IMG/VR virus record: IMGVR_UViG_3300035181_000471 | Span: 1 to 64,000 of that record | Length of the DNA stretch: 64,000 nucleotides | Direction: 5' to 3' (one strand) | Shown: positions 1 to 64,000 of the stretch, piece after piece | How positions within the stretch are numbered: the stretch's first letter is position 1 | Layout of the letters: the number at the start of each line of letters is the position of its first letter | The notes under the pieces: generated by a model | Database searches by the model: none | What the model was told of the DNA's origin: nothing | The model's input: only the letters and a program-made list of their open reading frames with translations | Position numbers and translations under genes: made by a program

Positions 1-33
1 CTGGAAAAACGGGGTTCATTTAACATTTTCATG

Positions 34-438
34 TTACCCCCCTCCCCCCCCCCCATTGTCAGTAGAGGGATTTACTTTAACATTTTCTTTCATCCACTCC
101 GATAAAAGTGTATCGCACACGGCTAGATGGTTCACGAGCGCCAATCTAAGGGCTTCAATGGCTTCCTCTGAGTCCATCCCACGCTCTAAAAGCTTGGTGA
201 TAGATAGAGTAAAGCTATTATGAGAACGAATATGTTCATCTCTAGCCTTAGCAGGGTAGCTGATCTCATACATCAAGGTCTCTTCATGTTTGAAGTGATC
301 CAAGGCGTATTCCATCAGTGTAGATGCAATTCTCCCCAAGTTGGCCTTATCATTGGAGATCTGGAGCAAGAACATCATAATGTCTCTATGCTCATAGTCC
401 AGAGGGACCGTCAAATGAGGCAACTTGGGGAAATTCAT
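34..438 (-). CDS. bacteriohemerythrin-like protein
   Basis: EH...HFKHEETLM..ISYP...EHIRSH...HL..CD motif; start trimmed to ATG 438 after GGAG. Confidence 0.85.
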   Translation of the reverse strand: MNFPKLPHLTVPLDYEHRDIMMFLLQISNDKANLGRIASTLMEYALDHFKHEETLMYEISYPAKARDEHIRSHNSFTLSITKLLERGMDSEEAIEALRLALVNHLAVCDTLLSEWMKENVKVNPSTDNGGGGGG

Positions 439-581
439 TACACTAGTCTCCAACCGTAAAGAACAGCCATCTGAATGAGGTGAGCGGCCGTACCAGCGGC
501 AACGGAGTAAACTCCCACCCAGAAACAAAACTTAGCGGTCTTCCAGGCCATGTGGCCCACTTCGTAGAAAAAATACTTCAT
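438..581 (-). CDS. small hydrophobic protein, 47 aa (MKYFFYEVGHMAWKTAKFCFWVGVYSVAAGTAAHLIQMAVLYGWRLV)
   Basis: Below the ORF-track size cut-off; fills the gap exactly with TAATG overlaps at both ends. Confidence 0.65.
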   Translation of the reverse strand: MKYFFYEVGHMAWKTAKFCFWVGVYSVAAGTAAHLIQMAVLYGWRLV

Positions 582-1537
582 TATAGCTCCTTTTCGATTG
601 CAAGAGTTTGAGCGCCGACATACCAGGATTCCAAAAACTCTGTGTCGGACTTCTCAGGGAGTTTGGAGGTTAGGAAGAGGGCGTCACCCTCTTCCATGAG
701 CTTATCAATGATACAGGAAATCTCCCCGTTGGTCAGTTTCCCCGTTCTGATATCCATCAGAAGTTCAGCTTCAGGACGAGGGTAGGTGATCGTCCCATCC
801 TTTAGAATCTCATTCATTTCGGAGCAAATACGAACGGCATGGTAGAGAGCCTTGAGGTCCATACCATTAGACTCCTTGGCCTCTAGAGCGCGAGATCCGT
901 AAGTCTTGCGGAGGTTGATGAGAGGCTCCAGCCAGTTTTTGATTGCGGTAGTTTCTCCGAAGGATCGACCACAGACTTCCATTAGGCGAGTGTCAACTCC
1001 ACCCTTGGTGTCAACCCAGAAACGAACTCCAGGCTTGCCGTCATAGTGCTGTACCATGTGGTCCCAGTAAGGAGACATGATATGGTTTGGAACCCTGTGA
1101 AGAGAGTGCTGTTCGAGGTACTGAAGATCCTGAATGATCATGTCTAGGGTGCTGAGCTTCTCACCCTTGATGGAGTACTTCTGAGCCTGGGAACGAGCGT
1201 AGCCAACAAAAGGCTTGAGCATCTTGGAGACTACTCGGTGCTTGTTAAGACGCAAAAATTCCCATGCGGCGGAAGTTTCCAGAATCATATTGTCAGGTGC
1301 AAATAGCATGGAGTAGGCCACCGTCTGACCACCAGACAGGAGGTCGATGTAACGCTTGGCGTAATACATCTCATGCTCTTCGTTCTTCTCTTCGTCCTTC
1401 CACTGAACATTGTCGGCCTTACGGCGAATCAGTTCATCCAGGGAGAACAGGAAAATACCCTTGTAGTCCTTGTCGGACTTAGGCGTGGCACAACCATAGA
1501 GATGGCTACCGTATAGGCATTTGAATAGTGTCTGCAT
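581..1537 (-). CDS. Pol-beta-superfamily nucleotidyltransferase (T4 NrdC.11/RlaP-like)
   Basis: GSHLYG..TPKSDKD (GS..DxD) and C-terminal KALYHAVR. Confidence 0.85.
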   Translation of the reverse strand: MQTLFKCLYGSHLYGCATPKSDKDYKGIFLFSLDELIRRKADNVQWKDEEKNEEHEMYYAKRYIDLLSGGQTVAYSMLFAPDNMILETSAAWEFLRLNKHRVVSKMLKPFVGYARSQAQKYSIKGEKLSTLDMIIQDLQYLEQHSLHRVPNHIMSPYWDHMVQHYDGKPGVRFWVDTKGGVDTRLMEVCGRSFGETTAIKNWLEPLINLRKTYGSRALEAKESNGMDLKALYHAVRICSEMNEILKDGTITYPRPEAELLMDIRTGKLTNGEISCIIDKLMEEGDALFLTSKLPEKSDTEFLESWYVGAQTLAIEKEL

Positions 1538-1554
1538 TATTAACCCTCCACTAC

Positions 1555-1585
1555 ATTATACTGGAGGTTGGCTGATTTTCTTACT
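1555..1585 (-). promoter_or_regulatory. putative phage promoter AGTAAGAAAA-N13-AGTATAAT
   Basis: Motif recurs upstream of at least 7 minus-strand genes; here followed by GGAGG and ATG. Confidence 0.65.
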
Positions 1586-1934
1586 ACATCACCCAAGCTA
1601 GGGTCTGCTTGTCTTCAAGGCGGATCTCATATCCGAATAATTCAGCATCATTAGGCACATAGCCGTTATCTTTTAAGAATTCTAGAGTATCCCAGTAGGC
1701 TTCAGCCATGTCATATACTTTATCGGCTTTTAACAGTACTGATATAGACTCAACAAAATCACCCTCAAACCCAAAAGTACTAGCTAACAATAGCGAACTC
1801 AGATGTTTCGGTTTGTCCGTTTCATACCATAGTTCAACTTTAATTCGATCCCTCATATACACAGACTGTTGTAAAGTCTCGGCTACATTAAGGGTTACGG
1901 TTAGCTTTGGAGAGGTGAGTGTCGCAGTAGGCAT
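1584..1934 (-). CDS. hypothetical protein
   Basis: ORF in gene-dense operon. Confidence 0.6.
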   Translation of the reverse strand: MPTATLTSPKLTVTLNVAETLQQSVYMRDRIKVELWYETDKPKHLSSLLLASTFGFEGDFVESISVLLKADKVYDMAEAYWDTLEFLKDNGYVPNDAELFGYEIRLEDKQTLAWVM

Positions 1935-1935
1935 C

Positions 1936-2778
1936 TTAAGACCCCAATAGTCCTTCGATAGTTGTAGCGAGTTCGCGGCCCGTTAGACCCACACCCTCAC
2001 TGGCAACCTCTTGGGCATCAATGTTTAGTTTACTAGAAATAAGTCTAGCGGCGGCTCCTGTCCCACCGGATACTTGAATTAGGTAGCCACTTAGGTCAGA
2101 GGCAGACCATAGGAAGAATTCGGATTCTGGAGTGTCAGCGTGATCTTCGGCCAATCGGTGAAGAAGTTGCATTAGCTCTTCAACTGACCAGCTTTCAATA
2201 TTTGAATCGGCCCAGATCTTAATGATCTTGCCTGGAGGTAGCGATGAGGACTTAACCACTTCGGGTTCCTCGGATACTAAGCCGCCGTGTTCACTATCTT
2301 CTAAATTGTGTGCGTGTTCAACTGCATCTTCAGTTCTATCAACTTCCCCGCCCTTGTTCTCGTTGATGGCTTCAGGATTCTCTAGCTTGAAATAACGATC
2401 CATCCAAGAATCAGAGCTTGATAGGGCTAACTTGGTGAAGGAGCTTAGGGTTACCACTGGCTCTTGATCAGCTTCCCCAAATACTGAGGTTCTTAGCTCT
2501 CCACCAGAGGCATATAGGAAAGCTTCACGCTTCAAGGCATAACCGGACCCGGTTAAGTAGTAAAGTGCATCGGTGCTTATTGGGATGGCAACCACACCAG
2601 CGGTGACACTCTGCCCGGTTTCGGACTTCATTGCTGCAATTACAGGTGAATTCTGATCCACCATTCCGTATAGGAACAAGGCGTTCTGATCAATATCTTC
2701 GCCCCAGATTTGGAACAAAAGTTCGATAACAGGACGCATATCTTCTACTTGCTGGCGTGACACATTGACATAATACAC
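1936..2778 (-). CDS. hypothetical protein
   Basis: 280-aa ORF, GTG start after AAGGAG. Confidence 0.65.
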   Translation of the reverse strand: MYYVNVSRQQVEDMRPVIELLFQIWGEDIDQNALFLYGMVDQNSPVIAAMKSETGQSVTAGVVAIPISTDALYYLTGSGYALKREAFLYASGGELRTSVFGEADQEPVVTLSSFTKLALSSSDSWMDRYFKLENPEAINENKGGEVDRTEDAVEHAHNLEDSEHGGLVSEEPEVVKSSSLPPGKIIKIWADSNIESWSVEELMQLLHRLAEDHADTPESEFFLWSASDLSGYLIQVSGGTGAAARLISSKLNIDAQEVASEGVGLTGRELATTIEGLLGS

Positions 2779-2842
2779 TGGGAACTCCTTACATATAAGA
2801 GAGGCTTATTCTGTTTTCTCTACCAGTAGATAATACTGAGTG

Positions 2843-3400
2843 TCAAGAGAGATTAGAGGAGTCCTGTGCCATCTCCTTGACTCTTTCATACTCACTTTTG
2901 ATGCCATCAACATGGTTATCAAGAACGATAACCTTTCTTAGCAGAGGAGCAAAGTGTGATGGAATCCTCATATCCGAGCCATTTTTTGACTTGGTGGTGA
3001 AGGCACACATAGAAATGGAGAACTTGTTCTTATACTTCAATAGGATGTCTTCGAAGCGGGTATTATGGAACCCAATCAAGACGATCTCTGATCCGGCTGG
3101 GAGTTCAGCAAAAATCTCATGCAGGTAAGTCGAGGGCTTATAGAAGACCCCTCCAATGTTCAATCTTGACTCAATGGGGGTCATTCTGATAACTTTGGTT
3201 CCAGTCTTTTCTACTGCGGCTGTATATTTTTCAGCCTGGAGGTCTTTTGTTGATCCGAATAAGACCCAACTTCCGCCTTTTTCTGCTCTAAATACTTCTC
3301 TATTCAAGTAGTTAATAACATCCACGACATACAGTTGAGCCGAAAAAATCTCCCCAGCACGAAACAGGTGTGAGGCTTCCACGATATAGTAGGTGATCAT
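2843..3400 (-). CDS. hypothetical protein, possible degenerate NYN/PIN fold
   Basis: N-terminal YIVEASHL and strand/helix pattern recall NYN domains, but catalytic Asp residues are absent. Confidence 0.4.
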   Translation of the reverse strand: MITYYIVEASHLFRAGEIFSAQLYVVDVINYLNREVFRAEKGGSWVLFGSTKDLQAEKYTAAVEKTGTKVIRMTPIESRLNIGGVFYKPSTYLHEIFAELPAGSEIVLIGFHNTRFEDILLKYKNKFSISMCAFTTKSKNGSDMRIPSHFAPLLRKVIVLDNHVDGIKSEYERVKEMAQDSSNLS

Positions 3401-3463
3401 TCCCTAGCTCCTTAATACTTCAAAGAAAGAATCAAGAAGCTAGTTTAATGACTAGTTACGCTA

Positions 3464-4195
3464 CTAGTTACCGATAAAGACTCCTGGGTCCACTTTATCC
3501 TGAATATCCTGAAACAAAACTGGCACTAAGGTCATCATCAATCTGAGGATCTCTCTGGCGACCACTTGCATGTCTGGGTGAGCCGAAGAAGCCGTCCTCA
3601 AAAGTAAGAAATTTCTCAAAGTTCTGAGATTCATGGTCATGACGATCTCGGTCTTCAAGTCATTGGTCAGAAGACCCCTGGCGTCCTGAGGCTTCCACTT
3701 GTACTCGTCTAGAGCGGTAGCATAGTCAACGATGCTGCGCTCTTGAGAGTCAAACCAGAAGTTGATCTCATTGTCAGAGCGGTTGATTAGATGCCAAGGG
3801 AGGATGATCTTAGCTGGTTTCTTGCCGTAATTGACATAACGGGTGGATTCCTGGGTGTAGGAAGCGATACGATGCCTCACAAGCTCGTGGGTCACACCTC
3901 TGGAGGTGATGATTCTGAAGGAAATAGCCACATGCTCCAAAGTGCTTTCATGCTTCAAGCTTAGGATATGCTTCAGGATCTTAACATGACTTCCCTCCTT
4001 AATTGCGTCCTCGCTCTTGTAGGCTGTGCGGATTGCCTCCTCTAGATGACGCATGATGGTTTCACCATCTGGAATCATGCCGATCATCTCAACAGAAGGA
4101 GCTACAAGCTTGACTTTATGCCCTTGCCAGATGGGGTCTTTCATGCGGTTAGTCATGAATTCTAGGGGATTTTTATACTCGTATGGTTCAGCCAT
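3464..4195 (-). CDS. thyX: FAD-dependent thymidylate synthase
   Basis: HESTLEH and RGVTHELVRHRIASYTQESTRY ThyX signature. Confidence 0.97.
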   Translation of the reverse strand: MAEPYEYKNPLEFMTNRMKDPIWQGHKVKLVAPSVEMIGMIPDGETIMRHLEEAIRTAYKSEDAIKEGSHVKILKHILSLKHESTLEHVAISFRIITSRGVTHELVRHRIASYTQESTRYVNYGKKPAKIILPWHLINRSDNEINFWFDSQERSIVDYATALDEYKWKPQDARGLLTNDLKTEIVMTMNLRTLRNFLLLRTASSAHPDMQVVAREILRLMMTLVPVLFQDIQDKVDPGVFIGN

Positions 4196-4422
4196 TATTT
4201 TAACCTCATGAGAACATCTACATCTACTACATTGACGCCTTCGAACAGGAGGGAATCAACAACGCTTCTGGCCTTCTTAGGGTCTTTGCCACTTGACACA
4301 GAATCACATACCAGTGAAATAAAATCGGACTTAACTGAGTAATTCTCAGCACAAAGCTCTCTCCACCCACTTTCCTTGCGAGTGGAGAGTTTAGCTTGAA
4401 TTATTTCTTTAAGACTTGACAT
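4195..4422 (-). CDS. hypothetical protein
   Basis: Short ORF coupled to neighbours. Confidence 0.5.
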   Translation of the reverse strand: MSSLKEIIQAKLSTRKESGWRELCAENYSVKSDFISLVCDSVSSGKDPKKARSVVDSLLFEGVNVVDVDVLMRLK

Positions 4423-5305
4423 AGGGGGTTAGCAGTTTCTTCTGGAGTAGAAGATCTAGAGCTTCACTATCTCCGTTCTTCATAATGAGGAGTGACTCGT
4501 AACGAGGAACGATGTGCTTGATCGCAGGCTCATCAATTAATACTGTAACCAGGTACCTAGCGGCTAGAGATTTGTTTAGTATATCTCCACCTGACTCAGA
4601 GTGAACAGGGTAGGACAACCCATCAGCAACAAACCCGCAGCCTCCCTCCAGGCTATCGGCCATTCTCAAACCAGTGTAGGCTCCGACAGTAGCATGATCA
4701 AACATGAATAGCTCCCCACCAGTCAGATATGGAGTCAAAGCAATGGGAGACATAGATGATAGGTTGTTCAGGTCTGCCAAAGCAGGTGTCTTACCAATGT
4801 GGGTCACACGGTAGGAATTCATCCCAGGTTGCATTTCAGATGCAAACTTTAAGTTCTTAACGAGGGCCAGTGCCGCGTTAAAAGCGGAGTCCTCATCGTT
4901 GCTGACCTGACGATACTTGGCTTTCTTAGCCAACGGCGAGTCACCCTCAGGGGGATACTTAGACTGGAGATCCTTGAAATCTTCCGCCATTTTACCCACA
5001 TTGAAAGATGGACAGCCTTCCTGTAGATTGAGGCGAATTTGACTGTAGATATTGAAATCACAGATTCCCTGTCTTGCGGCCTTAGCGGTCTCGATGCGGT
5101 CTTTCTGGATGATGGACCCTGAGTTGAATCCAGCGTGAACAAGTGCCTCATCCACCACTTTAGTCACCAGTCTTTTAGCCCTAGTAGTGCGATCAAGGTC
5201 AGTGTGTGCCTTCTCCTTGAACCAGGAGGCCATGTCTTCTTCACTGTTCCAAACTTCACGGACTAGGGTTGCTAGATGTTGCCCCGCTTTGGTGTAAACT
5301 TCCAT
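4409..5305 (-). CDS. hypothetical protein
   Basis: 298-aa ORF with TAATG coupling. Confidence 0.65.
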   Translation of the reverse strand: MEVYTKAGQHLATLVREVWNSEEDMASWFKEKAHTDLDRTTRAKRLVTKVVDEALVHAGFNSGSIIQKDRIETAKAARQGICDFNIYSQIRLNLQEGCPSFNVGKMAEDFKDLQSKYPPEGDSPLAKKAKYRQVSNDEDSAFNAALALVKNLKFASEMQPGMNSYRVTHIGKTPALADLNNLSSMSPIALTPYLTGGELFMFDHATVGAYTGLRMADSLEGGCGFVADGLSYPVHSESGGDILNKSLAARYLVTVLIDEPAIKHIVPRYESLLIMKNGDSEALDLLLQKKLLTPYVKS

Positions 5306-5985
5306 TACTTTCTCCCTAATGCGGCTTGTAGCCGAGCGCCCAGTTCGTTATGACAGACCTCAACCTCGTGAGGTAGAACATGCCAACGAAATCTCTGAGA
5401 CAATTTTGATAGAGTGTCTGTAGCTAAGTAGGCGTGAACCTCGTCCTCTACAACGCTTGGTCCGTAGCAACCCCAACTCAACAGGCGATCATGCACGGAT
5501 TGACGATACTTCTCTGGTAGTTTAGCGATGATCTCTCGCTGACCAGCCTTGTAATCTTCATCGAGATACCATAAGGCGTGAGCTAGCTCGTGGTCTCCGG
5601 CCTTCCAAGACGCCTTCTTAGCAGCCTTGTCAGCCGATCCAATAAGGTAGTAGCGGGAGGGTAGATCTAGACTCTTTAGGTGCTTCTGTACGGTTAGTTC
5701 TGCGGAGGTAATTGCGGGAAACTTTTCATAGAACCCATCGACATAATGACCAGGGATATTGAAGCCTGTGTAGGTCCAATAGGGGTTTGCTCTACCGTTC
5801 CTAGAGGTGGTGGATCTGAAGCACCTCATATACTTCTTGAGTCGGGAAGTAGTGAACACCTGATCCTGGAACTTTGGGGATTCAGCGTACTCCTGTGGGC
5901 GAATCAAAGCCTTACCTAAATTGGTGAAGGTGTCGAAGTCTATATGCACCAATCCGGGGACTGGTTGGGTAGAGGTGAAAGCCAT
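5305..5985 (-). CDS. zincin-like (HExxH) hypothetical protein
   Basis: DHELAHAL and downstream DEVHAY. Confidence 0.55.
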   Translation of the reverse strand: MAFTSTQPVPGLVHIDFDTFTNLGKALIRPQEYAESPKFQDQVFTTSRLKKYMRCFRSTTSRNGRANPYWTYTGFNIPGHYVDGFYEKFPAITSAELTVQKHLKSLDLPSRYYLIGSADKAAKKASWKAGDHELAHALWYLDEDYKAGQREIIAKLPEKYRQSVHDRLLSWGCYGPSVVEDEVHAYLATDTLSKLSQRFRWHVLPHEVEVCHNELGARLQAALGRK

Positions 5986-6176
5986 GTCTGTTCCTTTAAA
6001 GGTGCAGTGTTGGTGAGAACCACTGTATTTACTATTACTGGTTTATCACAGTTGCAGGATGGGGCTATGAACCAACCTAATTCGTTCCTCTTCAGGGTCT
6101 CAGGCATACCACACTTACCACAACGGCGATAAGCGTAGCTAGAGTAGGACGCACAGCCCAGGCTAGTCAGCGTCAT
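5940..6176 (-). CDS. small Cys-rich (Zn-ribbon) protein
   Basis: CGKC...CNC; overlaps neighbours. Confidence 0.4.
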   Translation of the reverse strand: MTLTSLGCASYSSYAYRRCGKCGMPETLKRNELGWFIAPSCNCDKPVIVNTVVLTNTAPLKEQTWLSPLPNQSPDWCI

Positions 6177-6642
6177 ACAAACCCTCTTGCCAGAGAAGGA
6201 GCTTTAGGTCATTGATGAAATCGTCTAGATTGTCCCACACCGTAACACCGTTGCGCTCACAACAGATATCAACATTACCCTTACGGTAGAAGCCTTCAGG
6301 ACAACACACTAGAACATCGTCCTTCATATGCATCCCTAGCTCAAGGAAGGTAATTGGAGCCTTGGAGTCCTTGGTGAACACTACTAGAATTAGATCCGCG
6401 ATCTCAAGAGCATCCTGCTCCCAATTTACCTGTTCAGAAAACTGTGGATCGTCCTTCGTCTGCTTCCAGGAGGAGTCCCAGTCATCTCTGCGAGGATTGA
6501 GAATGAGAATATCAAACTCACTCAAAGCCTCGGAGATTTTAGTCTGCCAGTCCTCGGCTTCCCCCATATCAATAGCTCCAGCTAGGAAGATGGCGAACTT
6601 ATCCTTTGTGTATTTCGCGGGTGCCTTTACAATAGTTGCCAT
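6163..6642 (-). CDS. nucleoside 2-deoxyribosyltransferase-like protein
   Basis: IFLAGAID, NPRRDDWDSSW, QVNWE, PITFLELG. Confidence 0.85.
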   Translation of the reverse strand: MATIVKAPAKYTKDKFAIFLAGAIDMGEAEDWQTKISEALSEFDILILNPRRDDWDSSWKQTKDDPQFSEQVNWEQDALEIADLILVVFTKDSKAPITFLELGMHMKDDVLVCCPEGFYRKGNVDICCERNGVTVWDNLDDFINDLKLLLWQEGLYDAD

Positions 6643-7650
6643 TTAATACTCACATAGTTCCTTGACCAATTCAGCCAGCTTGGGTTCTTCTAAGCACAAT
6701 GCTTCAATCACAGTAATGGGGTCACCACTGGAAATACCATCAACGGAATCCTGCATGTCATTGAAGAACTTCTTAACTTCAGCATTGTCCTTGACGGTTT
6801 CCACCTTTTTATCCTCGATTCTGAACACCTGTTCAATGGGGAGGACAGGGATCTCTACTTCTTTAATACGGGCTTTTTCGGCTCCCAGTGTAATTACTGT
6901 AGCCGCTACTTTTCTCTCCACTTCATCCATAGATAAGGCGGCTCTAGCAATTGACCCCAAGTTAATGTGGGTGACATTTCCAACCGTTTCAGTTTCAGTT
7001 CTTGAGTGGTCATGACCCCAAAGCAAGATGTCGAAGTCTATATTTTTCAACTGATTGTAGCCGATTAACCAATCATTAAAGAACTCCTTGGAGTTCCCTG
7101 ATACCCCAGATGCGTGGACTATGCCTATTCTGTAGTCAACCCCATCTTGGCGTTCGCCGGAGCCTAAGAGGGCGGCTTGAGTTTCCACCCCTGAGGCGAA
7201 ATCGAAAGTCTCTACAGACACATTTACGGAGCCATCTTCGTTAGTGAAGATGAGTGGCTCTCGATTAAGACAGTGGCACACACCAGCCTCCATCAGAACC
7301 CCAATGGGCTGAGAGGGGATTGTGTCCATACGGTCGAACTGGATATCGTGATTTCCTACTGCTGTATAGATCTTTCCAGTGGGGAACGACCCAAAGGTTC
7401 GAATGGCTTCATTGATCATATTCAAGGAATTGGCCTTGGAGTGGCTACCCTTGATATGAAAAATGTCCCCGCCACATAAACATACGCCATTGACTGTGTG
7501 AGTTAGCGCGTTGACAAACTGGAGCTTCTTAAAAATTTGGGAACGGTAGGCGTCAGATCTACGGCCTGGAGCAATGGCTGATAAATGGATGTCAGTCATC
7601 CATGTAAACACTACATCCTTGTTGGGGATCACTACTTTCCTGTAAGCCAT
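6643..7650 (-). CDS. Mre11/SbcD/gp47-like metallophosphoesterase nuclease
   Basis: DIH, GDIFH, GNHD, GHDH, NLGS motifs; near Rad50 N-half. Confidence 0.85.
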   Translation of the reverse strand: MAYRKVVIPNKDVVFTWMTDIHLSAIAPGRRSDAYRSQIFKKLQFVNALTHTVNGVCLCGGDIFHIKGSHSKANSLNMINEAIRTFGSFPTGKIYTAVGNHDIQFDRMDTIPSQPIGVLMEAGVCHCLNREPLIFTNEDGSVNVSVETFDFASGVETQAALLGSGERQDGVDYRIGIVHASGVSGNSKEFFNDWLIGYNQLKNIDFDILLWGHDHSRTETETVGNVTHINLGSIARAALSMDEVERKVAATVITLGAEKARIKEVEIPVLPIEQVFRIEDKKVETVKDNAEVKKFFNDMQDSVDGISSGDPITVIEALCLEEPKLAELVKELCEY

Positions 7651-7655
7651 CAATT

Positions 7656-8018
7656 TCAGTCCTTATCTTTTAAATACTCCATAAACTTCTCGTCCTCAAG
7701 AAGAATGTGGTCTAAAATGCGGTGTTTGAGTTCTTCAAGGGCTTCAAGTTGGTCCTCTATAGGGGTCATGGCAGTTAGCATACCAACTAGCTGGTCCTGG
7801 ATCTTTTCATGCATAACTTCATGGTTTTCAGTATTAGGATAGCCGTAAACTCTCATGCAAGATTCTTCATCTCTGAAGTGGGTGGTCAAATGTTCAATAA
7901 TGCCTGAAACTAGAGTCTCGTTACCAGCTTTTGTAGGGTGGGTTAGGAGTTCAAGATCCTTAACCATAGCCTTGTGGTCAAAATGGATCTTGCTGACCAT
8001 CTCCATTTTGCTCTTCAT
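7656..8018 (-). CDS. second hemerythrin-like protein
   Basis: DH...HFRDEESCM..YGYP..ENHEVMH...HILLED. Confidence 0.85.
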   Translation of the reverse strand: MKSKMEMVSKIHFDHKAMVKDLELLTHPTKAGNETLVSGIIEHLTTHFRDEESCMRVYGYPNTENHEVMHEKIQDQLVGMLTAMTPIEDQLEALEELKHRILDHILLEDEKFMEYLKDKD

Positions 8019-8280
8019 GTTGCTTCTCCAACTCTTTGGTCGAACATCGAGATTTTCTCTCGACCTCCTTATAAGAAGAGTCCAAAATTGAGGTTCCCAT
8101 TTTGTTTAGAAGAAAGCGTAATTGAGCTACAATTTTGAGGAAATCGGCTTCGGATATAGGGTTTTTCCTGTCGAATCTGATCTCAAGGCCAGCGGTGTCG
8201 CTACTGACCTCTTCCTTTGAAGATACTAAGGTAATTTTTCTTTTTCCTCTACGGAAATCAAGAGCTAGTTTGGTTGTCAT
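7978..8280 (-). CDS. hypothetical protein
   Basis: ORF in operon. Confidence 0.5.
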   Translation of the reverse strand: MTTKLALDFRRGKRKITLVSSKEEVSSDTAGLEIRFDRKNPISEADFLKIVAQLRFLLNKMGTSILDSSYKEVERKSRCSTKELEKQHEEQNGDGQQDPF

Positions 8281-8737
8281 TTCGGGCCTCGCAGGAGTAG
8301 TATGCCTCCACTCTCAGTTGTCTATTACGCATATTTAAATCCTTTGCGAGAAACACCAGCCAGGGGACTGATGAAACAAAGTTCTCTGTAAAGACAAATC
8401 GGTCAATGCCGACATGGTGAATTTCTTCATCAGTGGCAGAAGTTACATCTGTGAAGGCATGTGGAGCCACGGTGAAGAAAGCGTGAAGATCGAAATCATC
8501 CCCCATAGAGTCCCTACCGTGCTGGAGAGCTAGAAACTGCCAGTCCTTTGCCTCAGTGGTGACTCCTGTTTCCTCCCAATACTCTCGCACTAGGGCCTGA
8601 ATGGGGGTTTCCTTCCCTTCAGCCTTTCCACCTACACCATTGTATAGACCAGCTTGCCACTTAGGACGGTTCTTCTGAATCAGAACTACCGACTTCATGT
8701 CCTCGCTGAAGGCGAACCCTACTACATATCGAATCAT
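8258..8737 (-). CDS. NUDIX hydrolase
   Basis: GGKAEGKETPIQALVREYWEETG Nudix box. Confidence 0.92.
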   Translation of the reverse strand: MIRYVVGFAFSEDMKSVVLIQKNRPKWQAGLYNGVGGKAEGKETPIQALVREYWEETGVTTEAKDWQFLALQHGRDSMGDDFDLHAFFTVAPHAFTDVTSATDEEIHHVGIDRFVFTENFVSSVPWLVFLAKDLNMRNRQLRVEAYYSCEARNDNQTSS

Positions 8738-8821
8738 TTTATCTCCAAAGATTTCAGTGTAAACAAGTAGCTGTCGGTGGTATGCCCCGACCTTCTTCAG
8801 CCCACCCCATAAAACTCTGGT

Positions 8822-9103
8822 TCACTTGATACCGTCAAACTTAGAGTACAGGGCCTCAGCTTTTTGGAGGTTTCCGGCAAGCTTGTCCTTGGCTGTCGCT
8901 AGGGTCTGTGTCAGAGTTTCAAGAAGATCAGTTAACTGATCTTCGTCCATTTTATCAACATCGTAACCATCGGCCTTTAGAGATGCGGTGAGTTCCCCAA
9001 CCTTATGCTCCTCTACAGCCAGAAGGCGCTTTAGGTCATCCTGCTTTTTGGTCAGCAGGGCGGCTTTTCTATTCAATTCATTTAGCTCTTCAGTGAGTCC
9101 CAT
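8822..9103 (-). CDS. coiled-coil protein (possible middle segment of split Rad50)
   Basis: Heptad-rich 93 aa starting right after the Rad50 zinc hook. Confidence 0.55.
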   Translation of the reverse strand: MGLTEELNELNRKAALLTKKQDDLKRLLAVEEHKVGELTASLKADGYDVDKMDEDQLTDLLETLTQTLATAKDKLAGNLQKAEALYSKFDGIK

Positions 9104-10376
9104 GTTCTTCTCCTAGTTGAAAAAAGTGACCGCATTCAGGGCATTCAACCCCATCGGTCTTAAGTTCGCTAATACCTTCCGACACTGTTTTATACTCGTT
9201 TTTAATGGTTTTCAATTCGGACTTGATACGGGCTACTTCTTTTACTGCTTTATTATAACGATTTATGAGCTTTATCTTACTTGAGGCATCTTCGATAGCA
9301 ACTTCCAGGGTATTCCATGAGCCGATACTAAGATCTGGAATCGTTAATGATGTTACCTTGAGTTTTAGAGCAATATAAGCCCGGATATCAGCAATTGTTT
9401 TAGCTTGCTTAATGAGAGGTTCTACCTTGTCCACTACAACGGTGGTGAGACCTGACATAGCCGACACTTTAGACTTGGCCGCTATGAGGCTAGAGATGCT
9501 GTTAACAGCCTTTGACTGAGCAATCAGGGTATCCGCCTTACCAATCGGCAATCGTGTCGCCTGGGCTAAGGTAGACACGAATTCCTTGCGCTTACGGTAA
9601 GCTGACAACTGCTTACCTATGGCTAGCACCTTTTCTGCCTTAGCGGTAGACGGAATTGGTATAGAAATGACTGTGGTCAGTACACCAACGAATTCCCTGG
9701 AGGAAGCCAGAGCCTTTAGCTCCTGAATTTTTGAATCGTAACGAGCGATATTTTCACTGATAGCATCGACATCTTCTTCTAGCTCAGAGAACTCATCAGC
9801 GATGATGCGAATCTCCTCTACTTTGCTCTCAGCTTCTTGAATCTCAATGGCTAGGAACTTAGCATTGGAGTTGAATTCTACATTCTTTGCTGCTGCGGCT
9901 TTCTTGCCAGCGTTCAGCTTTTCAGTTGAAGAGAACAAACCGAAGATAGAATTGAGTTCAGAAGGACTCATCTTCAGCATGAATTGGTCATCAAACTGAT
10001 CAGCGAAAACGGGGTCCAGCTTAACCCCGTTGATGTCTACTTCATTGCATCGCATGTCAGCAATAACTGGAGGTAGACCACCATTGAGTTTAGAAAACTC
10101 CTCATCACCGATCTTGTAGTTGACGGTTTTGGCGTTCCTAGTTAACTCAATAGTTTCCTGTCCTTCTGGTTCCAGTGTTACAGAAGTTTCCTTGGACCAC
10201 CAGCTAATGTGGTTAGCTCCTACTTCGTTACGAAGGATACCACATAGAGCGCGAATAATGGCCGACTTACCTCGGTCAGAGGGTCCAACGATTACCGTGA
10301 ATCCTTTGACCGATAAATCTAGAGCCTTCCAAGACTGGAAGTTTCTAGCTGTTACCTTGAATACCTTACCCAGCAT
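9090..10376 (-). CDS. Rad50/SbcC/gp46-like ATPase, N-terminal half
   Basis: RNFQS, Walker A GPSDRGKS, Q-loop DQFD, coiled coil ending in CPEC hook; no Walker B. Confidence 0.88.
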   Translation of the reverse strand: MLGKVFKVTARNFQSWKALDLSVKGFTVIVGPSDRGKSAIIRALCGILRNEVGANHISWWSKETSVTLEPEGQETIELTRNAKTVNYKIGDEEFSKLNGGLPPVIADMRCNEVDINGVKLDPVFADQFDDQFMLKMSPSELNSIFGLFSSTEKLNAGKKAAAAKNVEFNSNAKFLAIEIQEAESKVEEIRIIADEFSELEEDVDAISENIARYDSKIQELKALASSREFVGVLTTVISIPIPSTAKAEKVLAIGKQLSAYRKRKEFVSTLAQATRLPIGKADTLIAQSKAVNSISSLIAAKSKVSAMSGLTTVVVDKVEPLIKQAKTIADIRAYIALKLKVTSLTIPDLSIGSWNTLEVAIEDASSKIKLINRYNKAVKEVARIKSELKTIKNEYKTVSEGISELKTDGVECPECGHFFQLGEEHGTH

Positions 10377-11205
10377 CAGACACCTTTATCTTTTTAATTT
10401 TACTGGGATCTGCTTCAAGTTCTTTCGCTAGATCAAGTTTGTCCAACTGTAGAGCCAACTTTAGAACTGCTACCTTGGTCCAATAGTTAGGTCTCGCCAA
10501 GTTTAGGGCCATGAGTAAGTGAGTGAAGTCCTCAGCAGGATCTTCACTAAACTCAAATTGGATTGGACTATCGTAAAGAGTAGTTGGGAACACCGTGTCA
10601 ATTCCGTATGAACAACCGAATGGATCATTTAAAAATCCCTGACGGCCACTTGACCAAGTGTGAGATCGAATGCATTGACCACCTGGGAGAGCAAAGTAGA
10701 AATCGGTCTCTTTTTTATTGGAGTAGAATCTGAATGGTAGCTTGTTTTTGATTGGCTTCTTACCAGCCATTCTTTCAGCCATCCCAATCCACGCTGAGTC
10801 TTCTGGAACTAGAAGTTGCTGGCTACCGTCCATTACGAAGCGGAAGGTTCCGGGGATGCCACCACCGGGAGTGATGCCGATACGCTTAATGATGTCTAGC
10901 ATGACACGCTCTCGCAGATCATACATACATCCGTATTGATCAACAACCTTGTAGGCTCTACCACCCTCTTCTCTGGACTCCAGATCAATGATGGAGATTT
11001 TCAATCCGCCATTAGGTCTGGTGGTGGGTCTTGGGTTATTGTTGTTTCTAGTAGTGGCCCAGTCCCTAGCTCTTTCGTTCTGCTTAGCATTCCCCGACCC
11101 CACAGCAAAGCAGGATCGGAGAGTTAGCTTACCGCACACAGGAGAGTTATAAACTCGCTCTGGCTGTGCATAGACATTCAGTAGATCAGGGTTCTTGTCG
11201 CTCAT
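10366..11205 (-). CDS. hypothetical phage protein
   Basis: 279-aa ORF. Confidence 0.65.
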   Translation of the reverse strand: MSDKNPDLLNVYAQPERVYNSPVCGKLTLRSCFAVGSGNAKQNERARDWATTRNNNNPRPTTRPNGGLKISIIDLESREEGGRAYKVVDQYGCMYDLRERVMLDIIKRIGITPGGGIPGTFRFVMDGSQQLLVPEDSAWIGMAERMAGKKPIKNKLPFRFYSNKKETDFYFALPGGQCIRSHTWSSGRQGFLNDPFGCSYGIDTVFPTTLYDSPIQFEFSEDPAEDFTHLLMALNLARPNYWTKVAVLKLALQLDKLDLAKELEADPSKIKKIKVSDAG

Positions 11206-11213
11206 AGCGATCC

Positions 11214-12452
11214 TTATAGGTCATCGTCATCGAAGTCGGTAATGCGAATGGCATCCCCACTCTCAAGGCTCTCAGAGTCGCCAGCGAGGAACTTCTCAGC
11301 CGGACTGATCTCAGCGGTGTAAGCGCCATGATCTTCGTTGACGGCATCAATCACTAGCAGACGAAGGCGACCTAGAATCTCATAATCTGGCTCAGTTACG
11401 AGGTTACGAATAGCCTCATCCTTGGAGTCAAACACGATAATAGGCTTCTCTTCATCACCGACGATATAACGCTTGCCCTTGTTAGTGATAAGGCCATACT
11501 TACGAGCTAGTTCACGAACAGAGATCCAGTCGTCAATTCCGAGACCGGGACGAAGCCAGAGGTGGAATTCACGATAACCACCAGTGGTGATCTTGTTCTT
11601 CAGAATACGAACCTTGACCTTCGTGGCAACATAGTCGCCCTTGTTATCCCCAGGCTCAAGAATGAAGGGATCATCAGCATATCCTCCAGCGCGGAAAGCC
11701 TTGGCAACATTGACTTCGATCATCTCAGAAGGGACGAAGCGAACACTGTTACCACCTGGGAGGGTGTAGTTAAGATTGGTGATAGAGGGGTACTTGGAAG
11801 CCATCATAGCTTCGTTGGTCATCTCGATTCTAGCACGAATCTGGTTAACCATCAGGAACAAGCAGTCGTACTTGATGGCGTAAGGAAGCGTGAGGTCAAA
11901 GAACTTCTGCATACCTCTGGCGTGTTCACCAACGGAAGCCTTGAAAGCAGCACCATTGAGAATTTCCTTTTCATCAACCATAGACTTCATGCGAGGGATG
12001 GAGTCGAATACGAACAGCTTGACGCCAGCCTTCATCAGAGTAATGGTCTGCTTGATTGCCTCTTCCACGGAGGAAGGACGGAAGACCACGAGAGAGCCAC
12101 GACTAGTGTCTACACCAATCTTACGGAGGTAGTCACCAGTTGCCGTGCCTTCAAAGTCGAAGATAGCCACAGGCTCGTCCTCAACTCTCTGATAGGACTT
12201 CACAGACGAATAGCAGATGGTGGATTTACCACCGTGTTCCTTGCCGTGAATGTGAATTACACGACCACCGCGAGGCATACCACGAAGACGGAGAACATCG
12301 TCAAGGACGATGGACCCGAATGGGGTAAACTTCTCTTCCGCATCACACTGTAACATTGTGGATTCGTCTAATACGCTGAGAGCTTCAAGGAAAGCGGCCT
12401 TCCTGTCTGAAGTGTTGAATTCGACATTCTTCATTGTTCTAGTTTTTGCCAT
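11214..12452 (-). CDS. recA: RecA/UvsX recombinase
   Basis: G...LD, GKEHGGKST Walker A, FVFDS, VNQIR, PGG, KNK motifs. Confidence 0.93.
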   Translation of the reverse strand: MAKTRTMKNVEFNTSDRKAAFLEALSVLDESTMLQCDAEEKFTPFGSIVLDDVLRLRGMPRGGRVIHIHGKEHGGKSTICYSSVKSYQRVEDEPVAIFDFEGTATGDYLRKIGVDTSRGSLVVFRPSSVEEAIKQTITLMKAGVKLFVFDSIPRMKSMVDEKEILNGAAFKASVGEHARGMQKFFDLTLPYAIKYDCLFLMVNQIRARIEMTNEAMMASKYPSITNLNYTLPGGNSVRFVPSEMIEVNVAKAFRAGGYADDPFILEPGDNKGDYVATKVKVRILKNKITTGGYREFHLWLRPGLGIDDWISVRELARKYGLITNKGKRYIVGDEEKPIIVFDSKDEAIRNLVTEPDYEILGRLRLLVIDAVNEDHGAYTAEISPAEKFLAGDSESLESGDAIRITDFDDDDL

Positions 12453-12461
12453 GAGTGGCTC

Positions 12462-13259
12462 CTATATGTTAACTTCAAGTTTTTCAAGACGCTTCTTAGG
12501 GGGAATCCTGGCGTCCTTAATACTAATACTGTAGGTTTTGGTCTCGTACTTGAACCAGTAGTTAGGATTGTAAAGAATCCCCTTTTTGATGATCTTCTGG
12601 TTGCGTCCTTTACCCTTTACAACATCAGAGAAGTCACACAAAGCAAGCATAACTTTCTCCGGCATGGTCTTGATATCTTGGCCTAAGAATAGATCACTAG
12701 CATGACGGCCAAACTGACCCAATAAGACTGCATCGCAGGCGTCTGAATCAATCCCTGGATACTCAATTGCATTGGCGTATTCGTGCGCCTTACGGATGTT
12801 CTCGTGTTTATTATTACCCTTCTCCACTAGGCCAAGGCAAGAGCGCAGGGTCATAGCATTGATATGCATGACACACACTTCCTTGAAGGCGTGAGTGACT
12901 GAAGGTAGGACTTTGGATTGGATGATTTTGTTTACAATGTTGAGCCAGTCGTTGCCTGGAGTTGGAGCTTCAAGTGAAATAATCAGGCCCTTCTCAGAGT
13001 CAGCGTGAGCCAGGATAGAGGTGGTGATAAAATCAGCCATCATCACAGAACGAACCCACACGGGATAACTAGAATCGGCTGGCTTCAAGGATTTAATTAG
13101 TTCCCACTTAGGGCCATCAACGGTGTTTGTCATGACCGCTAGTCCTGTTCTGCTTAGCGAGGGGTCAATGCCGACAATCACCCATTCATTCATGTCTCTT
13201 GGAGTAGGGATTTTTACTTTGTCATCGAAGGTTAGTTTTGGTTTTGCTACTCTTGCCAT
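12462..13259 (-). CDS. RuvC-like Holliday junction resolvase
   Basis: IVGIDPSLSRTG, ISLE, DACDA acidic residues. Confidence 0.8.
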   Translation of the reverse strand: MARVAKPKLTFDDKVKIPTPRDMNEWVIVGIDPSLSRTGLAVMTNTVDGPKWELIKSLKPADSSYPVWVRSVMMADFITTSILAHADSEKGLIISLEAPTPGNDWLNIVNKIIQSKVLPSVTHAFKEVCVMHINAMTLRSCLGLVEKGNNKHENIRKAHEYANAIEYPGIDSDACDAVLLGQFGRHASDLFLGQDIKTMPEKVMLALCDFSDVVKGKGRNQKIIKKGILYNPNYWFKYETKTYSISIKDARIPPKKRLEKLEVNI

Positions 13260-13277
13260 GTCTACTCCAAAAAATTA

Positions 13278-13308
13278 GGAGCTACACGACAACTCATCGT
13301 GTAGCTCC
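13278..13308 (-). terminator. intrinsic terminator after the SSB gene
   Basis: 12-bp inverted repeat GGAGCTACACGA followed by a T-tract on the minus strand. Confidence 0.7.
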
Positions 13309-13324
13309 CGGTCTTACTGAGGGA

Positions 13325-14098
13325 TCATAGATCCCCGTTATCCTCATCATCCTCAGTGGAACCCATAGAGGCGATGAGTGCCTTCCACTCGATAGGCGTT
13401 AGACGCTTACCAAGCTTCTTTGTGAGGAGAGCGCCGTCTTCAAACTTGGCACAAGCCTCTTTCACAGCAGACTCTAGGCCCTTCTTCTGCCAGCGAGTCT
13501 CGCTTGACACACGGTTGAACTTATAACCGATGCCATTCTCACGATGGGTCATCACGATGTCGAAATCGGTGACCTTCTCATCTTCCTGGACTAGCGAAGA
13601 GATATCGCTGAAGTTTGCGCGGGAGAGGTTGACGAACTTGATTTCGAAGTCCGTATCAGTCACTTCCTTGGCATACTTACCAGTCTTGGGGTTGGCGTTG
13701 GTGTAGTGAACCACCACAGCCACGAAATGAATTGCGGCCTTGGCACCCTCAATTCCGTTGAGTGCCTTACAGCAGATGCCTTCACCCTCTTCGGTGGTTA
13801 GGCAACGGAAAGTGCCCTTCTTGTCAACATAGTGGTTGACGGCCTTCTTGGGTTTGAGGTAAGGCACGATGGCGAAGCGGGAAGCCTGACCCTTCTCAGG
13901 TCGCAGACGATCCAGACCGTCACCGCGATACATCAACTTCTGATCACCGAACTCGCAATCATCTTCATCACTGACTACGACAGCTTCAGTGGCCTTCTTA
14001 CCCTTAGGGTTGAAGTCATCTTCATCGTCTTCAGGCTTGGCACCCTTCTTGGGCTTCTTAACTTCTAGTTCATCATCATCTTCAAATTGCTTAGCCAT
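13325..14098 (-). CDS. gp32-like single-stranded DNA-binding protein
   Basis: Acidic termini, H..C..CC zinc ligands, OB-like core, position beside recA/ruvC. Confidence 0.6.
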   Translation of the reverse strand: MAKQFEDDDELEVKKPKKGAKPEDDEDDFNPKGKKATEAVVVSDEDDCEFGDQKLMYRGDGLDRLRPEKGQASRFAIVPYLKPKKAVNHYVDKKGTFRCLTTEEGEGICCKALNGIEGAKAAIHFVAVVVHYTNANPKTGKYAKEVTDTDFEIKFVNLSRANFSDISSLVQEDEKVTDFDIVMTHRENGIGYKFNRVSSETRWQKKGLESAVKEACAKFEDGALLTKKLGKRLTPIEWKALIASMGSTEDDEDNGDL

Positions 14099-14125
14099 TG
14101 TCGGCCTCCTTGTGATTGTTATTAC

Positions 14126-15514
14126 TTAGAAAGCATCGTCTTCATCGAAGGAAATTACTTTCTTTTTCTTCTTGGTTTCAGGTTCTTTTGCAGGTTCTAT
14201 TGTTTCATCTTCGTCATCGTAATCGGTTTTCTTGGTAGGTTTGACAACGATTTCTGTATCGTCATCTTCGTCAAAGTCAATCTTCTTTTGCGGCTTTTTG
14301 GAAAGCGGGACTAGGGTTGCCTTCCCCTCCTTTACTAATACTGTCCCAGCAAAAGAATCTTCAAAGACTCCATCTTTTACTACTACGGTGGCTGTGGTGC
14401 CAGGGTCAAATCCGACATCCGTACCTACTACTGAGGGAGGCTCGACATTAACTGTCTCATCCTCATCTTCGAAGTGAGCTACCTCATCAACATGAGTGAA
14501 CTCTCTAGTGTGACCACGGAAATCTTCAATCTTAGCGGAGGGTTTAAAATACTCTTCTTCGGCTTCAGACTGAGGTAGCTCGGGTGGAACCTCTTGAACG
14601 AGGCTATTGCGGAATTTTGTGATACTCGCCGTTAGGTCTTCGGCGGAAACCTCTTCTTCTAAGACTGCTTCTTCTACACCACCACTGATAATCTTGTGAA
14701 TACCTTGAGGAACATCAATGTCAGTGGTCTGTCTACGCTGAATATAAGCTGGCTCTTCGAATTCTTCTCGTAGAGAAGCAATTTCCGGCAGATCTGGTGT
14801 CTCTTCTCCGAGGTCATCAAACTCTGTTGGGTCAACCTTTGGTTTTTCTTCGGTGACATTCCAGCGTTGCTTAAGCAGGGGGAAGGCATTGAGACTCTCA
14901 CCACCGTCCTTGTGACCATTGAAGGGTAGGTTGGTAAGTGAAGCATTGGCCTGATCAGTCCCTAGCTTGTATTTCTCTTGAGCTATCTTTCGCATGTCCT
15001 TGAGGTGAGTCACCATAACCTCGACAGCGGAAAGAAGCCCTTCAATGTTGATGTCCATATCCTCTAGCAGTCTGGAGAATTCGGACTCAGCTAGAGCTTT
15101 TTGGGTGGAAGCTGGGATCTTCAATTCAGCCTCTTTCAGCTTCTCAGCAATGGCTATTAGATACCAAGCGGAGAAGGTGGCTAGAAGATTGTCTTTGACA
15201 TGGAGAGCAGACTTCAGCTTACCCTGGAAATAGATGGCTCGGGTCTGTGCCATCTCAATTTTGTCTGTCACCATCTGGAGGGCCATTGATAGCTCTACTA
15301 GATAGGACTGTGCGCCTCCAGGTGGCACGGATGTTAGTAGCTCAATGCGCTCAATAGCCTTAATCTCGCTGTTAAGCACATGGAAATACTTTTCGAAATC
15401 GTGTGTGACACCATCAGTTTCGTATACAAGTAAGCCCTTGAGCTTCTGCACTTGGCTGAGAATATTAGTGTCTTTTAATATGACTTCAGCTTTCAGTTCG
15501 TCAAGAATTTTCAT
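14126..15514 (-). CDS. hypothetical protein with N-terminal coiled coil and acidic tail
   Basis: 462 aa; helical N-half, D/E-rich C-half. Confidence 0.6.
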   Translation of the reverse strand: MKILDELKAEVILKDTNILSQVQKLKGLLVYETDGVTHDFEKYFHVLNSEIKAIERIELLTSVPPGGAQSYLVELSMALQMVTDKIEMAQTRAIYFQGKLKSALHVKDNLLATFSAWYLIAIAEKLKEAELKIPASTQKALAESEFSRLLEDMDINIEGLLSAVEVMVTHLKDMRKIAQEKYKLGTDQANASLTNLPFNGHKDGGESLNAFPLLKQRWNVTEEKPKVDPTEFDDLGEETPDLPEIASLREEFEEPAYIQRRQTTDIDVPQGIHKIISGGVEEAVLEEEVSAEDLTASITKFRNSLVQEVPPELPQSEAEEEYFKPSAKIEDFRGHTREFTHVDEVAHFEDEDETVNVEPPSVVGTDVGFDPGTTATVVVKDGVFEDSFAGTVLVKEGKATLVPLSKKPQKKIDFDEDDDTEIVVKPTKKTDYDDEDETIEPAKEPETKKKKKVISFDEDDAF

Positions 15515-15855
15515 TCAATCTCCTTGTTATCATTACTCAATTTAGCCAAAGCCTCTCTCATCTTTTTTACACGAGTTCTGGCACGAGTAATTAGTTGCAT
15601 GGCATCTGGGCCTGACAGTTCCCCAGCGGCATACTTGGCTGTGGTCACTGATTCCCACATGGCTAAATGCATATCTAGGCTCTGGTCTACTAGTTTATCG
15701 AGGCAATTAAGTGGGATGCCTGAGGAACCCTCGGGTGTTTCTGCTTTGATGTTGAAAAATCGGCTCTGTCCAGCACCATAGGACAAATCCTTAACATCAA
15801 GACTCAGCGTCATCCCCGTTATCGCTAACCGCTGTGGCGCTTGCTCTTCGCTCAT
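15511..15855 (-). CDS. hypothetical protein
   Basis: Start trimmed to MSEEQ with RBS. Confidence 0.6.
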   Translation of the reverse strand: MSEEQAPQRLAITGMTLSLDVKDLSYGAGQSRFFNIKAETPEGSSGIPLNCLDKLVDQSLDMHLAMWESVTTAKYAAGELSGPDAMQLITRARTRVKKMREALAKLSNDNKEIE

Positions 15856-16573
15856 GTAATCTTCCTTGTATGATTTTGATTCTGCTCTCAATTTCAGGCT
15901 GGATCACTAGGGCGGTCTCACTTAGACCACTCACTCCAACCCCCTGATTGAGACAAATGGAGGGTTTCTTTGATCGTTTAGTCAAACTCTGAGTCTCCAG
16001 GTATGACAGCTTGATAATCGGAAAGTTCTTCAACTGTTGCACGAAGGAGGGGGTCAGATTGTAGTTCTTATTCTCCAATACTGACTTCAGGGATCTAACG
16101 ATGATCCAGGTTGGTGTATTCCTGCCGTTTCGGGTGCTTATGACATACTCATGCTGGATGGCAGCTTTCTCATAGAAGGGAAAGGCCGGAGCGTTAATGA
16201 TGAGAAGGTCAGGCTCATAGAGTTTATTAGCCATAGCTGAGAAGTGAAGCTCCATCAACTCGTTTGGATACACCATCTTCCACGATTTAGTGATGTCTTT
16301 ACGCAGTATCAACGCAGATTTAATGTGGGCTCCGGCCACTCTAGGGTCTTCACATTCAATAATTATGCTCTGTCTGGACTTCAGAGGTCCAAGTAGCTTG
16401 GTCCCGGTCAGCATGTCGAATCTCTGAAACTCTCCTGCGTAAGCCTTAAGCTTGGCTACAATTAGGCAGGTACACTCCTCCATTACATTGTCTTTACCTT
16501 TTACTGGAACCAGCCCTTGATCGTTACACAGGGGGCACTTATCAACACTCAGGTTAAATACGGAAGGAATCAT
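15797..16573 (-). CDS. DnaC/DnaI-like helicase-loader homologue with degenerate ATPase
   Basis: CPLC...CTC zinc site, PDLLII, R...PTWI; no Walker A; TGATG coupling. Confidence 0.5.
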   Translation of the reverse strand: MIPSVFNLSVDKCPLCNDQGLVPVKGKDNVMEECTCLIVAKLKAYAGEFQRFDMLTGTKLLGPLKSRQSIIIECEDPRVAGAHIKSALILRKDITKSWKMVYPNELMELHFSAMANKLYEPDLLIINAPAFPFYEKAAIQHEYVISTRNGRNTPTWIIVRSLKSVLENKNYNLTPSFVQQLKNFPIIKLSYLETQSLTKRSKKPSICLNQGVGVSGLSETALVIQPEIESRIKIIQGRLHERRASATAVSDNGDDAES

Positions 16574-18543
16574 CAAAAGTCCCACTTGCCGAGATCGGCA
16601 TCACTTACTGATACTTTCTTTTTCTCTTTTTTCTCGGCCCCAACTTCGAATGCCATCTTGTAGTCCTTGTCGTTGGCGGCTTCTTTGACCTGAGAGCCGT
16701 CAATAAAGGCTCCCATTTTCATCACTTTAACATGAGCCTTTAGAAGTTTTCTGAACTCGGCATCATCATTGATTTTGTCCATGCCAGCGGCTAGATCCAA
16801 ATCGTTGGAGTCGTTGAGTAGACCAGAGGAGTAGGACTCACCCAGGATAATCTCAAATAGCTCTCCCTTACCCTTTAGCGTGTCAATGGCGTACTCGTCA
16901 ATGGTTCCCTTGGCTGGGAGGATATGAAGCGTACAGGCACTATGGGGGCTTGCCATTCGCACCATGCGTCCAACTAGCTGAATAAGGACTCCCCAGGACC
17001 AGGGGACATCTAGAAGAACCATGTGCGCGGCTTGCTGGAGGTTAACACCTTCAGCGGCGGCAGTATTAATGAACAGAAGGTTGTAGTCAGGGTCATTCTG
17101 GAACTTCTGCTTGTTCTCTTCTCTTTGCTTTTCACTCTCAGCACCAGTAATGCGGAGGAACTTACGATCTCCGTAGTGTCCAGCCTTGGACAAGCCTTCA
17201 AAGCGGTCAATCCAAGTGCGGAACTTGGTGAATACGATTACCTTCTCTCCGGCTAACTCACCGTCAAGAAGTTCCAGTAGGTCGTCTTCTTTAGGGGATA
17301 GGGTTTTGGAGAAGAACTTGGTTGGTTCATCCTTGAAGAGAAGATTGGGGTTGTTGGCGATCATCTGAGTGACGGCTAGCATGGTCATCATGTTGTCAGG
17401 ATCGCGCTCCTTCTCGTAGATCTCGCCTTCTGCGTTCTTCTTCATAATTGGAGGTAGAACGAACTTTTTAGCCTTGATATCTTCCAGCATCTTAGTCTGA
17501 ATTTTATCCAGATCAACGGGGTGATACTGTGTGGAAAGCTTAGGTAGGGGCTCCTTTACCTGGGCCTGCGATCTACCGTAATAGAAGGGTCTCATCTCAG
17601 TTTTGAACAGCTTGACATTCTTGTAGCCGATCAACTGTGGCATGTGCTTTCCCTTACCAACATGAACCATTTTATACTTACAGAAATTTTCTCTGAACTG
17701 TTTCATGGGGCCAAATGGACGCACACCAATAGCCACAGAAATGGAGTAAAATTCATCTAGGCTATTTTGAATAATCGTTGCAGTCATGGCCCAAATCACG
17801 GCGATATGAGGCTGAATTTTTAAAAGCATTCTGCGATTTTGAGAGGTCGTGGACTTGAACTTCTGGCATTCATCAAGAATCAGAATTACATTGTGTCCAT
17901 GTTTCTTCATGATAGCTTCAAGGAGAAGCACTTCAGGCGAATATTCCTCTTTTTGGCCCTCGCTGATGGGGTTACCATCTGCATCGAACTCTCCCTCAAG
18001 CGTCCTTCTTCGGCCTACAAGGGAGGTATACTTGGCGATAAGGACATCTCGGTCCTTGGACACCATAAAGTCTTCAATTTGCTTTAAACGAGCCTCAGAG
18101 CCTTTTAGCCCCTCATACTTATCTTGAAGAACTTGAGCGTTCAGTGTGGAGAAGTTTTCATACTCGGTTTTCCACTGATAGGTGGTGGATTTTGTGCCTA
18201 AGACGATCACCTTCATTCCCGGCTTTTTATTCATCAAGTAGGCTGAAGCTGTGATGGCGCAAATGGTCTTACCCAGACCCACCGCATGACCATCCATATA
18301 GCGATGCATCTTGATCATGTGGGCTATGGATTGAGTCTGGTAGTTTCTGGGGGCAAATGGCTTACCCGCCTTTGTGATCGTTCTGATCTGAGGCGGGATA
18401 GTCACTGGAATGGGGCCTTCTTCTGGATCATGCTCTCTGACTCGATAGAGTAGTTCCATAGTCTTGTCAGCAAGACCCAGTTTTCTCGTATAGTCTGTAA
18501 TTAGAGGACAAGGCTCTTCCTCTTCTTCTAGATAAGTTGTCAT
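16573..18543 (-). CDS. SNF2-family helicase
   Basis: GLGKT, ILDECQ, MTAT, EGVNLQ, QLVGRMVR. Confidence 0.93.
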   Translation of the reverse strand: MTTYLEEEEEPCPLITDYTRKLGLADKTMELLYRVREHDPEEGPIPVTIPPQIRTITKAGKPFAPRNYQTQSIAHMIKMHRYMDGHAVGLGKTICAITASAYLMNKKPGMKVIVLGTKSTTYQWKTEYENFSTLNAQVLQDKYEGLKGSEARLKQIEDFMVSKDRDVLIAKYTSLVGRRRTLEGEFDADGNPISEGQKEEYSPEVLLLEAIMKKHGHNVILILDECQKFKSTTSQNRRMLLKIQPHIAVIWAMTATIIQNSLDEFYSISVAIGVRPFGPMKQFRENFCKYKMVHVGKGKHMPQLIGYKNVKLFKTEMRPFYYGRSQAQVKEPLPKLSTQYHPVDLDKIQTKMLEDIKAKKFVLPPIMKKNAEGEIYEKERDPDNMMTMLAVTQMIANNPNLLFKDEPTKFFSKTLSPKEDDLLELLDGELAGEKVIVFTKFRTWIDRFEGLSKAGHYGDRKFLRITGAESEKQREENKQKFQNDPDYNLLFINTAAAEGVNLQQAAHMVLLDVPWSWGVLIQLVGRMVRMASPHSACTLHILPAKGTIDEYAIDTLKGKGELFEIILGESYSSGLLNDSNDLDLAAGMDKINDDAEFRKLLKAHVKVMKMGAFIDGSQVKEAANDKDYKMAFEVGAEKKEKKKVSVSDADLGKWDF

Positions 18544-18548
18544 TGTTC

Positions 18549-19034
18549 CTACTTGGAGGGGGCAGTGTAGAGTTCCTGGTAAGACTTAGTTTCGAACTCG
18601 GTGTGGTACTCGTGGTAACGATCCCAGTCCTTGCTGTTATTCACTCGCATGATGCGAAGGTCGCCCTTGATGGTAAGGACATTACCCTGCTCATCCTGGA
18701 ACACTCCGCCCTCAACATAGACATTGCGAAGTTTCCAGACATCCATGATCTTGCCACCCGAATCGTTACGAATGATGTAATCACCCTTGTAGGTGCCGAT
18801 AATGCCGCCATCATGAGCTATCTGATTAGACCAGCCAGCGCAGCCGACACTCAAAAGAGCGACAGAGAGGGCAGTAACGCTAAGAATCTTCATCAGCCAA
18901 GTTCGTTCGGCTGTGGTGAAGGGGTGGCGCTTACAGCCTGCGGTAACAATCTCCACCCCTTCAGGCGGGATGGACGGTGGCTGTGTGGGTTTAAGCTCCC
19001 CGGCGATGGATTGGAAGCCTCCAGTGTGGTTCAT
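18549..19034 (-). CDS. hypothetical protein, possible lipoprotein
   Basis: Hydrophobic stretch with LSVGC lipobox; start uncertain. Confidence 0.5.
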   Translation of the reverse strand: MNHTGGFQSIAGELKPTQPPSIPPEGVEIVTAGCKRHPFTTAERTWLMKILSVTALSVALLSVGCAGWSNQIAHDGGIIGTYKGDYIIRNDSGGKIMDVWKLRNVYVEGGVFQDEQGNVLTIKGDLRIMRVNNSKDWDRYHEYHTEFETKSYQELYTAPSK

Positions 19035-19184
19035 GCGGTTCTCCTTCAAAGCCAAATACCACCAATGTAGGTCGCTAGGGTCGGTGGTCGGTCCCCTATG
19101 TTAAATACTGATTAGTTGATGATCTTCGTGTCAACCATCACAATGACGATCTTCCATGTGCGCTGACCGAAACTCCGTTACAGC

Positions 19185-19213
19185 ATTATACTGGAGAGAG
19201 TCCTGTTTTTACT
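19185..19213 (-). promoter_or_regulatory. putative phage promoter (AGTAAAAA-N13-AGTATAAT)
   Basis: Copy of the recurring motif. Confidence 0.55.
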
Positions 19214-19445
19214 CGTAAACTTCCCTAGCTACAAGAAGTTGATTTATGAATGATCCCAATGAGATGCGCTTCCATCTACCCTGGTCCCTCATCTCCACAA
19301 GCATCTCACTAGTGACAGTGAAGGGTCCATAGACTCTATCGACCACCTCTAGATCGTACTTGTAGGCGTGAGCAAGCGGCACCTTCTTGACCTCAACCTT
19401 ATTAAACTCAATTCCGCAAACTCGGAGTTGGACAGGGGTAGCCAT
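19209..19445 (-). CDS. hypothetical protein
   Basis: Start trimmed to MATPVQ. Confidence 0.5.
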   Translation of the reverse strand: MATPVQLRVCGIEFNKVEVKKVPLAHAYKYDLEVVDRVYGPFTVTSEMLVEMRDQGRWKRISLGSFINQLLVAREVYE

Positions 19446-19446
19446 C

Positions 19447-19680
19447 TTAGTTCCAGGTACCTTTCTCAGCTTCCTCAGTCCCCTCTTTAGTGATTTCAAA
19501 GAGACATTCTCCAGTTTCTTCGACAACCCCAGTAACCTTAAGGAACCCACGCTGAGTTAGTCTGTGCATAACAAGCTGATCGTTATAAGGCAACTTCCCT
19601 TCTCGGATGCCTTGTGGGTGGAAGTCCCTAACACGCTCAAGGACTCGGATTGCTTTTGCCTCTATGGTCGTGTGGGCCAT
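19447..19680 (-). CDS. small winged-helix-like protein
   Basis: L..RGFL...FEITKEG pattern. Confidence 0.45.
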   Translation of the reverse strand: MAHTTIEAKAIRVLERVRDFHPQGIREGKLPYNDQLVMHRLTQRGFLKVTGVVEETGECLFEITKEGTEEAEKGTWN

Positions 19681-19755
19681 CTGTGCTACCTCTACTCAAG
19701 GCATCGGAACATAAGTCTCGTTAGAGACTTTAATGGATTAAAACCTTAGTAAATA

Positions 19756-19998
19756 CTAACTACGAGGGTCTAGCAACTTTTTGGCGGCACTAATGGAGCC
19801 GAAGTTAAAGTCCAGCATGTCTTTGATTGCCTGCTTTAATCTAAAGTTTTCCAACTCCAAATTAGTTATTTTAATTTGAGTCTCATTGGCCTCTTCATGG
19901 GCCTTGTCTCTATAGTCCTGGAAGGACTTTTCCATGCGCCTCAATTCATCACTCATGATGAGGCATTCGTTAAAAAGCTGCTGAGGGTCTTCGGTCAT
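19756..19998 (-). CDS. hypothetical coiled-coil protein
   Basis: ORF in small-gene cluster. Confidence 0.5.
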   Translation of the reverse strand: MTEDPQQLFNECLIMSDELRRMEKSFQDYRDKAHEEANETQIKITNLELENFRLKQAIKDMLDFNFGSISAAKKLLDPRS

Positions 19999-20000
19999 GC

Positions 20001-20210
20001 CTACCTTGATTTCATAACGATAAAAGGCTTACGGATAGTGCCTAGTTTGTCTACTTCAGAGATCGCCACAGTAAACTTAGGCTTGGATAGCTCTGGGGTC
20101 ACATACATACTGATCCGGTAGGTGGGAGCATACTTATTGCCATGAATATAGGTCATTCTATCAGCGGTATAGATAAAAGCCACCTTCACCACAAGGGATG
20201 TCAAAATCAT
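20001..20210 (-). CDS. hypothetical protein
   Basis: ATGA coupling. Confidence 0.45.
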   Translation of the reverse strand: MILTSLVVKVAFIYTADRMTYIHGNKYAPTYRISMYVTPELSKPKFTVAISEVDKLGTIRKPFIVMKSR

Positions 20211-20554
20211 CGTAGCCCCACATAGTTGAGGTGAGGCTCAATTTCTCCAGTCTTAACTTTCTGAGCCTGATCTAGCCATAGTTTAGCGTTGTCCAGCCTT
20301 GCTTGGATGATACCAATTTGCTTGTTCTTTCTAATGATGTAGGAGTCGATGGCTAGCTCTTTAGTGGGATAGGCAAAACGCTTTTTCCCGCTATCGAGAA
20401 CAAACTTAGGTCTCATCCAGGGACATGCATTGTAAGGTTGAATCCAAGACCCGCACGGTGTCTGCTTAACCACTACAAATTCCTCCAGTAGCGGAGGGTA
20501 GAACCGGGGATTTGAGTTGTCCCTATACCTATACATGCTAGTCCCTATGATCAT
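20207..20554 (-). CDS. hypothetical phage protein
   Basis: ATGA coupling. Confidence 0.6.
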   Translation of the reverse strand: MIIGTSMYRYRDNSNPRFYPPLLEEFVVVKQTPCGSWIQPYNACPWMRPKFVLDSGKKRFAYPTKELAIDSYIIRKNKQIGIIQARLDNAKLWLDQAQKVKTGEIEPHLNYVGLR

Positions 20555-20952
20555 ACTTTCCCCTTCTCCTGAAGATACTCATAAAGCTCCTTTAAATCCA
20601 CATACTTGACAGCGTAGCTGTAGTAGTTTCCGTAGTACTCGTTGTCACAGTAATCGGTGGACTTGATGAGGGTCTGAACCATGCGCTTGTAGGCCATGAA
20701 AGAGATCTCAGGGTAGAACTTCTCCAGGATGGTGTCTAGGGCCTCAAACTCAGGTTCAGGTGAAGAATCTATGGCATAGTGGCGGCCTTCCTTACCGTCA
20801 TTCCAACAGCTACCGCCAGTCTGACCTCCGGTACACCAAGAGATCTGAATGAAATCACCCTGAATGGTGTTACGGCGATACGAAGGTGCAAGGGCCTTGT
20901 CGATGTAAACATCACAATCCTCAACAGCCTTTAGAAATTCCGTGTAGTCCAT
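20551..20952 (-). CDS. hypothetical phage protein
   Basis: WCTGGQTGGSCW motif; downstream of a promoter copy. Confidence 0.6.
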   Translation of the reverse strand: MDYTEFLKAVEDCDVYIDKALAPSYRRNTIQGDFIQISWCTGGQTGGSCWNDGKEGRHYAIDSSPEPEFEALDTILEKFYPEISFMAYKRMVQTLIKSTDYCDNEYYGNYYSYAVKYVDLKELYEYLQEKGKV

Positions 20953-20993
20953 GACAACCCCAAATGCAAAGAGCGAGGTTGCCCCCGCTCTCC

Positions 20994-21023
20994 ATTATAC
21001 TGAGTTGTATGAAGTTTTCTACT
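20994..21023 (-). promoter_or_regulatory. putative phage promoter (AGTAGAAAA-N13-AGTATAAT)
   Basis: Copy of the recurring motif. Confidence 0.6.
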
Positions 21024-21259
21024 TAAGCAATTAGTTCAGAGAGGCCATGTAAGCATTGATTTGTGCGTAATCGTAGTAAGCTCTTGAAGTTAGATACCGG
21101 GACGGTTGACCAATTAAAAGTTCTCATGTCTTTCATCAGGACATCCCCATCTTTTTGATCAAATGGTTGAAGGTTGAACTGAGCATCTCTTAGTTCCACA
21201 TCTCCCTTGGGGGTTATAAAGGCTAGAAATTCTTTCTCATCCATTTTTACCATAAGCAT
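21023..21259 (-). CDS. hypothetical protein
   Basis: 78-aa ORF with RBS. Confidence 0.5.
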   Translation of the reverse strand: MLMVKMDEKEFLAFITPKGDVELRDAQFNLQPFDQKDGDVLMKDMRTFNWSTVPVSNFKSLLRLRTNQCLHGLSELIA

Positions 21260-21351
21260 ATTGAGTTCCTTTAGATTTACATAAAACCGAACTTCGTAAA
21301 TTGTACCAGATAGTTGATAAACATCACAGGTTTACTGTGGGTGATGATGAC

Positions 21352-24300
21352 CTACTCATCCTCTTTTTCTGACTGATCGTCAGCGTCATAGCAAGAATCA
21401 CTACAGAATACTTCCATATCTCCACTTCTGACTAGCACTTCAGAAGGATTTAGAATGGGTTTGTTACAATAATGGCAAGTTGGGTATTCATCCCTAGCCC
21501 ATTCCAAGGTGGGTTCAGATAGATCCTGCAAGGACCAAGTGTCTACGAGATCTTCGAATAGAGTTAGAGGATCGACATGGTTGGTGCGAGTAACATAATC
21601 CCAGCTAATCTGCTTTGGATCAGTGAAAATAATTCCTCTGGTTAGGACTTTTTCTAGTTTCGGGTCCACATTGGCTGTTTCCATCGCGTTAGTAAATTCT
21701 TTGTAGTTTTCTGGGGTCAGGTAAATGAGGCTGTCATATTGACGAGGTTCCAGCTTGAAAAGACGGAGGCTATGAGTTAGAAATTCAGAAGATGCGTAAC
21801 TATCATAGGCCCAAAGGCTATCTAGCCATGTTGGGCAGAGCTTAAAGGCATCAACTAGAGTGAACGAAGGCTTAGCTCTCTTTACATCTTCGATGAGGGT
21901 AGCTCCGAAAGAGGTCTTCCATACAGCTCTAGACATATCGTCAATTAGGTCTTTCACCTTATGGTAGATGAACCCGCCTTTAATAAGGCGATTAACCTCA
22001 GGGTCATGTTCTCCTACAAACTGCATGTATTCCCAGTAAGTATCGTTAGCAACCCAGTAGGCTTGAACATCTTCACCGTATTCCCCGACATAAATTCTAT
22101 CTCCGAGATCTCCGCTCTTGGTATTTTGGCACTCAATATAGTCAAGATCAGGGCAATAGATTTGAGCTAGTTTATCAGAAGTATCGTCTGCGGGTGCAGT
22201 AGGGTCAGCATCTTGGGTGATTACATAAAGAGGGCCGGATTCTAAGTAATTCCTGGAGGTTCTTTCACCTTGAGTACACCAATTGGTGCCTTGTGACATG
22301 ATAACAGAAGCCTCGGGAGTAGTGATTCTGTAGAGAATGAGATCCCCTCTGCGTCCGACTACTTCGCATCCTTCTCTAAAGTATTTATCCCTCTGTCTGT
22401 CGATCTCTTTTCTCTGCTCGTTCTTAGATAGATCAGATCTTGTAGCGGAGGCTACTGCGTTGACTAGAGACTCGTAGTGATACTGATTGATGTCCCCGGA
22501 ATTGAGTTCTCTAAATGGAGTGCCTGGACGCTTGAGCATCGAGAATCTCTCAAGGAGGGCCGTAACCTCCCCAGCATTAGGAGCGTTGGGGTTCACGATG
22601 GAGCGAAGGGCCAATCTCTTGTTTTTATACTCTCTGCATAGCCAATCAACATACTCTCCATTAGGAGATGAGTCGATGCTATCCATTGCACCAACAACGG
22701 ATTCAGGAATGCCATACTTCTTCACTAGGGCATCATGCTTAGCCTTAGAGATAGCGGCCATTTTCTTACGAGAGGTCTTTGCAGAAGTTACCTTGAATGT
22801 GAAATCGGGATTGAGGTACCCGCCACGAACTAGTGAAGCTTTGATGTCACGGATACCCCAGCTAGACTCAAATTCTCCCTGAACATAGTCAAAGGCCCCA
22901 TCACGGAAATCCGACTCACCATCCTGATTGATAGCTTCGACTAGTGGAGCCACAAGATCTCTGGCCTTTTCAAACAAGTCCAGTGGGACACCGGGGTATA
23001 GTGACTCTCTTCTTGCATCTCCAGCACGAATAGCGCCGTTGATTGAGCTAAGATGCCATCTGATGTCTACGGTATCGAGGTCGATAGGAGCTTCGGTGTG
23101 GCTTTCATTATAAATGTCCACAGCCCTTTTTGTCACTTCAAAATACTTCTTCAGCGGTGACCCAGGTGAAGTCTTCAACTTCTCCCACTCTTTTTGTGCT
23201 TTTTCAGCTTTATCCTTGAATTCCTTGCTTTCTTTAGCTTCTTCTTGTTCAATTACATCGGAGAACGGAGCGAAGATCTCATCAATAGACTCCTTAATGA
23301 ATTCATCTCTAACCTCATCCCAACAGCTATCGCAATAGGATTCTCCAGCAGCTTGTAAAAAGTGCATATCATCGGAATCATAGCTCTCGCCACAACGAGG
23401 GCAATACTCTCTCTGAGCATCATTATAGCAATCGTCACACAGCATCTCGCCATTGTACTCGTTTAGGTCACGAGCCTCAAATTCACCCCCACAGTTATCG
23501 CAAGTAGCCTCATCCCTAGGGATTTCATCTCTGTTCTGAGAGATGGTGTGATCACTAATGTAGTCATTGATTATCTCGTCATGATGCGATAAGAATTCAA
23601 AGAACTTCCAGTATTCTGGCTTGTTGACCCAGTATCCACCACCTACATTACGACCTACATCTCGGCCATCTACATCCTGAGCTTCAATGCGACTTGGCTC
23701 ATCAGGAACGAAAATCTGAAGGAACTTGTCATCGTTATAGCTATTTTTGGCTTCACTCCCAGGCAGAGTAAAGATGTAAAGCGGGGCCATAGCTAGGTAG
23801 CCTGGACCATAGGCGGTTCCTCGGGTACACCAGTGAGTGTTCTTGCCTAGAATTTCAGAGGCTTGCATGGTGGTAACCCTGAAACAAAGATACCCACCCT
23901 CTACTTCACCTAAATATTCGCTGCCTTCTGTCAGATATTTTTGCTTGTTCTTTTCTATGTCTTCTTTGCGCTTGCGCTCCTGTTCCTTCTTGGACATATC
24001 TTCATTCGTAGTGGCCTCCATAGCAGCCACAAGAGTTGAAACGGTGTAGGAGTTGATATCACCTGAATTGGTCTGTCTAAAGGGGGTTCCTGGCCTCTTT
24101 ACGATACTGAATCTCTGAAGAACGGAAGTGATGTAGTCCTCTCTCGCACCAGAGGATGCAATTTCACCCCTACTTTGGGCCTTGCAGAGCCAGTCGGTAT
24201 ACTCCCCATTGGGTGTTGGATCAATATTAGACAAGGTTTCAACCAGAACGGGGTCTAGCTTGTATTTTTTAGCCAGGGCGTCTTTCTTAGCCTGGGATGC

Positions 24301-26040
24301 GGCTGCGTCTTTGATCAGAAGTCCGTTGTTCCAGGAGGATTCCTTGAGATGAAAGGTTCCATCCTCATTTAGATAGTCATACAACACCAAGATAGATCTG
24401 ATGTCTCTGTTTTTAGAATCAAAATCTCTTTTCACATCATCAATGGCTTCATCAACTAGATGCTCAAAGTTTTCCTCAATTCGTGTATACAGGGGATTCA
24501 GGGTATCATAGACTTTGACAAATTCTTCTTCGGAGATTCCAGGGTAGATTCTAGCTCTGTTCTCATTTGATGTCCAGGACGCAGAACGAGCGGTGGCTAA
24601 TTGCCAACTAATTCGTGCCATAATTTCAGGTGAGATTTTATCATAGATAGCTCTACGACCATTTAGATCTTTAACTATATCTCTGATTTTCTGGAAGTAG
24701 CTAGCTAAGGGGGAGTCTGGGCTATTGTATAGATTATCCCACTCTTCTTCGGCCTCCTCGCTATCTGCGTTCACTTGTGGTTCAAAGGGGGATAGGAGAC
24801 TGACCACAGTCTCCTTAATATAATCGTAATTGGCGTCTTTGAAGCACTCTTCTGAGCAAAAAGTCTTATGAGTTCTACTGTCTGGGACTCCATCTTCCAG
24901 TCTAAAGGTACTATCACAATAGTCACATACTTTTCTCCCATCCCAGTAGTCTTCCTCTGTTTTACAGATGGTGTTGTCTTCGATGTAATTTTTGATGACT
25001 GGATCAAACTTAGCGATGAATTCAAAAAGTTCCCAGAATTCACTTCTGGACACTATATACCCATCGTCTAGGTGTTCACCCAAGTCATCGCCATTGATGT
25101 CCTGGCATTCAATTCTGTCAGGGTGATGGCTTGGTGCAAAGATCTGGCAGAACTTATCACTAGCATAGTCTTCGTTGTCTTCACCAGGAGTTGTGACTAC
25201 ATAAAGAGGACCGTACTTTAGATAGCTAGCGGCGTAGCCCTCCCCCTTTGTACACCAGTGGGTGTCCTTGGATAGCACCTGAGATGCTTCCACGGTGGTA
25301 ACCTTGTAAACTCGGAATGGTCCGGTATCACCTAGAAGCTGACTCCCTTCAAGTGCATATTTATCCTGGTTTTGGTTCAAGTCCCTTTCTTTTTCTTTCT
25401 TGGAAAGATCGGCTCTGGAGGCAAGATCCATCTGGCGAAGGAACTCAGCAATGCTGTAGCGGTTAATGTCGGTCTGGTTCCCTAGTCTCCACTGAGGACT
25501 GTTCTTTAGCTTTTCAAATAACTCTAGCTTGCCCCTCAAGTCAGCCTTGAGAGTATCTGGTGTCTCGTTGTGACTGATGTAGTATTTGTACGCCTTACAA
25601 ATCCATTCCGTATAAGCACCATTAGCTGTTGGATCAATGTCAGCGATGAAATCAAGCTCGTCTTTAGATAGCCTGTATTTTGTCATCAGGGCGTTCTTCT
25701 TGGCGTCTGAAGCGGCGGCTAGAATAATGTGAGAAGCGGTCTTCTCTACGAGCTTCCCAGCATTGGAGCCGACTCGGGTCATCTCAAAGTCGTATTCGGC
25801 TAGATTGGCTCCGATTTCAGCCACATCTCCAAGGGTCCTGTTGTAGAAAGGTAGAGTCTTAAGCTCTCTAATTGCGACACCTACAATAACTGAACTCCTG
25901 AAGATTCTAGGAATAGAGCCGTTATTATACAAGTGCTGAACCCAGTAATAAAGGAATTGGGGCAGCACACTGGGATCGGTAACTTTGAACTTAATCGTGT
26001 TTCCGATAGCCGTAGCTAGTTTTGATTCAAATTCTAACAT
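21352..26040 (-). CDS. large triple-repeat protein with Zn ribbons
   Basis: Three copies of IDP/S..NG.Y..W.C...DIN.Y...TT..AS......T.WCT.G...YL..[GA]PLY...QI...IE.Q, separated by CxxC clusters. Confidence 0.75.
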   Translation of the reverse strand: MLEFESKLATAIGNTIKFKVTDPSVLPQFLYYWVQHLYNNGSIPRIFRSSVIVGVAIRELKTLPFYNRTLGDVAEIGANLAEYDFEMTRVGSNAGKLVEKTASHIILAAASDAKKNALMTKYRLSKDELDFIADIDPTANGAYTEWICKAYKYYISHNETPDTLKADLRGKLELFEKLKNSPQWRLGNQTDINRYSIAEFLRQMDLASRADLSKKEKERDLNQNQDKYALEGSQLLGDTGPFRVYKVTTVEASQVLSKDTHWCTKGEGYAASYLKYGPLYVVTTPGEDNEDYASDKFCQIFAPSHHPDRIECQDINGDDLGEHLDDGYIVSRSEFWELFEFIAKFDPVIKNYIEDNTICKTEEDYWDGRKVCDYCDSTFRLEDGVPDSRTHKTFCSEECFKDANYDYIKETVVSLLSPFEPQVNADSEEAEEEWDNLYNSPDSPLASYFQKIRDIVKDLNGRRAIYDKISPEIMARISWQLATARSASWTSNENRARIYPGISEEEFVKVYDTLNPLYTRIEENFEHLVDEAIDDVKRDFDSKNRDIRSILVLYDYLNEDGTFHLKESSWNNGLLIKDAAASQAKKDALAKKYKLDPVLVETLSNIDPTPNGEYTDWLCKAQSRGEIASSGAREDYITSVLQRFSIVKRPGTPFRQTNSGDINSYTVSTLVAAMEATTNEDMSKKEQERKRKEDIEKNKQKYLTEGSEYLGEVEGGYLCFRVTTMQASEILGKNTHWCTRGTAYGPGYLAMAPLYIFTLPGSEAKNSYNDDKFLQIFVPDEPSRIEAQDVDGRDVGRNVGGGYWVNKPEYWKFFEFLSHHDEIINDYISDHTISQNRDEIPRDEATCDNCGGEFEARDLNEYNGEMLCDDCYNDAQREYCPRCGESYDSDDMHFLQAAGESYCDSCWDEVRDEFIKESIDEIFAPFSDVIEQEEAKESKEFKDKAEKAQKEWEKLKTSPGSPLKKYFEVTKRAVDIYNESHTEAPIDLDTVDIRWHLSSINGAIRAGDARRESLYPGVPLDLFEKARDLVAPLVEAINQDGESDFRDGAFDYVQGEFESSWGIRDIKASLVRGGYLNPDFTFKVTSAKTSRKKMAAISKAKHDALVKKYGIPESVVGAMDSIDSSPNGEYVDWLCREYKNKRLALRSIVNPNAPNAGEVTALLERFSMLKRPGTPFRELNSGDINQYHYESLVNAVASATRSDLSKNEQRKEIDRQRDKYFREGCEVVGRRGDLILYRITTPEASVIMSQGTNWCTQGERTSRNYLESGPLYVITQDADPTAPADDTSDKLAQIYCPDLDYIECQNTKSGDLGDRIYVGEYGEDVQAYWVANDTYWEYMQFVGEHDPEVNRLIKGGFIYHKVKDLIDDMSRAVWKTSFGATLIEDVKRAKPSFTLVDAFKLCPTWLDSLWAYDSYASSEFLTHSLRLFKLEPRQYDSLIYLTPENYKEFTNAMETANVDPKLEKVLTRGIIFTDPKQISWDYVTRTNHVDPLTLFEDLVDTWSLQDLSEPTLEWARDEYPTCHYCNKPILNPSEVLVRSGDMEVFCSDSCYDADDQSEKEDE

Positions 26041-26054
26041 TCATCCACCTAAAA

Positions 26055-26080
26055 ATTGGCCCCTCGTAAAAGGGGCCAAT
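26055..26080 (-). terminator. intrinsic terminator
   Basis: ATTGGCCCCT/AGGGGCCAAT 10-bp stem plus T-tract. Confidence 0.7.
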
Positions 26081-26101
26081 AGTCAATTTCCTGCAAGGGC
26101 G

Positions 26102-26863
26102 TTACTTGGCTACACCTTTGCCTACGAAGAACCCGAGGACCACAGCGGCTACAGCTTTAACATTTCCATTGAACTTCTCGCGCTTAACCTGTTTATCTGT
26201 CTCTTTTACGATGACTTCAAGGTTAGCCTCACGCTCTACATGCCTGGTGATTACAGTGCCTTGTTGAAGGATAATCTCGTTACCCTTGTCGCGCTCCAGC
26301 ACCAAACCCTTAACTTGCGTTGTTAGGCTAGTAGATAGGCCAAGCTGTGTGCTATAAGCGGTCTCAAGACCTGGGACTCTCTGACTTTCCTTATACCATG
26401 TCCAAATAGTAGGGGCATTCCCAGCAGGGGAAGCGATGGTTCCCAGCTTGTAGGGGTCATCCCCCAACTTAGGAACAGTGAGGGTGAATTTAACCCCGGA
26501 TTCTCCGATCTGATTGATGGCGTCGCCGATGTCTTTGGGAGGGTCCCCCACTGGCTTAGGGGGGGGATTTCTTAGGGCCTTCTCTTTCCAAACTTCAACT
26601 TCAGAGGCAAGGGTGTCGTTCTTAACGGCTAGCTCTGCCTTCTGCTTCTTAACCTCGTCTAACTGATCAGTGAGGATTCTTAGTTCGGTTTTGCGCTTGA
26701 TATCTTCTTCTTGTCTGGCATTGTTCTGATTGGTCTGGTACCTGTCATAAGCCTTCCAGCCCTGCCAACACACACCTAGAACAACTACAGCGATGATGAT
26801 ATTTAGGTATTTTTGGATGACATCCCCCACGCCACCTAAACTCTTAGTGAAGTTATCTAACAT
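26102..26863 (-). CDS. membrane coiled-coil protein (spanin-like)
   Basis: N-terminal TM, coiled coil, Pro-rich linker, C-terminal hydrophobic segment. Confidence 0.45.
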   Translation of the reverse strand: MLDNFTKSLGGVGDVIQKYLNIIIAVVVLGVCWQGWKAYDRYQTNQNNARQEEDIKRKTELRILTDQLDEVKKQKAELAVKNDTLASEVEVWKEKALRNPPPKPVGDPPKDIGDAINQIGESGVKFTLTVPKLGDDPYKLGTIASPAGNAPTIWTWYKESQRVPGLETAYSTQLGLSTSLTTQVKGLVLERDKGNEIILQQGTVITRHVEREANLEVIVKETDKQVKREKFNGNVKAVAAVVLGFFVGKGVAK

Positions 26864-26868
26864 AGATC

Positions 26869-27954
26869 CTACTTTCTCTGTCCTAGAATTCGGACGAAGT
26901 TGAGACAGCCAGTGGCAGTAGAGTCAAGAGGAGTGGCTGACTGACGAGCCTCAGGATTGACTTTGAAGCGAACATCGAGATTAGACATGAAGACCTCATT
27001 GAAGAGTTTCATGAAGCCGGGAGCCTTAGTGGTGCCACCAGAGATAACAACTGGAATAGTTTCAGGAATCTCGGTGCGGTTACCATTCATGGCGAAGAAA
27101 GTATTGACTGCGGCAGTCAGCTTAGCTAGAAGCTCCTGATACATCATTCCAATGGCTTCGGCCTGACGATCAGTCTTGGTGTCATCGGAATCAGCCTTGG
27201 TAGTCACCTTACCAGTATAGGCATCAACACCACGCTCCTTCAGGAGAGTAATGTGAGACACCACGGAATCAGTGGCTTGTGCGGCAGAATTGTCGATAAA
27301 GTCACCACCAAAAGGTAGCGAGAACGAACGAACTGGTAGACCCTTGTAGAGTAAGCAGACATTCGTCATGCCAGCACCGAAAGAGATGAAAAGTCCGGTC
27401 AGCGGAATCTCACCCTTCTTAGGCGTGACGGTTTCAGCGTAGCCAATTGCGGCGGCTTCATTCAATGGCTTAGCGGTGAACCCTAGTTCAGTAATAAGGC
27501 TTTTGAAGAAGCTGGTGTGGAATGCTAGGCCAGTGTCGTTGCTTGGTTTCCAGCCCTCAGGCTTCTCGTAGTCAAAAATGGGGCCAGGAACGGAAAAGGC
27601 CACTAGTTCTTTATCCACTTCAGGCTTACCTAGAATCTGGGATAGGATAAGCTGTAGGATCTCCTTGCCGTCCTCTTCCTTGGGGCTAATGAAGCCCTTG
27701 GATAGTGGTCTACGGAGTTCACCACCCAGCACACCAACTAGGTTGATGGCATCGTTACCCACAACAAATAGCTCATTGGAGCCTTCGATGTATTCCACAC
27801 CGGAGATATCCAGGGTGGAGGAATGCTCTAGGGGGAGAGCAAGGAAGCAGTCTCTCACGGAAGACAGATTAACAGTCTTCTTCTGGTCAGACTTAGCGGA
27901 TACGATATAGGCAGTTCCGATATCGACACCACGACCATTAATTACTTCAGCCAT
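26869..27954 (-). CDS. actin-like ATPase (MreB/FtsA/ParM superfamily)
   Basis: GVDIGT, PLNEAAA, SFGAGMTN, GGD, ISGGT motifs. Confidence 0.88.
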   Translation of the reverse strand: MAEVINGRGVDIGTAYIVSAKSDQKKTVNLSSVRDCFLALPLEHSSTLDISGVEYIEGSNELFVVGNDAINLVGVLGGELRRPLSKGFISPKEEDGKEILQLILSQILGKPEVDKELVAFSVPGPIFDYEKPEGWKPSNDTGLAFHTSFFKSLITELGFTAKPLNEAAAIGYAETVTPKKGEIPLTGLFISFGAGMTNVCLLYKGLPVRSFSLPFGGDFIDNSAAQATDSVVSHITLLKERGVDAYTGKVTTKADSDDTKTDRQAEAIGMMYQELLAKLTAAVNTFFAMNGNRTEIPETIPVVISGGTTKAPGFMKLFNEVFMSNLDVRFKVNPEARQSATPLDSTATGCLNFVRILGQRK

Positions 27955-27956
27955 TT

Positions 27957-29057
27957 TTATTTCTCCTTAGAAGGGCTCACTACACCATCTTTTACATCTA
28001 GTTTAATTACGGAATTGCGCTTGGATGCCTTAGGGTCACTCTCGGATTTGAGGGGGATCATATCATCCGTGTCTAGTTCTTTAATACTCTTTGGGGAGAT
28101 CCTCCATTGCTCACCATACAAAGAAATTACATCTTTATACGACTTGACCTTTGGGTCATCCTTAAATAAAGTCTCCATAATGATCTGTTTGAGAACGAAG
28201 TAGAGTATGAAAATACTTTTTGGCTTTTTGATGTTTTGGTTCTTAATCTCATCGAGTATGGCGAGGATCATGACCTTGGGGTCTTTCACACCATCATACA
28301 TCAGTCTCTTAGCAATGGCTGTGATGGTCTTTTGGCGACCATACTTGATCTTCTTTTCTTCAACATTGTCCTCTGTATCTTCTTCAAAGACAGGAACTTC
28401 CAACTTAAATTTAAGGTCTTGCTGAAGCATCAATAGGGCTTCTTCCTCGTATTCCTGAACATACTCTTTCACCACATCCGAGTAGTAGAACACTTGCTGT
28501 TCAGGTGGGACACTTGACAAATCCTTGAGATTGTGAATGGGGGTCTCAATGAGAAGCCTGCGGGTCTTTAGCTCCACCATAACAAGGGCGTAATCCCTTT
28601 CAAGACTAACGACCTTACCACAGAAGCCACGGTCTAAGCCGTCAAGGATACGGACGAATGATCCGACTGAGATGCCTGTTGGGGCCATTCTAAAGGAGTC
28701 TTCACACTCTTTGATGAGTCCCTGTACATACTCGTCATCCACGGTTAGGGCCTTATCAATCCTCTGTTGTTCCCCATCACACAGGATTCCAAGCACACCA
28801 GTAATGGTACGGAACTTGGTAAGCTCCTTCTTGGAGGTAGAACGAATGAAGATATAGCTGGAAGTCTTTAGGGTATACACACCTAAATCACGCTCACCAA
28901 CAGGAATGAACACCTCACAGGCACCATCTTTAATGATGTCCTGGAGGGAGTTACCTATTCGTCTAAGGATGTTTTCGGCGGTCTTTTCGGAGCGAATCTC
29001 CATTAAGTGCCATTTTTGGCCCTGTAACTTGCTAACATCGCCATAAGTTAAAATCAT
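27957..29057 (-). CDS. NusG/RfaH-family factor with C-terminal extension
   Basis: NGN (WHL..EVFIP..SYIFI..ITGV) plus KOW (VGSFVRILDG..GF.GKV). Confidence 0.8.
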   Translation of the reverse strand: MILTYGDVSKLQGQKWHLMEIRSEKTAENILRRIGNSLQDIIKDGACEVFIPVGERDLGVYTLKTSSYIFIRSTSKKELTKFRTITGVLGILCDGEQQRIDKALTVDDEYVQGLIKECEDSFRMAPTGISVGSFVRILDGLDRGFCGKVVSLERDYALVMVELKTRRLLIETPIHNLKDLSSVPPEQQVFYYSDVVKEYVQEYEEEALLMLQQDLKFKLEVPVFEEDTEDNVEEKKIKYGRQKTITAIAKRLMYDGVKDPKVMILAILDEIKNQNIKKPKSIFILYFVLKQIIMETLFKDDPKVKSYKDVISLYGEQWRISPKSIKELDTDDMIPLKSESDPKASKRNSVIKLDVKDGVVSPSKEK

Positions 29058-29059
29058 TA

Positions 29060-30085
29060 TTACTCCACTACTTCAGCATTACATAGTCTAGCAAACTCCG
29101 ATGCTCCAACTTCCCATACGGGCTGTTGTTTTTTGGTTGCAACCTGAGTAGTTACACCAGTTTGACTGGACGCTACTACTTCATCAGATTCAGCTAGCTC
29201 CTTCAAAAGAAGGGGGAGACAGTTAGAAGGGAGGGAGACTCCGCTCTTCCATTTGAGGAATATGTCTGTCATCTTTCTATAATTACTCAGATTTGAACAA
29301 ATTCCTTCGAATATAGGGGAATCATTTCTATTGAAAACAGCATTTGAGTAAGCCGAAAGCAGACCATCAATGATGTCCGTAGTAGAGTAGGATAACTCTA
29401 GTTTGTCTAAGGCGTTGATGGCACCAGAGAAATTGGGGACCAATCTGGAAAGAATGGCGTTACACCCCGCCTCAAGTTCTACGGGAGCTACGGCGGAAAC
29501 TGACTCAGCGGTAATCGGACCCTGTAGGCTTACTGCCTGAAGAAATTTTATTCCCTCTTTAGGTACCCCTTTTGTCAACTTGGCAATGGCCCCTAACGCA
29601 CTCAACTCGTAAGAGATGTCGTGTTCAGCACAAATCCTAGACAAGAACCCCATCATCTCGTCCTGAGTCAGTTTGGATAACTGGACTCTATAAGCACGGG
29701 TTTTGATTTGAGGTGGAAGCTTGAAATAGTCTGAAGTGATGAAAACAAAAACAGGGTGAGGTTTAGTCCCATCGTGAATATTACAGATGGTGTCCCAGGA
29801 TTCTTTTGGAATACGAACCGCTTCTTCGAAAATGATTGGTGAAGATCCAAGATCTCCCCACTCTGGAATTTCACTATAAGCATTAGGATTGAATTTCTTT
29901 GGAGCCGTCCCAGTCAGTTCTTTCAGGAAGAACTTAGCCAGCGCAGTTTTACCCACGCCACTGGCACCTTCAAAAATATAAAGCTGGGGAGCCATGTCCT
30001 TCTTGTCAAGAATAGCCCTAAGTGTATTGAGGGCTACCTTGTTGCCGACCATATCACTTAGGGTTTTTGGTTCGAAAAAGCTCAT
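29060..30085 (-). CDS. DnaX/RFC-like clamp-loader subunit
   Basis: PKTLSDMVG, GASGVGKT, FIT, IKTR sensor; start trimmed to MSFF (TAATG). Confidence 0.82.
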   Translation of the reverse strand: MSFFEPKTLSDMVGNKVALNTLRAILDKKDMAPQLYIFEGASGVGKTALAKFFLKELTGTAPKKFNPNAYSEIPEWGDLGSSPIIFEEAVRIPKESWDTICNIHDGTKPHPVFVFITSDYFKLPPQIKTRAYRVQLSKLTQDEMMGFLSRICAEHDISYELSALGAIAKLTKGVPKEGIKFLQAVSLQGPITAESVSAVAPVELEAGCNAILSRLVPNFSGAINALDKLELSYSTTDIIDGLLSAYSNAVFNRNDSPIFEGICSNLSNYRKMTDIFLKWKSGVSLPSNCLPLLLKELAESDEVVASSQTGVTTQVATKKQQPVWEVGASEFARLCNAEVVE

Positions 30086-31386
30086 TAGCTCTCCATTACT
30101 TCCTTGACCAAGTTCAGATAGCGGAACAAGGAGGTGTTCATTCCGTAATACCACATTTGCCAGTAAGTCTTGATGTCAAGAGCTTCATCATTTTCCTTCA
30201 GGTATTGCTTGAGGGTGTGCTTGAAGTTTTCCAGATTAATACCCTTAACGATGAAGCCAGGACACTCAGAGATGTAGGTATTACTAGTAACTTCGATGGA
30301 GAAGTCCTTGACCAGCACTTGCTTGGTCCCAGTGGCCGTAGTCTTGTCAAACAAGCGGCAGAAGGTCATAGGCGCACTGGAAAGCAGTAGCTCCTGGTTG
30401 TCGTCGTTGAGAAGCTCAGTGGCCTCGTAGGGGGTTCTGAGGGTCACTGTGGAGGCTACGGTAGGGGCCAGACGAACTGCGAGAGGGCCACCAAAGGCTA
30501 GGAACTCCTCTGAGTTACCTTCATCCATAGGAGTGAAGGCAAAGAAGTTCTTGAGGATCTTCTCAAGAGCGGGGGACTCATTAGGCTCAACACCCTGGAC
30601 TCCGTGCATCTTGATCTCAGCGGCTCTGGCGTTAAATTCGTCCTGATAGATGGTCTTGTCTACCTGCTTGCGTAGGAAAGTCTCAGTCCACTGTGGCTGT
30701 TCAATGCCGTAGTCTTCTTCAGGACGATAGTCGAGGAGGGGGACATCCAGTGAAGCCAGGACCGCAATGAGGTCCACTACAGCGTTCTTAGAAGCGGAAT
30801 TGAACCACACACGCTTGAGGTTGAAGTCGATGATAACCTGATACTGCTTTCTGACGATAGTGTCAGGGTCTTCCACGGATTCTGAAATCTGTTTCTTGAC
30901 CTCGGCTGGCTGGAACTTAAATGGAGAACCATAGGAGTAAGCCTGGGCCTCACGCTTGGAATTCATGTCATGAACATCTTCCCAATCAAAGTTTACGAAC
31001 CAGAGAGCGTACACACCCTCAGCAATCTTCCAGTTGTCGGTGTTGCCATCCCACAATGCATTCTCAGTGAGATCCAGGCTACCATGAGTATCAGAGATGG
31101 TGTTGGTAGCTTCATCATAGAGCCACTCGCGGCTATGGAACGAAGTGAGTAGAGCCTCAATGGGAGTGGGGTCGGTGGACTTCTTGAAGAGGACTTCTTC
31201 GACATCACCAAGACGAGGAGAGTAGAAAGGTGCGATGCCGAGAGCATGGCCCTTAGTAATGCGGGATTCAGACTTAGCCATAGTAGGCATGAGTGCGAAG
31301 CCATCAGAAGCCAGCTTCTGCTTGAAGGCATCTTCCTCAGATTCGATATTGAACACCGTCCAGGTGCCTTTTGAAAACATAGTCAT
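30085..31386 (-). CDS. RdgC-like recombination-associated protein
   Basis: N-terminal F..W.VF...KLA...F and IIDF...VWFNSAS..A.DL...L resemble RdgC as recalled. Confidence 0.5.
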   Translation of the reverse strand: MTMFSKGTWTVFNIESEEDAFKQKLASDGFALMPTMAKSESRITKGHALGIAPFYSPRLGDVEEVLFKKSTDPTPIEALLTSFHSREWLYDEATNTISDTHGSLDLTENALWDGNTDNWKIAEGVYALWFVNFDWEDVHDMNSKREAQAYSYGSPFKFQPAEVKKQISESVEDPDTIVRKQYQVIIDFNLKRVWFNSASKNAVVDLIAVLASLDVPLLDYRPEEDYGIEQPQWTETFLRKQVDKTIYQDEFNARAAEIKMHGVQGVEPNESPALEKILKNFFAFTPMDEGNSEEFLAFGGPLAVRLAPTVASTVTLRTPYEATELLNDDNQELLLSSAPMTFCRLFDKTTATGTKQVLVKDFSIEVTSNTYISECPGFIVKGINLENFKHTLKQYLKENDEALDIKTYWQMWYYGMNTSLFRYLNLVKEVMES

Positions 31387-31421
31387 TTACTTCTCCTTAG
31401 ATGGTAGTGCGGGGGAGTGAC

Positions 31422-32135
31422 CTACTCCAGTCCTTCTAATACTCGTTGAAGGGCGTCTTTTTTCACTCTGGTTTGAAGACAGTCGGATGGATCAGAGGCA
31501 GGACACTCCAATGGGACTACCTGCATGGTCTTAATGATGTTAGACAATACACCCATAGATTTCTTGCCAGCTTCATCATTATCGTAAAGGAGATAAGTGG
31601 TCCTAACTCCAAGAATACGAAGGTATTCCTCATGCTTGCGGCCAATAGACTTAGTGAGAGAAGACATGATGGGAATGCCGGGTGCCACGGCTCTTGCGGC
31701 TAGGATATCAAACGGCCCTTCGACCAGAACGACATACCCCTTTTCAAGAATCAATTTCAAGGTTTCTTCATCGTTACCAAGCCAAATGGGTCCAGCGAAA
31801 TCTTCTCGCTTAGCTCCGATTGAATAGTATTTACCTGGACCAAACATTGTGTGAAGTGGCTTGGTCTGCGCTCTCAGAAGTCCGTCTACATCAACCTCTG
31901 GAAATAGGAACATAGGGCCGGGGAACATCTTTTTAGGAACATAAAGGACCCCTAAATCTTTGATCACCGGCATAAGCTGTTCGGGTTTGATCACCCAAGA
32001 CCTCTCTTCGATGATTCTGGTGGCGGTAATCAAAATGGGGTCTTTTTCCAGCTTGGTATAGATCGCCACTGTCTTCTCGATCAGCTTAGCGATATCCTGC
32101 CACCAACCTTCTTCAGCTTTAAGTTTTAGGGGCAT
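31422..32135 (-). CDS. DNA primase TOPRIM/catalytic part
   Basis: KY, LVEGPFD, YDNDEAG, DPSD; no zinc-binding domain. Confidence 0.85.
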   Translation of the reverse strand: MPLKLKAEEGWWQDIAKLIEKTVAIYTKLEKDPILITATRIIEERSWVIKPEQLMPVIKDLGVLYVPKKMFPGPMFLFPEVDVDGLLRAQTKPLHTMFGPGKYYSIGAKREDFAGPIWLGNDEETLKLILEKGYVVLVEGPFDILAARAVAPGIPIMSSLTKSIGRKHEEYLRILGVRTTYLLYDNDEAGKKSMGVLSNIIKTMQVVPLECPASDPSDCLQTRVKKDALQRVLEGLE

Positions 32136-32184
32136 CAAATCCTCTCATTTTAATGAGACATTCCTTTAAACCCGATCTCTGTCA

Positions 32185-32619
32185 TTAAACACCTTCCAGT
32201 TGATCAGGAATATTTCGTTGCTCTACATTGGCGATTAGATTCTCTTTGGTGCTTTCGTATTCTGCTGGGTCGTCAAACTGACTTAACACCCATAGGAGCG
32301 TAGCGACATCACGGTATTCCCGGAGCATTCTCTGTGTGTTTCGGATGTCATCTGCGAAGTCCTGGGAAAGCTCTTCTTTCGTCCTGGAGGGGTGGAACAA
32401 GCTAGCATTGAGACAGTTGTCAGGGTCAGTAGTGCCACATTTAGTGCATTTGTAGCAATCAAGTTCTTCATTGTAGACCACATAGGCACAGTTCTCCCCT
32501 TTAGGTTTTAGCTTGTTTTTATAGAATCTCTTACGGTGGCGCGAGATTAGATCCTTCAATCTGGTTAGGATTTCCTTCGCGGTCTTAACCTTGATTCTTA
32601 TGGGTGGATTTGAGTTCAT
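32185..32619 (-). CDS. hypothetical Cys-rich protein
   Basis: C..C.C..C..C cluster. Confidence 0.6.
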   Translation of the reverse strand: MNSNPPIRIKVKTAKEILTRLKDLISRHRKRFYKNKLKPKGENCAYVVYNEELDCYKCTKCGTTDPDNCLNASLFHPSRTKEELSQDFADDIRNTQRMLREYRDVATLLWVLSQFDDPAEYESTKENLIANVEQRNIPDQLEGV

Positions 32620-33238
32620 CTAGTTCTTCCTGGCGAAGCTCTCTGAGGAGCGGCCCGTTTTCGACTACATAGACGCGATCTGCTGAGACAGCGAGTCCAT
32701 GCGCTTGTGTGATGGACATTACACAATACCCATAATCATCACAAAGCGTTTTGATCATTTCTGAAACTTTTGGTAGGAATTCCGGGCTTACATTGTTGAA
32801 TGATTCATCTAAGACGATGAGTTTAGCCAACTTAAATCGCTGGATCATGATCACACGGAGCAGAAAAGAAATTACATTAACGATTCCGCCACCCACGGTT
32901 CCGATTGGGGGAGCTACGAAGCCGTCCTTCTCCAACATGATTCTATAGGAATCTCCCTTAGCACCCTCTTTTCGTTCAATGATTAACTTGTAATCTGAGT
33001 CGAAAATGAGCTTAAGTCCGTCTGACACAACTGTTTCGATCTTTCCGATGCCGTTGGCAGAGATGATCTGAATGGCTTTATCCATTACTCCGATGGCCTT
33101 GACATGCGCCGCCTTACTAGCTTCTATACCTTTTATTTTGAGCCTGTTACGAGCAATGAGGGCTTCTTGGCTAGTCAGCATCGACAGCACTTCGGCCTTC
33201 CTAGCCTTAAATTCAGCTACTTCTTCCTTGCAATACAT
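32585..33238 (-). CDS. Rad50/SbcC/gp46-like ATPase, C-terminal half
   Basis: Short coil, signature VGGG, Walker B LIVLDESF, H-switch ITQ, ADRVY. Confidence 0.85.
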   Translation of the reverse strand: MYCKEEVAEFKARKAEVLSMLTSQEALIARNRLKIKGIEASKAAHVKAIGVMDKAIQIISANGIGKIETVVSDGLKLIFDSDYKLIIERKEGAKGDSYRIMLEKDGFVAPPIGTVGGGIVNVISFLLRVIMIQRFKLAKLIVLDESFNNVSPEFLPKVSEMIKTLCDDYGYCVMSITQAHGLAVSADRVYVVENGPLLRELRQEELDELKSTHKNQG

Positions 33239-33260
33239 AGCTACCTCTAGTCTATAATAC

Positions 33261-36113
33261 TCAGACTAGGGTGGTTTCCGCAGAATAAGGTGAGTAACCG
33301 TCTGGATTTAGGGAGCGCATACGAAGTCCGTAGGGCTTGGAGCTTGGAGATATTTGAGATAGCTCTGTGGATAGAATAACACCTGAATTGATGCGCTGAA
33401 TGACGGTCCAATCGGTGGCTCCGTTTGGCTTAGCCTCAATGTCATAGGAGGAGATAAGGTCAGGTCTTGTAACCGACCAAGACATAATGTATACTCCGTC
33501 AACTTCAGTTACGGTCACAACTGGGGTAGAGGGTAGGCCAGTGTACCCGACTGGCTTAGCGGTCAGGATTTCTCCAGTGGATACTACGGTGTTGATTCTG
33601 ACGGTCTTGTCCCAAACTCCGGTTACAGAGCGAACACTCAGATCAAACAGGGTTTCGTAGTATTCGTCACCTTGCAGGGTTCCGACTAGGACTTCGCCCT
33701 TGTGGAGACTCTCAACTCCAACAAATCTGACAAATTGAACATCATTTGCACCATACATGGTGAAGTCTTCAACCGATAGCTTGATGGTGGATTCAACCTG
33801 GAACGCAGACTCCTTGAACTGGAGAAGTAGCAGCCCCTCTGTAGTGTGAATTCCGATGACTCGTCTGTCCTTCACAACCCCATTGACTGTAATTCTCTTG
33901 ATGGAGTCCCCAGACACATAGTTATGCAGATTTATACTTCTCTGGGGAGCATCAGAGCAATTATCTGGGCCTGGAATCTCGTAGCGATACAGCATTCCAG
34001 TGTTGGTTAGAACTACGGTGAAATCGTTATCAGTATGCCAAGCATCCACGATACCAGGAGTGGCGTTAGGGAGAAGGCGTTTTCTGTAGAAGGTTGAATT
34101 CTCCCCGGTCACTAGGACTGAAGAGCTTGAAATCATAGTTTGTCTATCCCCGCCTAGACTGGAAGTGGAAGTTCTCATTCTGAAAAAGTCAGAGGACAAG
34201 GATCTATGGGGGTCAGTCCAGGCATTAGGCTGGTTCCTAAATACCAAAGTTTTGGGGGTAGAGACAGCCTGTGGATCACTAGTCCAGAACACTCTGGATA
34301 GACGATTGACATCCAAAAACTCCTGCTGAACGCTAGGAACCGATACATTGATGGAAGCTACAGTGGGGACATTGATGGAGTCGGAAACTGTAAGTTCGAA
34401 GGTTAGGACTTCGCCTAAAACCTTTGCTCCTACTAGGTTAACTTCAAGTGTAGCAGATTCAGTCCCTCCAATAACAGGCATATCAGTGCCAGAGGTTTGA
34501 CGCCAAGAGTAGGTCAACTCATTATTTTCGATGTCGGTAATTACTGGAGCAATCACTACTGAAGAATTTCTTGTCCCAACGATTAGGGGGATGGGCCAAG
34601 TTACCACTGGAGCAGCATTACTTGGAAGGGTGGCTACCGAAGTTACTACGCTCGGTGGGTTCAAGGGTGCTGATGTTGTGCTAAGATCCTGTACAGAAAC
34701 CTGAACAGTGATAGTCCTAGGTAGGGGTCCAATGGACTTGGATACCACTAATTCCGCAGTTTTACGCTCTGTGCCAAGTGGGGTGATAGTGTAGGGAGTT
34801 GGACCGAAAAATGGTGGAGAAATAGTGACTGACCAATTATAGGTCATGTCATCTAAGTCAGGATCAGAACTTGCGCTAGCGTCAAAAATGAATGGGACAC
34901 CACGCTGGATTACTGGAGCTTGTGGGGTCAGCTTGGCGATTGGAGCGGTGTTTAACTCAGAGATGTACAGTGGTGTAAATTGACCGGATATTGCCGTTGG
35001 AACTGAGCCAACAACTCCCCATTCTGTGTCATCATCAACTACATTTTTGGTGCCTCTGAGCCACTGAAAGCTGAGGGTATTGTAGTGTCCAGGTCTTTCC
35101 GTCAGATTTAAATTGGATTTGTCTATCTGGAAAACTCGGAGCTTTCCGGTTGCATCACTAACAAGGTCTTTGTCTAGGTAAGCTAAGTAGATGTCATCGT
35201 TAACTTTAACGGTTAGTGTCGGTTCTGAGATAGGGGAATCAATTTCTCTAAATGCCCAAATAGCACCATCAAAATAGCCTAAAACTAGAACGCTCTTTAG
35301 AGTTCTTTTGAATTTTTTGTAGTAGAGATGCGTAAATACTCTAGCTGTATTAATCCCAATAACTGTAAATTTATCATCAATAAAATCGCCAATGTAGGAA
35401 TAAACTGTAGTAGAACTGCTGTCCCAGACTCCGCCTACACTTCTAACACGCTTTTTAATAGAGTGTTGAGTGGGGGTGTCGGGTACAGATTTTGTGTGTG
35501 AAGTATAGTAAAGTTCTACAGACCCATCAGGGTTTCCGATTAAGCTGATACCACCATGGGTGTTACCAGAACGAAGGTTTGGACTGGAGGTAATTGGCAC
35601 AATAGCATAAACTTGCGTAAACTCTGCGCTTAGGTGAATACTCATCATTGTGTAGCCAGTGATGGAAGGGCTAGAGGAGTCTAGAACAGAGGATACGAGA
35701 ATATAGGAGCCATCGGGTAGCTCAATGAGATCGTAGGATGAGCGGATCTTAGAACCGGAAATAACGACAAAGGGTGAAGATAGAGTGAGGGTGTTGAGAT
35801 TGAAGGTGAATACTACAATGTCGAATAGAACGGAATTCAAAGGATTTACCTGAGATCCGATGATGTGGATACGACCCATAGTTGCATCGTAGTAAATAGC
35901 AGGGTCAAATCCGTTGTTTGGTGTTGGGAACTGGTAAGATTGCACAGTAACAAAGGACAACCCGTTATCAGCAGACCTGTACACATGGAAGGTGTTGTCA
36001 GTCTGCACATTGGAGACCACATAGATCTCCCCTGCTACCTGAACGAAGCAGGAGTTACCTGTCAAGTCAGATTTAGTCCAGGGCTGATTTGCTGGGGAAA
36101 TCCTTGTTATCAT
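33261..36113 (-). CDS. virion structural protein with PKD/Ig-like and FN3 domains
   Basis: DASASSDPD...YNW, N.AP, TYSWRQTSG...TFELTVSD; C-terminal FN3 (W..Y.I..Y.LR.R..N..G.SPYS). Confidence 0.75.
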   Translation of the reverse strand: MITRISPANQPWTKSDLTGNSCFVQVAGEIYVVSNVQTDNTFHVYRSADNGLSFVTVQSYQFPTPNNGFDPAIYYDATMGRIHIIGSQVNPLNSVLFDIVVFTFNLNTLTLSSPFVVISGSKIRSSYDLIELPDGSYILVSSVLDSSSPSITGYTMMSIHLSAEFTQVYAIVPITSSPNLRSGNTHGGISLIGNPDGSVELYYTSHTKSVPDTPTQHSIKKRVRSVGGVWDSSSTTVYSYIGDFIDDKFTVIGINTARVFTHLYYKKFKRTLKSVLVLGYFDGAIWAFREIDSPISEPTLTVKVNDDIYLAYLDKDLVSDATGKLRVFQIDKSNLNLTERPGHYNTLSFQWLRGTKNVVDDDTEWGVVGSVPTAISGQFTPLYISELNTAPIAKLTPQAPVIQRGVPFIFDASASSDPDLDDMTYNWSVTISPPFFGPTPYTITPLGTERKTAELVVSKSIGPLPRTITVQVSVQDLSTTSAPLNPPSVVTSVATLPSNAAPVVTWPIPLIVGTRNSSVVIAPVITDIENNELTYSWRQTSGTDMPVIGGTESATLEVNLVGAKVLGEVLTFELTVSDSINVPTVASINVSVPSVQQEFLDVNRLSRVFWTSDPQAVSTPKTLVFRNQPNAWTDPHRSLSSDFFRMRTSTSSLGGDRQTMISSSSVLVTGENSTFYRKRLLPNATPGIVDAWHTDNDFTVVLTNTGMLYRYEIPGPDNCSDAPQRSINLHNYVSGDSIKRITVNGVVKDRRVIGIHTTEGLLLLQFKESAFQVESTIKLSVEDFTMYGANDVQFVRFVGVESLHKGEVLVGTLQGDEYYETLFDLSVRSVTGVWDKTVRINTVVSTGEILTAKPVGYTGLPSTPVVTVTEVDGVYIMSWSVTRPDLISSYDIEAKPNGATDWTVIQRINSGVILSTELSQISPSSKPYGLRMRSLNPDGYSPYSAETTLV

Positions 36114-38404
36114 TACATTCCCTCGCCAGATCCCTCAATTTCACCCTCATTGGATTCCTTTTCCTTCAGACCTAGAGTAGTTCTAATACGGTCCATGAGG
36201 TCAGTGGCATTCTTAAGGTTTTCATCAGAGCCGATAGAAGCGTATAGGCTCTCCAAGAACGAATTGAACTTGGAATCATTAACTGAGAATAGGTCGGCTT
36301 CTAGGGCCTTCTTACAAGCCTCGGGATCAACATCCAAGAGTTCAAGGATGATGGACACAGGTAGCGAACCCTTCTGATAAAGATCGAATAACATCTGGTA
36401 AACATCGCCAGAATTTCTTAGGGCCATTCTTCCGAAGGTGACGGTGGGGTAGATCCAACGAGGACGGCCATATTTATCGGTCTCGTAGAAACCCTTCTTC
36501 ATTGCGATAGGCTTGAAAATCAATTCCTGAACAATGTAGGAGATCAAGTCACGATACTGAACATAGGTAGTGCTTAGGATTTCTAGCTGAATCTTGGTTC
36601 CAGAATACAGACCCTCACCATTTAGAATGTCTGGAGAGAATCCTAGGCCGATGGCTAGATCATTGGCGGTGTGTTGCCACTCATTGTCTAGAGATAGAAG
36701 TCTACCCTCAGACCCGATTTCGTCCCAACGAGCTTCGTAGCTGACTACGATAGTGTAATCTGGATCGCTCTTAGCTTCGTCAGCGTGTGCGCGAAGGGTT
36801 AGAACTTCATTAGGAGAAATGCCAGGAGCAACGATGAAAGTTTTAGGAGTCATGTTGCGGCTAGCTAGAGTGGTCTGCACCTGACGGAGTTTCTCACGAT
36901 AAATAATGGTTCTCATGCAACGCTGAAGAATAGAGCGTCCGTGATCTTCGAATGGGGCCTTCTTACGAGCGAAGTGAACACAGTAAGATCCCTTGAATGG
37001 GTCATCGTTTAGAGGAATGATGCCATCAGACTGTAGAGTCTCCTTGACCTCATCTGGAGTGTCAGGATTCTGAATGTAGCCAGCCTTCTGATCTTCAGGG
37101 GGCTTGTAGTAGATTGTGGAGTCCTGACCGAATACCTCAGACTTTCTGATTTCAATATTCTCAGGAGGTAGAAGCTGGATGCGGTCGAACCCAGTGTAAT
37201 TCTTGTTCTCAATGTGTTTGAAGAGTTCGAGGTCATTGGCTCTTGCCTCTCTGACATTTTTTAGCTCTTCAAGTAGTTCTTTCTTTTTCTTGAGCAAGGA
37301 TAGGTAACGCTTTAGGTCACGAGTTTCCTTGTCTTCTAGAAGAGCAGGATCGACTTCACCCATCTCATCCCCACCCATCATAGGTTCGGGAGGAGGTAGG
37401 AGGCCACCACCGCCTAGGCTAGAACCACCGGAGTCCCCTCCGATGCCTCCTAGAGGGTCAGACTCAAGAGATGGTCCAGCATCGTCACCAATAGGCTCTT
37501 CGGTGCCACCATCAGCGGGAGCGGAATCTCCAGCATCGGCACCAGCGTCAGGAGCAGGGGGTTCATCAGCAAACTTACGAGTAACTAGCTTGGCCTTCTT
37601 TAGAAGGGCTGCTACACGGCTAATCTCCCCCTTAATGGCGTCAATATCGTCCCAAGGCTCTTTGGAGAACCCGGAGATGGCATGAGCTAGCTTTGAGAGC
37701 TTGCCTAGAGAGGAACGCTTCTCTGGCACAAGGGAAGACATGATGCTGATTTCATCGCTACCCCAAGACTGGTTATAGGACTCAAATCCGCTCAAACCAG
37801 TTCCGGCGTTACGCTTTTCATCTTTGGTCTTTGCGTTAACAAAGTCTTGAGCCTTCTTGCATGGTCTGATATCTGGATCATCCTCGACATAAAGGAAGGC
37901 TTCCCCGATAGTCCAGTATTCTCTGGAGGCATGGAGAAGGGTCTCAAATAGACGGGAGTTGGTAACTAGAGACTGGAAGAAGTCAAATACATAGTCAGCG
38001 AATGCCTCGGAGGAACACTTAGGTCTCTCTAGGTTGATCTTAGACATGGGGATTTCGGTATGTAGGTCGATTCCTCTGCCTACAATGGGGTCACGATCAT
38101 AGGCTAGACGGTAGTAGCGTAGTTCCTGCGCTCTGGACTGAGGAAGCTCTAGGGAGTCAACAGGGAATTCATAGCTGTAATAGCCAATGTTGTTAGAATC
38201 CGAGATGTTAGCCATATTGTTGGTAGGGCCAGCGAAGAAGTCTGCCTTCTTCTGGATCTTGCCAGCTTGTCTAGCAAGTCTAATCTTTTCTTGGATTCGT
38301 AGATCTTCAGGCTTACCGCCTGCTTCGTTCATAGTGGTGTAACTACCTGCCGAAAACGCCTGATGCGCCTTCGGTCTCTGTCCTGGTCTGGTTCTATTTG
38401 CCAT
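36113..38404 (-). CDS. portal protein with internal low-complexity insertion
   Basis: YD.DP.V..IDL, YW.IGEAF, LPPENIE, HF.R....GRSIL, LG.SP..L.GEG. Confidence 0.8.
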   Translation of the reverse strand: MANRTRPGQRPKAHQAFSAGSYTTMNEAGGKPEDLRIQEKIRLARQAGKIQKKADFFAGPTNNMANISDSNNIGYYSYEFPVDSLELPQSRAQELRYYRLAYDRDPIVGRGIDLHTEIPMSKINLERPKCSSEAFADYVFDFFQSLVTNSRLFETLLHASREYWTIGEAFLYVEDDPDIRPCKKAQDFVNAKTKDEKRNAGTGLSGFESYNQSWGSDEISIMSSLVPEKRSSLGKLSKLAHAISGFSKEPWDDIDAIKGEISRVAALLKKAKLVTRKFADEPPAPDAGADAGDSAPADGGTEEPIGDDAGPSLESDPLGGIGGDSGGSSLGGGGLLPPPEPMMGGDEMGEVDPALLEDKETRDLKRYLSLLKKKKELLEELKNVREARANDLELFKHIENKNYTGFDRIQLLPPENIEIRKSEVFGQDSTIYYKPPEDQKAGYIQNPDTPDEVKETLQSDGIIPLNDDPFKGSYCVHFARKKAPFEDHGRSILQRCMRTIIYREKLRQVQTTLASRNMTPKTFIVAPGISPNEVLTLRAHADEAKSDPDYTIVVSYEARWDEIGSEGRLLSLDNEWQHTANDLAIGLGFSPDILNGEGLYSGTKIQLEILSTTYVQYRDLISYIVQELIFKPIAMKKGFYETDKYGRPRWIYPTVTFGRMALRNSGDVYQMLFDLYQKGSLPVSIILELLDVDPEACKKALEADLFSVNDSKFNSFLESLYASIGSDENLKNATDLMDRIRTTLGLKEKESNEGEIEGSGEGM

Positions 38405-38406
38405 AA

Positions 38407-38910
38407 TCAACCTTCAAAAGAGGGTCTAAAAGTTTCATTTTGTGGGGGCTTAGCCATAATTGCGGCAGTTGCGGCTTCTAGCTTGGCTTTATCTAGTTTT
38501 GGCTTCTTTGGCTTGCCATGCTTCTCTTGTGCTTCTTCCTTCTTTTTATGCTCGGCTTCCAGGCTTTTCTGGTAGTCTTTTTCAGCTTTATCAAGCTCTT
38601 TCTCGTAATTATTAAGGTTTTTACCAGCTACCTCAATCTCCCTGCTCAATGCCTGGAAGATTAGAGCGGAAGATTTAGCCAACATCATCAAGGATTCCTT
38701 TTCTTGAGCCACGCTAGCTAGCACTTGTCTTGAGATACCCTTGCTGTCCTGCTCAAACTGATCATAAAATTCGATCAGATTATTAAGCTGGCTCAGCATA
38801 GCCGACATAGAAGCCCTTGATCTAGATAGCATAGTTAGCTGAGTGGTCGATTTATTGAGTAATCGACCAAGAGACACATGCTTCTTATTCCTTGAAATTA
38901 TAAGGGTCAT
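38407..38910 (-). CDS. hypothetical coiled-coil protein
   Basis: Coupled ORF. Confidence 0.6.
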   Translation of the reverse strand: MTLIISRNKKHVSLGRLLNKSTTQLTMLSRSRASMSAMLSQLNNLIEFYDQFEQDSKGISRQVLASVAQEKESLMMLAKSSALIFQALSREIEVAGKNLNNYEKELDKAEKDYQKSLEAEHKKKEEAQEKHGKPKKPKLDKAKLEAATAAIMAKPPQNETFRPSFEG

Positions 38911-41900
38911 AGTGTGTATTCTCTGGGGAGGGTGCTGATAGCCACTTTAGAGACCTTCATCACCTTACCTTTGTATTGAAAAGTCACGGTCTTATTGCCG
39001 ATCCCGAGGACCGCTATGAAGGCGTCCATTTCCAGGTTGGTGAGAGCCCTTAGATTCTGAATTACTGGATCGTGGACCTGGGTCACTGGAATTACAGATT
39101 TGGCTTCGACAACCGCTTCGGGAGTAGGTTCGGGTGCTGGCTCTTCTTTCTTTTCTTTCTTTTTGGGTGCATAGAAAACATCATCTTCGTCAAAATCTTC
39201 TTCAGCTTGGACTTGGGCAATGACTTCTTTTTCTTCTTCCTCTTCTGGCTCATTCACTTGAACCTCCTCTGTAATGGGTTGAGAAGTGTAGATTGGAGTA
39301 ACGGGAATCTCAAACCCATAGGCTGAGGCATACTCGGCTACTGATTCGTTTAAGGCGTCCTCTTCATCCTCATCAAGACGCCAGAACTCATCTAGCTGAA
39401 GCATGACGGTGATGTAACGCTTCCTACCTTCAGTGTCCGTGGACTCCTTCAAAGACTTGAGAATAGGATGAACTCTAGTGTGGAGATTTTCAGTCAGCCA
39501 CGAGACAACCTTTTCTTCCTTACCAGCCTCTAGAGATCGAATCAATTTGTCCACTAAATCAGCATCAAACCCACGAGGGATGTAGTTCTGCATCCCTGGG
39601 ACATCATACCAACCTGCGGCCTTGTGATCAGAATCTCCGGTAAGGTGATAATCAACATCCCAAGACTGACCGTATTCACAGTCTGTTTCAATAGGCACGG
39701 GCCAGTCTTTTGCCTCGTGAAGTTTTCTCAACTTCATAAACTTGTTCAGACGAGGGACAATGTAAGGGACGAACTCATTCTTAACACTGAAGTCGATTTC
39801 GTCATGAACGGTGCAATGGAGTTTGAACACTTCTTCAACACCTGGGGTGCTAGTGGCCCAAATTCTAATCTTGTTCAAAGCGGAGCGCATAAGATCACCA
39901 GCGGTCCCCTGTAGGGGGATGTTGATGCTGACTCGCTCGGCCTTACCCAAGAACCTATTGTATTCAGTGAAGTTCTTCACACCTGATTCACGATTATTAT
40001 AGATAGCATCAGCCTGTGCCTTTGTTGCAAGGAACTCTTCTTTCTGATTACTCTTTTTGAAGTTATCGGCTTGCTTAGACAGCTTCTTCCAAGTAAAGAA
40101 ATTGTCCTTATGCTTGGGAAGTGGATGATAAATGTTGAAGCCCTTCATAGCAGATTCAAAGCTGATGATTCTACCAGTTGGGGTTTTGCAAATTAGCTTG
40201 GTTCTAGCTAGCTCTCGCTTTGAGTTACAGAATGCGGAGAACACTGGAACGGAATCCCAGTATTTAGCTACGAGATCTTGGGCGTCTTCGAAGGTTACAT
40301 CGTGGCCCTCCTTGACCATGTTCTCGTAAATAGTGTAAGCTGTTCCACCGTAAAGCAAAGCGAAGTTAATGATCTTAGCCAGAGAACGGAGAGCCTTCTT
40401 TCGGCCCTTGTCTACGGTTGGGTCGGTGAATTCAGGAAACAATGCAGACGCAGTTAGCGAGTGGAAATCACCTGAACCAGTCATGAACTCTTCAATGAAA
40501 CGAGGTTCCTTTGAGCAGTTAGCGGCCACTCTCATTTCAATGTTGGAGTAGTCAGTAGTGAAGTAAGTCCACCCTGGTTTGGCGCAGAACAAGCTACGAA
40601 GGTTGATGATTTCGTTGGCGTCTACCTTACTCTTGGACCCGATGCAAGTCTTACAAGCTGGGACAACACAATATTTCTTACCGAAGTAAACGGCAATGTG
40701 ATTGTTGTGGATGTTTGGAGCCAGAGCCTTGTCTTTATTGAAGCAGGAGGGGTCCAGATCGGATGGTTGATATTTTTCAAGGGTTTCGATGTCTACATTT
40801 TGATCTTCTAAACGCTTGCCCTTGACCCACCAGTTACCACCAATCTTTTTGATGGCCTGGACATTCAATCCGCAACCACCATCCTTCTCGTAATCTCCAC
40901 CAGCGGCGGCTAGACGGCCACCAGCAACGACATTCTGCTTGAAGTAGAACCTAGCTGAATTGTCTCTGGGATCATATCTTAGATTGCCTGGGTGAAGCGC
41001 AGAGTATTCACGGAAATCAATCAGCTTGTTGAGGAAGTCATCATCGGGATAGAGCTTCTTCAACTCAGTCAGCACACCGATAGCGGTGGAGGCTTCACCA
41101 CTCTTCTCGGATACAGCAAGAGGAGTCATGCCACGCTTCTTGAATAGAACTTCACTAAGCTGTTTTGGTGATCCAGGATTAAAATCGGGAATGCCTGCTA
41201 GCTCGGCTAGTTCAACGGTGAGTTGTGCCACTCTACTGGCGTGGAATTCGATGGTAGCTCGTAGGAGATCAACATCAATGTTTACACGCTGACGCTCAAT
41301 CCAAGTTAGGGTGTCGATTAGAAGGTGGTCTACACGATGAACAGCAGCCATAGCTCTGGCCTTGTCCTTAACGAGATTCCAACCCAGCCAAGTAGTGATA
41401 GCGTCACCAGCGGCATACCACAACGCTAGTTCAATTGGGACCCAAGTGAAGGGGGCCATGACCGTTTTGATAGTGTCTTTCTGAAGCTCTTCATTCCAAA
41501 CCTTAGCCTTCACCTTAGCGAAGTCCCCCAGTTCAATTTGCTCGATGCCAAGACGAGTCTTAGCGAAATACTTCAAGCCGCCAGTCTGAAGCTGACCACC
41601 ACCCTTAGCACCAGAATCCACGCTAGCCTTTGGGTCTTCCAAATAGCTAAGAACCTGTAAATCCTCATAGTGGGGGTAGTCGCGGAAAGTCATTCCCAGT
41701 GTAATACGAAGGACTTCTCTGTCGAACTTGGCGTTAAAGAACACCAAATGTGACTTATCGAAAAGATCTTGTAGAACCCTAACTAACTCTGCTCTGTCAA
41801 TGTTTGGGCCTTGTTCGTGTCCAACTGGAATATAGATACCTTCGATGCCATCAGCAGATAAACAGATACCTGCCAGTTCAATACCTACTTTTCCATTCAC

Positions 41901-42257
41901 TACACGGGTATCTAGACCATTGGTTTCGGTGTCAACTGCGATTACAGGACAGATTGTGTCATGAAACTTGTGGTGGCGAGAGGTGTCAGCTAAGATCCCC
42001 TCAGCCCATTTGCGAAGCTCTGAGGCATCCGTAATGAGGCGGAAACTCTTCTCGGCCATCCAAGGCTTCTTAAGTGATTCAGGCGTAACTAAAGCGATAT
42101 GCTCAGTGAAGATGGTTTTCAAATCCTTCTTCACCTTAGGCTCTTTGGGAGCCTTTTCTTTTTTGGCCTTCTTAGGCTTCTTCTCTGAGAGATCTGCTAG
42201 TGTGACCTCCCCTCCCTCTAGGCTCTTGAGTTGTTCTAGTGTATCATCGTCTTTCAC
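38907..42257 (-). CDS. polA: family A DNA polymerase with 3'-5' exonuclease
   Basis: DTETNG/FNAKFD/YAAGD exo motifs; DYSNIEMR, R..AK.INF.LLYG, VHDEI. Confidence 0.96.
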   Translation of the reverse strand: MKDDDTLEQLKSLEGGEVTLADLSEKKPKKAKKEKAPKEPKVKKDLKTIFTEHIALVTPESLKKPWMAEKSFRLITDASELRKWAEGILADTSRHHKFHDTICPVIAVDTETNGLDTRVVNGKVGIELAGICLSADGIEGIYIPVGHEQGPNIDRAELVRVLQDLFDKSHLVFFNAKFDREVLRITLGMTFRDYPHYEDLQVLSYLEDPKASVDSGAKGGGQLQTGGLKYFAKTRLGIEQIELGDFAKVKAKVWNEELQKDTIKTVMAPFTWVPIELALWYAAGDAITTWLGWNLVKDKARAMAAVHRVDHLLIDTLTWIERQRVNIDVDLLRATIEFHASRVAQLTVELAELAGIPDFNPGSPKQLSEVLFKKRGMTPLAVSEKSGEASTAIGVLTELKKLYPDDDFLNKLIDFREYSALHPGNLRYDPRDNSARFYFKQNVVAGGRLAAAGGDYEKDGGCGLNVQAIKKIGGNWWVKGKRLEDQNVDIETLEKYQPSDLDPSCFNKDKALAPNIHNNHIAVYFGKKYCVVPACKTCIGSKSKVDANEIINLRSLFCAKPGWTYFTTDYSNIEMRVAANCSKEPRFIEEFMTGSGDFHSLTASALFPEFTDPTVDKGRKKALRSLAKIINFALLYGGTAYTIYENMVKEGHDVTFEDAQDLVAKYWDSVPVFSAFCNSKRELARTKLICKTPTGRIISFESAMKGFNIYHPLPKHKDNFFTWKKLSKQADNFKKSNQKEEFLATKAQADAIYNNRESGVKNFTEYNRFLGKAERVSINIPLQGTAGDLMRSALNKIRIWATSTPGVEEVFKLHCTVHDEIDFSVKNEFVPYIVPRLNKFMKLRKLHEAKDWPVPIETDCEYGQSWDVDYHLTGDSDHKAAGWYDVPGMQNYIPRGFDADLVDKLIRSLEAGKEEKVVSWLTENLHTRVHPILKSLKESTDTEGRKRYITVMLQLDEFWRLDEDEEDALNESVAEYASAYGFEIPVTPIYTSQPITEEVQVNEPEEEEEKEVIAQVQAEEDFDEDDVFYAPKKKEKKEEPAPEPTPEAVVEAKSVIPVTQVHDPVIQNLRALTNLEMDAFIAVLGIGNKTVTFQYKGKVMKVSKVAISTLPREYTL

Positions 42258-42924
42258 TGTTCACCTTCTGCCTCAGAATACGGCTGATTCTATCCTTCCC
42301 AAGGAATTTGGCGAGAGGTAGTGGGTCTTCGGTCTGCTGAGCCTTAAAGAAGGCTTCTAGCATTGCGGTGGCCTTGTCAGCGTCCTTTACTAATACTGAA
42401 GCGTAGACCAGGAACGGCTCCCTGAGATCATCAAAAGTTAGAGAGACCACTTCCCCATCTTCATCATCGTCTTCTGTGTCTTGAGCCTTAACTTCTTCCT
42501 GCAAAACGGGTAGCTTGAACTTCTTTTCTAGCCACTTCAAGGCATCCCTACGAGAGATTCCGTAGAGGGCGGATACAAATCTAACATTGTCGTAGAACTG
42601 ATTGGTAGCTGGGGGTTCACAGCCGAAACAAAAGGCAGAATTAGACCCCTGGTAAAAGTTAAAGCTGGGGGTTGAGTCTGTGCCATGGAATGGACATGAG
42701 ATTTTGCCACCCTGGTTATTTCGGAGGAGCTTGCCCTCTTCTAGAAGCGTGATAGCGAGGTCGTGGAAGTCGATCTCCCACCTTACACGGTCCCATCGTT
42801 CCATAGAGATATCTGTCGAAGACTTGTAAATCTTCTCAATCTCTTCTTTGGCCCACTCAAAATCGTCTTCAGTTGATTGAGTAATCTGGGGGTTGGTTAC
42901 TAGCAATTTCTCTGTCTCTGGCAT
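42244..42924 (-). CDS. primase CHC2 zinc-binding domain protein
   Basis: CPFHG.DSTPSF...CFGC. Confidence 0.88.
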   Translation of the reverse strand: MPETEKLLVTNPQITQSTEDDFEWAKEEIEKIYKSSTDISMERWDRVRWEIDFHDLAITLLEEGKLLRNNQGGKISCPFHGTDSTPSFNFYQGSNSAFCFGCEPPATNQFYDNVRFVSALYGISRRDALKWLEKKFKLPVLQEEVKAQDTEDDDEDGEVVSLTFDDLREPFLVYASVLVKDADKATAMLEAFFKAQQTEDPLPLAKFLGKDRISRILRQKVNSERR

Positions 42925-43249
42925 CAAAGAACTCCTTGAGTTTCTGGTTCAGGCTGGCTAGGGCGGAAACCTTCTCAGGCGGCACCTCGTTCTTTAAATA
43001 CGCAAACATCGTGTCTCTAGAAGAGAACAAAAGTTTGAGGACCGTATTCACGGAGAAAGGCGGCTGAGGGTTCTCAAGAAGTACATTGGAGATGGAGTTA
43101 TGAGCTAGAAGCTCATTCCTGAGGGAATGGTCGTGAGGCCACTTCATCAGGAAGAGGAAATCTTGAATCTGGTGGTAATTCGTCCCCATATCGTAGGGAG
43201 TTAGATGGAAATGCACCTCCGGCTGGGTTCCGTGGACTAGGATTCGCAT
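42869..43249 (-). CDS. hypothetical protein
   Basis: TAATG coupling. Confidence 0.55.
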   Translation of the reverse strand: MRILVHGTQPEVHFHLTPYDMGTNYHQIQDFLFLMKWPHDHSLRNELLAHNSISNVLLENPQPPFSVNTVLKLLFSSRDTMFAYLKNEVPPEKVSALASLNQKLKEFFDARDREIASNQPPDYSIN

Positions 43250-44061
43250 TAGGCCCCCAGGTACTGCTTTCCTAGGGTCACTAGTGCCCTACGATTGCGC
43301 TGGAACTCGGACACAGAGATGCTAAGGTGGTTCACCATGTCATCTACCTTGTCCTGGTACATGATGGCTTCTAGGGTGTCCATAAGCTCAGGGCGCTTGG
43401 CCTTGACAAAATTCAGGAACTTGTCAACGAACAACTGCTTGTATAGGTCTGATTGAACCTTGTCGCGGTTGTCGCGGAGCGGCTTGGAGTTGTCGTGGAT
43501 AAACGACTCCTTGGACTCCTGAGGTAGATTGGCATTTTCGCCAGCCTCTTCCTCAATTCCTAGAGAGAATGCGATATTGGCTAGCGCATCCTTCTTCTGC
43601 TTAGTTACGCCAGTCAGGAACTTGTTGTTGAGGCAGGTATTTACATACCCGAAGAACCTACGAGCCGATGCTCCATAAGCCCCCCAAGGGTTGAAGGCAT
43701 CAATGACATCCACGAACCCACGCTGACGCCACTTGGACTCTTGTGGAAGAGTTCGCATGTGGATGCTTAGCTCGGAGGTCCAATCCTCTACATTGGGGTC
43801 ATAGGGGTTGCTCTTGAGCTTCTTACACACCCAGTTACGAACATAGGTGGGGTAATCGCGCTCCAACTCCAGGAAGGAGTTTGGAACGACGAAACCGTCC
43901 TCCCCAACGAAGTGACCATCCTTGCTTACGAACGGCTCTCCGGTGTAGGAGGCAATTGCGGTGGAATCCCAGTTCTTGTGAAACTTCTGGTAATCCACAG
44001 ATTCCTTTGGGGTTACCACCAGAGATAGCTCTGGCTGTGCGTCTAGCTTTTCCTTTGACAT
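43249..44061 (-). CDS. sigma-factor-like protein
   Basis: Region-2-like VEDW..E..I...F.P...F.GY...C..N and C-terminal HTH-like helix pair. Confidence 0.55.
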   Translation of the reverse strand: MSKEKLDAQPELSLVVTPKESVDYQKFHKNWDSTAIASYTGEPFVSKDGHFVGEDGFVVPNSFLELERDYPTYVRNWVCKKLKSNPYDPNVEDWTSELSIHMRTLPQESKWRQRGFVDVIDAFNPWGAYGASARRFFGYVNTCLNNKFLTGVTKQKKDALANIAFSLGIEEEAGENANLPQESKESFIHDNSKPLRDNRDKVQSDLYKQLFVDKFLNFVKAKRPELMDTLEAIMYQDKVDDMVNHLSISVSEFQRNRRALVTLGKQYLGA

Positions 44062-44086
44062 ACGGCTCCTTTAGTCCCTCATATCT

Positions 44087-44112
44087 ATGATACTAAGGTT
44101 TTGTAGGTTTCA
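44087..44112 (-). promoter_or_regulatory. putative phage promoter (TGAAA-N13-AGTATCAT) upstream of the sigma-like gene
   Basis: Variant of the recurring motif. Confidence 0.5.
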
Positions 44113-44117
44113 TGCCA

Positions 44118-44765
44118 TTATTTCTTTTTGGTCGCCCTTTCCGTGGCTTCCAACTGCTCCTCTTGCTTCTGTAAGACTTCCTTGGTCTTGTCGATCAGTT
44201 CGATGACGGCCCTGCTCTTCTCAGCGGCAAGTTCTTCTCTTCCCTTGACAACTAGGTAGAAGACACCGGATAGAACTAGTGTGGTGATGAAGCTCCAGAA
44301 GGCGCTGTGTATAATTTTTGACCATCTTGAGAACTGCATGATGGCATCTGGTATTTTGTTACCCTTCTCGTCATAGCCGTTATTGGCATAAATGATCTTG
44401 ACAATACGATCAAAGTGTTCCTGTCTGGCGTCTTCCAGTTCCACTCTCTCCTTATTATACTCGCTCATGTCCACGGATGACTGCTTTAGAGTCTCCAAAG
44501 TTTCAAGTTTTTTGAACATGGCGTTGTGTTCTTGCTTGATGACCTCAAGACCCTTCATGATATCCTCAAGGTTCTTAGACACATCGTCATCACTCAGAGA
44601 ACCTTTAATGGTCTCAAGGTGTTTTAGAACGGTGTATACGGCGGCACCAATTTCTCGGTTTAGAGAAAAAATAGACTGCAAATCGTCTTTGACTGTGGCC
44701 TGTCCCGACAAATAGGACGCTCCATAGTCGGATACTCTTCTCCCAACTCTCTCTGAATTACTCAT
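44118..44765 (-). CDS. membrane protein (coiled coil plus one TM)
   Basis: TM segment AFWSFITTLVLSGVFYLVV. Confidence 0.55.
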   Translation of the reverse strand: MSNSERVGRRVSDYGASYLSGQATVKDDLQSIFSLNREIGAAVYTVLKHLETIKGSLSDDDVSKNLEDIMKGLEVIKQEHNAMFKKLETLETLKQSSVDMSEYNKERVELEDARQEHFDRIVKIIYANNGYDEKGNKIPDAIMQFSRWSKIIHSAFWSFITTLVLSGVFYLVVKGREELAAEKSRAVIELIDKTKEVLQKQEEQLEATERATKKK

Positions 44766-44767
44766 AG

Positions 44768-44950
44768 TTACCCTATCTTATTTTTGATTTCATCCAGAGA
44801 GCTTGTTAGCTTTGATAAAGACACTTGCAAATCTGTGAAAACAGCATCTCGGTAGAGACCTGAGGATTTAACCGCACCTTCAATAGCGGTGAGGCGAGTC
44901 AAAATATCTCGCTTCAAATCTTCTAGCATTTTAAGAGCATTCGGGTCCAA
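44768..44950 (-). CDS. small coiled-coil protein
   Basis: TTG start with GAGG. Confidence 0.45.
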   Translation of the reverse strand: MDPNALKMLEDLKRDILTRLTAIEGAVKSSGLYRDAVFTDLQVSLSKLTSSLDEIKNKIG

Positions 44951-44986
44951 AATAGCCTCACATAAGGGATACGCAAATTAACTTAG

Positions 44987-46843
44987 TTATCTTCTTCTAT
45001 AGGGGTTTTGAACCCCGCCATTAGCTCTCTGCATTATACGAGACTGACGATCCATAGCTCTCAATTCGTATAATGAAGCGGTCTGTAAATCTAACCCACC
45101 TTTAGGGAGTCCCATATAGAAATTATCGGGACTCCAACCGTTCATGATGTCAGCAAACTCTCTGGCACCTTCCCCGATTGACCACTGTTGAGCTACCCAG
45201 GAGGATAGAGCGGCGGCGTCACAGAGATCGTCATGAGCATTCTTTTCAGCCGGAGCTTGAACACGGATCTGGTATTTTCCAGTGTAGGAGGCTTCAACCA
45301 ACTTCAATTCTTCAATGAACACCTTTTCGTTAGGGAACTTGGTTTTCTTTTGTTCCATCAGACCTTTTAGCACTAGATACATTTGGGAGTTAATACCAGA
45401 GGTCAAGTGAACTAAGTCTAGGCCATTGATGCCGTAGCTCTGTAGAAGCTGGACTAGCATGGAGCCGCCGTGTTGGTCAGTTGCTCCCTTGTGGCATGGT
45501 AAAACTTGGTTCATCTGGAACAACCATTCAAGGATGTCCTCAAGGGGGAGTTGCTTGTGGTCTACATACTTCCCCTCCCCCACCATTAATCTGCCAATGT
45601 AGTCGTATACCAGCTTTGCTCCAGTAGCTCCCATGGGCTCCCAGTGGGAGATTGCAAGACCCGTTCCATCGTGCTGCATACCGAGATCGAGTCCCCAAAA
45701 GAACTTACGGCCAATGGATTTCTCACTGAAGGTTTCTAGATTGTATCTGTCGTGGTCAATGCAATCATCAATAGTGCTTAGACGAACATACGACTGAGCG
45801 GCCTCTAGGAAATCACCACCGTATTCAGTCATGAACACATCAGGATTTTCTCTGAATTCCTTCTTCAAGAAGCCCACATCAGAACGGGGATTCATCTCTG
45901 CGGTGGAGCAACGGAAGGCAAGGATGTCGGAGTCATTACCCATCTTCATGCCAGACTGGTAGAGGTCATAGTATTTACCGATCTTACCATTTGGTGATGT
46001 AATGATGAGAATCATGGACTCTCTTTTACCGTCACGAGTTCCACCAGCCTTGAACTGCATGGTGGCAGGAGCGGCGGCTTTGTAGATTTCGTCTGAATTG
46101 GACCCAATCTGCGCCCTGTAGAACGCAAACTCGTCTAGAGCTAGCAAGAGGGAGCTAGGACCACGGACAGCGTTAGTGGTACAAGGGAAAGACGCAACTT
46201 TAATAGATGGCGTGATGTCTCTCTTATGACGGTCAGCCTCAGATACGAAAGTCATTTCTTCTGTGTTCATGTTCTTCAAGAACGGAGCAAAGAAAGGGGC
46301 GCGGTTGACATCTTCCTTCATCTTATCGTATAGGCGCGAAGAGCCCTCGGAGTCCTGTGCCATGAAGGTGAAATCAATTGGCGATCCTGACACCAATCCA
46401 TAGTAATCCTGAGGAGATCTAATGTTCAAGAGCTTATAAAGTTTGTAGGTGGCGATAGCGGAAACCAACTGAGATTTCCCACCACGGCGACCTACAATGG
46501 CTACGATTTCGTTGTACCCATCTGGGTTGGCGTCTTGCCAACTAGAGATGTTTATTCTGCCTTTATCATGAACATACTTAATGTACTCAGTTTCTTTGAA
46601 GGTATAGAGGAGTTTTTCGCAGAAGACATCGTACACTGGAACTTCATGCTCATTTTTATCCATTGGAATGCCAAAAATGAGTTTGAGCAGGACACGCTGG
46701 ACTGGGTATAACTTGATGCCTAAACCTTGTGGGGATTCAACGAAGTCTAGTGCATCCAATAAGTTAGTGCTATCTGTAATGTGGTGTTGGATTAGCTCCC
46801 CAAAGATGGACTCTCTGGTTTTTAGATTGAATTTCTTTACCAT
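44987..46843 (-). CDS. terL: terminase large subunit
   Basis: LYPVQ, GRRGGKS, LDEFAF, ITSP, LDLG, HDDLCDA. Confidence 0.93.
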   Translation of the reverse strand: MVKKFNLKTRESIFGELIQHHITDSTNLLDALDFVESPQGLGIKLYPVQRVLLKLIFGIPMDKNEHEVPVYDVFCEKLLYTFKETEYIKYVHDKGRINISSWQDANPDGYNEIVAIVGRRGGKSQLVSAIATYKLYKLLNIRSPQDYYGLVSGSPIDFTFMAQDSEGSSRLYDKMKEDVNRAPFFAPFLKNMNTEEMTFVSEADRHKRDITPSIKVASFPCTTNAVRGPSSLLLALDEFAFYRAQIGSNSDEIYKAAAPATMQFKAGGTRDGKRESMILIITSPNGKIGKYYDLYQSGMKMGNDSDILAFRCSTAEMNPRSDVGFLKKEFRENPDVFMTEYGGDFLEAAQSYVRLSTIDDCIDHDRYNLETFSEKSIGRKFFWGLDLGMQHDGTGLAISHWEPMGATGAKLVYDYIGRLMVGEGKYVDHKQLPLEDILEWLFQMNQVLPCHKGATDQHGGSMLVQLLQSYGINGLDLVHLTSGINSQMYLVLKGLMEQKKTKFPNEKVFIEELKLVEASYTGKYQIRVQAPAEKNAHDDLCDAAALSSWVAQQWSIGEGAREFADIMNGWSPDNFYMGLPKGGLDLQTASLYELRAMDRQSRIMQRANGGVQNPYRRR

Positions 46844-46855
46844 ACTGCTTATCCT

Positions 46856-47629
46856 TTAAGGTAGAACCTTTGTGAAATCAAACATCTTTCCGTGAACCAC
46901 GCCTGTTCTGCAAGCGATAGTCCCTCTTCTAGATAGAGCGTCCCACACATACTCAGGTTTGCTGAGTAAGGCTCTCTGGTATGCGTAATGAAGTAGCAGG
47001 TTGGCTAGGGGGTCATTAGCGATGATCGGACCCCAGGCGGCAGCAGTCTTAGCTGACTTGGTTTTAGCTAGCTCTACGGCCTGTTCTGAGACAATGGTGT
47101 CCCCCTCAGCATAAGGAGCAACACTACCTCTAGAGTTTTTCATCCCACCTGACTGAGTTACGATGTCAAAGAAGAAAGCAACGACACGAGCGTTTTCTGA
47201 ACCATTGCTCACATACTGATCAGCGTAGTTAATTGCCTTCGCTAGAACGCCTGACTCAGCTAACGCAACTTGAGCGTCAACCGATGGTTGGGAGCTTAAA
47301 AATGCCTTCCACTGAGCCGTAGCTTCAGGAGAGAGTTTCATACCATCAGGTAAGAAATTGTCCATTACAAATTGCTTCTGCTCTGCTCCGCTCATTTCAA
47401 TCATGGAGGACACGGGGACAGAGAAATTAGCATCAATATCCTCAACGGAGGATAGTTCAGCGATCTTAGCTAGTAAATGGCCGAGAGAGCCTTGTCCAGC
47501 GCACCACTGAAGCACACCAACACTCATTCCTTGACCATCAAAATTTCCTGTTAGACCATCATACGCAGGGCTTCCATTTTCATAAGAGCCAGTGATACGA
47601 AGGCATGTATCGAGTAATTCCTTAGACAT
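46856..47629 (-). CDS. lysozyme-like endolysin
   Basis: ITGSYE...GNFDGQGMS.G.LQW...QGSL, FFDI.TQ.G. Confidence 0.7.
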   Translation of the reverse strand: MSKELLDTCLRITGSYENGSPAYDGLTGNFDGQGMSVGVLQWCAGQGSLGHLLAKIAELSSVEDIDANFSVPVSSMIEMSGAEQKQFVMDNFLPDGMKLSPEATAQWKAFLSSQPSVDAQVALAESGVLAKAINYADQYVSNGSENARVVAFFFDIVTQSGGMKNSRGSVAPYAEGDTIVSEQAVELAKTKSAKTAAAWGPIIANDPLANLLLHYAYQRALLSKPEYVWDALSRRGTIACRTGVVHGKMFDFTKVLP

Positions 47630-47663
47630 AGCGTCACCTCACTAAAGGTGGCGAAAAGTCTAT

Positions 47664-47924
47664 TTATAGAAGTTTCTGGGCGTCTTCTGGTGAGATAGGA
47701 ATAGCCATATCACCATTTAAGGCGACCGAGACTGGCCCTTCAATGACCTGGACTTCCTTTTCAGGAGCAGGAGGAAGGTCGAATTTCTGTGGGTTGGAGA
47801 TAGCATCCCAAGTGGTGGCGGCGATCTTTAACTCGCTTGGGGGAAACATTCCGTTCTCGGAACACTTTTCAAATAGGTAGACTAGATACTCGTGCTGGGT
47901 TTCGGTGAGGATTACAGCGATCAT
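47664..47924 (-). CDS. hypothetical protein
   Basis: Start trimmed to MIAV after GGAG. Confidence 0.55.
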   Translation of the reverse strand: MIAVILTETQHEYLVYLFEKCSENGMFPPSELKIAATTWDAISNPQKFDLPPAPEKEVQVIEGPVSVALNGDMAIPISPEDAQKLL

Positions 47925-47943
47925 TAAATTCTCCAAAAAAATA

Positions 47944-47971
47944 AGGCTCCCCATATAATACTGGGGAGCCT
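47944..47971 (-). terminator. intrinsic terminator
   Basis: AGGCTCCCCA/TGGGGAGCCT stem then T-tract. Confidence 0.7.
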
Positions 47972-47989
47972 CTTGTGCCGGAATTACTA

Positions 47990-48745
47990 TTACTTCTTTT
48001 TCTTGTCCTTTTCGGCCTCTACTTTGGCTTCTGTGGCGGTCTCTTCAACATCCTGACGCTTTCGTAGCATTTCCTGGAGTGGAGTGTCCAGACGCTTCTT
48101 GTAGCTGACGGTGCGAACCATTACCTCTCTGGCATAGGAGTCACCCTTACCACAGTAGTAATACAAGGCCCACATATAGTCGTTCTTGCTGGTCTTACCC
48201 TGAATCATGGCCGCTTCGTGCTTATCAGCCAAGATCTCGATACCGATGGCGATGTTCAGAACTGGATCAAGTAGTGACTCGGGGGTAAGGGTAATGCCTC
48301 TGGCCTTGTAATACTTGATGGCGGTGTCGTACATCAACTGCATGAAGCCTGTGGCACCAGAAGGGTTTTTAGCAACAGGATTCCAGTTGGACTCCTGCTC
48401 GATCAACCCCATGACCAGTTCTGGACGGATGTCATACTTTCGGCACCCACTGTATAGTTCGAAGGACATTCTAGACTTTACATCCGAAGAAAGCTTGTCC
48501 CCCACCTTCTCTTCGATGATGTCACGGATGACCTGTTGCTCGTTTATGACTCGGAGATTGGCAAGCATCATCTCCTGAGTATTCTTAAATTCGTTCTGGT
48601 TCTTGAGAAGCTGGTAGCCACCGACACTAGCAACTCCTACAACAGCCAACAAAGCCGCGACCACGAGTACGAAAGATGATCCTACCACCTTCGTAAGCCA
48701 AGTCGGGATTTGCCAATGTTTTACTGCGCTTTTTCCTTCTTCCAT
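47990..48745 (-). CDS. membrane-anchored SLT lytic transglycosylase
   Basis: TM, then IEQES..NP.A...GATGFMQLM, DP.LNI.IG. Confidence 0.9.
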   Translation of the reverse strand: MEEGKSAVKHWQIPTWLTKVVGSSFVLVVAALLAVVGVASVGGYQLLKNQNEFKNTQEMMLANLRVINEQQVIRDIIEEKVGDKLSSDVKSRMSFELYSGCRKYDIRPELVMGLIEQESNWNPVAKNPSGATGFMQLMYDTAIKYYKARGITLTPESLLDPVLNIAIGIEILADKHEAAMIQGKTSKNDYMWALYYYCGKGDSYAREVMVRTVSYKKRLDTPLQEMLRKRQDVEETATEAKVEAEKDKKKK

Positions 48746-48795
48746 GATTTCTCCTTTAGAAAATAGGAATATGGCATGGGTTACCCCCACACCAT

Positions 48796-48821
48796 ATTAT
48801 ACTGGGTTGGCCCCAGTTTCA
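48796..48821 (-). promoter_or_regulatory. putative phage promoter (TGAAA-N13-AGTATAAT)
   Basis: Copy of the recurring motif. Confidence 0.55.
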
Positions 48822-48879
48822 TACCATTACAGCACTCCGCTCACTCGGCACTGGAGAGCAAATGCAGTAATAATAAATG

Positions 48880-49203
48880 TTAGATTTCGTCAAAATTAAG
48901 ATGCTCAACTAGCTGGGTAATGACCTCGTTCATGGTTTGAGTTCTGAGCTTGACATCATTCTCCAGAAGATTCTCAGACTTATCCATCTTACCGTCAATT
49001 AGGCCATTAATATGATCCTTGATTCTAGGATCAACCCCATCGTGGAATACATTGTTCATGAAAAAGGTGGATCTGTCCTCGCTAGATAGGTTGTTCCACT
49101 GAATCTTATTCATGTTTTTGAATTGCAAAGCTCCGTCTAGGTTGGTAAGCAGTTGCTTAGCCAAGTCCCTCGTTAGGAGATCTGATTTCTTTCTTGTTCT
49201 CAT
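48880..49203 (-). CDS. hypothetical protein
   Basis: TAATG coupling to the Dps gene. Confidence 0.55.
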   Translation of the reverse strand: MRTRKKSDLLTRDLAKQLLTNLDGALQFKNMNKIQWNNLSSEDRSTFFMNNVFHDGVDPRIKDHINGLIDGKMDKSENLLENDVKLRTQTMNEVITQLVEHLNFDEI

Positions 49204-49697
49204 TACCCCGCCTGGACGATTTTCTGAGTGTGGGCTTCAATCTTCCAAAGCCACTTCTCAGCCTCTCTCGCTAGTTCAATGCAAATATCATTAGTGGAGG
49301 GGTCTTCCTGACTAACCTGGACACCTGCTAAATACTGAGCGGCAACACCCTCACCCATTTCCATAATACTGATTAGAAGGGTCATTTCGTCACCTATCAT
49401 GGGACCGCCAGCGGGATTAGCTATGGCCTGACCATCAAGCTGAACAATTCTCTCGGCTATTAGGTCAGCGGCGTCAATAAGAAAGTCGTAAAAGCCTCCA
49501 AATAGCTCGTGTAGAGAGCCAAAGTTCTCCCCCTTGGCATTCCAGTGGGCTTCCTGAGTGCGATTAGCTAGAGATAGAGTAGAGGTCAAAGCAGCCTGAA
49601 GCGCCTGTAGGACGGCTGGGGTATTTGGAAATAGTTCAGATAAAGACATAGTTACTCCTGTTCCTACTACAGAATCAGATATTTCGTTTTCGTACAT
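49203..49697 (-). CDS. dps: Dps/ferritin-like DNA protection protein
   Basis: HWN.KG.NF..LHELF and D.IAERI. Confidence 0.9.
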   Translation of the reverse strand: MYENEISDSVVGTGVTMSLSELFPNTPAVLQALQAALTSTLSLANRTQEAHWNAKGENFGSLHELFGGFYDFLIDAADLIAERIVQLDGQAIANPAGGPMIGDEMTLLISIMEMGEGVAAQYLAGVQVSQEDPSTNDICIELAREAEKWLWKIEAHTQKIVQAG

Positions 49698-49745
49698 GAC
49701 GCACGACCCCCATGAAGAGGGCCGTGCGTTTAAGGAGGGAGCTAA

Positions 49746-50162
49746 TTAGGCTCCGATGATTCCAGCGGCAGTTAGGTCTGCGATTAGGGCTAGAAGAGCA
49801 TTGTTGGTTGCGCCCTGAGTAGAGGCGGTGGAAGTCAATCCGGCTCTAGCAGAAGCGAACTGACCAGCGGTCCAACCAGTTATGGCGGTCCAACCAGCGG
49901 CAACACCCTTTCCACCGGGGACCCCAGAGAAAGTGGTATTGGCAGTTAGCCAGCCAGCGGTCACTAGGGCGGTAGCCTGTGCGGAGGTGAGGGGGAAAGA
50001 TGGACCAGTCTGGACGCCAGAACGGTATAGGGTTCCTACCTTGGAAACGGAGTCAAGAATGACTACATCATTGATGTCGCCAGCGATATCACCAGTAGAA
50101 TTGTCCTGTGGGGTAGCGGCGAAGTGAACTTTCTGAGCAAGAGTGTAAGCAGTAATAGCCAT
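49746..50162 (-). CDS. virion decoration/head-fibre-like protein
   Basis: A/T/G-rich; C-terminal NALLALIADL.AAGII. Confidence 0.55.
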   Translation of the reverse strand: MAITAYTLAQKVHFAATPQDNSTGDIAGDINDVVILDSVSKVGTLYRSGVQTGPSFPLTSAQATALVTAGWLTANTTFSGVPGGKGVAAGWTAITGWTAGQFASARAGLTSTASTQGATNNALLALIADLTAAGIIGA

Positions 50163-50201
50163 GAATGGTCTCCCTTATACTATGGAGTATAGAAGTTTCT
50201 T

Positions 50202-51101
50202 TTATTTTTTACTTAAGCTGATTTCCTTTTGCTTTTGAGCCACCGGATTACCCTCCGTCTTAAGGATGGCATCGAAACAAACTATGCTGTCTTCTACTCT
50301 ACCAAGATCTCGTAAGGCCATTCCAGCCGCCAAATAAATAACAGCCGGAGCCTCCCCCCCAGAGAGTTGAAGGTAGCTTTTTACGGCTTTCATTACTATT
50401 TGTGGTTCCCCGGCTATCAAAGCCTGCTGAGCCACATTATACCATGATCTAGTGCTTGGATTGAGTTCGCTCTCTTTTAGGGCTAAATCTAGGTAAAAGG
50501 CAGATTTAGCTATCTCTTTTTCAAACAGCATCTTGCCAGCATGATGAATAACTGCGTCTGTCTCCCCTATTCTCAACTTGTGAGCTAGGAAATAGTCATC
50601 CACTGTTTCGTGTATATGGCCGGAGTAAACGCCTTTGATGTTTCTGAATAGCCTGATGGCATTGTGAACACCGTAGAATTCGTAGCATCCTCCAATGATT
50701 TCCTTTCCAAAATTGGGGTTATCATGGATGGTCTTATCCATAAAAAGCATGTCTTTGGTAGGTAAGTAATTCCAAATTGGGATATTTAGAGCATCGTAAT
50801 CGGAGTTTATAGACTTCAAAATCTTAGCATGATCCGAAGAGTCAATAGCTTCATCAGCGTCCAATACCAAAACCCAGTCGGAAGTGCAATGATCTAGACT
50901 TTCATTTCTAGCCTTGGCGAAGTCATTACACCAGGGGAAGTCAAAAACCTTAGCTCCAACGCTCTTAGCAATAAGTTTGGTGTGGTCTATTGATCCTGTA
51001 TCTACTACGACTATTTCATCAACCAAACCTCGGACGGAGGTAAGGCAGTCCCCTATGATATGCTCCTCGTTCTTTGCAATCATAGCTAGGGATAGGGTCA
51101 T
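50202..51101 (-). CDS. GT2 glycosyltransferase with TPR tail
   Basis: MIAKNEE, VDTGS.D, DF..ARN, LDADE, IHE; start trimmed (ATGA overlap). Confidence 0.92.
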   Translation of the reverse strand: MTLSLAMIAKNEEHIIGDCLTSVRGLVDEIVVVDTGSIDHTKLIAKSVGAKVFDFPWCNDFAKARNESLDHCTSDWVLVLDADEAIDSSDHAKILKSINSDYDALNIPIWNYLPTKDMLFMDKTIHDNPNFGKEIIGGCYEFYGVHNAIRLFRNIKGVYSGHIHETVDDYFLAHKLRIGETDAVIHHAGKMLFEKEIAKSAFYLDLALKESELNPSTRSWYNVAQQALIAGEPQIVMKAVKSYLQLSGGEAPAVIYLAAGMALRDLGRVEDSIVCFDAILKTEGNPVAQKQKEISLSKK

Positions 51102-52207
51102 AACTGGCCTACTCCGTGTAGGGTAGAGATCTGACGGTTCACCTTGACAAAGGTGGCGCACTTTGGTAGATCCTTCAGGGATAGAGCGCCGGAGTAGGTG
51201 CAGGCTGATCTGAGACCACCGAGAAGATCCTGAATGGTGGGTTCTACTGGCCCCTTATAGGGGACTCGTAGCACTCGGCCCTCACTGGCTCGATAGTTCT
51301 TTAGTGAACTACCGTGGGCCTCTTGAGCCTTCTTTGAACTCATGCCATAGAACTCTACGAACTGTTGCATATCAATTCTTTCATGATACTTCGGAGTGTC
51401 TAGGCCAGTTAATGAGCCAGTAACGGTGGTATTTCCGATGACATTGCTCTTAACTAATTCGTGAGTCACCTTCCCGCCACCTTCGGTGTGACCCGCAAAC
51501 ATAGTTCCGATCATAACAAAGTCAGCGCCAGCGGCGAATGCTTTAGCGGCATCCCCCGGAGAAGTAATTCCACCATCACCCACAATCCAACCACCGATTC
51601 CGTGAGCGGCGTCAGCGCATTCAATGATAGCCGATAGCTGAGGGTAGCCGACTCCGGTCTTGATGCGAGTTGAACAGGCATTCCCAGGTCCAATGCCCAC
51701 CTTAACAATGTCTGCACCGTCTAGGAGAAGTTGATTGGTCATGTCTGGAGTAGCTACATTTCCCGCCATTAAAATAATGTGGGGATACTTGTCTCTGAAT
51801 CTCTTAATGAAGTCCGAGAATTTGCTAGTGTAGCCGTTAGCTACATCTACACAGACAAAGTTAGCACGAACCTGATCATACTTTTCTACATCCTCAGCGG
51901 TCATCCCCATGCTGTAGATTGCGTAGTCTGAGGACGGAGTTTTATAGAATAGCTTCAGTTCATTTACATCATAGTGCTTGGTTAGGCAGGTAGAAATACA
52001 CTGGTTGCCTAGAGCTTCGGCCATTTCAAATGTTCCTACTCCGTCCATGTTGGCGGCAACAATAGGAATCCCACAGAAGCTCAAATCACTATGTTTGAAT
52101 TGGAAGGTGCGTTGGAGGACTACCTCAGATCTGGATTCTAGCTCGGATCTTTTTGGAACAAGTAAGACATCAGCAAAATCTAGCTTTACATCTTCAATAA
52201 TTCTCAT
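51098..52207 (-). CDS. guaC: GMP reductase
   Basis: DVLL.PKRS.L.SRS, AANMDGVG, DVANGY, KVGIGPG..C.TR, YGMSS, YRASEG. Confidence 0.95.
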   Translation of the reverse strand: MRIIEDVKLDFADVLLVPKRSELESRSEVVLQRTFQFKHSDLSFCGIPIVAANMDGVGTFEMAEALGNQCISTCLTKHYDVNELKLFYKTPSSDYAIYSMGMTAEDVEKYDQVRANFVCVDVANGYTSKFSDFIKRFRDKYPHIILMAGNVATPDMTNQLLLDGADIVKVGIGPGNACSTRIKTGVGYPQLSAIIECADAAHGIGGWIVGDGGITSPGDAAKAFAAGADFVMIGTMFAGHTEGGGKVTHELVKSNVIGNTTVTGSLTGLDTPKYHERIDMQQFVEFYGMSSKKAQEAHGSSLKNYRASEGRVLRVPYKGPVEPTIQDLLGGLRSACTYSGALSLKDLPKCATFVKVNRQISTLHGVGQL

Positions 52208-52698
52208 GAAAATTTCCCTTGATTACAGAGAGCAACAAGCTCGTTGATGGTGGTCATAGCGGATTTATGAAGTATACCATGGCCCCCTTTAGCCTTCCAT
52301 TGAGCAATGTTCTTTTCATTGTCATCAATGAGGATATCACCGGGGGTGCAATGCTTCTGTTTGTCAATAGCGTATGGTCCAATATTGAACTCTACCCACT
52401 CACCAAGATTAACCCTTACCCACTCAGCCTTATCTGCTTCTGCGGTAGGGATTGACACTCTACGAGGAATTCCTGTAAGGATTCGTGGCTCATAGCCATG
52501 AACAACGAGATAGCCCCATAATTCTCCGGCATCAGGCATGGGCTTAAGCTGACGGTAGAACCCGGCACCGTTGCTGTTCTTTATCAAAAGATCCCACATT
52601 TCCTGATCTGATACCTCATTTGGATAGCGTCCTGTTAGGTGTTTAAAGCCATTGTCATAATCTGCTACCACACCATCTAGGTCTACGAATGTTTTCAT
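52204..52698 (-). CDS. HAD 5'(3')-deoxyribonucleotidase
   Basis: DLDGV.AD, K..W, ILIDD...N...W. Confidence 0.88.
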   Translation of the reverse strand: MKTFVDLDGVVADYDNGFKHLTGRYPNEVSDQEMWDLLIKNSNGAGFYRQLKPMPDAGELWGYLVVHGYEPRILTGIPRRVSIPTAEADKAEWVRVNLGEWVEFNIGPYAIDKQKHCTPGDILIDDNEKNIAQWKAKGGHGILHKSAMTTINELVALCNQGKFS

Positions 52699-52792
52699 TT
52701 CACTCTCCAGTTACTATTACTTGTTTTCAGTTACTTTCATTGAAGTAAAAAAATAGATGGACTACGAACATGAATTGTAAGGGAGATTTTCA

Positions 52793-53536
52793 ATGAGAAA
52801 ATATACTTGGAAACCAGACATACCAGATTTTAGAGATCGTGCCTACAGCACAGTAGCTCCGACTGTTCTGCCGCCTTCGATAGACCTGAGGGCGTCATTT
52901 CCACCTTGTTATGATCAGGGTCAGCTAGGTTCATGCACAAGCAATGCTATCGCAGGAGATTGTGAATTTAATATGATTTTGCAGAAAGAGGACTCGTTTA
53001 CCCCTGCAAGACTGGGAATTTACTACTTAGAAAGAAGGCTAGAGGGGACTGTAAATCAGGATTCCGGGGCTCAGATCCGTGATGGAATTAAAGTTGTGGC
53101 TAAATATGGAGTATGGCCAGAAACGATGCAGCCCTACAATATTACCAAATTCAAAAAGGCACCCACAAATGCTATGTTGAAAATTGGGGCCACTCACCAA
53201 GCCCTCACTTACGAAAGATTAGATGGGAGTCTTCTTCAGATGAAGACTCGTTTGGCCTCGGGATTTCCTTTTGTCTTCGGGTTCACTGTATATGAGTCTT
53301 TTGAGTCTGCCACGGTTGCTAAGACAGGCATCGTCCCAATGCCCAAACCCACTGAAAGTGTTCTAGGAGGCCACGCTGTTTTGGCTGTTGGATATGATGA
53401 TTCCAAAAATGCGGTCCTGGTTAGAAATTCCTGGGGTTCTGGGTGGGGACTAAACGGCTATTTCTGGCTACCATATGATTACATCACTAATCCCAATTTA
53501 GCAGATGATATGTGGGCCATTTCCAGGATGAAGTAA
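52793..53536 (+). CDS. papain-like C1A cysteine protease (xylellain-like)
   Basis: DQG.LGSC, GGHAV..VGY, RNSWG..WG..GY. Confidence 0.93.
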   Translation: MRKYTWKPDIPDFRDRAYSTVAPTVLPPSIDLRASFPPCYDQGQLGSCTSNAIAGDCEFNMILQKEDSFTPARLGIYYLERRLEGTVNQDSGAQIRDGIKVVAKYGVWPETMQPYNITKFKKAPTNAMLKIGATHQALTYERLDGSLLQMKTRLASGFPFVFGFTVYESFESATVAKTGIVPMPKPTESVLGGHAVLAVGYDDSKNAVLVRNSWGSGWGLNGYFWLPYDYITNPNLADDMWAISRMK

Positions 53537-53561
53537 TTACTTTATACAGCTTTGAATGGAC

Positions 53562-53610
53562 CAAGTGTCCCTGACTCGGGTGTCGGTTAATCTGGAGTCA
53601 GGGACACTTG
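53562..53610. terminator. 16-bp perfect inverted repeat between convergent units
   Basis: CAAGTGTCCCTGACTC / GAGTCAGGGACACTTG. Confidence 0.7.
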
Positions 53611-53654
53611 ATTTTTAGTTGAGAATTTCATGACGGCCCCACTATTTATAGAAT

Positions 53655-53729
53655 TGGCGGGGGATGAGAGATTCGAACTCCCAGGCGTGGATTTGGAGTC
53701 CACTCGTTTAGCCATTAACGGAATCCCCC
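53655..53729 (-). tRNA. tRNA-Trp(CCA)
   Basis: Cloverleaf, loop CT CCA AA, G73, CCA. Confidence 0.9.
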
Positions 53730-53754
53730 GTAACTAAATAAGAATAACATGAAT

Positions 53755-53829
53755 TGGAGCCTAAGGAGGGAGTTGAACCCTCTTTCCATCCTTACCAAAG
53801 ATGTGTAATAGCCGTTATACTACAGAGGC
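53755..53829 (-). tRNA. tRNA-Thr(GGT), two acceptor mismatches
   Basis: Loop TT GGT AA; acceptor GCCTCTG/CTTAGGC. Confidence 0.8.
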
Positions 53830-53835
53830 ATTGAG

Positions 53836-53856
53836 GTGAGGGGACTGCCCCCTCAC
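53836..53856 (-). terminator. GC-rich hairpin after the Pth-like gene
   Basis: GTGAGGGG/CCCCTCAC. Confidence 0.5.
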
Positions 53857-53862
53857 TAGGGA

Positions 53863-54474
53863 TTACAGAAGTTCGAAGTTTCTGTGGTACCAGAAACCGT
53901 CTTGGAAAGTGTTCATAATGGCAACAGCGGTAATCTTGTTGTCCATGTCTGGCTCTCTCCAAATTGTTTTGTATTCGCCAGGACCAGTCTTCCCAGAGAG
54001 ATCTTTGCTACTGGCGTAAGGACTAGTGTCCTTTTTAGGAGTCATTAGGATGAGAGTCCCATTGGTCCAAGGAGCGAGTGGATGCTCCTTTTGAAACTGT
54101 GCGGCGGCGTGACTAGCCTGGACAACCTTTTGTGAGGTCGAGAGACTTGGATCGACAACGATGTAAAGCTTTTTGGCTCCAGGGTTGTTGAGGTAGGTCT
54201 TGAAGTGTTGAATCCCGGCCTGCATTGGGGCTAGAAGGGCCTTGTATTCTCTTTGCTTGCCTTCGGTATAGGGTAGGGTCTCACAAGGGCCTTTAGCCTT
54301 GTGTCCCGCTAATCCGCGAATCAGAGCGCGATGCTCACTGAGAGCGATATGGAGCATTCTGATTTCGGTTCTAAGGCCACCTTGCTTCTTGTGCTTTTCG
54401 ATAAGCAGTCTGAGCAAGAGTCTAGCGTTGAAGTAAGCTTCTTTTTGTTCCTGAGTGTAAGTGACATAAGCCAT
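53863..54474 (-). CDS. Pth2-like peptidyl-tRNA hydrolase with N-terminal extension
   Basis: KLYIVV...LS..Q...Q.SHA and WREPD....TAVA; start trimmed to MAYV. Confidence 0.72.
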   Translation of the reverse strand: MAYVTYTQEQKEAYFNARLLLRLLIEKHKKQGGLRTEIRMLHIALSEHRALIRGLAGHKAKGPCETLPYTEGKQREYKALLAPMQAGIQHFKTYLNNPGAKKLYIVVDPSLSTSQKVVQASHAAAQFQKEHPLAPWTNGTLILMTPKKDTSPYASSKDLSGKTGPGEYKTIWREPDMDNKITAVAIMNTFQDGFWYHRNFELL

Positions 54475-54551
54475 GTTTTTCTCCTTTAGAATGGTTGGCT
54501 GGTTTGTTAGCGGCAACTTCTAAGGATGGCTTATGGTGAGCGTGATGGCAC

Positions 54552-54575
54552 CTAGAGGTGATTTCTCCCGGTCAT
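54552..54575 (-). promoter_or_regulatory. uORF MTGRNHL-amber upstream of the Pth-like gene
   Basis: AAGGAG-N6-ATG, TAG stop; next in-frame stop TAA at 54531. Confidence 0.5.
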
Positions 54576-54602
54576 ATTATACTCCTTTATGGTTAAGTAA
54601 AA

Positions 54603-54680
54603 TGGTGCCCTCGGAGGAATTCGAATCCCCGATCAAGGTTTTAGAGACCCCAGCTTTAGGCCAGACTAAGCTACGAGGGC
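54603..54680 (-). tRNA. amber suppressor tRNA (anticodon CTA)
   Basis: Perfect acceptor GCCCTCG/CGAGGGC, A73, loop CT CTA AA, TTCGAAT, CCA. Confidence 0.88.
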
Positions 54681-54687
54681 TAGTAAC

Positions 54688-55050
54688 CTAGACTTCTGGG
54701 ATGATTAGAGGCTCAATCTGGCTTAGATCATTGGGAGTCAACTTGACATCACCAAAGGCGGCAAGAGGGAGTGGTTCGAAGGGGACTTCAATCTCAGTGG
54801 TTAGAAGCTCGGTCATTGCGGCGGTAAAACCAGGACCATCTTCAGGTGAAAAGACGAACTGGGTCTTGTCATCATTCAACACACCGTTGAACTTCTCAAT
54901 GAGCTTCTGTCTTTCCGTGTCGAAAGTAGCCATCTCAGCGATCAGCACCTTGGCTAAACGAGAGATCTGGTATGATGTCTTAGTAGGGAACACCTTGTCG
55001 TAAATGGTTGAACCTAGAATGGACTGAATTTCTTGAATCTTTAGCTTCAT
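54688..55050 (-). CDS. hypothetical phage protein (DUF1617-like)
   Basis: P.K.SY.ISRL.K....E...F..ER.KLI.K pattern. Confidence 0.6.
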   Translation of the reverse strand: MKLKIQEIQSILGSTIYDKVFPTKTSYQISRLAKVLIAEMATFDTERQKLIEKFNGVLNDDKTQFVFSPEDGPGFTAAMTELLTTEIEVPFEPLPLAAFGDVKLTPNDLSQIEPLIIPEV

Positions 55051-55075
55051 GTTAACTCCTAAAATATGATACTGC

Positions 55076-55573
55076 TTAAACTGGTCTTTCTGGTCTCATA
55101 CCTTTAAATTTCTCTGGGTATGTTTTCAAAAGGAATTTTCTGGTTTCGGCTTCTTGCTTAAGCGCGCTTTTTTCAAGAGTTCGATCTTTCCAAGGAAGGT
55201 CTTTCTCTTCGTCTACAATGGAGATAAATCTATCAACTCCAAAAACTATATATGCATCGAAGGCGTGGTCTAGTTCGTGAGCGATAATTGGTTCAAGTTT
55301 TTCACGCTTCAAATTGATCTCGTTCCAGTCGAAAGTAATCTCGGCTCTATCATGGAAAATGGCGGTCTGGGCTAGTGTGTTACCCTTTAAATCCCCGATC
55401 TTCCAAGTGATAGGCACGGGAATGGCCTTTAATCTGGCGTTATCAGCGGGTGATAGCTGAAGTAGAGTTTCTAAAGCGGTCTGAATTTGTTGCTGTGGAG
55501 TAGGCTGAGGCTTACAAGTCACTAAAAGAAGGACCGTAAGGGTCGCCAGACATAGCTTGCTGAGTGTGTGCAT
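55076..55573 (-). CDS. putative lipoprotein with HExxH motif
   Basis: LLVTC lipobox; IAHELDH...LE..A. Confidence 0.6.
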   Translation of the reverse strand: MHTLSKLCLATLTVLLLVTCKPQPTPQQQIQTALETLLQLSPADNARLKAIPVPITWKIGDLKGNTLAQTAIFHDRAEITFDWNEINLKREKLEPIIAHELDHAFDAYIVFGVDRFISIVDEEKDLPWKDRTLEKSALKQEAETRKFLLKTYPEKFKGMRPERPV

Positions 55574-55613
55574 ATGAGCCTCAACATAGAAATAGAAATT
55601 AGTTATTTTTTTT

Positions 55614-55699
55614 TGGCGGAAGCGATAGGAATTGAACCTACAACCCTGTTACGGGCGACAGTTTTCGAGACTGCTTGTCATGCCAGTGACCACGCTTCC
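55614..55699 (-). tRNA. tRNA-Ser(CGA)
   Basis: Loop CT CGA AA, long V arm, G73. Confidence 0.9.
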
Positions 55700-55705
55700 G
55701 TGATA

Positions 55706-55888
55706 TTGTGACTCCACCGGACACGGTATTTCGCGCCAACCTAGTCCGAATCGAACGGATTATAGCCCCGAAAAGCTCTTTGGTTCTCCCGTAAGGAGTC
55801 AAGGCGTGAATGGACTTAGGAGGTCTGAATCGCATCTTATAGCCGTCTGCTAAACTGCATCTATTCAGTTCGTTCGTTCAGGTCACAA
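55706..55888 (-). ncRNA. unknown structured RNA, about 183 nt
   Basis: Terminal TTGTGAC/GTCACAA helix, internal hairpins including TCCG-TTCGATT-CGGA; fills the tRNA spacer. Confidence 0.55.
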
Positions 55889-55890
55889 AT

Positions 55891-55964
55891 TGGAGCGGGA
55901 TAGGGGGCTTGAACCCCTGACACTAGCTCGGCAAGCTAAAGTTTTACCACTAAACTAATCCCGC
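55891..55964 (-). tRNA. tRNA-Gly(GCC)
   Basis: Loop TT GCC GA, U73. Confidence 0.9.
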
Positions 55965-55966
55965 AA

Positions 55967-56054
55967 TGGCGGAAGATAAGGGAATCGAACCCTTTAGGCT
56001 GTTATACCTTCACTTTAGCAAAGTGACGCACCTCTCCAACTGTGCCGATCTTCC
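55967..56054 (-). tRNA. tRNA-Ser(GCT)
   Basis: Loop TT GCT AA, long V arm. Confidence 0.9.
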
Positions 56055-56060
56055 ATGATT

Positions 56061-56138
56061 TGGTAATCCCAGCGGGATTTGAACCCGCATTCTCACCTTG
56101 AGAGGGTGGCGTCCTGGCCTGAGTTAGACGATGGGACT
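56061..56138 (-). tRNA. tRNA-Glu(CTC)
   Basis: Loop CT CTC AA. Confidence 0.88.
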
Positions 56139-56142
56139 GTCG

Positions 56143-56964
56143 TTACTGGTGTATCTTGTGTCGCCTATCATTAAAGGAGAACTCAATATACTCTACTTTC
56201 TGGTTACCAGTGAATTTAGTCTTGAATTGTTCAATATATTTATTAGCTTTGCCCTTTTTGACATATGCTATTGTAGTATGAGGCGCATAGTCAGGGAATG
56301 AATTGGCGTTATCTGGGTAGACTTCATTGCAATAATCGAATAAATCCTGGAGTTCTGGACTCTTTTCAACCTTTATAATGAGAACATCGTATGGTGCATC
56401 AGCGGGAGTGAACTGGCTTAAACCTAACCACTCAACCGACTTGACTTCTAGGCTTGGGTTGAACTTGTCTGGTGTTTGGTCCTTAATTCCGTAGAGACAA
56501 GTAATGTGGGGGTAGTCCTCTTTTCCCTTGATCTCTCCATCGGTGTAGACATCCTCTGGATCAACACTTTCAACGAACTCTAGAATTTTCTTAGTGACCT
56601 CTGGAGCGTAAGTCAACTGCACTGTGCTGTAGTCGTAAGCGGCTTGCTTTGTAAGGAGTCTGGCGAAAAAGGTTAGGAACCCCTTTTTACCACCTTGGCC
56701 GTAAGCTCTATCGTGATCGCCTTGAACACTAAGAATGAACAAAACTCCTTCATCAACCTTACACACGGCTCTTATTCCTTGGGATACTCGGATGGAAAGG
56801 AAGCCTGGGTTAGACTTAATTGGTTCTAAGTGGGTTCCTGCCCCATCTCTTAGCTGTTGTTCAGTGGCCTCAGTGACTTTAATCCTCAGAGCATCAAGAA
56901 GACGCTTTATATTCGGATTCTTTTTTGCCTGTTTAGTAGCGTCTTTTCCAAGTTCCATTTGCAT
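56143..56964 (-). CDS. RelE/HigB-like domain fused to a 2H phosphoesterase (Acb1/T4 57B-like)
   Basis: N: HLEP....GFLSIRV..GIRAV.......H..Y; C: PHITCLYG and FPDY.PHTTIAY. Confidence 0.8.
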   Translation of the reverse strand: MQMELGKDATKQAKKNPNIKRLLDALRIKVTEATEQQLRDGAGTHLEPIKSNPGFLSIRVSQGIRAVCKVDEGVLFILSVQGDHDRAYGQGGKKGFLTFFARLLTKQAAYDYSTVQLTYAPEVTKKILEFVESVDPEDVYTDGEIKGKEDYPHITCLYGIKDQTPDKFNPSLEVKSVEWLGLSQFTPADAPYDVLIIKVEKSPELQDLFDYCNEVYPDNANSFPDYAPHTTIAYVKKGKANKYIEQFKTKFTGNQKVEYIEFSFNDRRHKIHQ

Positions 56965-56975
56965 GTAAAGCCCTC

Positions 56976-57131
56976 TTATTCAGCGATGTAGCCAGCCTTG
57001 CGAAGAGCCTGCTTACCGCCAGCCTTGCGAAGAGCCTTGTAATCTTCGATTTCCTTGTTGTAACGAGCAACCTGCTCAGCGGTCAGAACGATCTCAGGCT
57101 CAGCGGTCTTCTTGTTCTTTTCGTTGGTCAT
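56976..57131 (-). CDS. small basic protein, 51 aa, with an ALRKAG duplication
   Basis: Promoter copy plus GGAGG RBS; 20-bp direct repeat. Confidence 0.65.
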   Translation of the reverse strand: MTNEKNKKTAEPEIVLTAEQVARYNKEIEDYKALRKAGGKQALRKAGYIAE

Positions 57132-57147
57132 GTGTCCCTCCACTATT

Positions 57148-57178
57148 ATTATACCAGAGTTAAGTTGATTCTCTTACT
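57148..57178 (-). promoter_or_regulatory. putative phage promoter (AGTAAGAGAA-N13-GGTATAAT)
   Basis: Copy of the recurring motif. Confidence 0.6.
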
Positions 57179-57190
57179 AGAATTGAGAAG

Positions 57191-57358
57191 TTATTTGTTC
57201 CTGTGGGTCTTTTTCTTTCTGACCCCATGCCTAGGTTTGCGGGAAGCATTTTCATTGCGATGCCACTTGCAGTAGGGGCAACTGGCTTCTAGTTCTTTAT
57301 GCCTTTTGGCCCAGACCGTAGAGTTTTCGGTAGTGTCTAGTTCATTTTTGGCTTTCAT
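57191..57358 (-). CDS. small basic Zn-finger-like protein, 55 aa
   Basis: AGGAG RBS; CPYC..H; K/R-rich tail. Confidence 0.6.
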   Translation of the reverse strand: MKAKNELDTTENSTVWAKRHKELEASCPYCKWHRNENASRKPRHGVRKKKTHRNK

Positions 57359-57374
57359 AAAGCTCCTGGAATAA

Positions 57375-57465
57375 TGGGTCCGTCCTAGGGGAGTCGAACC
57401 CCTTGTGCGTAAAATTACGCTGTGGTTTAAAAGACCACGGCCTGAACCGTGCGGCAAAGGACGGA
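57375..57465 (-). tRNA. atypical tRNA, anticodon TTT (Lys), long variable arm, 8-bp acceptor
   Basis: GTGGT-CT TTT AA-ACCAC; V arm GCGTAA/TTACGC; TCCGTCCT/AGGACGGA. Confidence 0.8.
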
Positions 57466-57486
57466 TAATGGTGCTATTTGTGTTTT

Positions 57487-57560
57487 TGGTAGCCACTTGC
57501 AGAATCGAACTGCAAACTCTTCCATGTCGAAGAAGCGGTATCCCACTTACCTAAGCGGCT
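57487..57560 (-). tRNA. tRNA-Val(GAC), C33
   Basis: Loop TC GAC AT. Confidence 0.8.
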
Positions 57561-57645
57561 ATTTTAATTCACTGGGTAGTTGCATTCACCCATCCGGTAG
57601 GGACACCTGTTTTCAAAATCCCGGCTTGTCAAGCTCCTTTAATAG

Positions 57646-57730
57646 TGGTGCGGATAGAGGGAGTCGAACCCCCATGCCGTTAGGCGCTGGCTTCTAAGAC
57701 CAGTTTGTCTACCAATTCCAACATACCCGC
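57646..57730 (-). tRNA. tRNA-Leu(TAG)
   Basis: Loop CT TAG AA, long V arm. Confidence 0.92.
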
Positions 57731-57736
57731 ATCGAA

Positions 57737-57811
57737 TGGAGCCTCTAAGGGGAATCGAACCCCTATCGTCTGATTACGAAACAGACATAATTGCCATTAT
57801 ACTACAGAGGC
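57737..57811 (-). tRNA. tRNA-Thr(CGT)
   Basis: Loop TT CGT AA; T31-T39 mismatch. Confidence 0.88.
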
Positions 57812-57841
57812 AAGAAGTAATTTAGTTGTCCAGTTAAATGT

Positions 57842-57917
57842 TGGTGTGACATGGGGGTTATGATCCCCCTCCGCGACTTTCACAGAGTCGTGTGCATCCG
57901 ATTACACCTATGTCACC
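57842..57917 (-). tRNA. tRNA-His(GTG) with non-canonical T loop
   Basis: Loop CT GTG AA; encoded G-1 opposite A73; T loop ATCATAA. Confidence 0.8.
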
Positions 57918-57959
57918 GTCTGGGGAATGAAGGACCACCTGTCCTAAATTCCGATTCTA

Positions 57960-58038
57960 TGGCGGTTCGTACGGGATTTGAACCCGTGATCTTTTGCGTG
58001 ACAGGCAAATGGGGACGGCCAGACTCCCCTAACGAACC
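57960..58038 (-). tRNA. tRNA-Asp(GTC)
   Basis: Loop CT GTC AC, G73. Confidence 0.9.
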
Positions 58039-58040
58039 AT

Positions 58041-58117
58041 TGGTACCCCCGGTAGGACTCAAACCTACATAATTCACCGTGTAAAGATGATGCCTAATCT
58101 CTCGGCGTCACAGGGGC
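58041..58117 (-). tRNA. tRNA-Val(TAC)
   Basis: Loop TT TAC AC. Confidence 0.85.
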
Positions 58118-58125
58118 ATTGATGT

Positions 58126-58201
58126 TGGAGCCGAATATCAGAATTGAACTGATCTCTCTGCGTTACAAGGGCAGAATAATTATCCACTATACTAATCCGG
58201 C
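58126..58201 (-). tRNA. tRNA-Thr(TGT)
   Basis: Loop CT TGT AA; C31-C39 mismatch. Confidence 0.85.
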
Positions 58202-58208
58202 ATGATAT

Positions 58209-58279
58209 TGGAAGGGCTGTAGGGAATCGAACCCTATCTGTTCGCTTCAAAGGCGAATCTGTCATCCTGTCTCAACCCT
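58209..58279 (-). tRNA. tRNA-Gln(TTG) with degenerate D arm
   Basis: TTCGC-CT TTG AA-GCGAA, good T arm, no clear D stem. Confidence 0.7.
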
Positions 58280-58280
58280 A

Positions 58281-58378
58281 TGGTTTCACACCTGAGCCGT
58301 CAAGCCCCAATCTCCCTAGCCCATCAAGCCGTATGGAAGACAATCGCTAGACTGATGAGATCCGTGCGATAGTGTGAA
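58281..58378 (-). ncRNA. CCA-ended tRNA-like RNA without an anticodon arm
   Basis: TTCACAC/GTGTGAA plus ACCA; nested helices ATCTC/GAGAT, CTAGC/GCTAG, CCAT/ATGG. Confidence 0.6.
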
Positions 58379-58460
58379 TGGCTCTCCATGTAGGAATCGA
58401 ACCTACTTAGCTTGCGCGACTGGTTAACAGCCAGTTACCGACCCGGACAGTATATGGAGA
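58379..58460 (-). tRNA. atypical tRNA-Asn(GTT) with extended variable arm
   Basis: ACTGG-CT GTT AA-CCAGT; V region with GC-GCAA-GC. Confidence 0.78.
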
Positions 58461-58525
58461 ATGAATTTCTTAGATAGTGGCCGTTGATCCACTTACGCTC
58501 TGTCGCTCAGTGCAGAGTATCTGTT

Positions 58526-58601
58526 TGGTGCCTCAGATGGGAGTCGAACCCACAACCAATAGAGTAAGAGTCTACTGCTCGACCAATTGAGCTTCTGAAG
58601 C
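58526..58601 (-). tRNA. tRNA-Lys(CTT)
   Basis: Loop CT CTT AC, conventional fold. Confidence 0.88.
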
Positions 58602-58671
58602 ATAAATACAGCACCCGGCACACTGGCTCTTTTACGCATACGCGACCTGTAGCCTGACGGTGTTGTGATTT

Positions 58672-58733
58672 TGGTGGATACAGTGGGTATTGAACCCACC
58701 TAGGGAGCTACCCTACTCGCCTTGAGTGTACCC
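58672..58733 (-). ncRNA. 62-nt mini-tRNA with Ala identity
   Basis: GGGTACA/TGTATCC (G3.U70), A73, CCA, T arm TTCAATA, 5-nt loop TAGCT. Confidence 0.7.
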
Positions 58734-58738
58734 ATGAT

Positions 58739-58825
58739 CGGTGATCCCAAGGGGAGTCGAACCCCTACAGTCGAGGACGCCTGGGTAAGAGCCAGGGGTG
58801 GTAGCCAGTTGCCACTATTGGGACC
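58739..58825 (-). tRNA. atypical tRNA, anticodon CTT (Lys), long V arm, foldable as 8/4, no encoded CCA
   Basis: CCTGG-CT CTT AC-CCAGG; V arm GTC/GAC; GGTCCCAA/TTGGGATC; ends ACCG. Confidence 0.75.
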
Positions 58826-58902
58826 GTAATTTGCGGCTCTAGGAACCCATCTTCCTAAATTTGATCCTGTCATGCAGGAACCGCCTATTTTTAAAGTTGC
58901 CA

Positions 58903-59259
58903 CTATTTCCAGAGTTTAAAGTTGGTAATTTCATCTTCCGCATTGGAAAGAGCATCCTCAAGGGAGGAGACTTCGGTTTCAAGATGAGAGATACGGCCTT
59001 CAAGAACTGAGAGAACTATTGCAAGACGCTCGGAAACCGTTCCATTCCAAATACCTGGAGTGTCGGGGAACATCCCACAGAGGGGGAGAATCAAGTCACT
59101 GCACTTGGTAAAGTCAGCGTAGACGGCATCTACTTCGTCCAGGGCGACCATTGCTTCCTTGGTGAAGAGTAGCATCTCGTTGGACTCAGGGTCAAAACGA
59201 GTGAGATCCTTGATGTTCTCATCAAGAGCTTCTCGGATCAGTGCAAGCTTTTCGGACAT
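58903..59259 (-). CDS. hypothetical protein
   Basis: Promoter copy plus GGAGG; start trimmed to MSEK. Confidence 0.65.
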   Translation of the reverse strand: MSEKLALIREALDENIKDLTRFDPESNEMLLFTKEAMVALDEVDAVYADFTKCSDLILPLCGMFPDTPGIWNGTVSERLAIVLSVLEGRISHLETEVSSLEDALSNAEDEITNFKLWK

Positions 59260-59275
59260 GAGTGCCTCCATAGTT

Positions 59276-59306
59276 ATTATACTCGGAAGCTTCGTGTTTT
59301 CTTACT
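59276..59306 (-). promoter_or_regulatory. putative phage promoter (AGTAAGAAAA-N13-AGTATAAT)
   Basis: Same boxes and spacing as the copy at 1555. Confidence 0.65.
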
Positions 59307-59313
59307 GTTTATT

Positions 59314-59387
59314 TGGTGGAGCCGGGGAGAATCGAACTCCCGATATCTGGATGCAAACCAGAGGTTATCCCTCTTAACTACGACCCC
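59314..59387 (-). tRNA. tRNA-Ala(TGC)
   Basis: Loop TT TGC AT, G3.U70. Confidence 0.9.
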
Positions 59388-59392
59388 AAAGC

Positions 59393-59473
59393 TAGACACA
59401 TTGTTGGCATTCTTTGAAGAGGAACACGCCAAGACTCTTGTTCAGGGGTTATGGGTTGCTGTTGATGTGTCTA
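59393..59473 (-). ncRNA. ACAGCAAC hairpin element, copy A
   Basis: TAGACACAT/ATGTGTCTA closing stem then CAACAGCAAC. Confidence 0.55.
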
Positions 59474-59499
59474 AGGGCTTAAGCACTACACTTAGGCTT

Positions 59500-59573
59500 T
59501 GGAGCGGGTTACGAGATTCGAACTCGTTTCGACAGCTTGGAAGGCTGAGGCACAACCCATATACCAAACCCGC
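59500..59573 (-). tRNA. tRNA-Gly(TCC)
   Basis: Loop CT TCC AA. Confidence 0.9.
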
Positions 59574-59583
59574 TTAGGCTACT

Positions 59584-60282
59584 TCACTTCTTAATACTCA
59601 ACTTATCAAGCTCTCGATGAAGAGCTTTCAACTTTTTTGCGACTGCTGGAGCTTCCTCTTCCATAGTGTGTTCATGCCACTCTTGGCTAGGACTACTGTG
59701 TGAGTTAGTATTAAGATCCCACCACTTCTCAAGCTCGTCGATTTTAGCTTTAATTTTTTCGATCTTGTCTTTTCGAACCTCAGGGAATTCTTGGAAGGTG
59801 ATGGCGTAATCGTCCTTGTCACCCACATAGGTTCTTCCAAAGTTTACCCAGTTCTCAACATTTCTGAGTTCTTTGTAGTGTTGACCCCAGATGTAGTCTA
59901 CACCCAGCTTCTCAGGGATGGATCTTAGTTGTCTTCCTGCTCCGTAAGCACGGTATTCAGGTAGAACAAAGATTGCAACACCTTTGATACCAGTCTTGTT
60001 TTCCAAGCCGTGGACGCCTAGCTCAACTAAATCAGAGGCGGGTTTCTTCTCTTTCTTCAAGAAGTAGCCACCAATAATCTGTCCATCAGCAAGCGCAACA
60101 TAACAATTACTGAAGTTATTGCCCATTTCTTCTTTGATTTCAGTCTTTACATCCTCTTCTGATAGCCCTAAGGACTCTTTAAAGGACTTAAAACAGACAT
60201 TTAAAGCTTCAGCTACTTCGCTACGCTTCATCTTTCTGATCTGGATATCAAAGGCTGTCTTGGTGAGTAAGGTGGAAATCAT
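59584..60282 (-). CDS. GNAT-family acetyltransferase
   Basis: YVA..DGQIIG, IFVLPEYRAYGAGRQL motif A; start trimmed to MISTLL. Confidence 0.82.
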   Translation of the reverse strand: MISTLLTKTAFDIQIRKMKRSEVAEALNVCFKSFKESLGLSEEDVKTEIKEEMGNNFSNCYVALADGQIIGGYFLKKEKKPASDLVELGVHGLENKTGIKGVAIFVLPEYRAYGAGRQLRSIPEKLGVDYIWGQHYKELRNVENWVNFGRTYVGDKDDYAITFQEFPEVRKDKIEKIKAKIDELEKWWDLNTNSHSSPSQEWHEHTMEEEAPAVAKKLKALHRELDKLSIKK

Positions 60283-60319
60283 TGTGTTCTCTCTATTGAG
60301 AAATAGAAAGTTAAAAGAT

Positions 60320-60396
60320 TGGTAGTCCCAACGGGATTCGAACCCGTGATAGCCACATTGAAAGTGTGGTGCCTTAAGCCGCTTGGCTATGAGACT
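60320..60396 (-). tRNA. tRNA-Glu(TTC)
   Basis: Loop CT TTC AA. Confidence 0.9.
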
Positions 60397-60405
60397 ACGA
60401 ATTTG

Positions 60406-60505
60406 ATCATCTGGATGGAGTCGAACCATCGGCCACCCGGAGTCCCCTGCAATTTGGTCCTTAACCGTGAGAGGTGGTGCGCTCTGACCGCTGAGCTACA
60501 AATGA
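60406..60505 (-). ncRNA. tRNA-like RNA with expanded anticodon domain
   Basis: Canonical acceptor, D and T arms; about 50 nt between D and T arms; no CCA. Confidence 0.65.
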
Positions 60506-60506
60506 T

Positions 60507-60586
60507 TGGTGTCCGTGGTCGGATTCGAACCGACAGTCACGACCTTCTGAGGATCGTTGCGTTGCCAGAGATTAGCATACACGGAC
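60507..60586 (-). tRNA. tRNA-Leu(CAG) with short variable loop
   Basis: Loop CT CAG AA; V loop TGACT. Confidence 0.85.
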
Positions 60587-60591
60587 ATGAT

Positions 60592-60665
60592 TGGCGAGAG
60601 TGCCAGGGGTCAAACCGGGGCCAAAGATTTTGGAGACCTTCATGCTATCGTAACACCTCACTCCC
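60592..60665 (-). tRNA. tRNA-Trp(CCA), second copy, irregular T arm
   Basis: Loop CT CCA AA; T loop TTTGACC. Confidence 0.72.
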
Positions 60666-60754
60666 ATGAGTAAATTTTGCAGAGTTATTGGCATATCTGC
60701 AACCTCCTTATGCAAAACCTACTGCGATCCCTACTGGGATTCTAGGTGGAGTAT

Positions 60755-60831
60755 TGGTCGGCCACAAGTGATTCGAACACTTGACCCCTTGCTCCCGAAG
60801 CAAGTGCGCTACCAGACTGCGCCAGTGGCCG
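60755..60831 (-). tRNA. tRNA-Pro(CGG)
   Basis: Loop TT CGG GA. Confidence 0.92.
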
Positions 60832-60841
60832 TTAATTTTAT

Positions 60842-60928
60842 TGGTCGGTGTGACAGGAATCGAACCTGCGTTTGTCCCTAATGGACCTAGCACCCCAAGC
60901 TAGTGGTCAACCATTGACCCACACACCG
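60842..60928 (-). tRNA. atypical tRNA-Pro(GGG) with long variable arm
   Basis: Loop TT GGG GT; V arm GTCC-ATTAG-GGAC. Confidence 0.85.
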
Positions 60929-60957
60929 AATTTCGTAACTCTGAATGAAATTTGAAT

Positions 60958-61032
60958 TGGTCGGGGTGAGAGGAATTGAACCTCCTACTACTCCCATCCA
61001 AAGAGAGGCGTCTACCGATGACTTACACCCCG
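60958..61032 (-). tRNA. tRNA-Pro(TGG)
   Basis: Loop TT TGG AT. Confidence 0.85.
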
Positions 61033-61144
61033 GTATTTTTAAGATGAATGGGGACTTTTTAGTCTTTGGATTAGTTTTAGACCATCCACATTCACAACAC
61101 ACTGGCCCATGTTTTTTAATGAGCAAAGTTCTTTCATAGTTCAA
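61033..61144 (-). pseudogene. truncated HNH-endonuclease remnant
   Basis: R..LI.KHG..C.ECGW...NP.T.K.P resembles the segment preceding an HNH core; the frame runs into tRNA-Pro. Confidence 0.55.
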
Positions 61145-61154
61145 CCTACTTTAT

Positions 61155-61229
61155 TGGTAGCCCTACCTGGGATCGAACCAGAATCTAACGATTATCGGTC
61201 GTTTGCACTAGCCATTGTGCTATAGGGCC
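61155..61229 (-). tRNA. tRNA-Ile(GAT), C33
   Basis: Loop CC GAT AA. Confidence 0.85.
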
Positions 61230-61278
61230 AATTTGGAGGCGGTCCCTCCAGCAAAGAGGGCGCTTATCCGGCGTTGGC

Positions 61279-61354
61279 TGGTGGAGCCATCGGGAGTTCA
61301 ACCCGATCCACTAGACTGCGAAACTAGTATGCCACGCCTCAACACTTTGGCCCC
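61279..61354 (-). tRNA. tRNA-Ala(CGC)
   Basis: Loop TT CGC AG, G3.U70, T31-T39 mismatch. Confidence 0.8.
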
Positions 61355-61356
61355 AT

Positions 61357-61432
61357 TGGAGCGTCTGACCGGACTTGAACCGGCTCCCTGAGTTTGGAAG
61401 ACTCTAGTGCTACCATTAAACACCACAGACGC
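61357..61432 (-). tRNA. tRNA-Gly(TCC), second copy
   Basis: Loop CT TCC AA. Confidence 0.88.
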
Positions 61433-61440
61433 ATTGAAAT

Positions 61441-61516
61441 TGGTGGATCTGACAGGGATCGAACCTGCCACCTACTGGATGCAAACCAGTCGCTCTCCCA
61501 AATGAGCTACAGACCC
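61441..61516 (-). tRNA. tRNA-Ala(TGC), second copy
   Basis: Loop TT TGC AT, G3.U70. Confidence 0.92.
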
Positions 61517-61531
61517 GTGTTTGTCTCTTAT

Positions 61532-61610
61532 TGGTGCAGGTAACGGGAGTCGAACCCGCAAAAACACAGCCTTCTCAGAACTGCCGCAATACCAAATAGC
61601 GTATACCTGC
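61532..61610 (-). tRNA. tRNA-Leu(GAG) with short variable loop
   Basis: Loop CT GAG AA; V loop TGTTTTT. Confidence 0.83.
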
Positions 61611-61617
61611 ATAGATA

Positions 61618-61696
61618 CAAGACTCTCTTTTTTCAAGGCAGGATTACCTGCGGCATCCCCATTAACAGGAGAATTTTGGTTGCTGTAAGAGTCTTG
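61618..61696 (-). ncRNA. ACAGCAAC hairpin element, copy B
   Basis: CAAGACTCT/AGAGTCTTG stem then TACAGCAAC; two inner hairpins. Confidence 0.6.
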
Positions 61697-61770
61697 GTGC
61701 CTTAGGTTGGAGTTGAACCAACCACACAAGGATTTTCAGTCCTTTGCTCTACCACCTGAGCTACTAAGGC
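61695..61770 (-). tRNA. tRNA-Phe(GAA)
   Basis: Loop CT GAA AA. Confidence 0.93.
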
Positions 61771-61848
61771 ATGATAAAAATTTGCGAGTGTGACTTACAT
61801 TGACTCCCAAGGTCACACAGACTGTAAGCCTACCTTTTTTCACAAAAT

Positions 61849-61927
61849 TGGTGGAGGATACCGGAATCGAACCGATTTCTATTCCTTTTCAGGGAATCGC
61901 TGGAATGACCACACTAGCTCACCCTCC
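61849..61927 (-). tRNA. tRNA-Phe(GAA), second copy
   Basis: Loop CT GAA AA; large D loop. Confidence 0.82.
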
Positions 61928-61944
61928 ATGATATTTAGATGAAT

Positions 61945-62029
61945 TGGTGGAACATGATGGGAATCGAACCCATAACCTCTGCACGGCATTGCGCCCAAAC
62001 AGTGTGCTTACCAAAGCCACTTCAGCCCC
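61945..62029 (-). ncRNA. tRNA-like RNA with Ala-type acceptor and elongated anticodon arm
   Basis: GGGGCTG acceptor with bulge, G3.U70, ACCA, good T arm; no 7-nt anticodon loop. Confidence 0.65.
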
Positions 62030-62035
62030 ATATAT

Positions 62036-62110
62036 TGGTGGAGCTACGGGGAGTCGAACCCCGAACTTTTGGATGCCGTCCAAATGTGTTCCCGCTAGCA
62101 CTATAGCCCC
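62036..62110 (-). tRNA. tRNA-Ala(GGC), C33
   Basis: Loop AC GGC AT, G3.U70. Confidence 0.85.
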
Positions 62111-62117
62111 ATGATGC

Positions 62118-62191
62118 TGGCTCCAAAAAGGGGAATCGAACCCCTGTCTCTGACTTAACAGGTCAGCATCCTACCATTGGATGATTTTGGA
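62118..62191 (-). tRNA. tRNA-Asn(GTT), conventional
   Basis: Loop CT GTT AA, G73. Confidence 0.9.
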
Positions 62192-62270
62192 ATAGTAAGG
62201 TCTCTCCCTTGTCAAGCCTGGATGATTAGCGGCTTTCCCTCCGAGGTTGGGTTGGACAGTGAATCGTTTT

Positions 62271-62981
62271 TTAGATTGCCTTCACTATCTCATTCGCCTG
62301 ATTTTTACAAACCCAGGTGTCCAACTTTTTAAGGACTAATTGTCCATGATCAAATTCCCAATGACAGTTGGGGCAAAGACCAACCAGATTATCGGGGGCA
62401 TTGATTTCTTTCAGTGTAGCGGAATCTGGGAAACTCATTACTGCTTGAATATGGCAGACCTCCACATGCTTACTATACCCACAATTAAAACAAGAATCGG
62501 TCTTGTGGCAAACACTAGCTATTCTTTGAGCGTGTTTTGTTATAACAGACCTAGCTCTCTGCCAATTAGTGCCACCGGATTCAGATTTCCCAAATAACTC
62601 TAACTTTGTTACATGGTCTCTTTTCCCTTTTAGGGGGTCTTTCTCTGCTTTAATCTTAACTACTTTTTCCTTTTTAGGTCTAAGTTTGTTATTGTAAGAG
62701 GCCGCGCAAGAGGTGGAACAGAAAATCCCGCTTTTAGTCTGAGATGGGACTCTGTGAAACTGCTTGGAACAGTTAAAACAAGAGACCTCTAATCGAGTTA
62801 TGTTATGATCGTGAAAGCATCGTTGGGAGCAGAATAATTTGATTTGCCCTCGTCTTTTCGATATAATTAAGTTGGCCTTAGATTGAGTGGTCTCTTTCCC
62901 ACACTGCTCACAAACTACAGGAATGCGATCTTTGTATTTCTTGTCCTTATATTCGATCAGCAGCGTTTCTAGTTGAGTCAT
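62271..62981 (-). CDS. HNH homing endonuclease with N-terminal Zn ribbons
   Basis: CxxC/FCSxxC repeats; C..CGY...EVCHI...N..NL..LCPNCH. Confidence 0.88.
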   Translation of the reverse strand: MTQLETLLIEYKDKKYKDRIPVVCEQCGKETTQSKANLIISKRRGQIKLFCSQRCFHDHNITRLEVSCFNCSKQFHRVPSQTKSGIFCSTSCAASYNNKLRPKKEKVVKIKAEKDPLKGKRDHVTKLELFGKSESGGTNWQRARSVITKHAQRIASVCHKTDSCFNCGYSKHVEVCHIQAVMSFPDSATLKEINAPDNLVGLCPNCHWEFDHGQLVLKKLDTWVCKNQANEIVKAI

Positions 62982-63020
62982 AATTTCTCCCTCTATAATC
63001 AAGAGTTAGAAAGTCGATTT

Positions 63021-63097
63021 TGGTTGCGGGAGGTGGAATCGAACCACGCTTTCACTATGAGCTTATGAGACTCTAGGCCAACCTCTGGCCCCGCTAT
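63021..63097 (-). tRNA. tRNA(CAT), initiator-like 1:72 mismatch, irregular
   Basis: Loop CT CAT AA; A1/A72; lacks the three GC pairs of initiators. Confidence 0.68.
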
Positions 63098-63105
63098 AAT
63101 TTTAT

Positions 63106-63180
63106 TGGTCCTCCAGGCAGGAATTGAACCCGCACTTCATGGTTCGAAGCCATGTGTTCTATCCGTTATACTACTGGAAG
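63106..63180 (-). tRNA. tRNA-Arg(TCG)
   Basis: Loop CT TCG AA. Confidence 0.88.
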
Positions 63181-63189
63181 ATAATTTCT

Positions 63190-63307
63190 CGGCCTTGGGG
63201 TTGTGGCCCCTCGCTTGCGTCTGACTCCCTGCCATCAGTCAGAACCGTGTATAGAGCCGCTAAGTCTTCCTACCTACTCCATACGGAGAGGGGCTCTCTT
63301 GTGCGGC
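63190..63307 (-). ncRNA. candidate structured RNA, about 120 nt
   Basis: On the + strand: GGGG/CCCC, TCTGACT/AGTCAGA, AGAGCC/GGCTCT enclosing CTCC-ATAC-GGAG. Confidence 0.45.
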
Positions 63308-63308
63308 A

Positions 63309-63396
63309 TGGCGGAAGATACAGGAATCGAACCTGCTTGCCTTTGACAGCCCATGCTTTCCAGGCATGTGTGACGCTCCTACTTCACCGATCTTCC
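63309..63396 (-). tRNA. tRNA-Ser(GGA)
   Basis: Loop CT GGA AA, long V arm. Confidence 0.9.
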
Positions 63397-63525
63397 ATTC
63401 TATACTAGATACTGAAAGTTTTTCAATATCGTTTGGTGGTAATTTTAGAATTATTTTTTGTAAACAACTCAGACCTTTGCTCTTATTATCGGGCGGTCCG
63501 GCGAGAACCAATCTTCGTCTTTATG

Positions 63526-63603
63526 TGGCGAGGCATAGGGGATTCGAACCCCTGATCTCTTCGTAGACAGCGAAGCGGGAACTCCGGACTTCCCCAATAC
63601 CCC
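63526..63603 (-). tRNA. tRNA-Asp(GTC), second copy
   Basis: Loop CT GTC TA, G73. Confidence 0.87.
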
Positions 63604-63611
63604 ATGATAAT

Positions 63612-63686
63612 TGGTGCCAACAAAGGGATTCGAACCCTTGACAAGAAGCTTATGAGACTTCCCCCTCACCTTTCGGGCTTGCTGGC
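63612..63686 (-). tRNA. tRNA(CAT), elongator Met or Ile2
   Basis: Loop CT CAT AA. Confidence 0.82.
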
Positions 63687-63745
63687 AAAGTGAGAGTTTT
63701 TAACTACCCAGTGGCTCTCACACTGGTCCTGGCCGTCCAAGTCAT

Positions 63746-63832
63746 TGGTACTCCTGACAGGATTCGAACCTGCGTTGGGCTTTCGCCGCACGGTTTCGTA
63801 GACCGTTACTAATCCATCTCAGTTACAGGAGC
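63746..63832 (-). tRNA. atypical tRNA-Arg(ACG) with long variable arm
   Basis: Loop CT ACG AA; V arm GGC-GAAA-GCC. Confidence 0.85.
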
Positions 63833-63840
63833 ATAGAATC

Positions 63841-63898
63841 AAGACTCGTCTTTTAGTTTCATCTTAAGTGAAAGGTTTTTAGTTGCTGTGAGAGTCTT
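63841..63898 (-). ncRNA. ACAGCAAC hairpin element, copy C
   Basis: AAGACTC/GAGTCTT stem, CACAGCAAC, inner TTTCA-CTTAAGA-TGAAA. Confidence 0.6.
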
Positions 63899-63992
63899 TG
63901 GTGACGCATGTAGGAATCGAACCTACTCAGGGCTTACTTGTGTGCCAACGGTTTTACAGACCGCCTCCGCTCTCCTACTCGGACGATGCGCC
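63899..63992 (-). tRNA. tRNA-Tyr(GTA)
   Basis: Loop CT GTA AA, long V arm, A73. Confidence 0.9.
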
Positions 63993-64000
63993 ATAGACGA

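What the first reader, a model, noticed from the sequence alone, without database searches (positions are those of the whole stretch)
8822..33238. Rad50/SbcC split at the zinc hook into genes 22 kb apart, possibly three pieces
Seen: 9090-10376 has Walker A, Q-loop and coil and stops just after CPEC. 32585-33238 has only a short coil, VGGG signature, Walker B and H-switch. The returning coil is much shorter than the outgoing one, and a 93-aa coiled-coil ORF (8822-9103) starts right at the hook. No intein motifs were seen. Inference: an ATPase assembled in trans from 2-3 chains, working with the Mre11-like gene at 6643.
Basis: partly seen in the sequence, partly recalled or inferred. Interest (0 to 1): 0.6.

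Follow-up and report, generated by a model that had tools for sequence, protein, structure and literature searches.

The report
Phage Rad50 encoded in separate genes
This large phage, like a widespread group of related phages, encodes the DNA-break-repair ATPase Rad50/SbcC as separate genes cut exactly after the zinc hook and lying far apart, so the enzyme most likely has to assemble from two or three chains.

Summary
ORF 9090-10376(-) (428 aa) has Walker A, a Q-loop region and a long helical arm, and stops 13 residues after CPEC. ORF 32585-33238(-) (217 aa) has a short coil, a GGG signature and Walker B. A 93-aa ORF starts inside the last codons of the N-half.

It is not an artefact. Contigs from two independent runs cross the stop without change. 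All 58 N-half homologs end 4-23 residues after CPxC. All 120 listed C-half homologs are 189-252 aa and lack Walker A.

Five 99-100% complete relatives (300-456 kb) each have one N-half, one small ORF just downstream of it, and one C-half 17-132 kb away, with no intact SbcC. In other phages the pieces lie within a few kb (0305phi8-36 gp8/gp7/gp5; L056).

Rad50 is the best solved-structure match for both halves, including the zinc hook. The C-half fold matches the C-terminal chains of engineered two-chain Rad50/SMC heads.

The small ORF is a family of its own (about 100 clusters). It is predicted, weakly, to bind the N-half (ipSAE 0.49, best control 0.00).

Verdict: a naturally split Rad50, apparently undescribed. 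The third chain is plausible but not shown, and N-C binding is inferred, not scored.

The parts
9090..10376 (-). Rad50/SbcC N-half (428 aa): ATPase lobe I, helical arm and C-terminal zinc hook
   Evidence: Pfam AAA_23 5e-8 and phrog_16465 'exonuclease'. The PDB profile search hits the P. furiosus Rad50 hook 6zff_A (E 0.0025) and Rad50 N-lobes. Foldseek matches SMC/Rad50 N-lobes. AF2 gives pLDDT 67.
10263..10286 (-). Walker A, GPSDRGKS (residues 31-38)
   Evidence: G31, G36, K37 and S38 are invariant in alignment A1. The motif is present in 58/58 homologs.
9132..9143 (-). CPEC zinc-hook motif (residues 412-415), 13 residues before the stop
   Evidence: C412, P413 and C415 are invariant. The motif aligns with CPVCG of the P. 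furiosus Rad50 hook. CPxC lies 4-23 aa from the C-terminus in 58/58 homologs.
8822..9103 (-). 93-aa helix-turn-helix protein, translationally coupled to the N-half; candidate third chain
   Evidence: It overlaps the N-half by 14 nt and has an AGGAG SD. The same ORF follows the N-half in L003 (Tunturi_5 gp180), L008, all six read of L014-L024, L055 and G001-G005. The family has 110 representatives, about 100 of them standalone and 64-120 aa long. The complex score is 0.49 against a best control of 0.00.
9090..9103 (-). 14-nt overlap between the N-half stop and the small-ORF start
   Evidence: Contigs of runs X2 and X3 span it with no differences or gaps.
32585..33238 (-). Rad50/SbcC C-half (217 aa): short coil and ATPase lobe II
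   Evidence: phrog_15167 'ATPase' 2e-15. The best PDB profile hit is M. jannaschii Rad50 3aux_A, 6e-6. AF2 gives pLDDT 85. Foldseek matches 1xew_Y, 1ii8_B and 1f2u_D.
32885..32899 (-). Signature motif TVGGG (residues 114-118)
   Evidence: G117/G118 are invariant and G116 nearly so. The motif aligns with LSGGE of Rad50.
32804..32821 (-). Walker B, LIVLDE (residues 140-145)
   Evidence: D144 and E145 are invariant.
6643..7653 (-). Mre11/SbcD-like nuclease (336 aa), the partner of the split Rad50
   Evidence: Pfam Metallophos 1e-5, and the nuclease motifs are visible. A homolog lies in the N-half module of every relative examined.

Best explanation
The window belongs to a large (jumbo-type) phage whose Mre11-Rad50 (SbcCD, T4 gp46/47-like) DNA-end-processing complex has Rad50 encoded in pieces.

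The N-half carries Walker A, the Q-loop, a helical arm and a CPxC zinc hook at its very C-terminus. The C-half, encoded 22 kb away next to the primase genes, carries a roughly 50-aa coil, the signature motif, Walker B and the rest of lobe II.

Inferred mechanism:
- The two chains fold together into one ABC-ATPase head. The C-half coil pairs antiparallel with the base of the N-half arm, and this creates the site where Mre11 docks.
- Two such heads dimerise on ATP.
- Two N-half tails share a zinc ion through their CPxC motifs.

The 93-aa protein made from the overlapping downstream ORF probably binds the N-half arm. It may supply part or all of the missing 'returning' strand next to the hook.

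Shown here: the gene structure, the complementarity of the motifs, the conservation, the co-occurrence and the fold matches. Inferred: physical assembly, zinc binding, activity, and where the small protein sits.
For: - The two ORFs carry complementary motif sets with no overlap.
- Each half independently has Rad50 as its best solved-structure relative: the N-half matches the Rad50 zinc hook and N-lobe, the C-half matches the Rad50 coil base, signature and Walker B.
- The C-half model (pLDDT 85) matches the C-terminal chains of engineered two-chain Rad50/SMC heads (1xew_Y, 1ii8_B, 1f2u_D). Such halves are therefore known to assemble in vitro.
- There is a single copy of each piece in the 221-kb record.
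- Five genomes 99-100% complete each have one N-half, one small ORF just downstream of it, one C-half 17-132 kb away, and no intact SbcC.
- The complete isolate genomes Tunturi_5, 0305phi8-36 and Magritte show the same. In Magritte the single Pfam SMC_N model is shared between two genes 93 kb apart.
- The pieces are neighbours elsewhere: 0305phi8-36 gp8, gp7, gp6, gp5; L056 has N-half, Mre11, PDDEXK, an 81-aa ORF, a clamp, then the C-half; L053.
- All 58 N-half homologs stop 4-23 aa after CPxC.
- Independent contigs confirm the junction.
- For the small ORF, the complex score is ipSAE 0.49 (runs 0.48-0.50) against a best control of 0.00, including the control in which the N-half was replaced. 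Partner pLDDT is at least 77 and the runs agree in at least 81% of contacts. The tool's verdict is 'weak support'. Its mark was reached by 58 of 80 solved complexes and 2 of 110 mismatches, but only 7 of those 80 solved complexes, and both mismatches, passed with scores of 0.60 or under.
Against: - No experiment supports it. The N-half/C-half interface was not itself scored, because the single complex job scored only the small ORF.
- The N-half alone folds with low confidence (pLDDT 67, pTM 0.28).
- The D-loop Asp is Ser in the whole family, and the canonical H-loop His is Gln in this phage and its nearest relatives, so ATPase kinetics may be unusual.
- The arm is about 110 aa longer than the small ORF and C-half coil together can cover.
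- The small-ORF profile finds no similarity to the post-hook coil of any intact Rad50, in 1.84 billion representatives or in the PDB.
- The window's own record is only 77% complete.
Confidence: 0.78

Rival explanations
1. Rad50 here has only two chains. The 93-aa protein would be an accessory factor or regulator of the Mre11-Rad50 module, or an unrelated small gene like T4 46.1/46.2. It would not be a structural replacement for the returning coiled-coil strand.
For: Its profile matches no Rad50/SbcC post-hook region. In L053 and L056 it is separated from the N-half by Mre11 and a PDDEXK nuclease. The complex verdict is only 'weak support' and no interface is given. Its helix-turn-helix shape is not a simple continuous coil.
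Against: It stays inside the Mre11/Rad50 module in every lineage seen, including 0305phi8-36 gp7. It is translationally coupled to the N-half. Its predicted binding is lost when the N-half is replaced. In the short (311-aa) N-halves, an arm of about 150-160 aa roughly equals the small ORF (81 aa) plus the C-half coil (about 65 aa) (inference).
Confidence: 0.35
2. The two halves are not partners. The N-half would act alone as a non-catalytic scaffold or hook protein for Mre11, and the C-half would serve the adjacent primase/replication module with another ATPase.
For: In 21/21 loci of this clade the C-half is locked next to a Cys-rich 144-aa gene and a Toprim primase, never within 8 kb of the N-half. 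The N-C interface was not scored.
Against: Neither half is a complete ABC domain, and no other Walker-A SMC-type lobe exists in the record or in the complete relatives. The halves co-occur one to one in 5/5 complete genomes. They lie within 2-5 kb of each other in 0305phi8-36 and L056. Both have Rad50 as best PDB hit.
Confidence: 0.07
3. The split is an artefact or is repaired: a misassembly, a sequencing frameshift, a pseudogene, or pieces joined by an intein, trans-splicing or ribosomal recoding.
For: In most relatives the small ORF is in the +1 frame relative to the N-half (calculated from the coordinates).
Against: Contigs of independent runs cross the junction unchanged. The truncation is conserved in 58/58 homologs down to about 20% identity. 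The frame relation is not constant: in Tunturi_5 the small ORF is in the same frame after a stop, and in L022 it is in the -1 frame. The small ORF has its own SD and ATG. There is no Hint or intein domain, only 13 aa follow the hook, and the C-half begins directly with coil. The C-half gene lies 22 kb upstream of the N-half in the direction of transcription.
Confidence: 0.02

Closest known systems
Rad50-Mre11 / SbcCD / phage T4 gp46-gp47
   Same: An ABC-ATPase head with Walker A, Q-loop, signature motif and Walker B; a helical arm; a CPxCG zinc hook that aligns with the P. furiosus hook; a partner Mre11 phosphoesterase gene; and a position in a recombination module beside a UvsX/RecA gene.
   Different: Known Rad50 and SbcC are single polypeptides whose two ATPase lobes are joined by one intramolecular antiparallel coiled coil. 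Here the chain ends 13 aa after the hook and lobe II is a separate gene 22 kb away. The signature is GGG rather than SGG, the D-loop Asp is Ser, and the H-loop His is displaced.
Engineered two-chain Rad50 and SMC head domains (PDB 1F2T/1F2U, 1II8, 3QKR, 1XEW, 3KTA)
   Same: Separate N- and C-terminal chains together form a complete head. The natural C-half superposes on the C-terminal chains (TM by target 0.53-0.70), and the N-half on the N-terminal chains.
   Different: Those are laboratory truncations without arms or hook. Here the split is natural and ancient, it retains the arm and hook, and it comes with a conserved third small protein.
Bacillus phage 0305phi8-36 gp8 (Mre11/Rad50 fusion), gp7 and gp5
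   Same: It belongs to the same split family. gp8 ends just after a CPTC hook. gp7 (92 aa) shows the same helix, 'MGYD' turn, helix pattern as the 93-aa ORF. gp5 matches the C-half (BLASTP 7e-9).
   Different: There Mre11 is fused to the N-half and all pieces lie within 4.5 kb. Yoshida et al. 2011 (PMC3175470) noted that one P-loop NTPase segment 'was not observed' in gp8 but did not identify gp5 as that segment. Direct BLASTP of gp7 against the 93-aa ORF is not significant, so the likeness is one of pattern.
Other enzymes split between distant genes in jumbo phages (RNA polymerase beta/beta', minimal DNA Pol III alpha)
   Same: A single-chain cellular enzyme is encoded as separate proteins at distant loci and presumed to reassemble (Iyer et al. 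2021, PMC7824862).
   Different: That survey treats SbcC as an ordinary, near-universal ABC ATPase of jumbo phages and reports no split.

Membership tests
Rad50/SbcC (SMC-like ABC ATPase of the Mre11 complex) | Walker A P-loop in the N-terminal lobe | tested here: met
   GPSDRGKS at residues 31-38; invariant in A1 and present in 58/58 homologs.
Rad50/SbcC (SMC-like ABC ATPase of the Mre11 complex) | Signature motif and Walker B with catalytic Glu in the C-terminal lobe | tested here: met
   The GGG (116-118) aligns with SGGE of M. jannaschii Rad50, with Ser replaced by Gly across the family. D144-E145 are invariant.
Rad50/SbcC (SMC-like ABC ATPase of the Mre11 complex) | D-loop Asp and H-loop His (typical of ABC ATPases but not strictly defining) | tested here: not met
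   The D-loop position is Ser151 in nearly all members. The canonical His ('ITHQ' in most members) is Gln178 here, with His180 nearby.
Rad50/SbcC (SMC-like ABC ATPase of the Mre11 complex) | CxxC zinc hook at the end of the outgoing helix | tested here: met
   The invariant CPxCG aligns with the P. furiosus hook structures 6zff and 1l8d (E 0.0025 and 0.018). Zinc binding itself cannot be tested here.
Rad50/SbcC (SMC-like ABC ATPase of the Mre11 complex) | One polypeptide whose lobes are joined by an intramolecular antiparallel coiled coil | tested here: not met
   The chain stops 13 aa after the hook and lobe II is a separate gene. This is the feature that makes it a variant.
Rad50/SbcC (SMC-like ABC ATPase of the Mre11 complex) | Genomic association with an Mre11/SbcD nuclease | tested here: met
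   The Metallophos gene at 6643-7653; Mre11 follows the small ORF directly in L018 and L023 and is fused to the N-half in 0305phi8-36.
Rad50/SbcC (SMC-like ABC ATPase of the Mre11 complex) | ATP-dependent head dimerisation and stimulation of the Mre11 nuclease | not testable with these tools
   This needs biochemistry.
Split intein / protein trans-splicing | Intein N- and C-fragments (Hint blocks) at the split ends | tested here: not met
   Pfam finds no Hint or intein domain. Only 13 aa follow the hook, and the C-half starts as a helix at residue 2.
PHROG families 16465 ('exonuclease') and 15167 ('ATPase') | Profile match | tested here: met
   E-values are 5.9e-12 and 1.9e-15. The profile lengths (491 and 211) show that both families are already half-length in PHROGs.

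The most novel reading that the evidence does not exclude
A natural three-chain Rad50. A hook-terminated N-half, a 93-aa hairpin protein that supplies the strand returning from the hook, and a distantly encoded C-half would build a working Mre11-Rad50 machine without covalent continuity through the coiled coil.

That would mean hook-to-head communication does not need an unbroken returning helix. It would also make the arm architecture (a middle section of short helices, varying in length between relatives, with no same-length partner strand) unlike any described SMC-type protein.
Probability: 0.4. Interest if true: 0.75.

Novelty: new variant of a known kind. Interest (0 to 1): 0.62.

Why it matters
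Rad50 and SMC proteins are defined by one chain that folds back on itself through a long coiled coil. How the hook and coil signal to the ATPase head is still debated.

A widespread natural family that breaks the chain exactly at the hook, and adds a small conserved partner, offers a ready-made system for asking which covalent links matter.

It also has practical value for annotation. Hundreds of phage 'exonuclease', 'ATPase' and hypothetical genes would be recognised as parts of one machine. It explains the 'missing' ATPase segment of 0305phi8-36 gp8 noted in 2011. And it adds Rad50 to the list of core enzymes that jumbo phages encode as scattered pieces.

Tried and rejected
- Megablast of the N-half region against 50,697 phage records found no match.
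- The word search with the 93-aa ORF found only 3 proteins. The exhaustive profile search was needed.
- I tested whether the small ORF descends from the Rad50 returning coil. Its profile against 1.84 billion representatives returned only standalone proteins of about 90-105 aa plus repetitive long proteins, none of them Rad50/SbcC. Its profile against the PDB gave nothing significant and no hook structures. The Atlas returned only viral hypotheticals. Homology is therefore not shown.
- BLASTP of the small ORF against 0305phi8-36 gp7 was not significant; only the motif pattern is shared.
- The 419-aa gene between the small ORF and the C-half in L053 is not an N-half.
- The second P-loop hits in the own genome and in Tunturi_5 are an AAA+ ATPase and a gene annotated as a DnaC-like helicase loader, not SMC-type. 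The weak second hits in the five complete relatives were not examined individually.
- Intein, frameshift and misassembly readings were rejected (see the rival explanations).
- The literature searches for a split Rad50 or SbcC found nothing relevant, but the library does not hold most subscription journals. The Tunturi_5 paper does not discuss these genes.
- The one complex job scored only the small ORF and gave no contacts, so it yields no verdict on the N-half/C-half interface.


Full report
**What is in the window**

The window is the first 64 kb of a 221,217-bp IMG/VR virus record, linear and 77% complete by CheckV. The DNA is present in sediment and microbial-mat metagenomes.

Nearly all long ORFs lie on the - strand. 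The finding spans a recombination module and a replication module.

- Recombination module:
  - UvsX/RecA, 11214-12452
  - a 279-aa ORF
  - the N-half, 9090-10376
  - the 93-aa ORF, 8822-9103
  - a Nudix-box ORF and two small ORFs
  - the Mre11-like ORF, 6643-7653
- Replication module:
  - a 950-aa PKD-domain protein
  - the C-half, 32585-33238
  - a Cys-rich 144-aa ORF
  - a Toprim primase, 31422-32138

Further on lie a Volactin-like actin, a family A DNA polymerase and an SNF2 helicase.

**The observation**

N-half (428 aa):
- Walker A is GPSDRGKS (residues 31-38), and Q127/F128 are invariant.
- In the AF2 model, helices run at 151-237, 244-274, 281-308, 319-343 and 351-405.
- A beta hairpin then carries C412-P-E-C415, and the stop comes 13 residues later.

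C-half (217 aa):
- It models confidently (pLDDT 85) as one helix (2-79) running into an ABC lobe II.
- It carries T114-VGGG118 and Walker B LIVLDE (140-145).

The canonical H-loop His ('ITHQ' in most relatives) is Gln178 here, with a His two residues later. The D-loop Asp is Ser throughout the family.

The 93-aa ORF begins 14 nt before the N-half stop and is preceded by AGGAG at a spacing of 6 nt.

**Not an artefact**

- Contigs from two other sequencing runs, each from a separate sample and study, span the stop/start junction with no differences and no gaps: X2 covers 7549-10267 and X3 covers 8590-9924.
- A relative has the same gene order, the same 14-nt overlap, and both halves on one 34.8-kb contig. 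Its N-half is 52% identical and its C-half 80% identical to the window's.
- All 58 N-half homologs found (301-523 aa, down to about 20% identity) have Walker A near residue 28 and a CPxC 4-23 residues from the C-terminus.
- All 120 listed C-half homologs are 189-252 aa. None has a Walker A, and 118 show the signature followed by Walker B.
- PHROGs already holds the two as separate half-length families.

**Both pieces are Rad50**

- A profile of the N-half family has the P. furiosus Rad50 zinc-hook structure as its best PDB hit (6zff_A, E 0.0025, CPxCG aligned on CPVCG; also 1l8d). Rad50 N-lobes come next.
- A profile of the C-half family has M. jannaschii Rad50 as its best hit (3aux_A, E 6e-6). 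The match covers the coil base and the signature/Walker B region.
- Foldseek places the N-half model on SMC/Rad50/RecN N-lobes.
- Foldseek places the C-half model on the C-terminal chains of engineered two-chain heads: 1xew_Y 7e-8, 1ii8_B, and 1f2u_D with TM 0.70 by target.

Those crystallographic constructs show that separately made halves of such heads assemble. This point rests on the PDB entries plus general knowledge of them.

**Are the two halves partners?**

Each half lacks exactly what the other has. Profiles of all three pieces, run over every ORF of at least 50 aa in the 221-kb record, find one copy of each. Pfam AAA_23, SMC_N and AAA_21 find nothing else apart from an AAA+ ATPase.

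Because the record is incomplete, I checked complete relatives.

- Five IMG/VR genomes of 300-456 kb, 99-100% complete, that carry the C-half each have exactly one N-half. Each also has one small ORF just downstream of that N-half, and no intact SbcC.
- In these genomes the halves are about 17, 19, 36, 39 and 132 kb apart, in either order and, in one case, on opposite strands.
- The complete isolate genomes show the same: Tunturi_5 (halves about 108 kb apart), 0305phi8-36 and Magritte.
- In Magritte the single Pfam SMC_N model matches positions 1-54 in gene 155 and positions 152-216 in gene 2.

Gene neighbourhood links the pieces independently.

- In 0305phi8-36 the order is gp8 (Mre11 fused to an N-half that ends at a CPTC hook), gp7 (92 aa), gp6, then gp5 (the C-half, BLASTP 7e-9).
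- In L056 the order is N-half, Mre11, PDDEXK nuclease, an 81-aa ORF, a sliding clamp, then the C-half.
- L053 is similar.

In the window's own clade, by contrast, the C-half is fixed between the PKD protein and the Cys-rich gene plus primase in 21 of 21 loci. It never has an N-half, small ORF or Mre11 within 8 kb.

**The third piece**

- The ORF directly downstream of the N-half is 93-104 aa in the window, in L008, in all six of the loci L014-L024 that were read, in L055 and in Tunturi_5 (gp180, BLASTP E 0.003). It usually overlaps the N-half stop by 4-17 nt.
- Its frame relative to the N-half varies (+1 in most, 0 in Tunturi_5, -1 in L022) and it has its own ribosome-binding site. This is translational coupling, not recoding.
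- An exhaustive profile search gives 110 representatives. About 100 are standalone proteins of 64-120 aa matched end to end. The long hits are repetitive proteins unrelated to Rad50.
- The family shape is helix, a 'LK-x-LG(Y/I/V)D' turn, then helix. 0305phi8-36 gp7 shows the same pattern.

The single complex job folded N-half, C-half and small ORF together, with the small ORF as the scored partner.

- ipSAE was 0.49 (runs 0.48-0.50), against a best control of 0.00. One control replaced the N-half and also scored 0.00.
- Partner pLDDT was at least 77 and the runs agreed in at least 81% of contacts.
- The tool's verdict is 'weak support'. Its mark was reached by 58 of 80 solved complexes and 2 of 110 mismatches. 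However, only 7 of those 80 solved complexes, and both mismatches, passed with scores of 0.60 or under. The counts are only rough here because my own alignments were used.
- No contacts were given.

Binding to the N-half is therefore plausible. The idea that the small ORF is literally the returning strand is inference.

**Arm-length bookkeeping (inference)**

- Short N-halves of about 311 aa have roughly 150-160 residues between the head and the hook. That is close to the sum of the small ORF (81 aa) and the C-half coil (about 65 aa) in L056.
- The window's N-half has about 110 extra residues in the middle of the arm (helices 244-343). Their length varies between relatives, and they have no same-length partner strand.
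- How they fold is unknown, because the N-half model alone is of low confidence (pLDDT 67, pTM 0.28).

**Comparison with what is known, and novelty**

The system works like Mre11-Rad50, SbcCD or T4 gp46/47. It meets the motif, hook and Mre11-association tests. It fails the single-polypeptide feature and has family-wide D-loop and signature substitutions.

- Yoshida et al. 2011 noted that in 0305phi8-36 gp8 one P-loop NTPase segment 'was not observed', without finding it in gp5 (PMC3175470).
- The jumbo-phage survey of Iyer et al. 2021 describes split RNA polymerase and a split Pol III alpha but treats SbcC as an ordinary ABC ATPase (PMC7824862).
- The Tunturi_5 paper does not discuss these genes.
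- Four full-text searches found no description of a natural split Rad50 or SbcC. The library lacks most subscription journals, so this absence is provisional.

I rate the finding a new variant of a known kind. It is a real, ancient and widespread fission of Rad50 at the hook, with a conserved small third component.

**Limits**

Nothing here shows protein-protein binding, zinc binding or catalysis. The N-half/C-half interface was not scored.

Noticed in passing
window 26869-27954 (-): A 361-aa actin-fold protein matches Pfam Volactin (PF25216, 9e-46) and, weakly, MreB/FtsA. It is a phage-encoded actin-like protein inside the replication gene block and is conserved in the relative L011.
   Followed up: partly
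window 32185-32619 (-) and 31422-32138 (-): A Cys-rich 144-aa ORF overlaps the end of the C-half by 35 nt and is followed by a short (238-aa) Toprim-only primase. This trio is conserved in 21/21 related loci, and weakly in the distant L053. It may be a DnaG-type primase whose zinc-binding domain is a separate protein, which would be a second split enzyme.
   Followed up: partly
window 9090-9125 (-): This stretch is dual coding. The conserved 'GE-x-HG' tail of the N-half coincides with the AGGAG ribosome-binding site and the ATGGG start of the small ORF, so part of the tail's conservation may reflect the overlapping gene rather than the hook.
   Followed up: partly
window 9350-9650 (-), N-half residues about 240-345: The middle of the arm consists of short (25-31 aa) helices separated by loops (a nearly invariant Pro, P242, precedes the first). 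The length of this stretch differs between relatives; the 311-aa forms lack it altogether.
   Followed up: partly
window 10366-11205 (-): A 279-aa ORF (phrog_12487, unknown function) lies between UvsX and the N-half and overlaps the N-half start by 11 nt. It is present in L014 but absent from the closer relative L008.
   Followed up: no
window 21352-26040 (-): A 1562-aa ORF has no family match except an MYM-type zf-FCS zinc finger at its extreme C-terminus (residues 1521-1550, 1e-6).
   Followed up: no
window 7656-8737 (-): Between the small ORF and Mre11 lie a Nudix-box protein (8258-8737) and a 120-aa ORF (7656-8018) whose homolog in L008 has a weak hemerythrin hit. Other relatives have a dCMP deaminase, or nothing, at this position.
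   Followed up: no
L056 and L053 (related contigs): In a more distant clade a PDDEXK_1 (Cas4-like) nuclease and a beta-clamp gene are interleaved with the Rad50 pieces, in the order N-half, Mre11, PDDEXK, small ORF, clamp, C-half.
   Followed up: partly

What the first reader, a model, noticed from the sequence alone, without database searches (positions are those of the whole stretch)
21352..60282. Shared L-L-x-K-x-A motif at domain boundaries: candidate capsid-targeting or prohead-protease site
Seen: MISTLLTKTA directly precedes the GNAT domain; ARLLTKQAA sits exactly between the RelE-like and 2H domains; KLVEKTAS, GLLIKDAA and RKKMAA precede the three modules of the 1562-aa protein; the portal has KIQKKAD and KLVTRKFAD before its low-complexity insert. 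Known: T4 and phiKZ prohead proteases cut short motifs to mature internal head proteins that are then injected. Inference: these unrelated enzymes are packaged, cleaved and delivered at infection.
Basis: inference. Interest (0 to 1): 0.62.

Follow-up and report, generated by a model that had tools for sequence, protein, structure and literature searches.

The report
Phage head-protease K-x-A leader motif
A short lysine-x-alanine signal, often preceded by two leucines, sits at the starts and domain joints of head proteins and of several unrelated enzymes in this soil jumbo phage and its relatives; this fits a cutting and packaging tag read by the head-maturation protease, but no experiment has shown it.

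Summary
All seven strings exist where stated. The window is the first 64 kb of a 221-kb jumbo-phage contig related to Tunturiibacter phage Tunturi_5 and, distantly, Bacillus phage G.

By count alone the strict L-L-x-K-x-A motif is not significant (6 seen, 2.6 expected genome-wide; thousands of same-shape patterns do as well). Three of the seven strings lie at or near the homologous starts of a tripled module, so they are not independent.

Two things are clearly non-random:
- **K-x-A core.** It is concentrated in the head-maturation protease, the putative scaffold and the capsid protein N-terminus, all outside the window.
- **Placement of L-L-x-K-x-A.** Across three genomes, 6 of 16 copies start at residues 2-12 of mutually unrelated proteins (4% expected). 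This ties for the top among all same-shape patterns.

Best reading: K-x-A is the prohead protease site, and the LL form is a removable N-terminal or junction leader. Packaging of the GNAT, RelE-2H and 1562-aa proteins is plausible but unproven. Verdict: partly supported; a new variant of a known kind.

The parts
59584..60282 (-). GNAT-like acetyltransferase, 232 aa, true start at 60282
   Evidence: PHROG 1249 acetyltransferase E 1.6e-6; Pfam Acetyltransf_7 19.6 bits, below cut-off. Upstream part of the long ORF overlaps tRNA-Glu. Five homologues found.
60253..60282 (-). N-terminal leader MISTLLTKTA of the GNAT protein (fits L-L-x-K-x-A and ends in K-T-A)
   Evidence: K8 is invariant in 5 homologues, but K-T-A is kept only in the 80%-identical one. 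Same form as leaders on unrelated proteins in relatives G001 and G005.
56143..56964 (-). Two-domain protein of 273 aa: RelE/YoeB-fold domain (residues 1-88) + linker + 2H phosphoesterase (residues 109-273)
   Evidence: AF2 model pLDDT 82. VIA Z 9.0 to RelE and 14.3 to 2H enzymes. Foldseek E 4e-6 to cGAMP PDE, Acb1 and CPDase. The two H-x-T motifs are invariant. In G001 the two domains are separate genes.
56638..56664 (-). ARLLTKQAA in the inter-domain linker (residues 101-109)
   Evidence: pLDDT below 50 over residues 84-110. K-x-[A/G] is kept in the full-length homologues and in the closer stand-alone 2H homologues (P0014, P0015), where it lies at residues about 10-12; the most distant members lack it. 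G001's 2H protein starts with a leader ending in K-T-A. The G004 giant protein has K-N-A before its 2H domain.
21352..26040 (-). 1562-aa protein: N-domain (about 95 aa) + three tandem homologous modules with Zn-finger spacers; zf-FCS at the C-end
   Evidence: Self-alignment. Pfam zf-FCS E 1.2e-6. Each module hits residues about 1110-1423 of the G005 2984-aa polyvalent protein (E 2e-12, 1e-10, 2e-6). No PDB fold match except LIM-like fingers.
25732..25755 (-). KLVEKTAS, 8 residues before the start of module 1
   Evidence: One of only four K-x-A-[A/S/T] sites in the protein.
24301..24324 (-). GLLIKDAA at the start of module 2
   Evidence: It lies in the disordered first 18 residues of the module model, and the first helix follows at once.
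22753..22770 (-). RKKMAA at the start of module 3 (same alignment column as the module 2 site)
36113..38410 (-). Portal protein, 765 aa
   Evidence: PHROG 16240 portal E 4e-26. 56% identical to the Tunturi_5 portal.
38240..38260 (-). Portal N-terminal site KIQKKAD, about 20 aa before the conserved portal core
   Evidence: At the same place four relatives read K-S-A, K-T-A, K-T-G-A and K-T-A, while the upstream 55-95 aa are not conserved.
37565..37591 (-). Portal site KLVTRKFAD directly before the Pro/Ala/Gly/Asp-rich insert
   Evidence: K-x-A directly precedes the insert in this phage and in 3 of 4 aligned relatives.
37340..37564 (-). Low-complexity insert of the portal (residues about 283-357)
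   Evidence: Read. Length and sequence vary among relatives.
20551..20952 (-). 133-aa protein next to the 1562-aa gene that carries the W-C-T tripeptide used here to flag the module family; not aligned to the module
   Evidence: motif listing only. The aligned or BLAST-supported family members lie in the late (+) block at 150903, 209027, 211206 and 216654 of the contig.
53655..63992 (-). Array of 36 tRNA genes in which the GNAT and RelE-2H genes are embedded
   Evidence: ARAGORN.

Best explanation
K-x-A, most often K-T-A and usually followed by A, S, G or T, is the recognition site of this phage clade's head-maturation protease. The protease gene lies at contig positions 165097-165960, outside the window.

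The site appears in three settings:
1. Protease, scaffold, capsid protein and portal, where cutting would remove propeptides and the scaffold's and protease's C-terminal tails.
2. Short N-terminal leaders of the form M-x(3-9)-L-L-x-K-x-A on otherwise unrelated proteins.
3. Joints between domains of multi-domain proteins, including the giant polyvalent effector proteins of relatives.

On this reading the window's GNAT protein carries a 10-residue removable leader. The RelE-2H protein would be split at its linker. The 1562-aa protein would be cut into its modules. The portal would lose a variable N-terminal piece, and the enzymes would travel in the capsid and enter the host with the DNA.

Shown here: the motif's concentration, positional conservation and N-terminal or junction placement. 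Inferred: that the motif is cleaved, by which enzyme, where the scissile bond lies, and that the window's enzymes are packaged.
For: **Head proteins of this genome.**
- K-T-A occurs 9 times in protease + scaffold + capsid protein against 0.42 expected, and K-x-A 22 times against 8.4 (p < 2e-4). That is 9 of the 34 K-T-A in the genome, within 1.5% of the proteome.
- Eight of 11 ORFs in the head block have K-x-A in residues 3-25, against 36 of 201 elsewhere (Fisher 2e-4).
- K-x-A is enriched at N-termini genome-wide (49 seen, 27 expected, p 4e-5). Control patterns R-x-A, E-x-A and K-x-S are not.

**Relatives.**
- In 30 non-redundant proteases K-x-A occurs 178 times against 57 expected. Control patterns run at about 1x or below. 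There are five conserved K-x-A columns with a variable middle residue.
- Scaffolds that are only 31-61% identical each carry K-T-A in different low-complexity contexts, often including one 20-40 aa from the C-end.
- The capsid protein has K-T-A at position 19 in 77 of 80 relatives.

**Independent lineages.**
- Phage G gp19-21: K-T-A 4 seen, 0.23 expected (p 2e-4).
- Tunturi_5: protease gp331 has the same three sites. Scaffold gp332 has K-x-A 16 against 5.6. The annotated ejection protein gp328 has 19 against 8.8.

**Polyvalent proteins.**
- Tunturi_5 gp321 (SprT-like, 2H, ART-PolyVal, GNAT, ART-PolyVal) has K-[A/T/S]-A-[A/S/T] 4 times against 0.41 expected. Each lies at a domain joint, and a K-T-A follows the 2H domain.
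- The G004 3348-aa protein has 7 against 0.75.

**Leaders.**
- Six of 16 L-L-x-K-x-A copies start at residues 2-12, on mutually non-homologous proteins. These include a GNAT, a 140-aa domain also found inside the G005 polyvalent protein, an AdoMet-decarboxylase-like protein and the G005 polyvalent protein itself.
- G001's module protein has the arginine variant of the leader, SSLLTRQA.

**Junction rule for the module.** K-x-A-[A/S] precedes the module wherever another domain lies upstream (six cases). It is absent in two of the four family members that begin at the module, P0043 and the 931-aa paralogue; the other two carry an N-terminal leader instead.

**Accessibility and precedent.**
- Both folded cases place the motif in a segment with pLDDT below 50.
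- SPN3US precedent: short and long N-terminal propeptides, a cleaved portal and a C-terminal protease propeptide (PMC10052503).
Against: - No experimental data exist for any member of this clade. The Tunturi paper has no virion proteomics.
- K-x-A carries little information (382 copies in this proteome), so no single site can be called from sequence.
- Phage G's capsid protein lacks the site.
- Three further polyvalent proteins (G001, G005) show only weak or no enrichment: 5 against 2.0, 4 against 3.2, 5 against 1.9.
- The strict LL form is not enriched in G001 (3 against 2.8).
- The GNAT leader is not kept in the more distant homologues.
- The segment before the 2H domain is conserved as a whole and could be a structural helix.
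- The GNAT and RelE-2H genes lie in the tRNA array on the strand of the replication genes, not in the late block.
- ORF starts in the relatives were taken as the first start codon and are not verified.
Confidence: 0.5

Rival explanations
1. The window instances are coincidence plus ancestry. K-x-A is common, three instances come from one tripled module, the 2H instance is a conserved N-terminal helix of that 2H subfamily, and the GNAT instance is an ordinary N-terminus. On this view none of the window's enzymes is cleaved or packaged, even if head proteins are processed at K-x-A.
For: - The strict motif fails a look-elsewhere correction by count.
- The module repeats are homologous.
- The whole segment before the 2H domain, of the form F..LL.K.A.YDYST, is conserved, also in stand-alone 2H proteins, and is predicted helical at low confidence.
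- The GNAT leader is not conserved beyond one close relative.
- Both genes lie in the tRNA array.
Against:
- Domain types matching all three window proteins occur inside polyvalent proteins of relatives. For 2H and the module this is shown by direct homology; the window's GNAT gave no BLAST match to them.
- K-x-A before the 2H domain persists where the flanking sequence does not.
Confidence: 0.25
2. The junction and leader sites are cut by the zincin (SprT-like) peptidase that is part of the polyvalent proteins, and is a solo gene here at contig 146969-147664. The prohead protease would not be the enzyme, and cutting could happen before packaging or after injection.
For: - Tunturi_5 gp321 begins with a SprT-like HExxH domain.
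- This genome has a 35%-identical solo copy.
- Iyer et al. 2017 propose autoproteolysis of polyvalent proteins by such peptidase domains (PMC5512222).
Against: - The same motif is most concentrated and best conserved in the prohead protease itself, the scaffold, the capsid protein and the portal. These are classic prohead-protease substrates.
- No zincin-type domain was reported by Pfam in the G004 and G005 giant proteins.
Confidence: 0.12
3. The motif is a docking or targeting element that is not cleaved. It would bind scaffold, portal or the inner capsid wall, or serve another N-terminal function such as a membrane-binding or turnover signal.
For: - In T4 the capsid targeting sequence works as an address as well as a cleavage substrate (PMC10052503 discussion).
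- The hydrophobic pair plus lysine could form an amphipathic turn.
Against: - Its placement mirrors known cleavage maps: about 20-40 aa from the C-ends of protease and scaffold, multiple copies in scaffold low-complexity regions, and at domain joints.
- The middle residue varies while K and A are fixed, as in protease subsites.
Confidence: 0.1

Closest known systems
T4 capsid targeting sequence and gp21 prohead protease (internal proteins IPI-III, Alt)
   Same: Short N-terminal leaders of about 10-20 residues on unrelated proteins end in the protease's three-residue site. The same site occurs in scaffold and capsid protein. The cargo is injected with the DNA. (Established knowledge; discussed in PMC10052503.)
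   Different: T4 cuts after Glu in L/I-x-E, whereas here the fixed residues are Lys and Ala. There is no Peptidase_S77 match in this genome. The capsid protein here is a small HK97-fold protein without a long delta domain.
phiKZ / 201phi2-1 / SPN3US prohead proteases (gp175 / gp245) and their ejection proteins
   Same: A jumbo phage with many head proteins carrying N-terminal propeptides, a processed portal, a C-terminal propeptide on the protease, several motif copies per propeptide, and paralogous ejection-protein families.
   Different: The motif there is A/S/G-x-E. This phage belongs to a phage G / Tunturi_5-like lineage. No proteomics exist for this lineage.
Polyvalent proteins of phages and conjugative elements (Iyer, Burroughs, Anand, de Souza, Aravind 2017)
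   Same: Relatives encode ART-PolyVal giants that combine 2H, GNAT, NUDIX, a SprT-like peptidase and the module of the 1562-aa protein. The paper also notes solo versions of such domains and RelE-related (BECR-fold) RNases.
   Different: The window's proteins are solo or two-domain forms, and the contig (77% complete) has no ART-PolyVal gene. The paper proposes autoproteolysis by zincin domains. A shared K-x-A joint motif that matches head-protease sites is not described in the parts I read.
Herpesvirus assemblin maturation and release sites
   Same: From my own knowledge, not tested here: an Ala at P1 followed by Ser (V/L-x-A|S; K-A|S in one cytomegalovirus release site). One site lies near the C-end of the scaffold and frees it from the capsid protein.
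   Different: The scissile bond here is unknown.

Membership tests
Prohead-protease propeptide / capsid-targeting system (T4, phiKZ kind) | Phage-encoded head maturation protease next to scaffold and capsid genes | tested here: met
   PHROG 18299 head maturation protease E 3.4e-18. 28% identical to phage G gp19. Gene order is protease, scaffold-like protein, small protein, capsid protein.
Prohead-protease propeptide / capsid-targeting system (T4, phiKZ kind) | One short motif recurring in protease, scaffold and capsid protein beyond composition, and conserved in position | tested here: met
Prohead-protease propeptide / capsid-targeting system (T4, phiKZ kind) | The same motif ends short N-terminal leaders of unrelated non-structural proteins | tested here: met
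   Six of 16 L-L-x-K-x-A copies start at residues 2-12 over three genomes, on non-homologous proteins.
Prohead-protease propeptide / capsid-targeting system (T4, phiKZ kind) | Cleavage at the motif and presence of the mature proteins in virions | not testable with these tools
   No proteomic data for this lineage.
T4 gp21 family (Peptidase_S77) with L/I-x-E specificity | S77 protease domain and Glu at P1 | tested here: not met
   No PF03420 match in the genome, and none for PF04586 either. The motif has Ala, not Glu.
Polyvalent proteins (Iyer et al. 2017) | Several unrelated effector domains in one polypeptide, typically with ART-PolyVal, MuF or a peptidase | tested here: inconclusive
   RelE-2H has two effector-type domains. 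The 1562-aa protein is three copies of a module found in the G005 polyvalent protein. No ART-PolyVal is found in this contig, though it is present in both 100%-complete relatives.
2H phosphoesterase superfamily (Acb1 / LigT / CPDase) | Two H-x-T/S motifs on the 2H fold | tested here: met
   H153-x-T155 and H229-x-T231 are invariant. Foldseek E 4e-6, VIA Z 14.3.
Acb1 anti-CBASS family specifically | Pfam PF23474 above its gathering score | tested here: not met
   22.9 bits against a cut-off of 27. The structure matches Acb1 no better than other 2H enzymes.
RelE/ParE toxin superfamily | RelE fold; catalytic residues | tested here: inconclusive
   Fold met: Z 9.0-7.0 to RelE, YoeB, HigB and ParE over residues 1-88. 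Pfam ParE_toxin reaches only E 0.056. Catalytic residues were not examined.
GNAT acetyltransferases | Pfam GNAT model above cut-off | tested here: inconclusive
   Acetyltransf_7 scores 19.6 bits, below 27. PHROG 1249 E 1.6e-6. The 80%-identical homologue carries PF00583.

The most novel reading that the evidence does not exclude
Phage G / Tunturi_5-like jumbo phages use a portable address-and-cut tag, M-x(3-9)-L-L-x-K-x-A, read by a prohead protease with Lys-x-Ala specificity. The tag loads arbitrary solo enzymes into the capsid (GNAT, 2H phosphoesterase, AdoMet-decarboxylase-like and others). The same site turns their giant polyvalent proteins into true polyproteins that are diced inside the head before injection.
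Probability: 0.35. Interest if true: 0.75.

Novelty: new variant of a known kind. Interest (0 to 1): 0.62.

Why it matters
If the K-x-A site and the LL leader are real, three things follow.
- **A rule for predicting cargo.** It would give a sequence rule for which proteins a large, mostly uncultured clade of soil jumbo phages packs into the capsid and injects. These include candidate counter-defence enzymes: a 2H phosphoesterase of the Acb1 / cGAMP-phosphodiesterase fold, a GNAT, ADP-ribosyltransferases and NUDIX.
- **How polyvalent proteins are processed.** It would link the 'polyvalent protein' idea to a concrete processing enzyme. That makes an open question, how these giants are processed, testable in one mass-spectrometry experiment on a cultured phage (Tunturi_5).
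- **A possible packaging tag.** A short transferable packaging tag with a new protease specificity could also be useful for loading foreign proteins into phage capsids, as the T4 tag has been.

Tried and rejected
- **No DNA-level relative.** A megablast of 12 kb against the phage collection found nothing.
- **Standard head families absent.** Pfam S77, S78 and HK97 capsid searches of the genome were blank. The head genes were found only through phage G proteins.
- **False lead from an annotation.** The Tunturi_5 label 'major head protein' on gp90 led to an AAA-ATPase-like gene here at contig 93429-94508. The real Tunturi_5 capsid gene is gp334.
- **No close relatives by pattern search.** The search for related loci with the GNAT and RelE-2H proteins found none.
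- **No GNAT homologue in G001 or G005**.
- **The module has no known fold or family.** Foldseek against the PDB gave only LIM-like zinc fingers. The atlas library was unavailable. Pfam on its pieces gave nothing.
- **The protease has no solved relative.** A profile search against PDB sequences gave nothing, and NCBIfam gave nothing for protease or scaffold.
- **Initial reading withdrawn.** I first judged the 'L-L' part to be pure chance, from counts alone. The positional test in relatives overturned that.
- **Alternative genetic code rejected.** An amber-suppressor-like tRNA is present, but TAG ends 39 of 212 ORFs.
- **Not used, because they would not bear on the question:** the large representative protein search, the complex predictor and the sequencing-run tools.
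Full report
**What the window is.** It is the first 64 kb of a single 221,217-bp viral contig, rated 77% complete and linear. Coding is mostly on the minus strand. The window holds replication and recombination genes, the large terminase, a 765-aa portal and an array of 36 tRNA genes. The nearest isolate is Tunturiibacter phage Tunturi_5, a 308.7-kb phage of Acidobacteriota with a portal 56% identical and shared gene order. Bacillus phage G is a distant relative.

**The observation.** All seven strings are present.
- The GNAT string is the real N-terminus, because the longer ORF runs into tRNA-Glu.
- In the 273-aa protein an AlphaFold model (pLDDT 82) shows a RelE/YoeB-fold domain at residues 1-88 (VIA Z 9.0, rmsd 3.5 over 85 residues) and a 2H phosphoesterase at residues 109-273 (Z 14.3). 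The string sits in the only low-confidence stretch, residues 84-110.
- The 1562-aa protein is an N-domain plus three homologous modules. Its three strings lie at or just before the module starts, so they are not independent.
- Only three of the seven strings fit L-L-x-K-x-A. The rest share K-x-A.

**Chance, by count.** Among patterns of the same shape, 2549 (genome), 604 (window) and 80 (region) are at least as enriched. Relaxed hydrophobic versions are not enriched. On counts alone the motif is not established.

These lie outside the window, found through phage G proteins:
- protease at 165097-165960 (PHROG head maturation protease, E 3e-18);
- an acidic 430-aa scaffold-like protein at 166041-167333;
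- a small protein;
- a 301-aa HK97-fold capsid protein at 168040-168945 (37% identical to phage G gp27; NCBIfam 120.7 bits).

These three proteins hold 9 of the genome's 34 K-T-A tripeptides, against 0.42 expected. K-x-A occurs 22 times against 8.4.

**The head genes in relatives.** I fetched 80 related head modules.
- The protease keeps K-x-A with a variable middle residue near residue 5, near residue 33 and 20-40 residues from the C-end. Over 30 non-redundant proteases the count is 178 against 57 expected, while control patterns run at about 1x or below.
- The scaffolds are only 31-61% identical and 389-819 aa long. They carry K-T-A in many different low-complexity contexts, often including one near the C-end.
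- The capsid protein has L-K-T-A at residue 19 in 77 of 80.
- Tunturi_5 shows the same sites in gp331, gp332 and gp334. Its annotated ejection protein gp328 also has an excess (19 against 8.8).
- Phage G gp19-21 have four K-T-A against 0.23 expected, although its capsid protein lacks the site.
- The portal's two strings are also conserved in place. K-[K/S/T]-A lies about 20 residues before the conserved core, behind a variable N-terminal piece. K-x-A directly precedes the low-complexity insert in this phage and in 3 of 4 aligned relatives.

This layout matches the experimentally mapped pattern in SPN3US: N-terminal propeptides, a processed portal and a C-terminal protease propeptide (PMC10052503).

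**Polyvalent proteins.** The 2H domain of the window's protein matches segments of giant ORFs in relatives.
- Tunturi_5 gp321 is 1362 aa and is encoded between the head-tail connector and tail genes. It reads SprT-like peptidase, 2H, ART-PolyVal, GNAT, ART-PolyVal.
- Its only four K-x-A-[A/S/T] sites, plus one K-T-A, fall at its five mapped domain joints (K-[A/T/S]-A-[A/S/T] 4 against 0.41 expected, p 0.001).
- A 3348-aa protein of a 463-kb relative (2H, NUDIX, ART-PolyVal) has 7 such sites against 0.75.
- Three more giants in G001 and G005 show only weak enrichment, so the pattern is not uniform.
- Both 100%-complete relatives have ART-PolyVal giants. The three contigs rated 71-77% complete, including this one, have none. 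This genome's copy may therefore lie on the missing part.
- These proteins are the 'polyvalent proteins' of Iyer et al. 2017. That paper predicts they are packaged and injected, lists 2H, GNAT and RelE-related RNase domains, and notes solo versions.

**Links from the window's proteins to those giants.**
- Each module of the 1562-aa protein matches residues about 1110-1423 of the G005 2984-aa giant (E 2e-12 to 2e-6). A K-H-A-A lies upstream of the module there.
- A solo 140-aa protein next to the head genes matches residues 804-930 of the same giant from its residue 9 onward, just after a leader that fits L-L-x-K-x-A.
- The module family has five or six members here. Those supported by alignment or BLAST lie in the late block.
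- K-x-A-[A/S] precedes the module wherever something lies upstream (six cases). It is missing in two of the four family members that begin at the module; the other two carry an N-terminal leader instead.
- In G001 the RelE-like and 2H parts are separate genes. That 2H protein starts with a 12-residue leader ending in K-T-A.
- Stand-alone 2H homologues from other contigs start with a leader of the SSLLNKIA kind.

I fetched two complete relatives and called ORFs.
- L-L-x-K-x-A is not enriched by count in G001 (3 against 2.8) and mildly in G005 (7 against 2.5).
- Its placement is striking. Over the three genomes, 6 of 16 copies start at residues 2-12 against 4% expected (p 2.4e-5). In the two relatives alone it is 4 of 10 (p 4e-4). 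Only one other of all same-shape patterns reaches six N-terminal hits.
- The carriers are mutually non-homologous. They are this phage's GNAT and 140-aa protein, an AdoMet-decarboxylase-like protein (Pfam E 2e-8), proteins of 499 and 175 aa, and the N-terminus of the G005 giant. G001's module protein has the arginine variant.
- In this genome, 8 of 11 head-block ORFs have K-x-A in residues 3-25 against 36 of 201 elsewhere (p 2e-4). In the tail block only one of about a dozen ORFs does.
- An 868-aa late protein keeps E-I-[I/V]-K-T-A-P-D behind N-terminal pieces of 17-39 residues in all three genomes.

**Interpretation.**
- Shown: a K-x-A core that is concentrated and positionally conserved in classic protease substrates, and an LL-bearing form that sits preferentially at N-termini and domain joints of unrelated proteins.
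- Inferred: it is the cleavage site of the head maturation protease and also serves as a leader for prohead incorporation, as the T4 capsid targeting sequence does.
- For the window's proteins I rate cleavage and packaging as plausible. The case is strongest for the 1562-aa protein and the portal, moderate for RelE-2H and weakest for the GNAT. I cannot exclude that these particular instances are coincidence or structural elements.
- The zincin peptidase of the polyvalent proteins is a rival enzyme for the junction sites.

**Comparison and novelty.** The logic is that of T4 (leader plus L/I-x-E) and phiKZ/SPN3US (A/S/G-x-E), with a different specificity, in a lineage without any proteomics. It also extends to polyvalent proteins. 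I found no description of this motif in the papers read. I could not search the whole literature for it. I file it as a new variant of a known kind.

Noticed in passing
window 54603-54680 (-): A tRNA with anticodon CTA (called tRNA-Pyl by ARAGORN), an amber-suppressor candidate inside the 36-tRNA array. TAG still ends 39 of 212 ORFs, so the genome does not look recoded.
   Followed up: partly
window 56143-56964 (-): Fusion of a RelE/YoeB-fold RNase-like domain to a 2H phosphoesterase. RelE-type cuts leave 2',3'-cyclic phosphate ends, which 2H enzymes can open. In relative G001 the two are separate genes 4.3 kb apart. Activity of the RelE part was not examined.
   Followed up: partly
window 21352-26040 (-) and contig 150903-152459, 209027-210640, 211206-214001, 216654-217775: A paralogous family built on a module of about 300-500 aa with conserved D-P-T-x-N-G-x-Y and T-x-W-C-T-x-G, followed by Cys-rich zinc fingers. 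It has no Pfam family and no PDB fold match. JGI labels one homologue 'ribosomal protein S27AE', which probably reflects only the zinc ribbon.
   Followed up: partly
window 37340-37564 (-): The portal carries an insert of about 75 residues rich in Pro, Ala, Gly and Asp. Its length and sequence differ in every relative.
   Followed up: partly
L002:36477-37706 (Tunturi_5 gp90) and L155:8070-9029 (gp334): The GenBank label 'major head protein' on Tunturi_5 gp90 looks wrong. Its only match here is an AAA-ATPase-like protein. gp334, also labelled 'major head protein', is the real HK97-fold capsid gene, 69% identical to this phage's. gp333, labelled 'tail fiber protein', sits where a decoration-like protein sits here.
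   Followed up: partly
contig 94661-96294 (-), L004:12661-14294: Two RNA ligase genes (PHROG 968 E 6e-97; PHROG 548). With the large tRNA set they suggest tRNA repair. They are not next to the 2H gene.
   Followed up: no
contig-wide, late (+) block: The tripeptides G-A-T, A-T-G, T-G-A and T-G-N are 3-4 times over-represented (for example G-N-x-G-x-T 67 seen, 1.6 expected). This points to long repeat-rich, fibre-like proteins.
   Followed up: no
contig 146969-147664 (-), L007:10969-11664: A solo SprT-like zincin, 35% identical to the N-terminal peptidase domain of the Tunturi_5 polyvalent protein gp321.
   Followed up: partly
contig 211206-214001 (+): The 931-aa module paralogue is depleted in K-x-A (3 seen, 10 expected). 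This could mean avoidance of the site in a mature packaged protein, or nothing at all.
   Followed up: no
L132:17419-17859 (G001): A 146-aa AdoMet-decarboxylase-like protein in relative G001 with a 12-residue leader of the L-L-x-K-T-A form. The enzyme domain starts near residue 34.
   Followed up: partly

What the first reader, a model, noticed from the sequence alone, without database searches (positions are those of the whole stretch)
53863..60282. The tRNA array is interleaved with enzymes that could act on tRNA or the ribosome
Seen: Pth2-like, RelE-like/2H fusion, GNAT and two small basic proteins sit between tRNA genes. Known: TacT/AtaT GNATs acetylate aminoacyl-tRNA and Pth reverses this; RelE cuts A-site mRNA; 2H enzymes open cyclic phosphates. 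Inference: a translation-takeover island that disables host tRNA/mRNA while supplying structurally altered phage tRNAs.
Basis: inference. Interest (0 to 1): 0.6.

Follow-up and report, generated by a model that had tools for sequence, protein, structure and literature searches.

The report
Stop-codon-sensing switch in phage tRNA array
Inside a giant phage's block of about 43 tRNA genes, an amber-suppressor tRNA, a tiny leader gene carrying the matching stop codon and a Pth2-type hydrolase gene form a conserved cassette that looks like a switch turned on by stop-codon read-through; beside it sits a toxin-antitoxin-like pair, while the acetyltransferase is an incidental passenger.

Summary
About 43 tRNA genes on the minus strand (53655-64191) of a 221-kb phage genome are interleaved with roughly ten ORFs. 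These include a Pth2-fold protein (A), a YoeB/RelE-fold + 2H phosphoesterase fusion (D), a GNAT (H) and small ORFs.

The GNAT shows no TacT/AtaT signal and is not kept in related tRNA arrays.

Two modules are conserved:
- **Suppressor cassette.** Gene A follows an amber-suppressor tRNA(CUA) in 12 of 14 lineages. In 14 lineages, including the one without an adjacent tRNA, the spacer holds a mini-ORF: SD-ATG, 1-8 codons, TAG, then 4-6 codons ending in Pro-stop (window: MTGRNHL*VPSRSP*). A hairpin that hides A's ribosome-binding site follows. Lak megaphages carry tRNA(UUA) with a TAA version, so the sensor stop covaries with the anticodon.
- **Toxin-antitoxin-like pair.** D is preceded by a small ORF (E) predicted to bind its toxin-like domain (score 0.75, best control 0.18).

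My reading: read-through by the suppressor parks a ribosome at the Pro-stop and switches on the hydrolase. All mechanisms are inferred; nothing was tested at the bench. No paper I found describes the cassette.

The parts
53655..64000 (-). tRNA array: 36 ARAGORN plus 6 Rfam-only tRNA genes in the window. It continues to 64191 in the genome.
54603..54680 (-). Amber-suppressor tRNA, anticodon CUA, with encoded CCA (ARAGORN labels it 'Pyl').
   Evidence: (55.4 bits). An orthologous tRNA sits upstream of the A gene in 12 of 14 lineages.
54531..54587 (-). Leader mini-ORF. SD AAGGAG 54582-54587; ATG 54573-54575; in-frame TAG 54552-54554; read-through part ends in Pro then TAA 54531-54533. Peptide: MTGRNHL*VPSRSP*.
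   Evidence: It is the only SD-preceded match to the loose motif in the whole 221-kb genome.
54482..54526 (-). Predicted hairpin. The 5' arm (54514-54526) starts 4 nt after the leader's second stop. The 3' arm (54482-54500) pairs with 5 of the 6 bases of gene A's SD (54481-54486).
53863..54474 (-). Gene A, 203 aa. N-terminal three-helix domain (residues 1-99) of unknown kind. C-terminal Pth2-fold hydrolase domain (residues 100-203), with K116, Q119, H122, D176 and T182 invariant.
54688..55050 (-). ORF B, 120 aa, phrog_1401, function unknown. Conserved only in the closest relative, L014.
55076..55573 (-). ORF C, 165 aa. Lipoprotein-type signal (LLVTC) and an HELDH motif, both read by eye. Conserved only in L014.
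56143..56964 (-). Gene D, 273 aa. YoeB/RelE-fold domain (residues 1-90; 56695-56964), a linker with invariant GGKKG, and a 2H phosphoesterase domain (residues 110-273; 56146-56637) carrying both HxT motifs.
56976..57131 (-). Gene E, 51 aa, candidate antitoxin-like partner of D's N-terminal domain.
   Evidence: A small ORF occupies the same place in all relatives. Complex prediction.
57191..57352 (-). ORF F, about 53 aa, very basic, with a CPYC motif. Not conserved in relatives; may not be a gene.
58903..59271 (-). ORF G, 122 aa, acidic with weak coiled-coil-family matches. No family; not found in relatives.
59584..60282 (-). Gene H, 232 aa. GNAT acetyltransferase domain (about residues 1-165) plus a charged C-terminal extension, partly shared by the closest homologue. 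An accessory gene.
62271..63002 (-). HNH homing-type endonuclease inside the array.

Best explanation
The region is the tRNA array of a jumbo phage from microbial-mat and sediment metagenomes. Protein genes have accumulated between the tRNAs. Most of them (GNAT, B, C, F, G, HNH) are lineage-specific passengers. Two modules are conserved.

**Module 1: a read-through-sensing cassette.** Its order is suppressor tRNA(CUA), then a leader mini-ORF, then a hairpin, then gene A.
- The leader has a strong SD, ATG, 1-8 codons and an in-frame UAG.
- If RF1 terminates at the UAG, the ribosome leaves. The hairpin then keeps A's ribosome-binding site paired, and A stays off.
- If the charged suppressor decodes the UAG, the ribosome adds 4-6 residues ending in R-x-P or P-P and meets a second stop.
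- Termination after proline is slow. The parked ribosome therefore covers the 5' arm of the hairpin, which frees A's SD and turns A on.
- A is a Pth2-type ester hydrolase with an extra helical domain. It most likely hydrolyses peptidyl- or N-blocked aminoacyl-tRNA that builds up when stop codons are suppressed, possibly including the leader's own peptidyl-tRNA(Pro). That would reset the switch.

**Module 2: E-D.** D is a YoeB/RelE-type ribosome-dependent RNase domain fused to a 2H cyclic phosphodiesterase. E is a small antitoxin-like protein that holds D in check.

**Shown versus inferred.**
- Shown by computation: the folds, the motifs, the conserved gene order, the leader and its covariation with the anticodon, the predicted hairpin, and the predicted E-D interface.
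- Inferred: stalling, the switch logic, the substrates of A and D, and any effect on the host.
For: **The cassette.**
- A tRNA(CUA) lies 94-280 nt upstream of the A gene in 11 of 14 lineages clustered at 70% identity, and 542 nt upstream in a twelfth. In several loci it is the only tRNA present.
- Lak megaphages are the only hits for A among 50,697 phage records. They have a tRNA(UUA) upstream as the only tRNA in 8.3 kb.
- The leader mini-ORF is found in 14 of 14 lineages, including L032, which lacks an adjacent tRNA. Examples: MTGRNHL*VPSRSP*, MVGRTHL*VDNRGP*, MKTL*VSPRAP*, MS*TRPP*, MKY*QRPP*.
- In Lak-B5 the leader is MELQHW-TAA-VTCDRGP-TAA. The first stop therefore matches the anticodon of the neighbouring tRNA, and the RGP-stop tail is kept.
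- In the own genome (442 kb counting both strands) the loose motif occurs 9 times. With an SD it occurs only once, at this site.
- Predicted pairing between the 25 nt after the second stop and A's SD/AUG sums to 85.0 pairs over 13 lineages. Shuffled controls give 29.5 +/- 9.6, with a maximum of 55.1. The arm sequences differ between lineages.
- The genome itself uses the standard code. Coding density is 92%, TAG ends 33 of 184 ORFs, and there are no long read-through extensions. The suppressor is therefore not there to read a recoded genome.

**Protein A.**
- Pth2 fold.
- Pth2 motif 1 aligns with Bit1 and with an entry named peptidyl-tRNA hydrolase.
- Phage families phrog_1866 and phrog_3668 ('hydrolase') match 27 and 22 of 27 members.

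**D and E.**
- Folds.
- The ten best rows of a profile search of PDB sequences are all YoeB or HigB family toxins, one of them deposited under the name RelB. YoeB's Glu, Arg and His columns align to E47, R65 and H84.
- Standalone 89-106-aa homologues have an upstream partner gene overlapping by 4 nt, in a 305-kb phage contig and in a bacterial chromosome.
- E is conserved.
- The predicted E-D complex scores 0.75. The best of three controls scores 0.18. That mark was reached by 58 of 80 solved complexes and 2 of 110 mismatched pairs. The three runs agree in at least 85% of contacts, and partner pLDDT is at least 78.
Against: - There is no experimental or expression evidence. No RNA run holds the locus.
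- RNAalifold on a MAFFT alignment of the spacers gave no consensus structure. The hairpin therefore rests on single-sequence folds plus a shuffle control. In 4 of 13 lineages the pairing score is no better than shuffles.
- That Pro-stop or RxP-stop causes stalling here is taken from knowledge of TnaC, SecM and C-terminal-proline effects. It was not tested.
- A does not reach the Pfam PTH2 threshold. The best E-value is 0.12, in 2 of 27 members, and the own genome gives no match. Hydrolase activity is therefore inferred from fold and motifs.
- The target of suppression outside the leader is unknown.
- L037/L038, the most distant members, show no clear leader.
- In Lak the second stop is also TAA, so the same tRNA could read through it as well.
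- The complex prediction may partly reflect the model's memory of solved toxin-antitoxin complexes.
Confidence: 0.6

Rival explanations
1. This is a takeover island in which the GNAT acetylates (host) aminoacyl-tRNA as TacT/AtaT do, the Pth2-like enzyme reverses this for the phage, and RelE plus 2H destroy host mRNA.
For: All three folds are present. Pth is known to counter TacT (from memory). The genes lie in one co-oriented block.
Against: - The GNAT gives no TacT/AtaT-type match.
- It has four homologues, none seen in a tRNA array.
- It is absent from the related arrays that keep A and D.
- A is linked to the suppressor tRNA and its leader, even in loci with no other tRNA and no GNAT.
Confidence: 0.1
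2. An RNA-repair and anti-defence reading. D's 2H domain heals the 2',3'-cyclic phosphate ends of tRNAs (or ribosome-bound RNAs) cut by host anticodon nucleases, and the phage Rnl1 ligase then seals them. The RelE-fold domain only brings it to the ribosome. A clears peptidyl-tRNA from jammed ribosomes, as Iyer et al. proposed for jumbo-phage PTH2.
For: - A T4 Rnl1-type ligase (70766-71374) and a second RNA ligase (95293-95787) are encoded.
- No Pnkp-type kinase was found, so another healing enzyme would be needed.
- The best VIA matches of the 2H domain are CPDase/LigT enzymes (Z 14.1).
- Relatives fuse the same 2H domain to an RNase T-type exonuclease, which suggests work on RNA 3' ends.
- The jumbo-phage review makes this proposal (PMC7824862).
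Against: - No 5'-kinase and no Tpt1 were found, although the genome is only about 77% complete.
- Relatives with 2H alone or 2H-exonuclease are not in tRNA arrays.
- The RelE-like domain keeps its YoeB-like catalytic columns and has an antitoxin-like partner. That fits an active nuclease better than a mere adaptor.
- This reading does not explain the leader mini-ORF.
Confidence: 0.2
3. D's 2H domain is an Acb1-like enzyme that destroys cyclic-nucleotide immune signals. Its place among the tRNAs is incidental.
For: Pfam Acb1 is the best Pfam hit, though below threshold (7.7e-5). Foldseek's top hits are a phage phosphodiesterase, the penguinpox cGAMP phosphodiesterase and Acb1.
Against: The scores for Acb1 and for the RNA-ligase-type 2H family are tied. 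VIA ranks CPDase/LigT above Acb1 (14.1 against 12.3). Fusion to a ribosome-dependent RNase fold with an antitoxin-like partner has no parallel in Acb1.
Confidence: 0.12
4. The mini-ORF is a 'bar'-type toxic minigene. Its short product drops off as peptidyl-tRNA and starves the host of a tRNA. Phage enzyme A recycles these peptidyl-tRNAs. The read-through tail and the hairpin would then be fortuitous.
For: - The short form is 2-8 codons with a strong SD, as lambda bar minigenes are (from memory).
- It sits next to a Pth-type enzyme.
- Minigenes are known to regulate a Txe toxin operon (PMC8708949, listed).
Against: - The residues after the first stop are conserved as protein (V..R.P-stop) across lineages whose DNA differs.
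- The first stop changes to TAA where the tRNA anticodon is UUA.
- Neither feature is expected if only the short form matters.
Confidence: 0.1

Closest known systems
Leader-peptide translational attenuation by arrest peptides (SecM-secA, ErmCL-ermC, TnaC; PepNL of E. coli, PMC11890864)
   Same: - A short upstream ORF.
- A predicted stall close to its end.
- A downstream hairpin that hides the SD of the regulated gene.
- In TnaC the arrest is at a stop codon after a C-terminal proline. [quoted passage not shown]
   Different: - The input here is decoding of an internal stop codon by a dedicated suppressor tRNA encoded immediately upstream.
- Read-through is proposed to create the arrest, whereas in PepNL it cancels it.
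- The regulated gene is a Pth2-type hydrolase.
- Stalling itself was not tested.
prfB (RF2) autoregulation through an in-frame UGA
   Same: An in-frame stop codon early in a message serves as a gauge of termination against alternative decoding (from memory).
   Different: The alternative event here is suppression by a tRNA, not a +1 frameshift. The output is a separate downstream gene controlled through RNA structure.
Pth2 (archaeal/eukaryotic peptidyl-tRNA hydrolase; PTH2 of jumbo phages, PMC7824862)
   Same: The fold (Z 9.9) and the K..Q..H motif of helix 1. Phage proteins annotated as peptidyl-tRNA hydrolase are the best viral structural matches.
   Different: - Below the Pfam threshold.
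- An extra 100-residue helical N-terminal domain, which is a separate ORF in Lak.
- Obligatory linkage to a suppressor tRNA and its leader.
YoeB-YefM, RelE-RelB and HigB-HigA type II toxin-antitoxin pairs
   Same: - The fold of D residues 1-90.
- Aligned Glu, Arg and His columns.
- A small upstream partner gene, overlapping by 4 nt in the standalone homologues.
- A predicted partner interface lying over the beta-sheet face that carries R65.
   Different: - Fused to a 2H phosphoesterase through a linker with invariant GGKKG.
- Encoded in a lytic-type jumbo phage tRNA array.
- The partner E matches no antitoxin family.
- The Pfam ParE_like/RelE models are not reached.
Suppressor tRNAs of stop-codon-recoded phages (Lak, crAss-like; bioRxiv 10.1101/2021.08.26.457843) and of standard-code jumbo phages (XacN1, PMC5852040)
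   Same: A phage-encoded tRNA(CUA), or tRNA(UUA) in Lak. XacN1 likewise has CUA suppressors with no identifiable read-through target.
   Different: This genome is not recoded. Those papers do not report a leader mini-ORF or a linked hydrolase: the word 'hydrolase' does not occur in the recoding preprint.
TacT/AtaT GNAT toxins
   Same: GNAT fold with an acetyl-CoA motif.
   Different: No sequence signal for that subfamily, no adjacent antitoxin-like gene examined, and not conserved with the array.

Membership tests
Pth2 (PF01981) peptidyl-tRNA hydrolase | Sequence match to the family model at its curated threshold. | tested here: not met
   No match in the own genome at E <= 10. Only 2 of 27 family members match, with best E 0.12.
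Pth2 (PF01981) peptidyl-tRNA hydrolase | Pth2 alpha/beta fold. | tested here: met
   VIA Z 9.9, rmsd 2.5, 95 residues aligned to 1wn2; Z 8.3 to 2gax; the next unrelated row scores 5.7. Foldseek top hits are 3erj, 2zv3, 1xty and 1q7s. Atlas TM 0.83 to a viral cluster carrying PF01981.
Pth2 (PF01981) peptidyl-tRNA hydrolase | Conserved Lys/Gln/His of helix 1 and the Asp...Thr motif near the C-terminus. | tested here: inconclusive
   Motif 1 aligns to Bit1 and to 24bt, but only at E 0.4-1.3. K116, Q119, H122, D176 and T182 are invariant in the family. Which of them are catalytic in Pth2 is recalled from memory.
Pth2 (PF01981) peptidyl-tRNA hydrolase | Hydrolysis of peptidyl-tRNA. | not testable with these tools
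   Needs an enzyme assay or pth(ts) complementation.
RelE/YoeB/HigB ribosome-dependent mRNA endonucleases | RelE/ParE superfamily fold. | tested here: met
   Residues 1-90: Z 9.1 to 2khe (25% identity), 8.8 to 3bpq, 8.7 to 6kml, 8.3 to 2a6q.
RelE/YoeB/HigB ribosome-dependent mRNA endonucleases | Catalytic Glu/Arg/His(/Tyr) of YoeB. | tested here: inconclusive
   The profile alignment to YoeB 8yxv places E47, R65 and H84 on the PEPLK Glu, the RL(I/V)Y Arg and the C-terminal His, at E 0.01. R65 and Y88 are invariant and H84 nearly so across standalone homologues. The identity of YoeB's catalytic residues is from memory.
RelE/YoeB/HigB ribosome-dependent mRNA endonucleases | Match to curated family models (ParE_toxin, ParE_like and others). 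| tested here: not met
   No Pfam hit for D's N-terminal domain. Standalone homologues reach ParE_like only at E 0.002-0.015, below the GA threshold.
Type II toxin-antitoxin pair | A small partner gene directly upstream that binds the toxin. | tested here: met
   A 49-62-aa ORF sits directly upstream in every relative. E is 56% identical in L014. Standalone homologues show 4-nt overlaps with their partner. Predicted complex 0.75 against best control 0.18; this is a prediction, not a measurement.
Type II toxin-antitoxin pair | Toxicity of the toxin and its neutralisation by the partner. | not testable with these tools
   Needs expression in a laboratory strain.
2H phosphoesterase superfamily | Two HxT/S motifs on the 2H fold. 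| tested here: met
   H153-x-T155 and H229-T230-T231 are invariant. Z 14.1 to 5h7f and 4qak. Foldseek E 3e-6.
Acb1 (PF23474) anti-CBASS nuclease | Family-level sequence match and cyclic-oligonucleotide substrate. | tested here: inconclusive
   22.9 bits against a GA threshold of 27, tied with 2_5_RNA_ligase2 at 21.7 bits. The substrate is not testable here.
GNAT acetyltransferases | GNAT fold signature with the R/QxxGxG/A acetyl-CoA motif. | tested here: met
   Homologue P0064 scores 27.1 bits against GA 20.7 for PF00583. R111-x-x-G114-x-G116 is invariant. phrog_1249 at 9.4e-7.
TacT/AtaT/ItaT tRNA-acetylating toxins | Sequence kinship with the solved toxins. | tested here: not met
   A profile of five members against PDB sequences returns only generic acetyltransferases (4e2a, CurA, AAC and others) and none of the toxins, at E <= 10.
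Arrest-peptide / leader attenuation switches | A short ORF whose end lies just upstream of a structure that sequesters the next gene's SD. | tested here: met
   Leader found in 14 lineages. The hairpin starts 4 nt after the second stop and pairs with the SD in the window. Pairing exceeds all 100 shuffles in sum. RNAalifold gave no consensus.
Arrest-peptide / leader attenuation switches | Ribosome stalling on the leader. | not testable with these tools
   Needs toeprinting or ribosome profiling.
Stop-codon-recoded phage (code 15) | In-frame TAG in many genes, with coding density restored by reading TAG as sense. | tested here: not met
   Coding density 92.1% under code 11 against 93.9% with TAG read as sense. 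TAG ends 33 of 184 ORFs. The two long in-frame cases are ordinary TAGGAG gene junctions followed by a start codon.

The most novel reading that the evidence does not exclude
The suppressor tRNA, its leader and the Pth2-like enzyme form a self-contained homeostat for stop-codon suppression. It is shared by standard-code jumbo phages and recoded Lak megaphages. The leader measures how often the phage's own suppressor beats the host release factor. It sets the level of an enzyme that acts on the suppressor's acylated or peptidyl form, or on the products of read-through. The cassette would then be the control device that lets a phage run a second genetic code inside a standard-code host, and a stepping stone towards recoding.
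Probability: 0.3. Interest if true: 0.9.

Novelty: new variant of a known kind. Interest (0 to 1): 0.8.

Why it matters
How phages that read TAG or TAA as sense impose their code on a standard-code host is an open question. So is why standard-code jumbo phages carry amber suppressors with no visible target. Both are raised in the recoding preprint and in the XacN1 paper.

A conserved cassette in which the sensor stop codon covaries with the suppressor's anticodon gives a concrete handle on both questions. It is a fragment of about 0.8 kb, and its logic can be tested with reporters in E. coli.

It also assigns a context to a widespread family of phage proteins with no family assignment: 29 clusters with no Pfam domain and no informative name. 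It would add a new input, suppressor tRNA activity, to the short list of signals read by leader peptides.

The fusion of a YoeB-like RNase to a 2H phosphodiesterase, with its own antitoxin-like partner, is a second architecture I found no description of. It links RNA cleavage to the chemistry of the RNA end it leaves.

Tried and rejected
- **Single-sequence PDB searches.** Searches with A, D and H gave nothing meaningful. A profile of full-length A also found nothing.
- **Viral-contig scans.** Scans with single proteins A and D found no relatives. Only the profile of A worked.
- **Nucleotide search.** The region matched only scattered tRNAs in known phages.
- **Genome-wide TAG recoding.** Considered and rejected.
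- **Identity of the suppressor tRNA.** It could not be inferred. It is no closer to any paralogue (at most 0.69 identity) than to its orthologues in other phages (0.58-0.78).
- **Consensus RNA structure.** RNAalifold on the aligned spacers gave no structure, probably because the alignment is poor. I fell back on single-sequence folds with shuffle controls.
- **Family scans of small proteins.** NCBIfam and Pfam gave nothing for B, C, E, G or for the partner proteins of the standalone toxin homologues.
- **The GNAT as TacT-like.** Rejected for lack of any signal.
- **Missing functions.** Searches of the own genome for RtcB, CCA-adding enzyme, AAA_33 kinase, Tpt1 and RF-1 found none. The record is only about 77% complete, so absence is weak evidence.
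- **Expression.** No RNA sequencing run holds the locus, so expression could not be examined and read laying was not used.
- **Most distant A relatives.** L037/L038 show no convincing leader.

Full report
**What the window is.** The window is the first 64 kb of a single 221,217-bp virus record. CheckV rates the record as about 77% complete. G+C content is even at about 46%. The DNA occurs in microbial-mat and sediment metagenomes, and no RNA run holds it. No known phage is close at the nucleotide level; only scattered tRNAs match.

**The observation.** ARAGORN finds 36 tRNA genes in the window and a 37th just beyond it, all on the minus strand between 53655 and 64191. Rfam confirms the array and adds six more. 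Between the tRNAs, on the same strand, lie ORFs A (53863-54516), B, C, D (56143-56964), E, F, G and H (59584-60282), plus an HNH endonuclease.

**The three domain calls.**
- *Protein A.* It has no Pfam hit. An AlphaFold model built on 27 homologues has mean pLDDT 83.5. It shows three long N-terminal helices and a C-terminal alpha/beta domain.
  - The best solved matches of the C-terminal domain are Pth2 enzymes. Foldseek's top hits are 3erj, 2zv3, 1xty and 1q7s. VIA gives Z 9.9 to 1wn2 and 8.3 to 2gax, with unrelated rows at 5.7 or lower.
  - The best viral matches are phage 'peptidyl-tRNA hydrolases' from Myrna, RaK2, VH7D and Atu_ph07.
  - An Atlas viral cluster carrying PF01981 matches at TM 0.83.
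  - A domain profile aligns the motif K-x-V-Q-x-x-H-A with the same motif of Bit1 and of another Pth2, though weakly.
  - PF01981 itself is not reached.
  - All 27 members match phrog_1866, and 22 match phrog_3668 'hydrolase'.
- *Protein D.* The model (pLDDT 84.3) has three parts.
  - An N-terminal RelE-superfamily domain: Z 9.1 to T. thermophilus RelE, and 8.3-8.8 to archaeal RelE, HigB, YafQ and YoeB.
  - A disordered linker carrying an invariant GGKKG.
  - A 2H domain: Z 14.1, Foldseek E 3e-6, with both HxT motifs invariant.
- *Protein H.* It is a GNAT.

**Which of these genes are kept in relatives.**
- Full-length D occurs in eight protein clusters. Others have the 2H domain alone, or fused to an RNase T-type exonuclease.
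- A has 29 clusters, all unannotated.
- H has only four homologues.
- Related contigs L001 (52% and 45% identity) and L014 (71% and 67%) also carry tRNA arrays interleaved with ORFs.
- Both keep A and D. L014 also keeps B, C and E. Neither has H, F or G, and both carry a methyltransferase that is absent here.
- GNAT homologues elsewhere sit among tightly packed protein genes.
- Relatives with 2H alone or with 2H-exonuclease lie in early-gene blocks without tRNAs.
- Interleaving as such therefore looks like accretion in a permissive region. Only A and D-E stand out.

**The suppressor tRNA and gene A.**
- In the window, the tRNA directly upstream of A has the anticodon CUA (54603-54680).
- The same holds in L001, L004, L005, L006, L008, L011, L012, L013 and L014, and in 13 of 14 testable metagenome loci.
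- In L004, L008, L026-L029 and L031 it is the only tRNA present.
- Clustering the A proteins at 70% identity gives 14 lineages. Eleven have tRNA(CUA) 94-280 nt upstream, and one (L037/L038) has it 542 nt upstream. One (Lak) has tRNA(UUA). One (L032) has none adjacent.
- Among 50,697 phage records, A's C-terminal domain hits only the 15 Lak megaphages, which are TAG-recoded according to the recoding preprint.
- In Lak-B5 and Lak-A1 the only tRNA within 8.3 kb is a suppressor with anticodon UUA, 500-600 nt upstream. A 127-aa ORF lies in between.

**The genome is not recoded.**
- Under the standard code, 184 long ORFs cover 92% of the genome.
- TAG ends 33 of them. Reading TAG as sense adds almost nothing.
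- The two long in-frame TAG cases are ordinary junctions: TAGGAG followed by a start codon.
- Read-through extensions after TAG are no longer than those after TAA.
- The suppressor therefore has no evident target among the phage's genes. The same was reported for XacN1.

**The leader mini-ORF.**
- In every lineage the spacer between the tRNA and A holds a strong SD, an ATG, 1-8 codons and an in-frame TAG. Four to six further codons follow, ending in proline, and then a second stop.
- In the window the sequence is ATG ACC GGG AGA AAT CAC CTC TAG GTG CCA TCA CGC TCA CCA TAA (54575-54531), giving MTGRNHL*VPSRSP*.
- Other lineages read MTGKHL*VDSRSP*, MVGRTHL*VDNRGP*, MKTL*VSPRAP*, MFMSFNHL*VVSRSP*, MS*TRPP*, MKY*QRPP*, MKKL*VSTRPP*, MS*NRSP* and ML*IHSPP*.
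- L032, which has no adjacent tRNA, has MFKSLNGL*VLINSP*.
- The part after the TAG is conserved as protein (V..R-x-P or P-P before the stop) while the DNA differs. It must therefore be translated at least sometimes.
- In Lak-B5, where the tRNA anticodon is UUA, the mini-ORF is MELQHW-TAA-VTCDRGP-TAA. Lak-A1 has MKLQHW-TAA-VT.... The first stop follows the anticodon, and the RGP-stop tail is retained.
- A loose version of the motif occurs nine times in the 442 kb of both strands of the own genome. With an SD it occurs only once, at this site.

**The hairpin.**
- In the window a hairpin begins 4 nt after the second stop. Its 5' arm (54514-54526) pairs with 54482-54500, which includes five of the six bases of A's SD.
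- Single-sequence folds show the same layout in most lineages, with different arm sequences. Where there is no SD, the start codon is sequestered instead.
- I summed, over 13 lineages, the expected base pairs between the 25 nt after the second stop and the SD/AUG window. The total is 85.0, against 29.5 +/- 9.6 (maximum 55.1) for shuffled spacers. Four lineages individually show no excess.
- RNAalifold on the MAFFT alignment gave no consensus. I attribute this to misalignment, but it means that formal covariation support is lacking.

**Reading of the cassette (inference).**
- A ribosome that terminates at the UAG sits too far upstream to touch the hairpin.
- One that reads through is expected to pause at the Pro-stop. 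Slow termination after C-terminal proline and RxP-type arrest are known from TnaC and SecM (from memory).
- The paused ribosome covers the 5' arm, which frees A's SD.
- The cassette would thus make A only when the suppressor is charged and winning against RF1.
- The nearest published analogy for a link between stop-codon read-through and arrest is PepNL, where read-through cancels the arrest.
- A would then remove peptidyl- or N-blocked aminoacyl-tRNA arising from suppression, perhaps the leader's own peptidyl-tRNA(Pro).
- Neither the recoding preprint (no occurrence of 'hydrolase') nor my other searches describe this cassette.
- Jumbo-phage PTH2 has been noted, but only as a possible ribosome-rescue factor.

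**The D-E module.**
- A profile of D's N-terminal domain finds standalone proteins of 89-106 aa.
- Profiled against PDB sequences, the ten best rows are all YoeB or HigB family toxins, one of them deposited under the name RelB (E 0.01-0.36). The alignment puts E47, R65 and H84 on YoeB's PEPLK Glu, its RL(I/V)Y Arg and its terminal His. That these are YoeB's catalytic residues is from memory.
- R65 and Y88 are invariant across the family.
- Standalone members are preceded by a small gene overlapping by 4 nt, both in a 305-kb phage contig and in a bacterial chromosome. This is the usual toxin-antitoxin layout.
- D is always preceded by a 49-62-aa ORF. E is 56% identical in L014.
- The complex prediction supports binding of E to D(1-96). 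The score is 0.75 and the best of three controls is 0.18. The mark was reached by 58 of 80 solved complexes and 2 of 110 mismatched pairs. The runs agree in at least 85% of contacts, and partner pLDDT is at least 78. The interface lies over the sheet that includes R65. This shows likeness to toxin-antitoxin complexes; it is not proof of binding.
- What the fused 2H domain adds is open. It could fix or alter the cyclic-phosphate end left by the RNase. It could heal cut RNAs for the phage's Rnl1 ligase, given that no Pnkp-type kinase was found. Or it could degrade cyclic-nucleotide signals as Acb1 does.

**The GNAT.** A five-member profile finds only generic acetyltransferases among solved structures and none of the tRNA-acetylating toxins. 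With so few homologues and no conserved context, its substrate cannot be named. I treat it as an accessory gene.

**Verdict.** The most notable content of the region is the cassette of suppressor tRNA, leader, hairpin and Pth2-like gene, which I found no description of. The toxin-antitoxin-like YoeB-2H fusion comes second. Every mechanistic step is inferred. The bench tests listed under next steps are simple and would be decisive.

Noticed in passing
window 57375-57465, 58740-58825, 60842-60928, 63746-63832, 58379-58460 (minus strand): tRNA-Lys(UUU), Lys(CUU), Pro(GGG), Arg(ACG) and Asn(GUU) are 82-91 nt long and fold with an extra stem-loop in the variable region. That class-II-like shape is unusual for these amino acids. 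L001 has the same long Lys, Arg and Asn tRNAs.
   Followed up: partly
L001 13483-13560; L024 2632-2709: In one lineage the A gene is also followed by a tRNA that ARAGORN reads with a four-base 'ttaa' anticodon. This may be an ochre-type or 8-nt-loop suppressor, in which case A would be flanked by two suppressor-like tRNAs.
   Followed up: no
window 60406-60505 (minus strand): A 100-nt Rfam tRNA match that ARAGORN calls only when introns are allowed (Val-CAC with an odd insertion). It may be an intron-bearing or degenerate tRNA.
   Followed up: no
genome 140000-200000 (outside the window): In the plus-strand, presumably late, region nearly all long ORFs end in TAA (39 TAA, 3 TAG, 0 TGA). The minus-strand half uses all three stops. 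This could reflect expression level or avoidance of suppressible stops.
   Followed up: partly
genome 70766-71374 and 95293-95787 (outside the window): A T4 Rnl1-type RNA ligase and a second RNA_ligase-family gene are present. No Pnkp-type kinase, Tpt1, RtcB or CCA-adding enzyme was detected in the 77%-complete record.
   Followed up: partly
window 55076-55573 (minus strand): ORF C has a lipoprotein-type signal peptide (LLVTC) and an HELDH zinc-protease-like motif. It matches no family and is conserved in L014.
   Followed up: no
window 52793-53536 (plus strand) and 51098-52698 (minus strand): A papain-family (C1) cysteine protease is encoded on the opposite strand right at the edge of the tRNA array. 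Next to it are an IMPDH/GMP-reductase-like gene and an NT5C nucleotidase. Both of those are syntenic in relatives.
   Followed up: no
L005 190-6039: A related phage carries a DUF2828 (Ro/TROVE-like) protein, a metallophosphatase and an RNA ligase a few kb upstream of its suppressor-tRNA/A cassette.
   Followed up: no
P0012-P0032 (e.g. L039 6001-7317): A widespread 438-aa phage protein fuses the same 2H domain to an RNase T/DnaQ-type exonuclease. It lies in early-gene blocks near RNR and gp32.
   Followed up: partly
window 54688-54690 (minus strand): ORF B ends in TAG only 7 nt before the 5' end of the suppressor tRNA gene. Several other TAG-terminated ORFs have a back-up stop immediately after (TAGTAA or TAGTAG in 4 of 33).
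   Followed up: no
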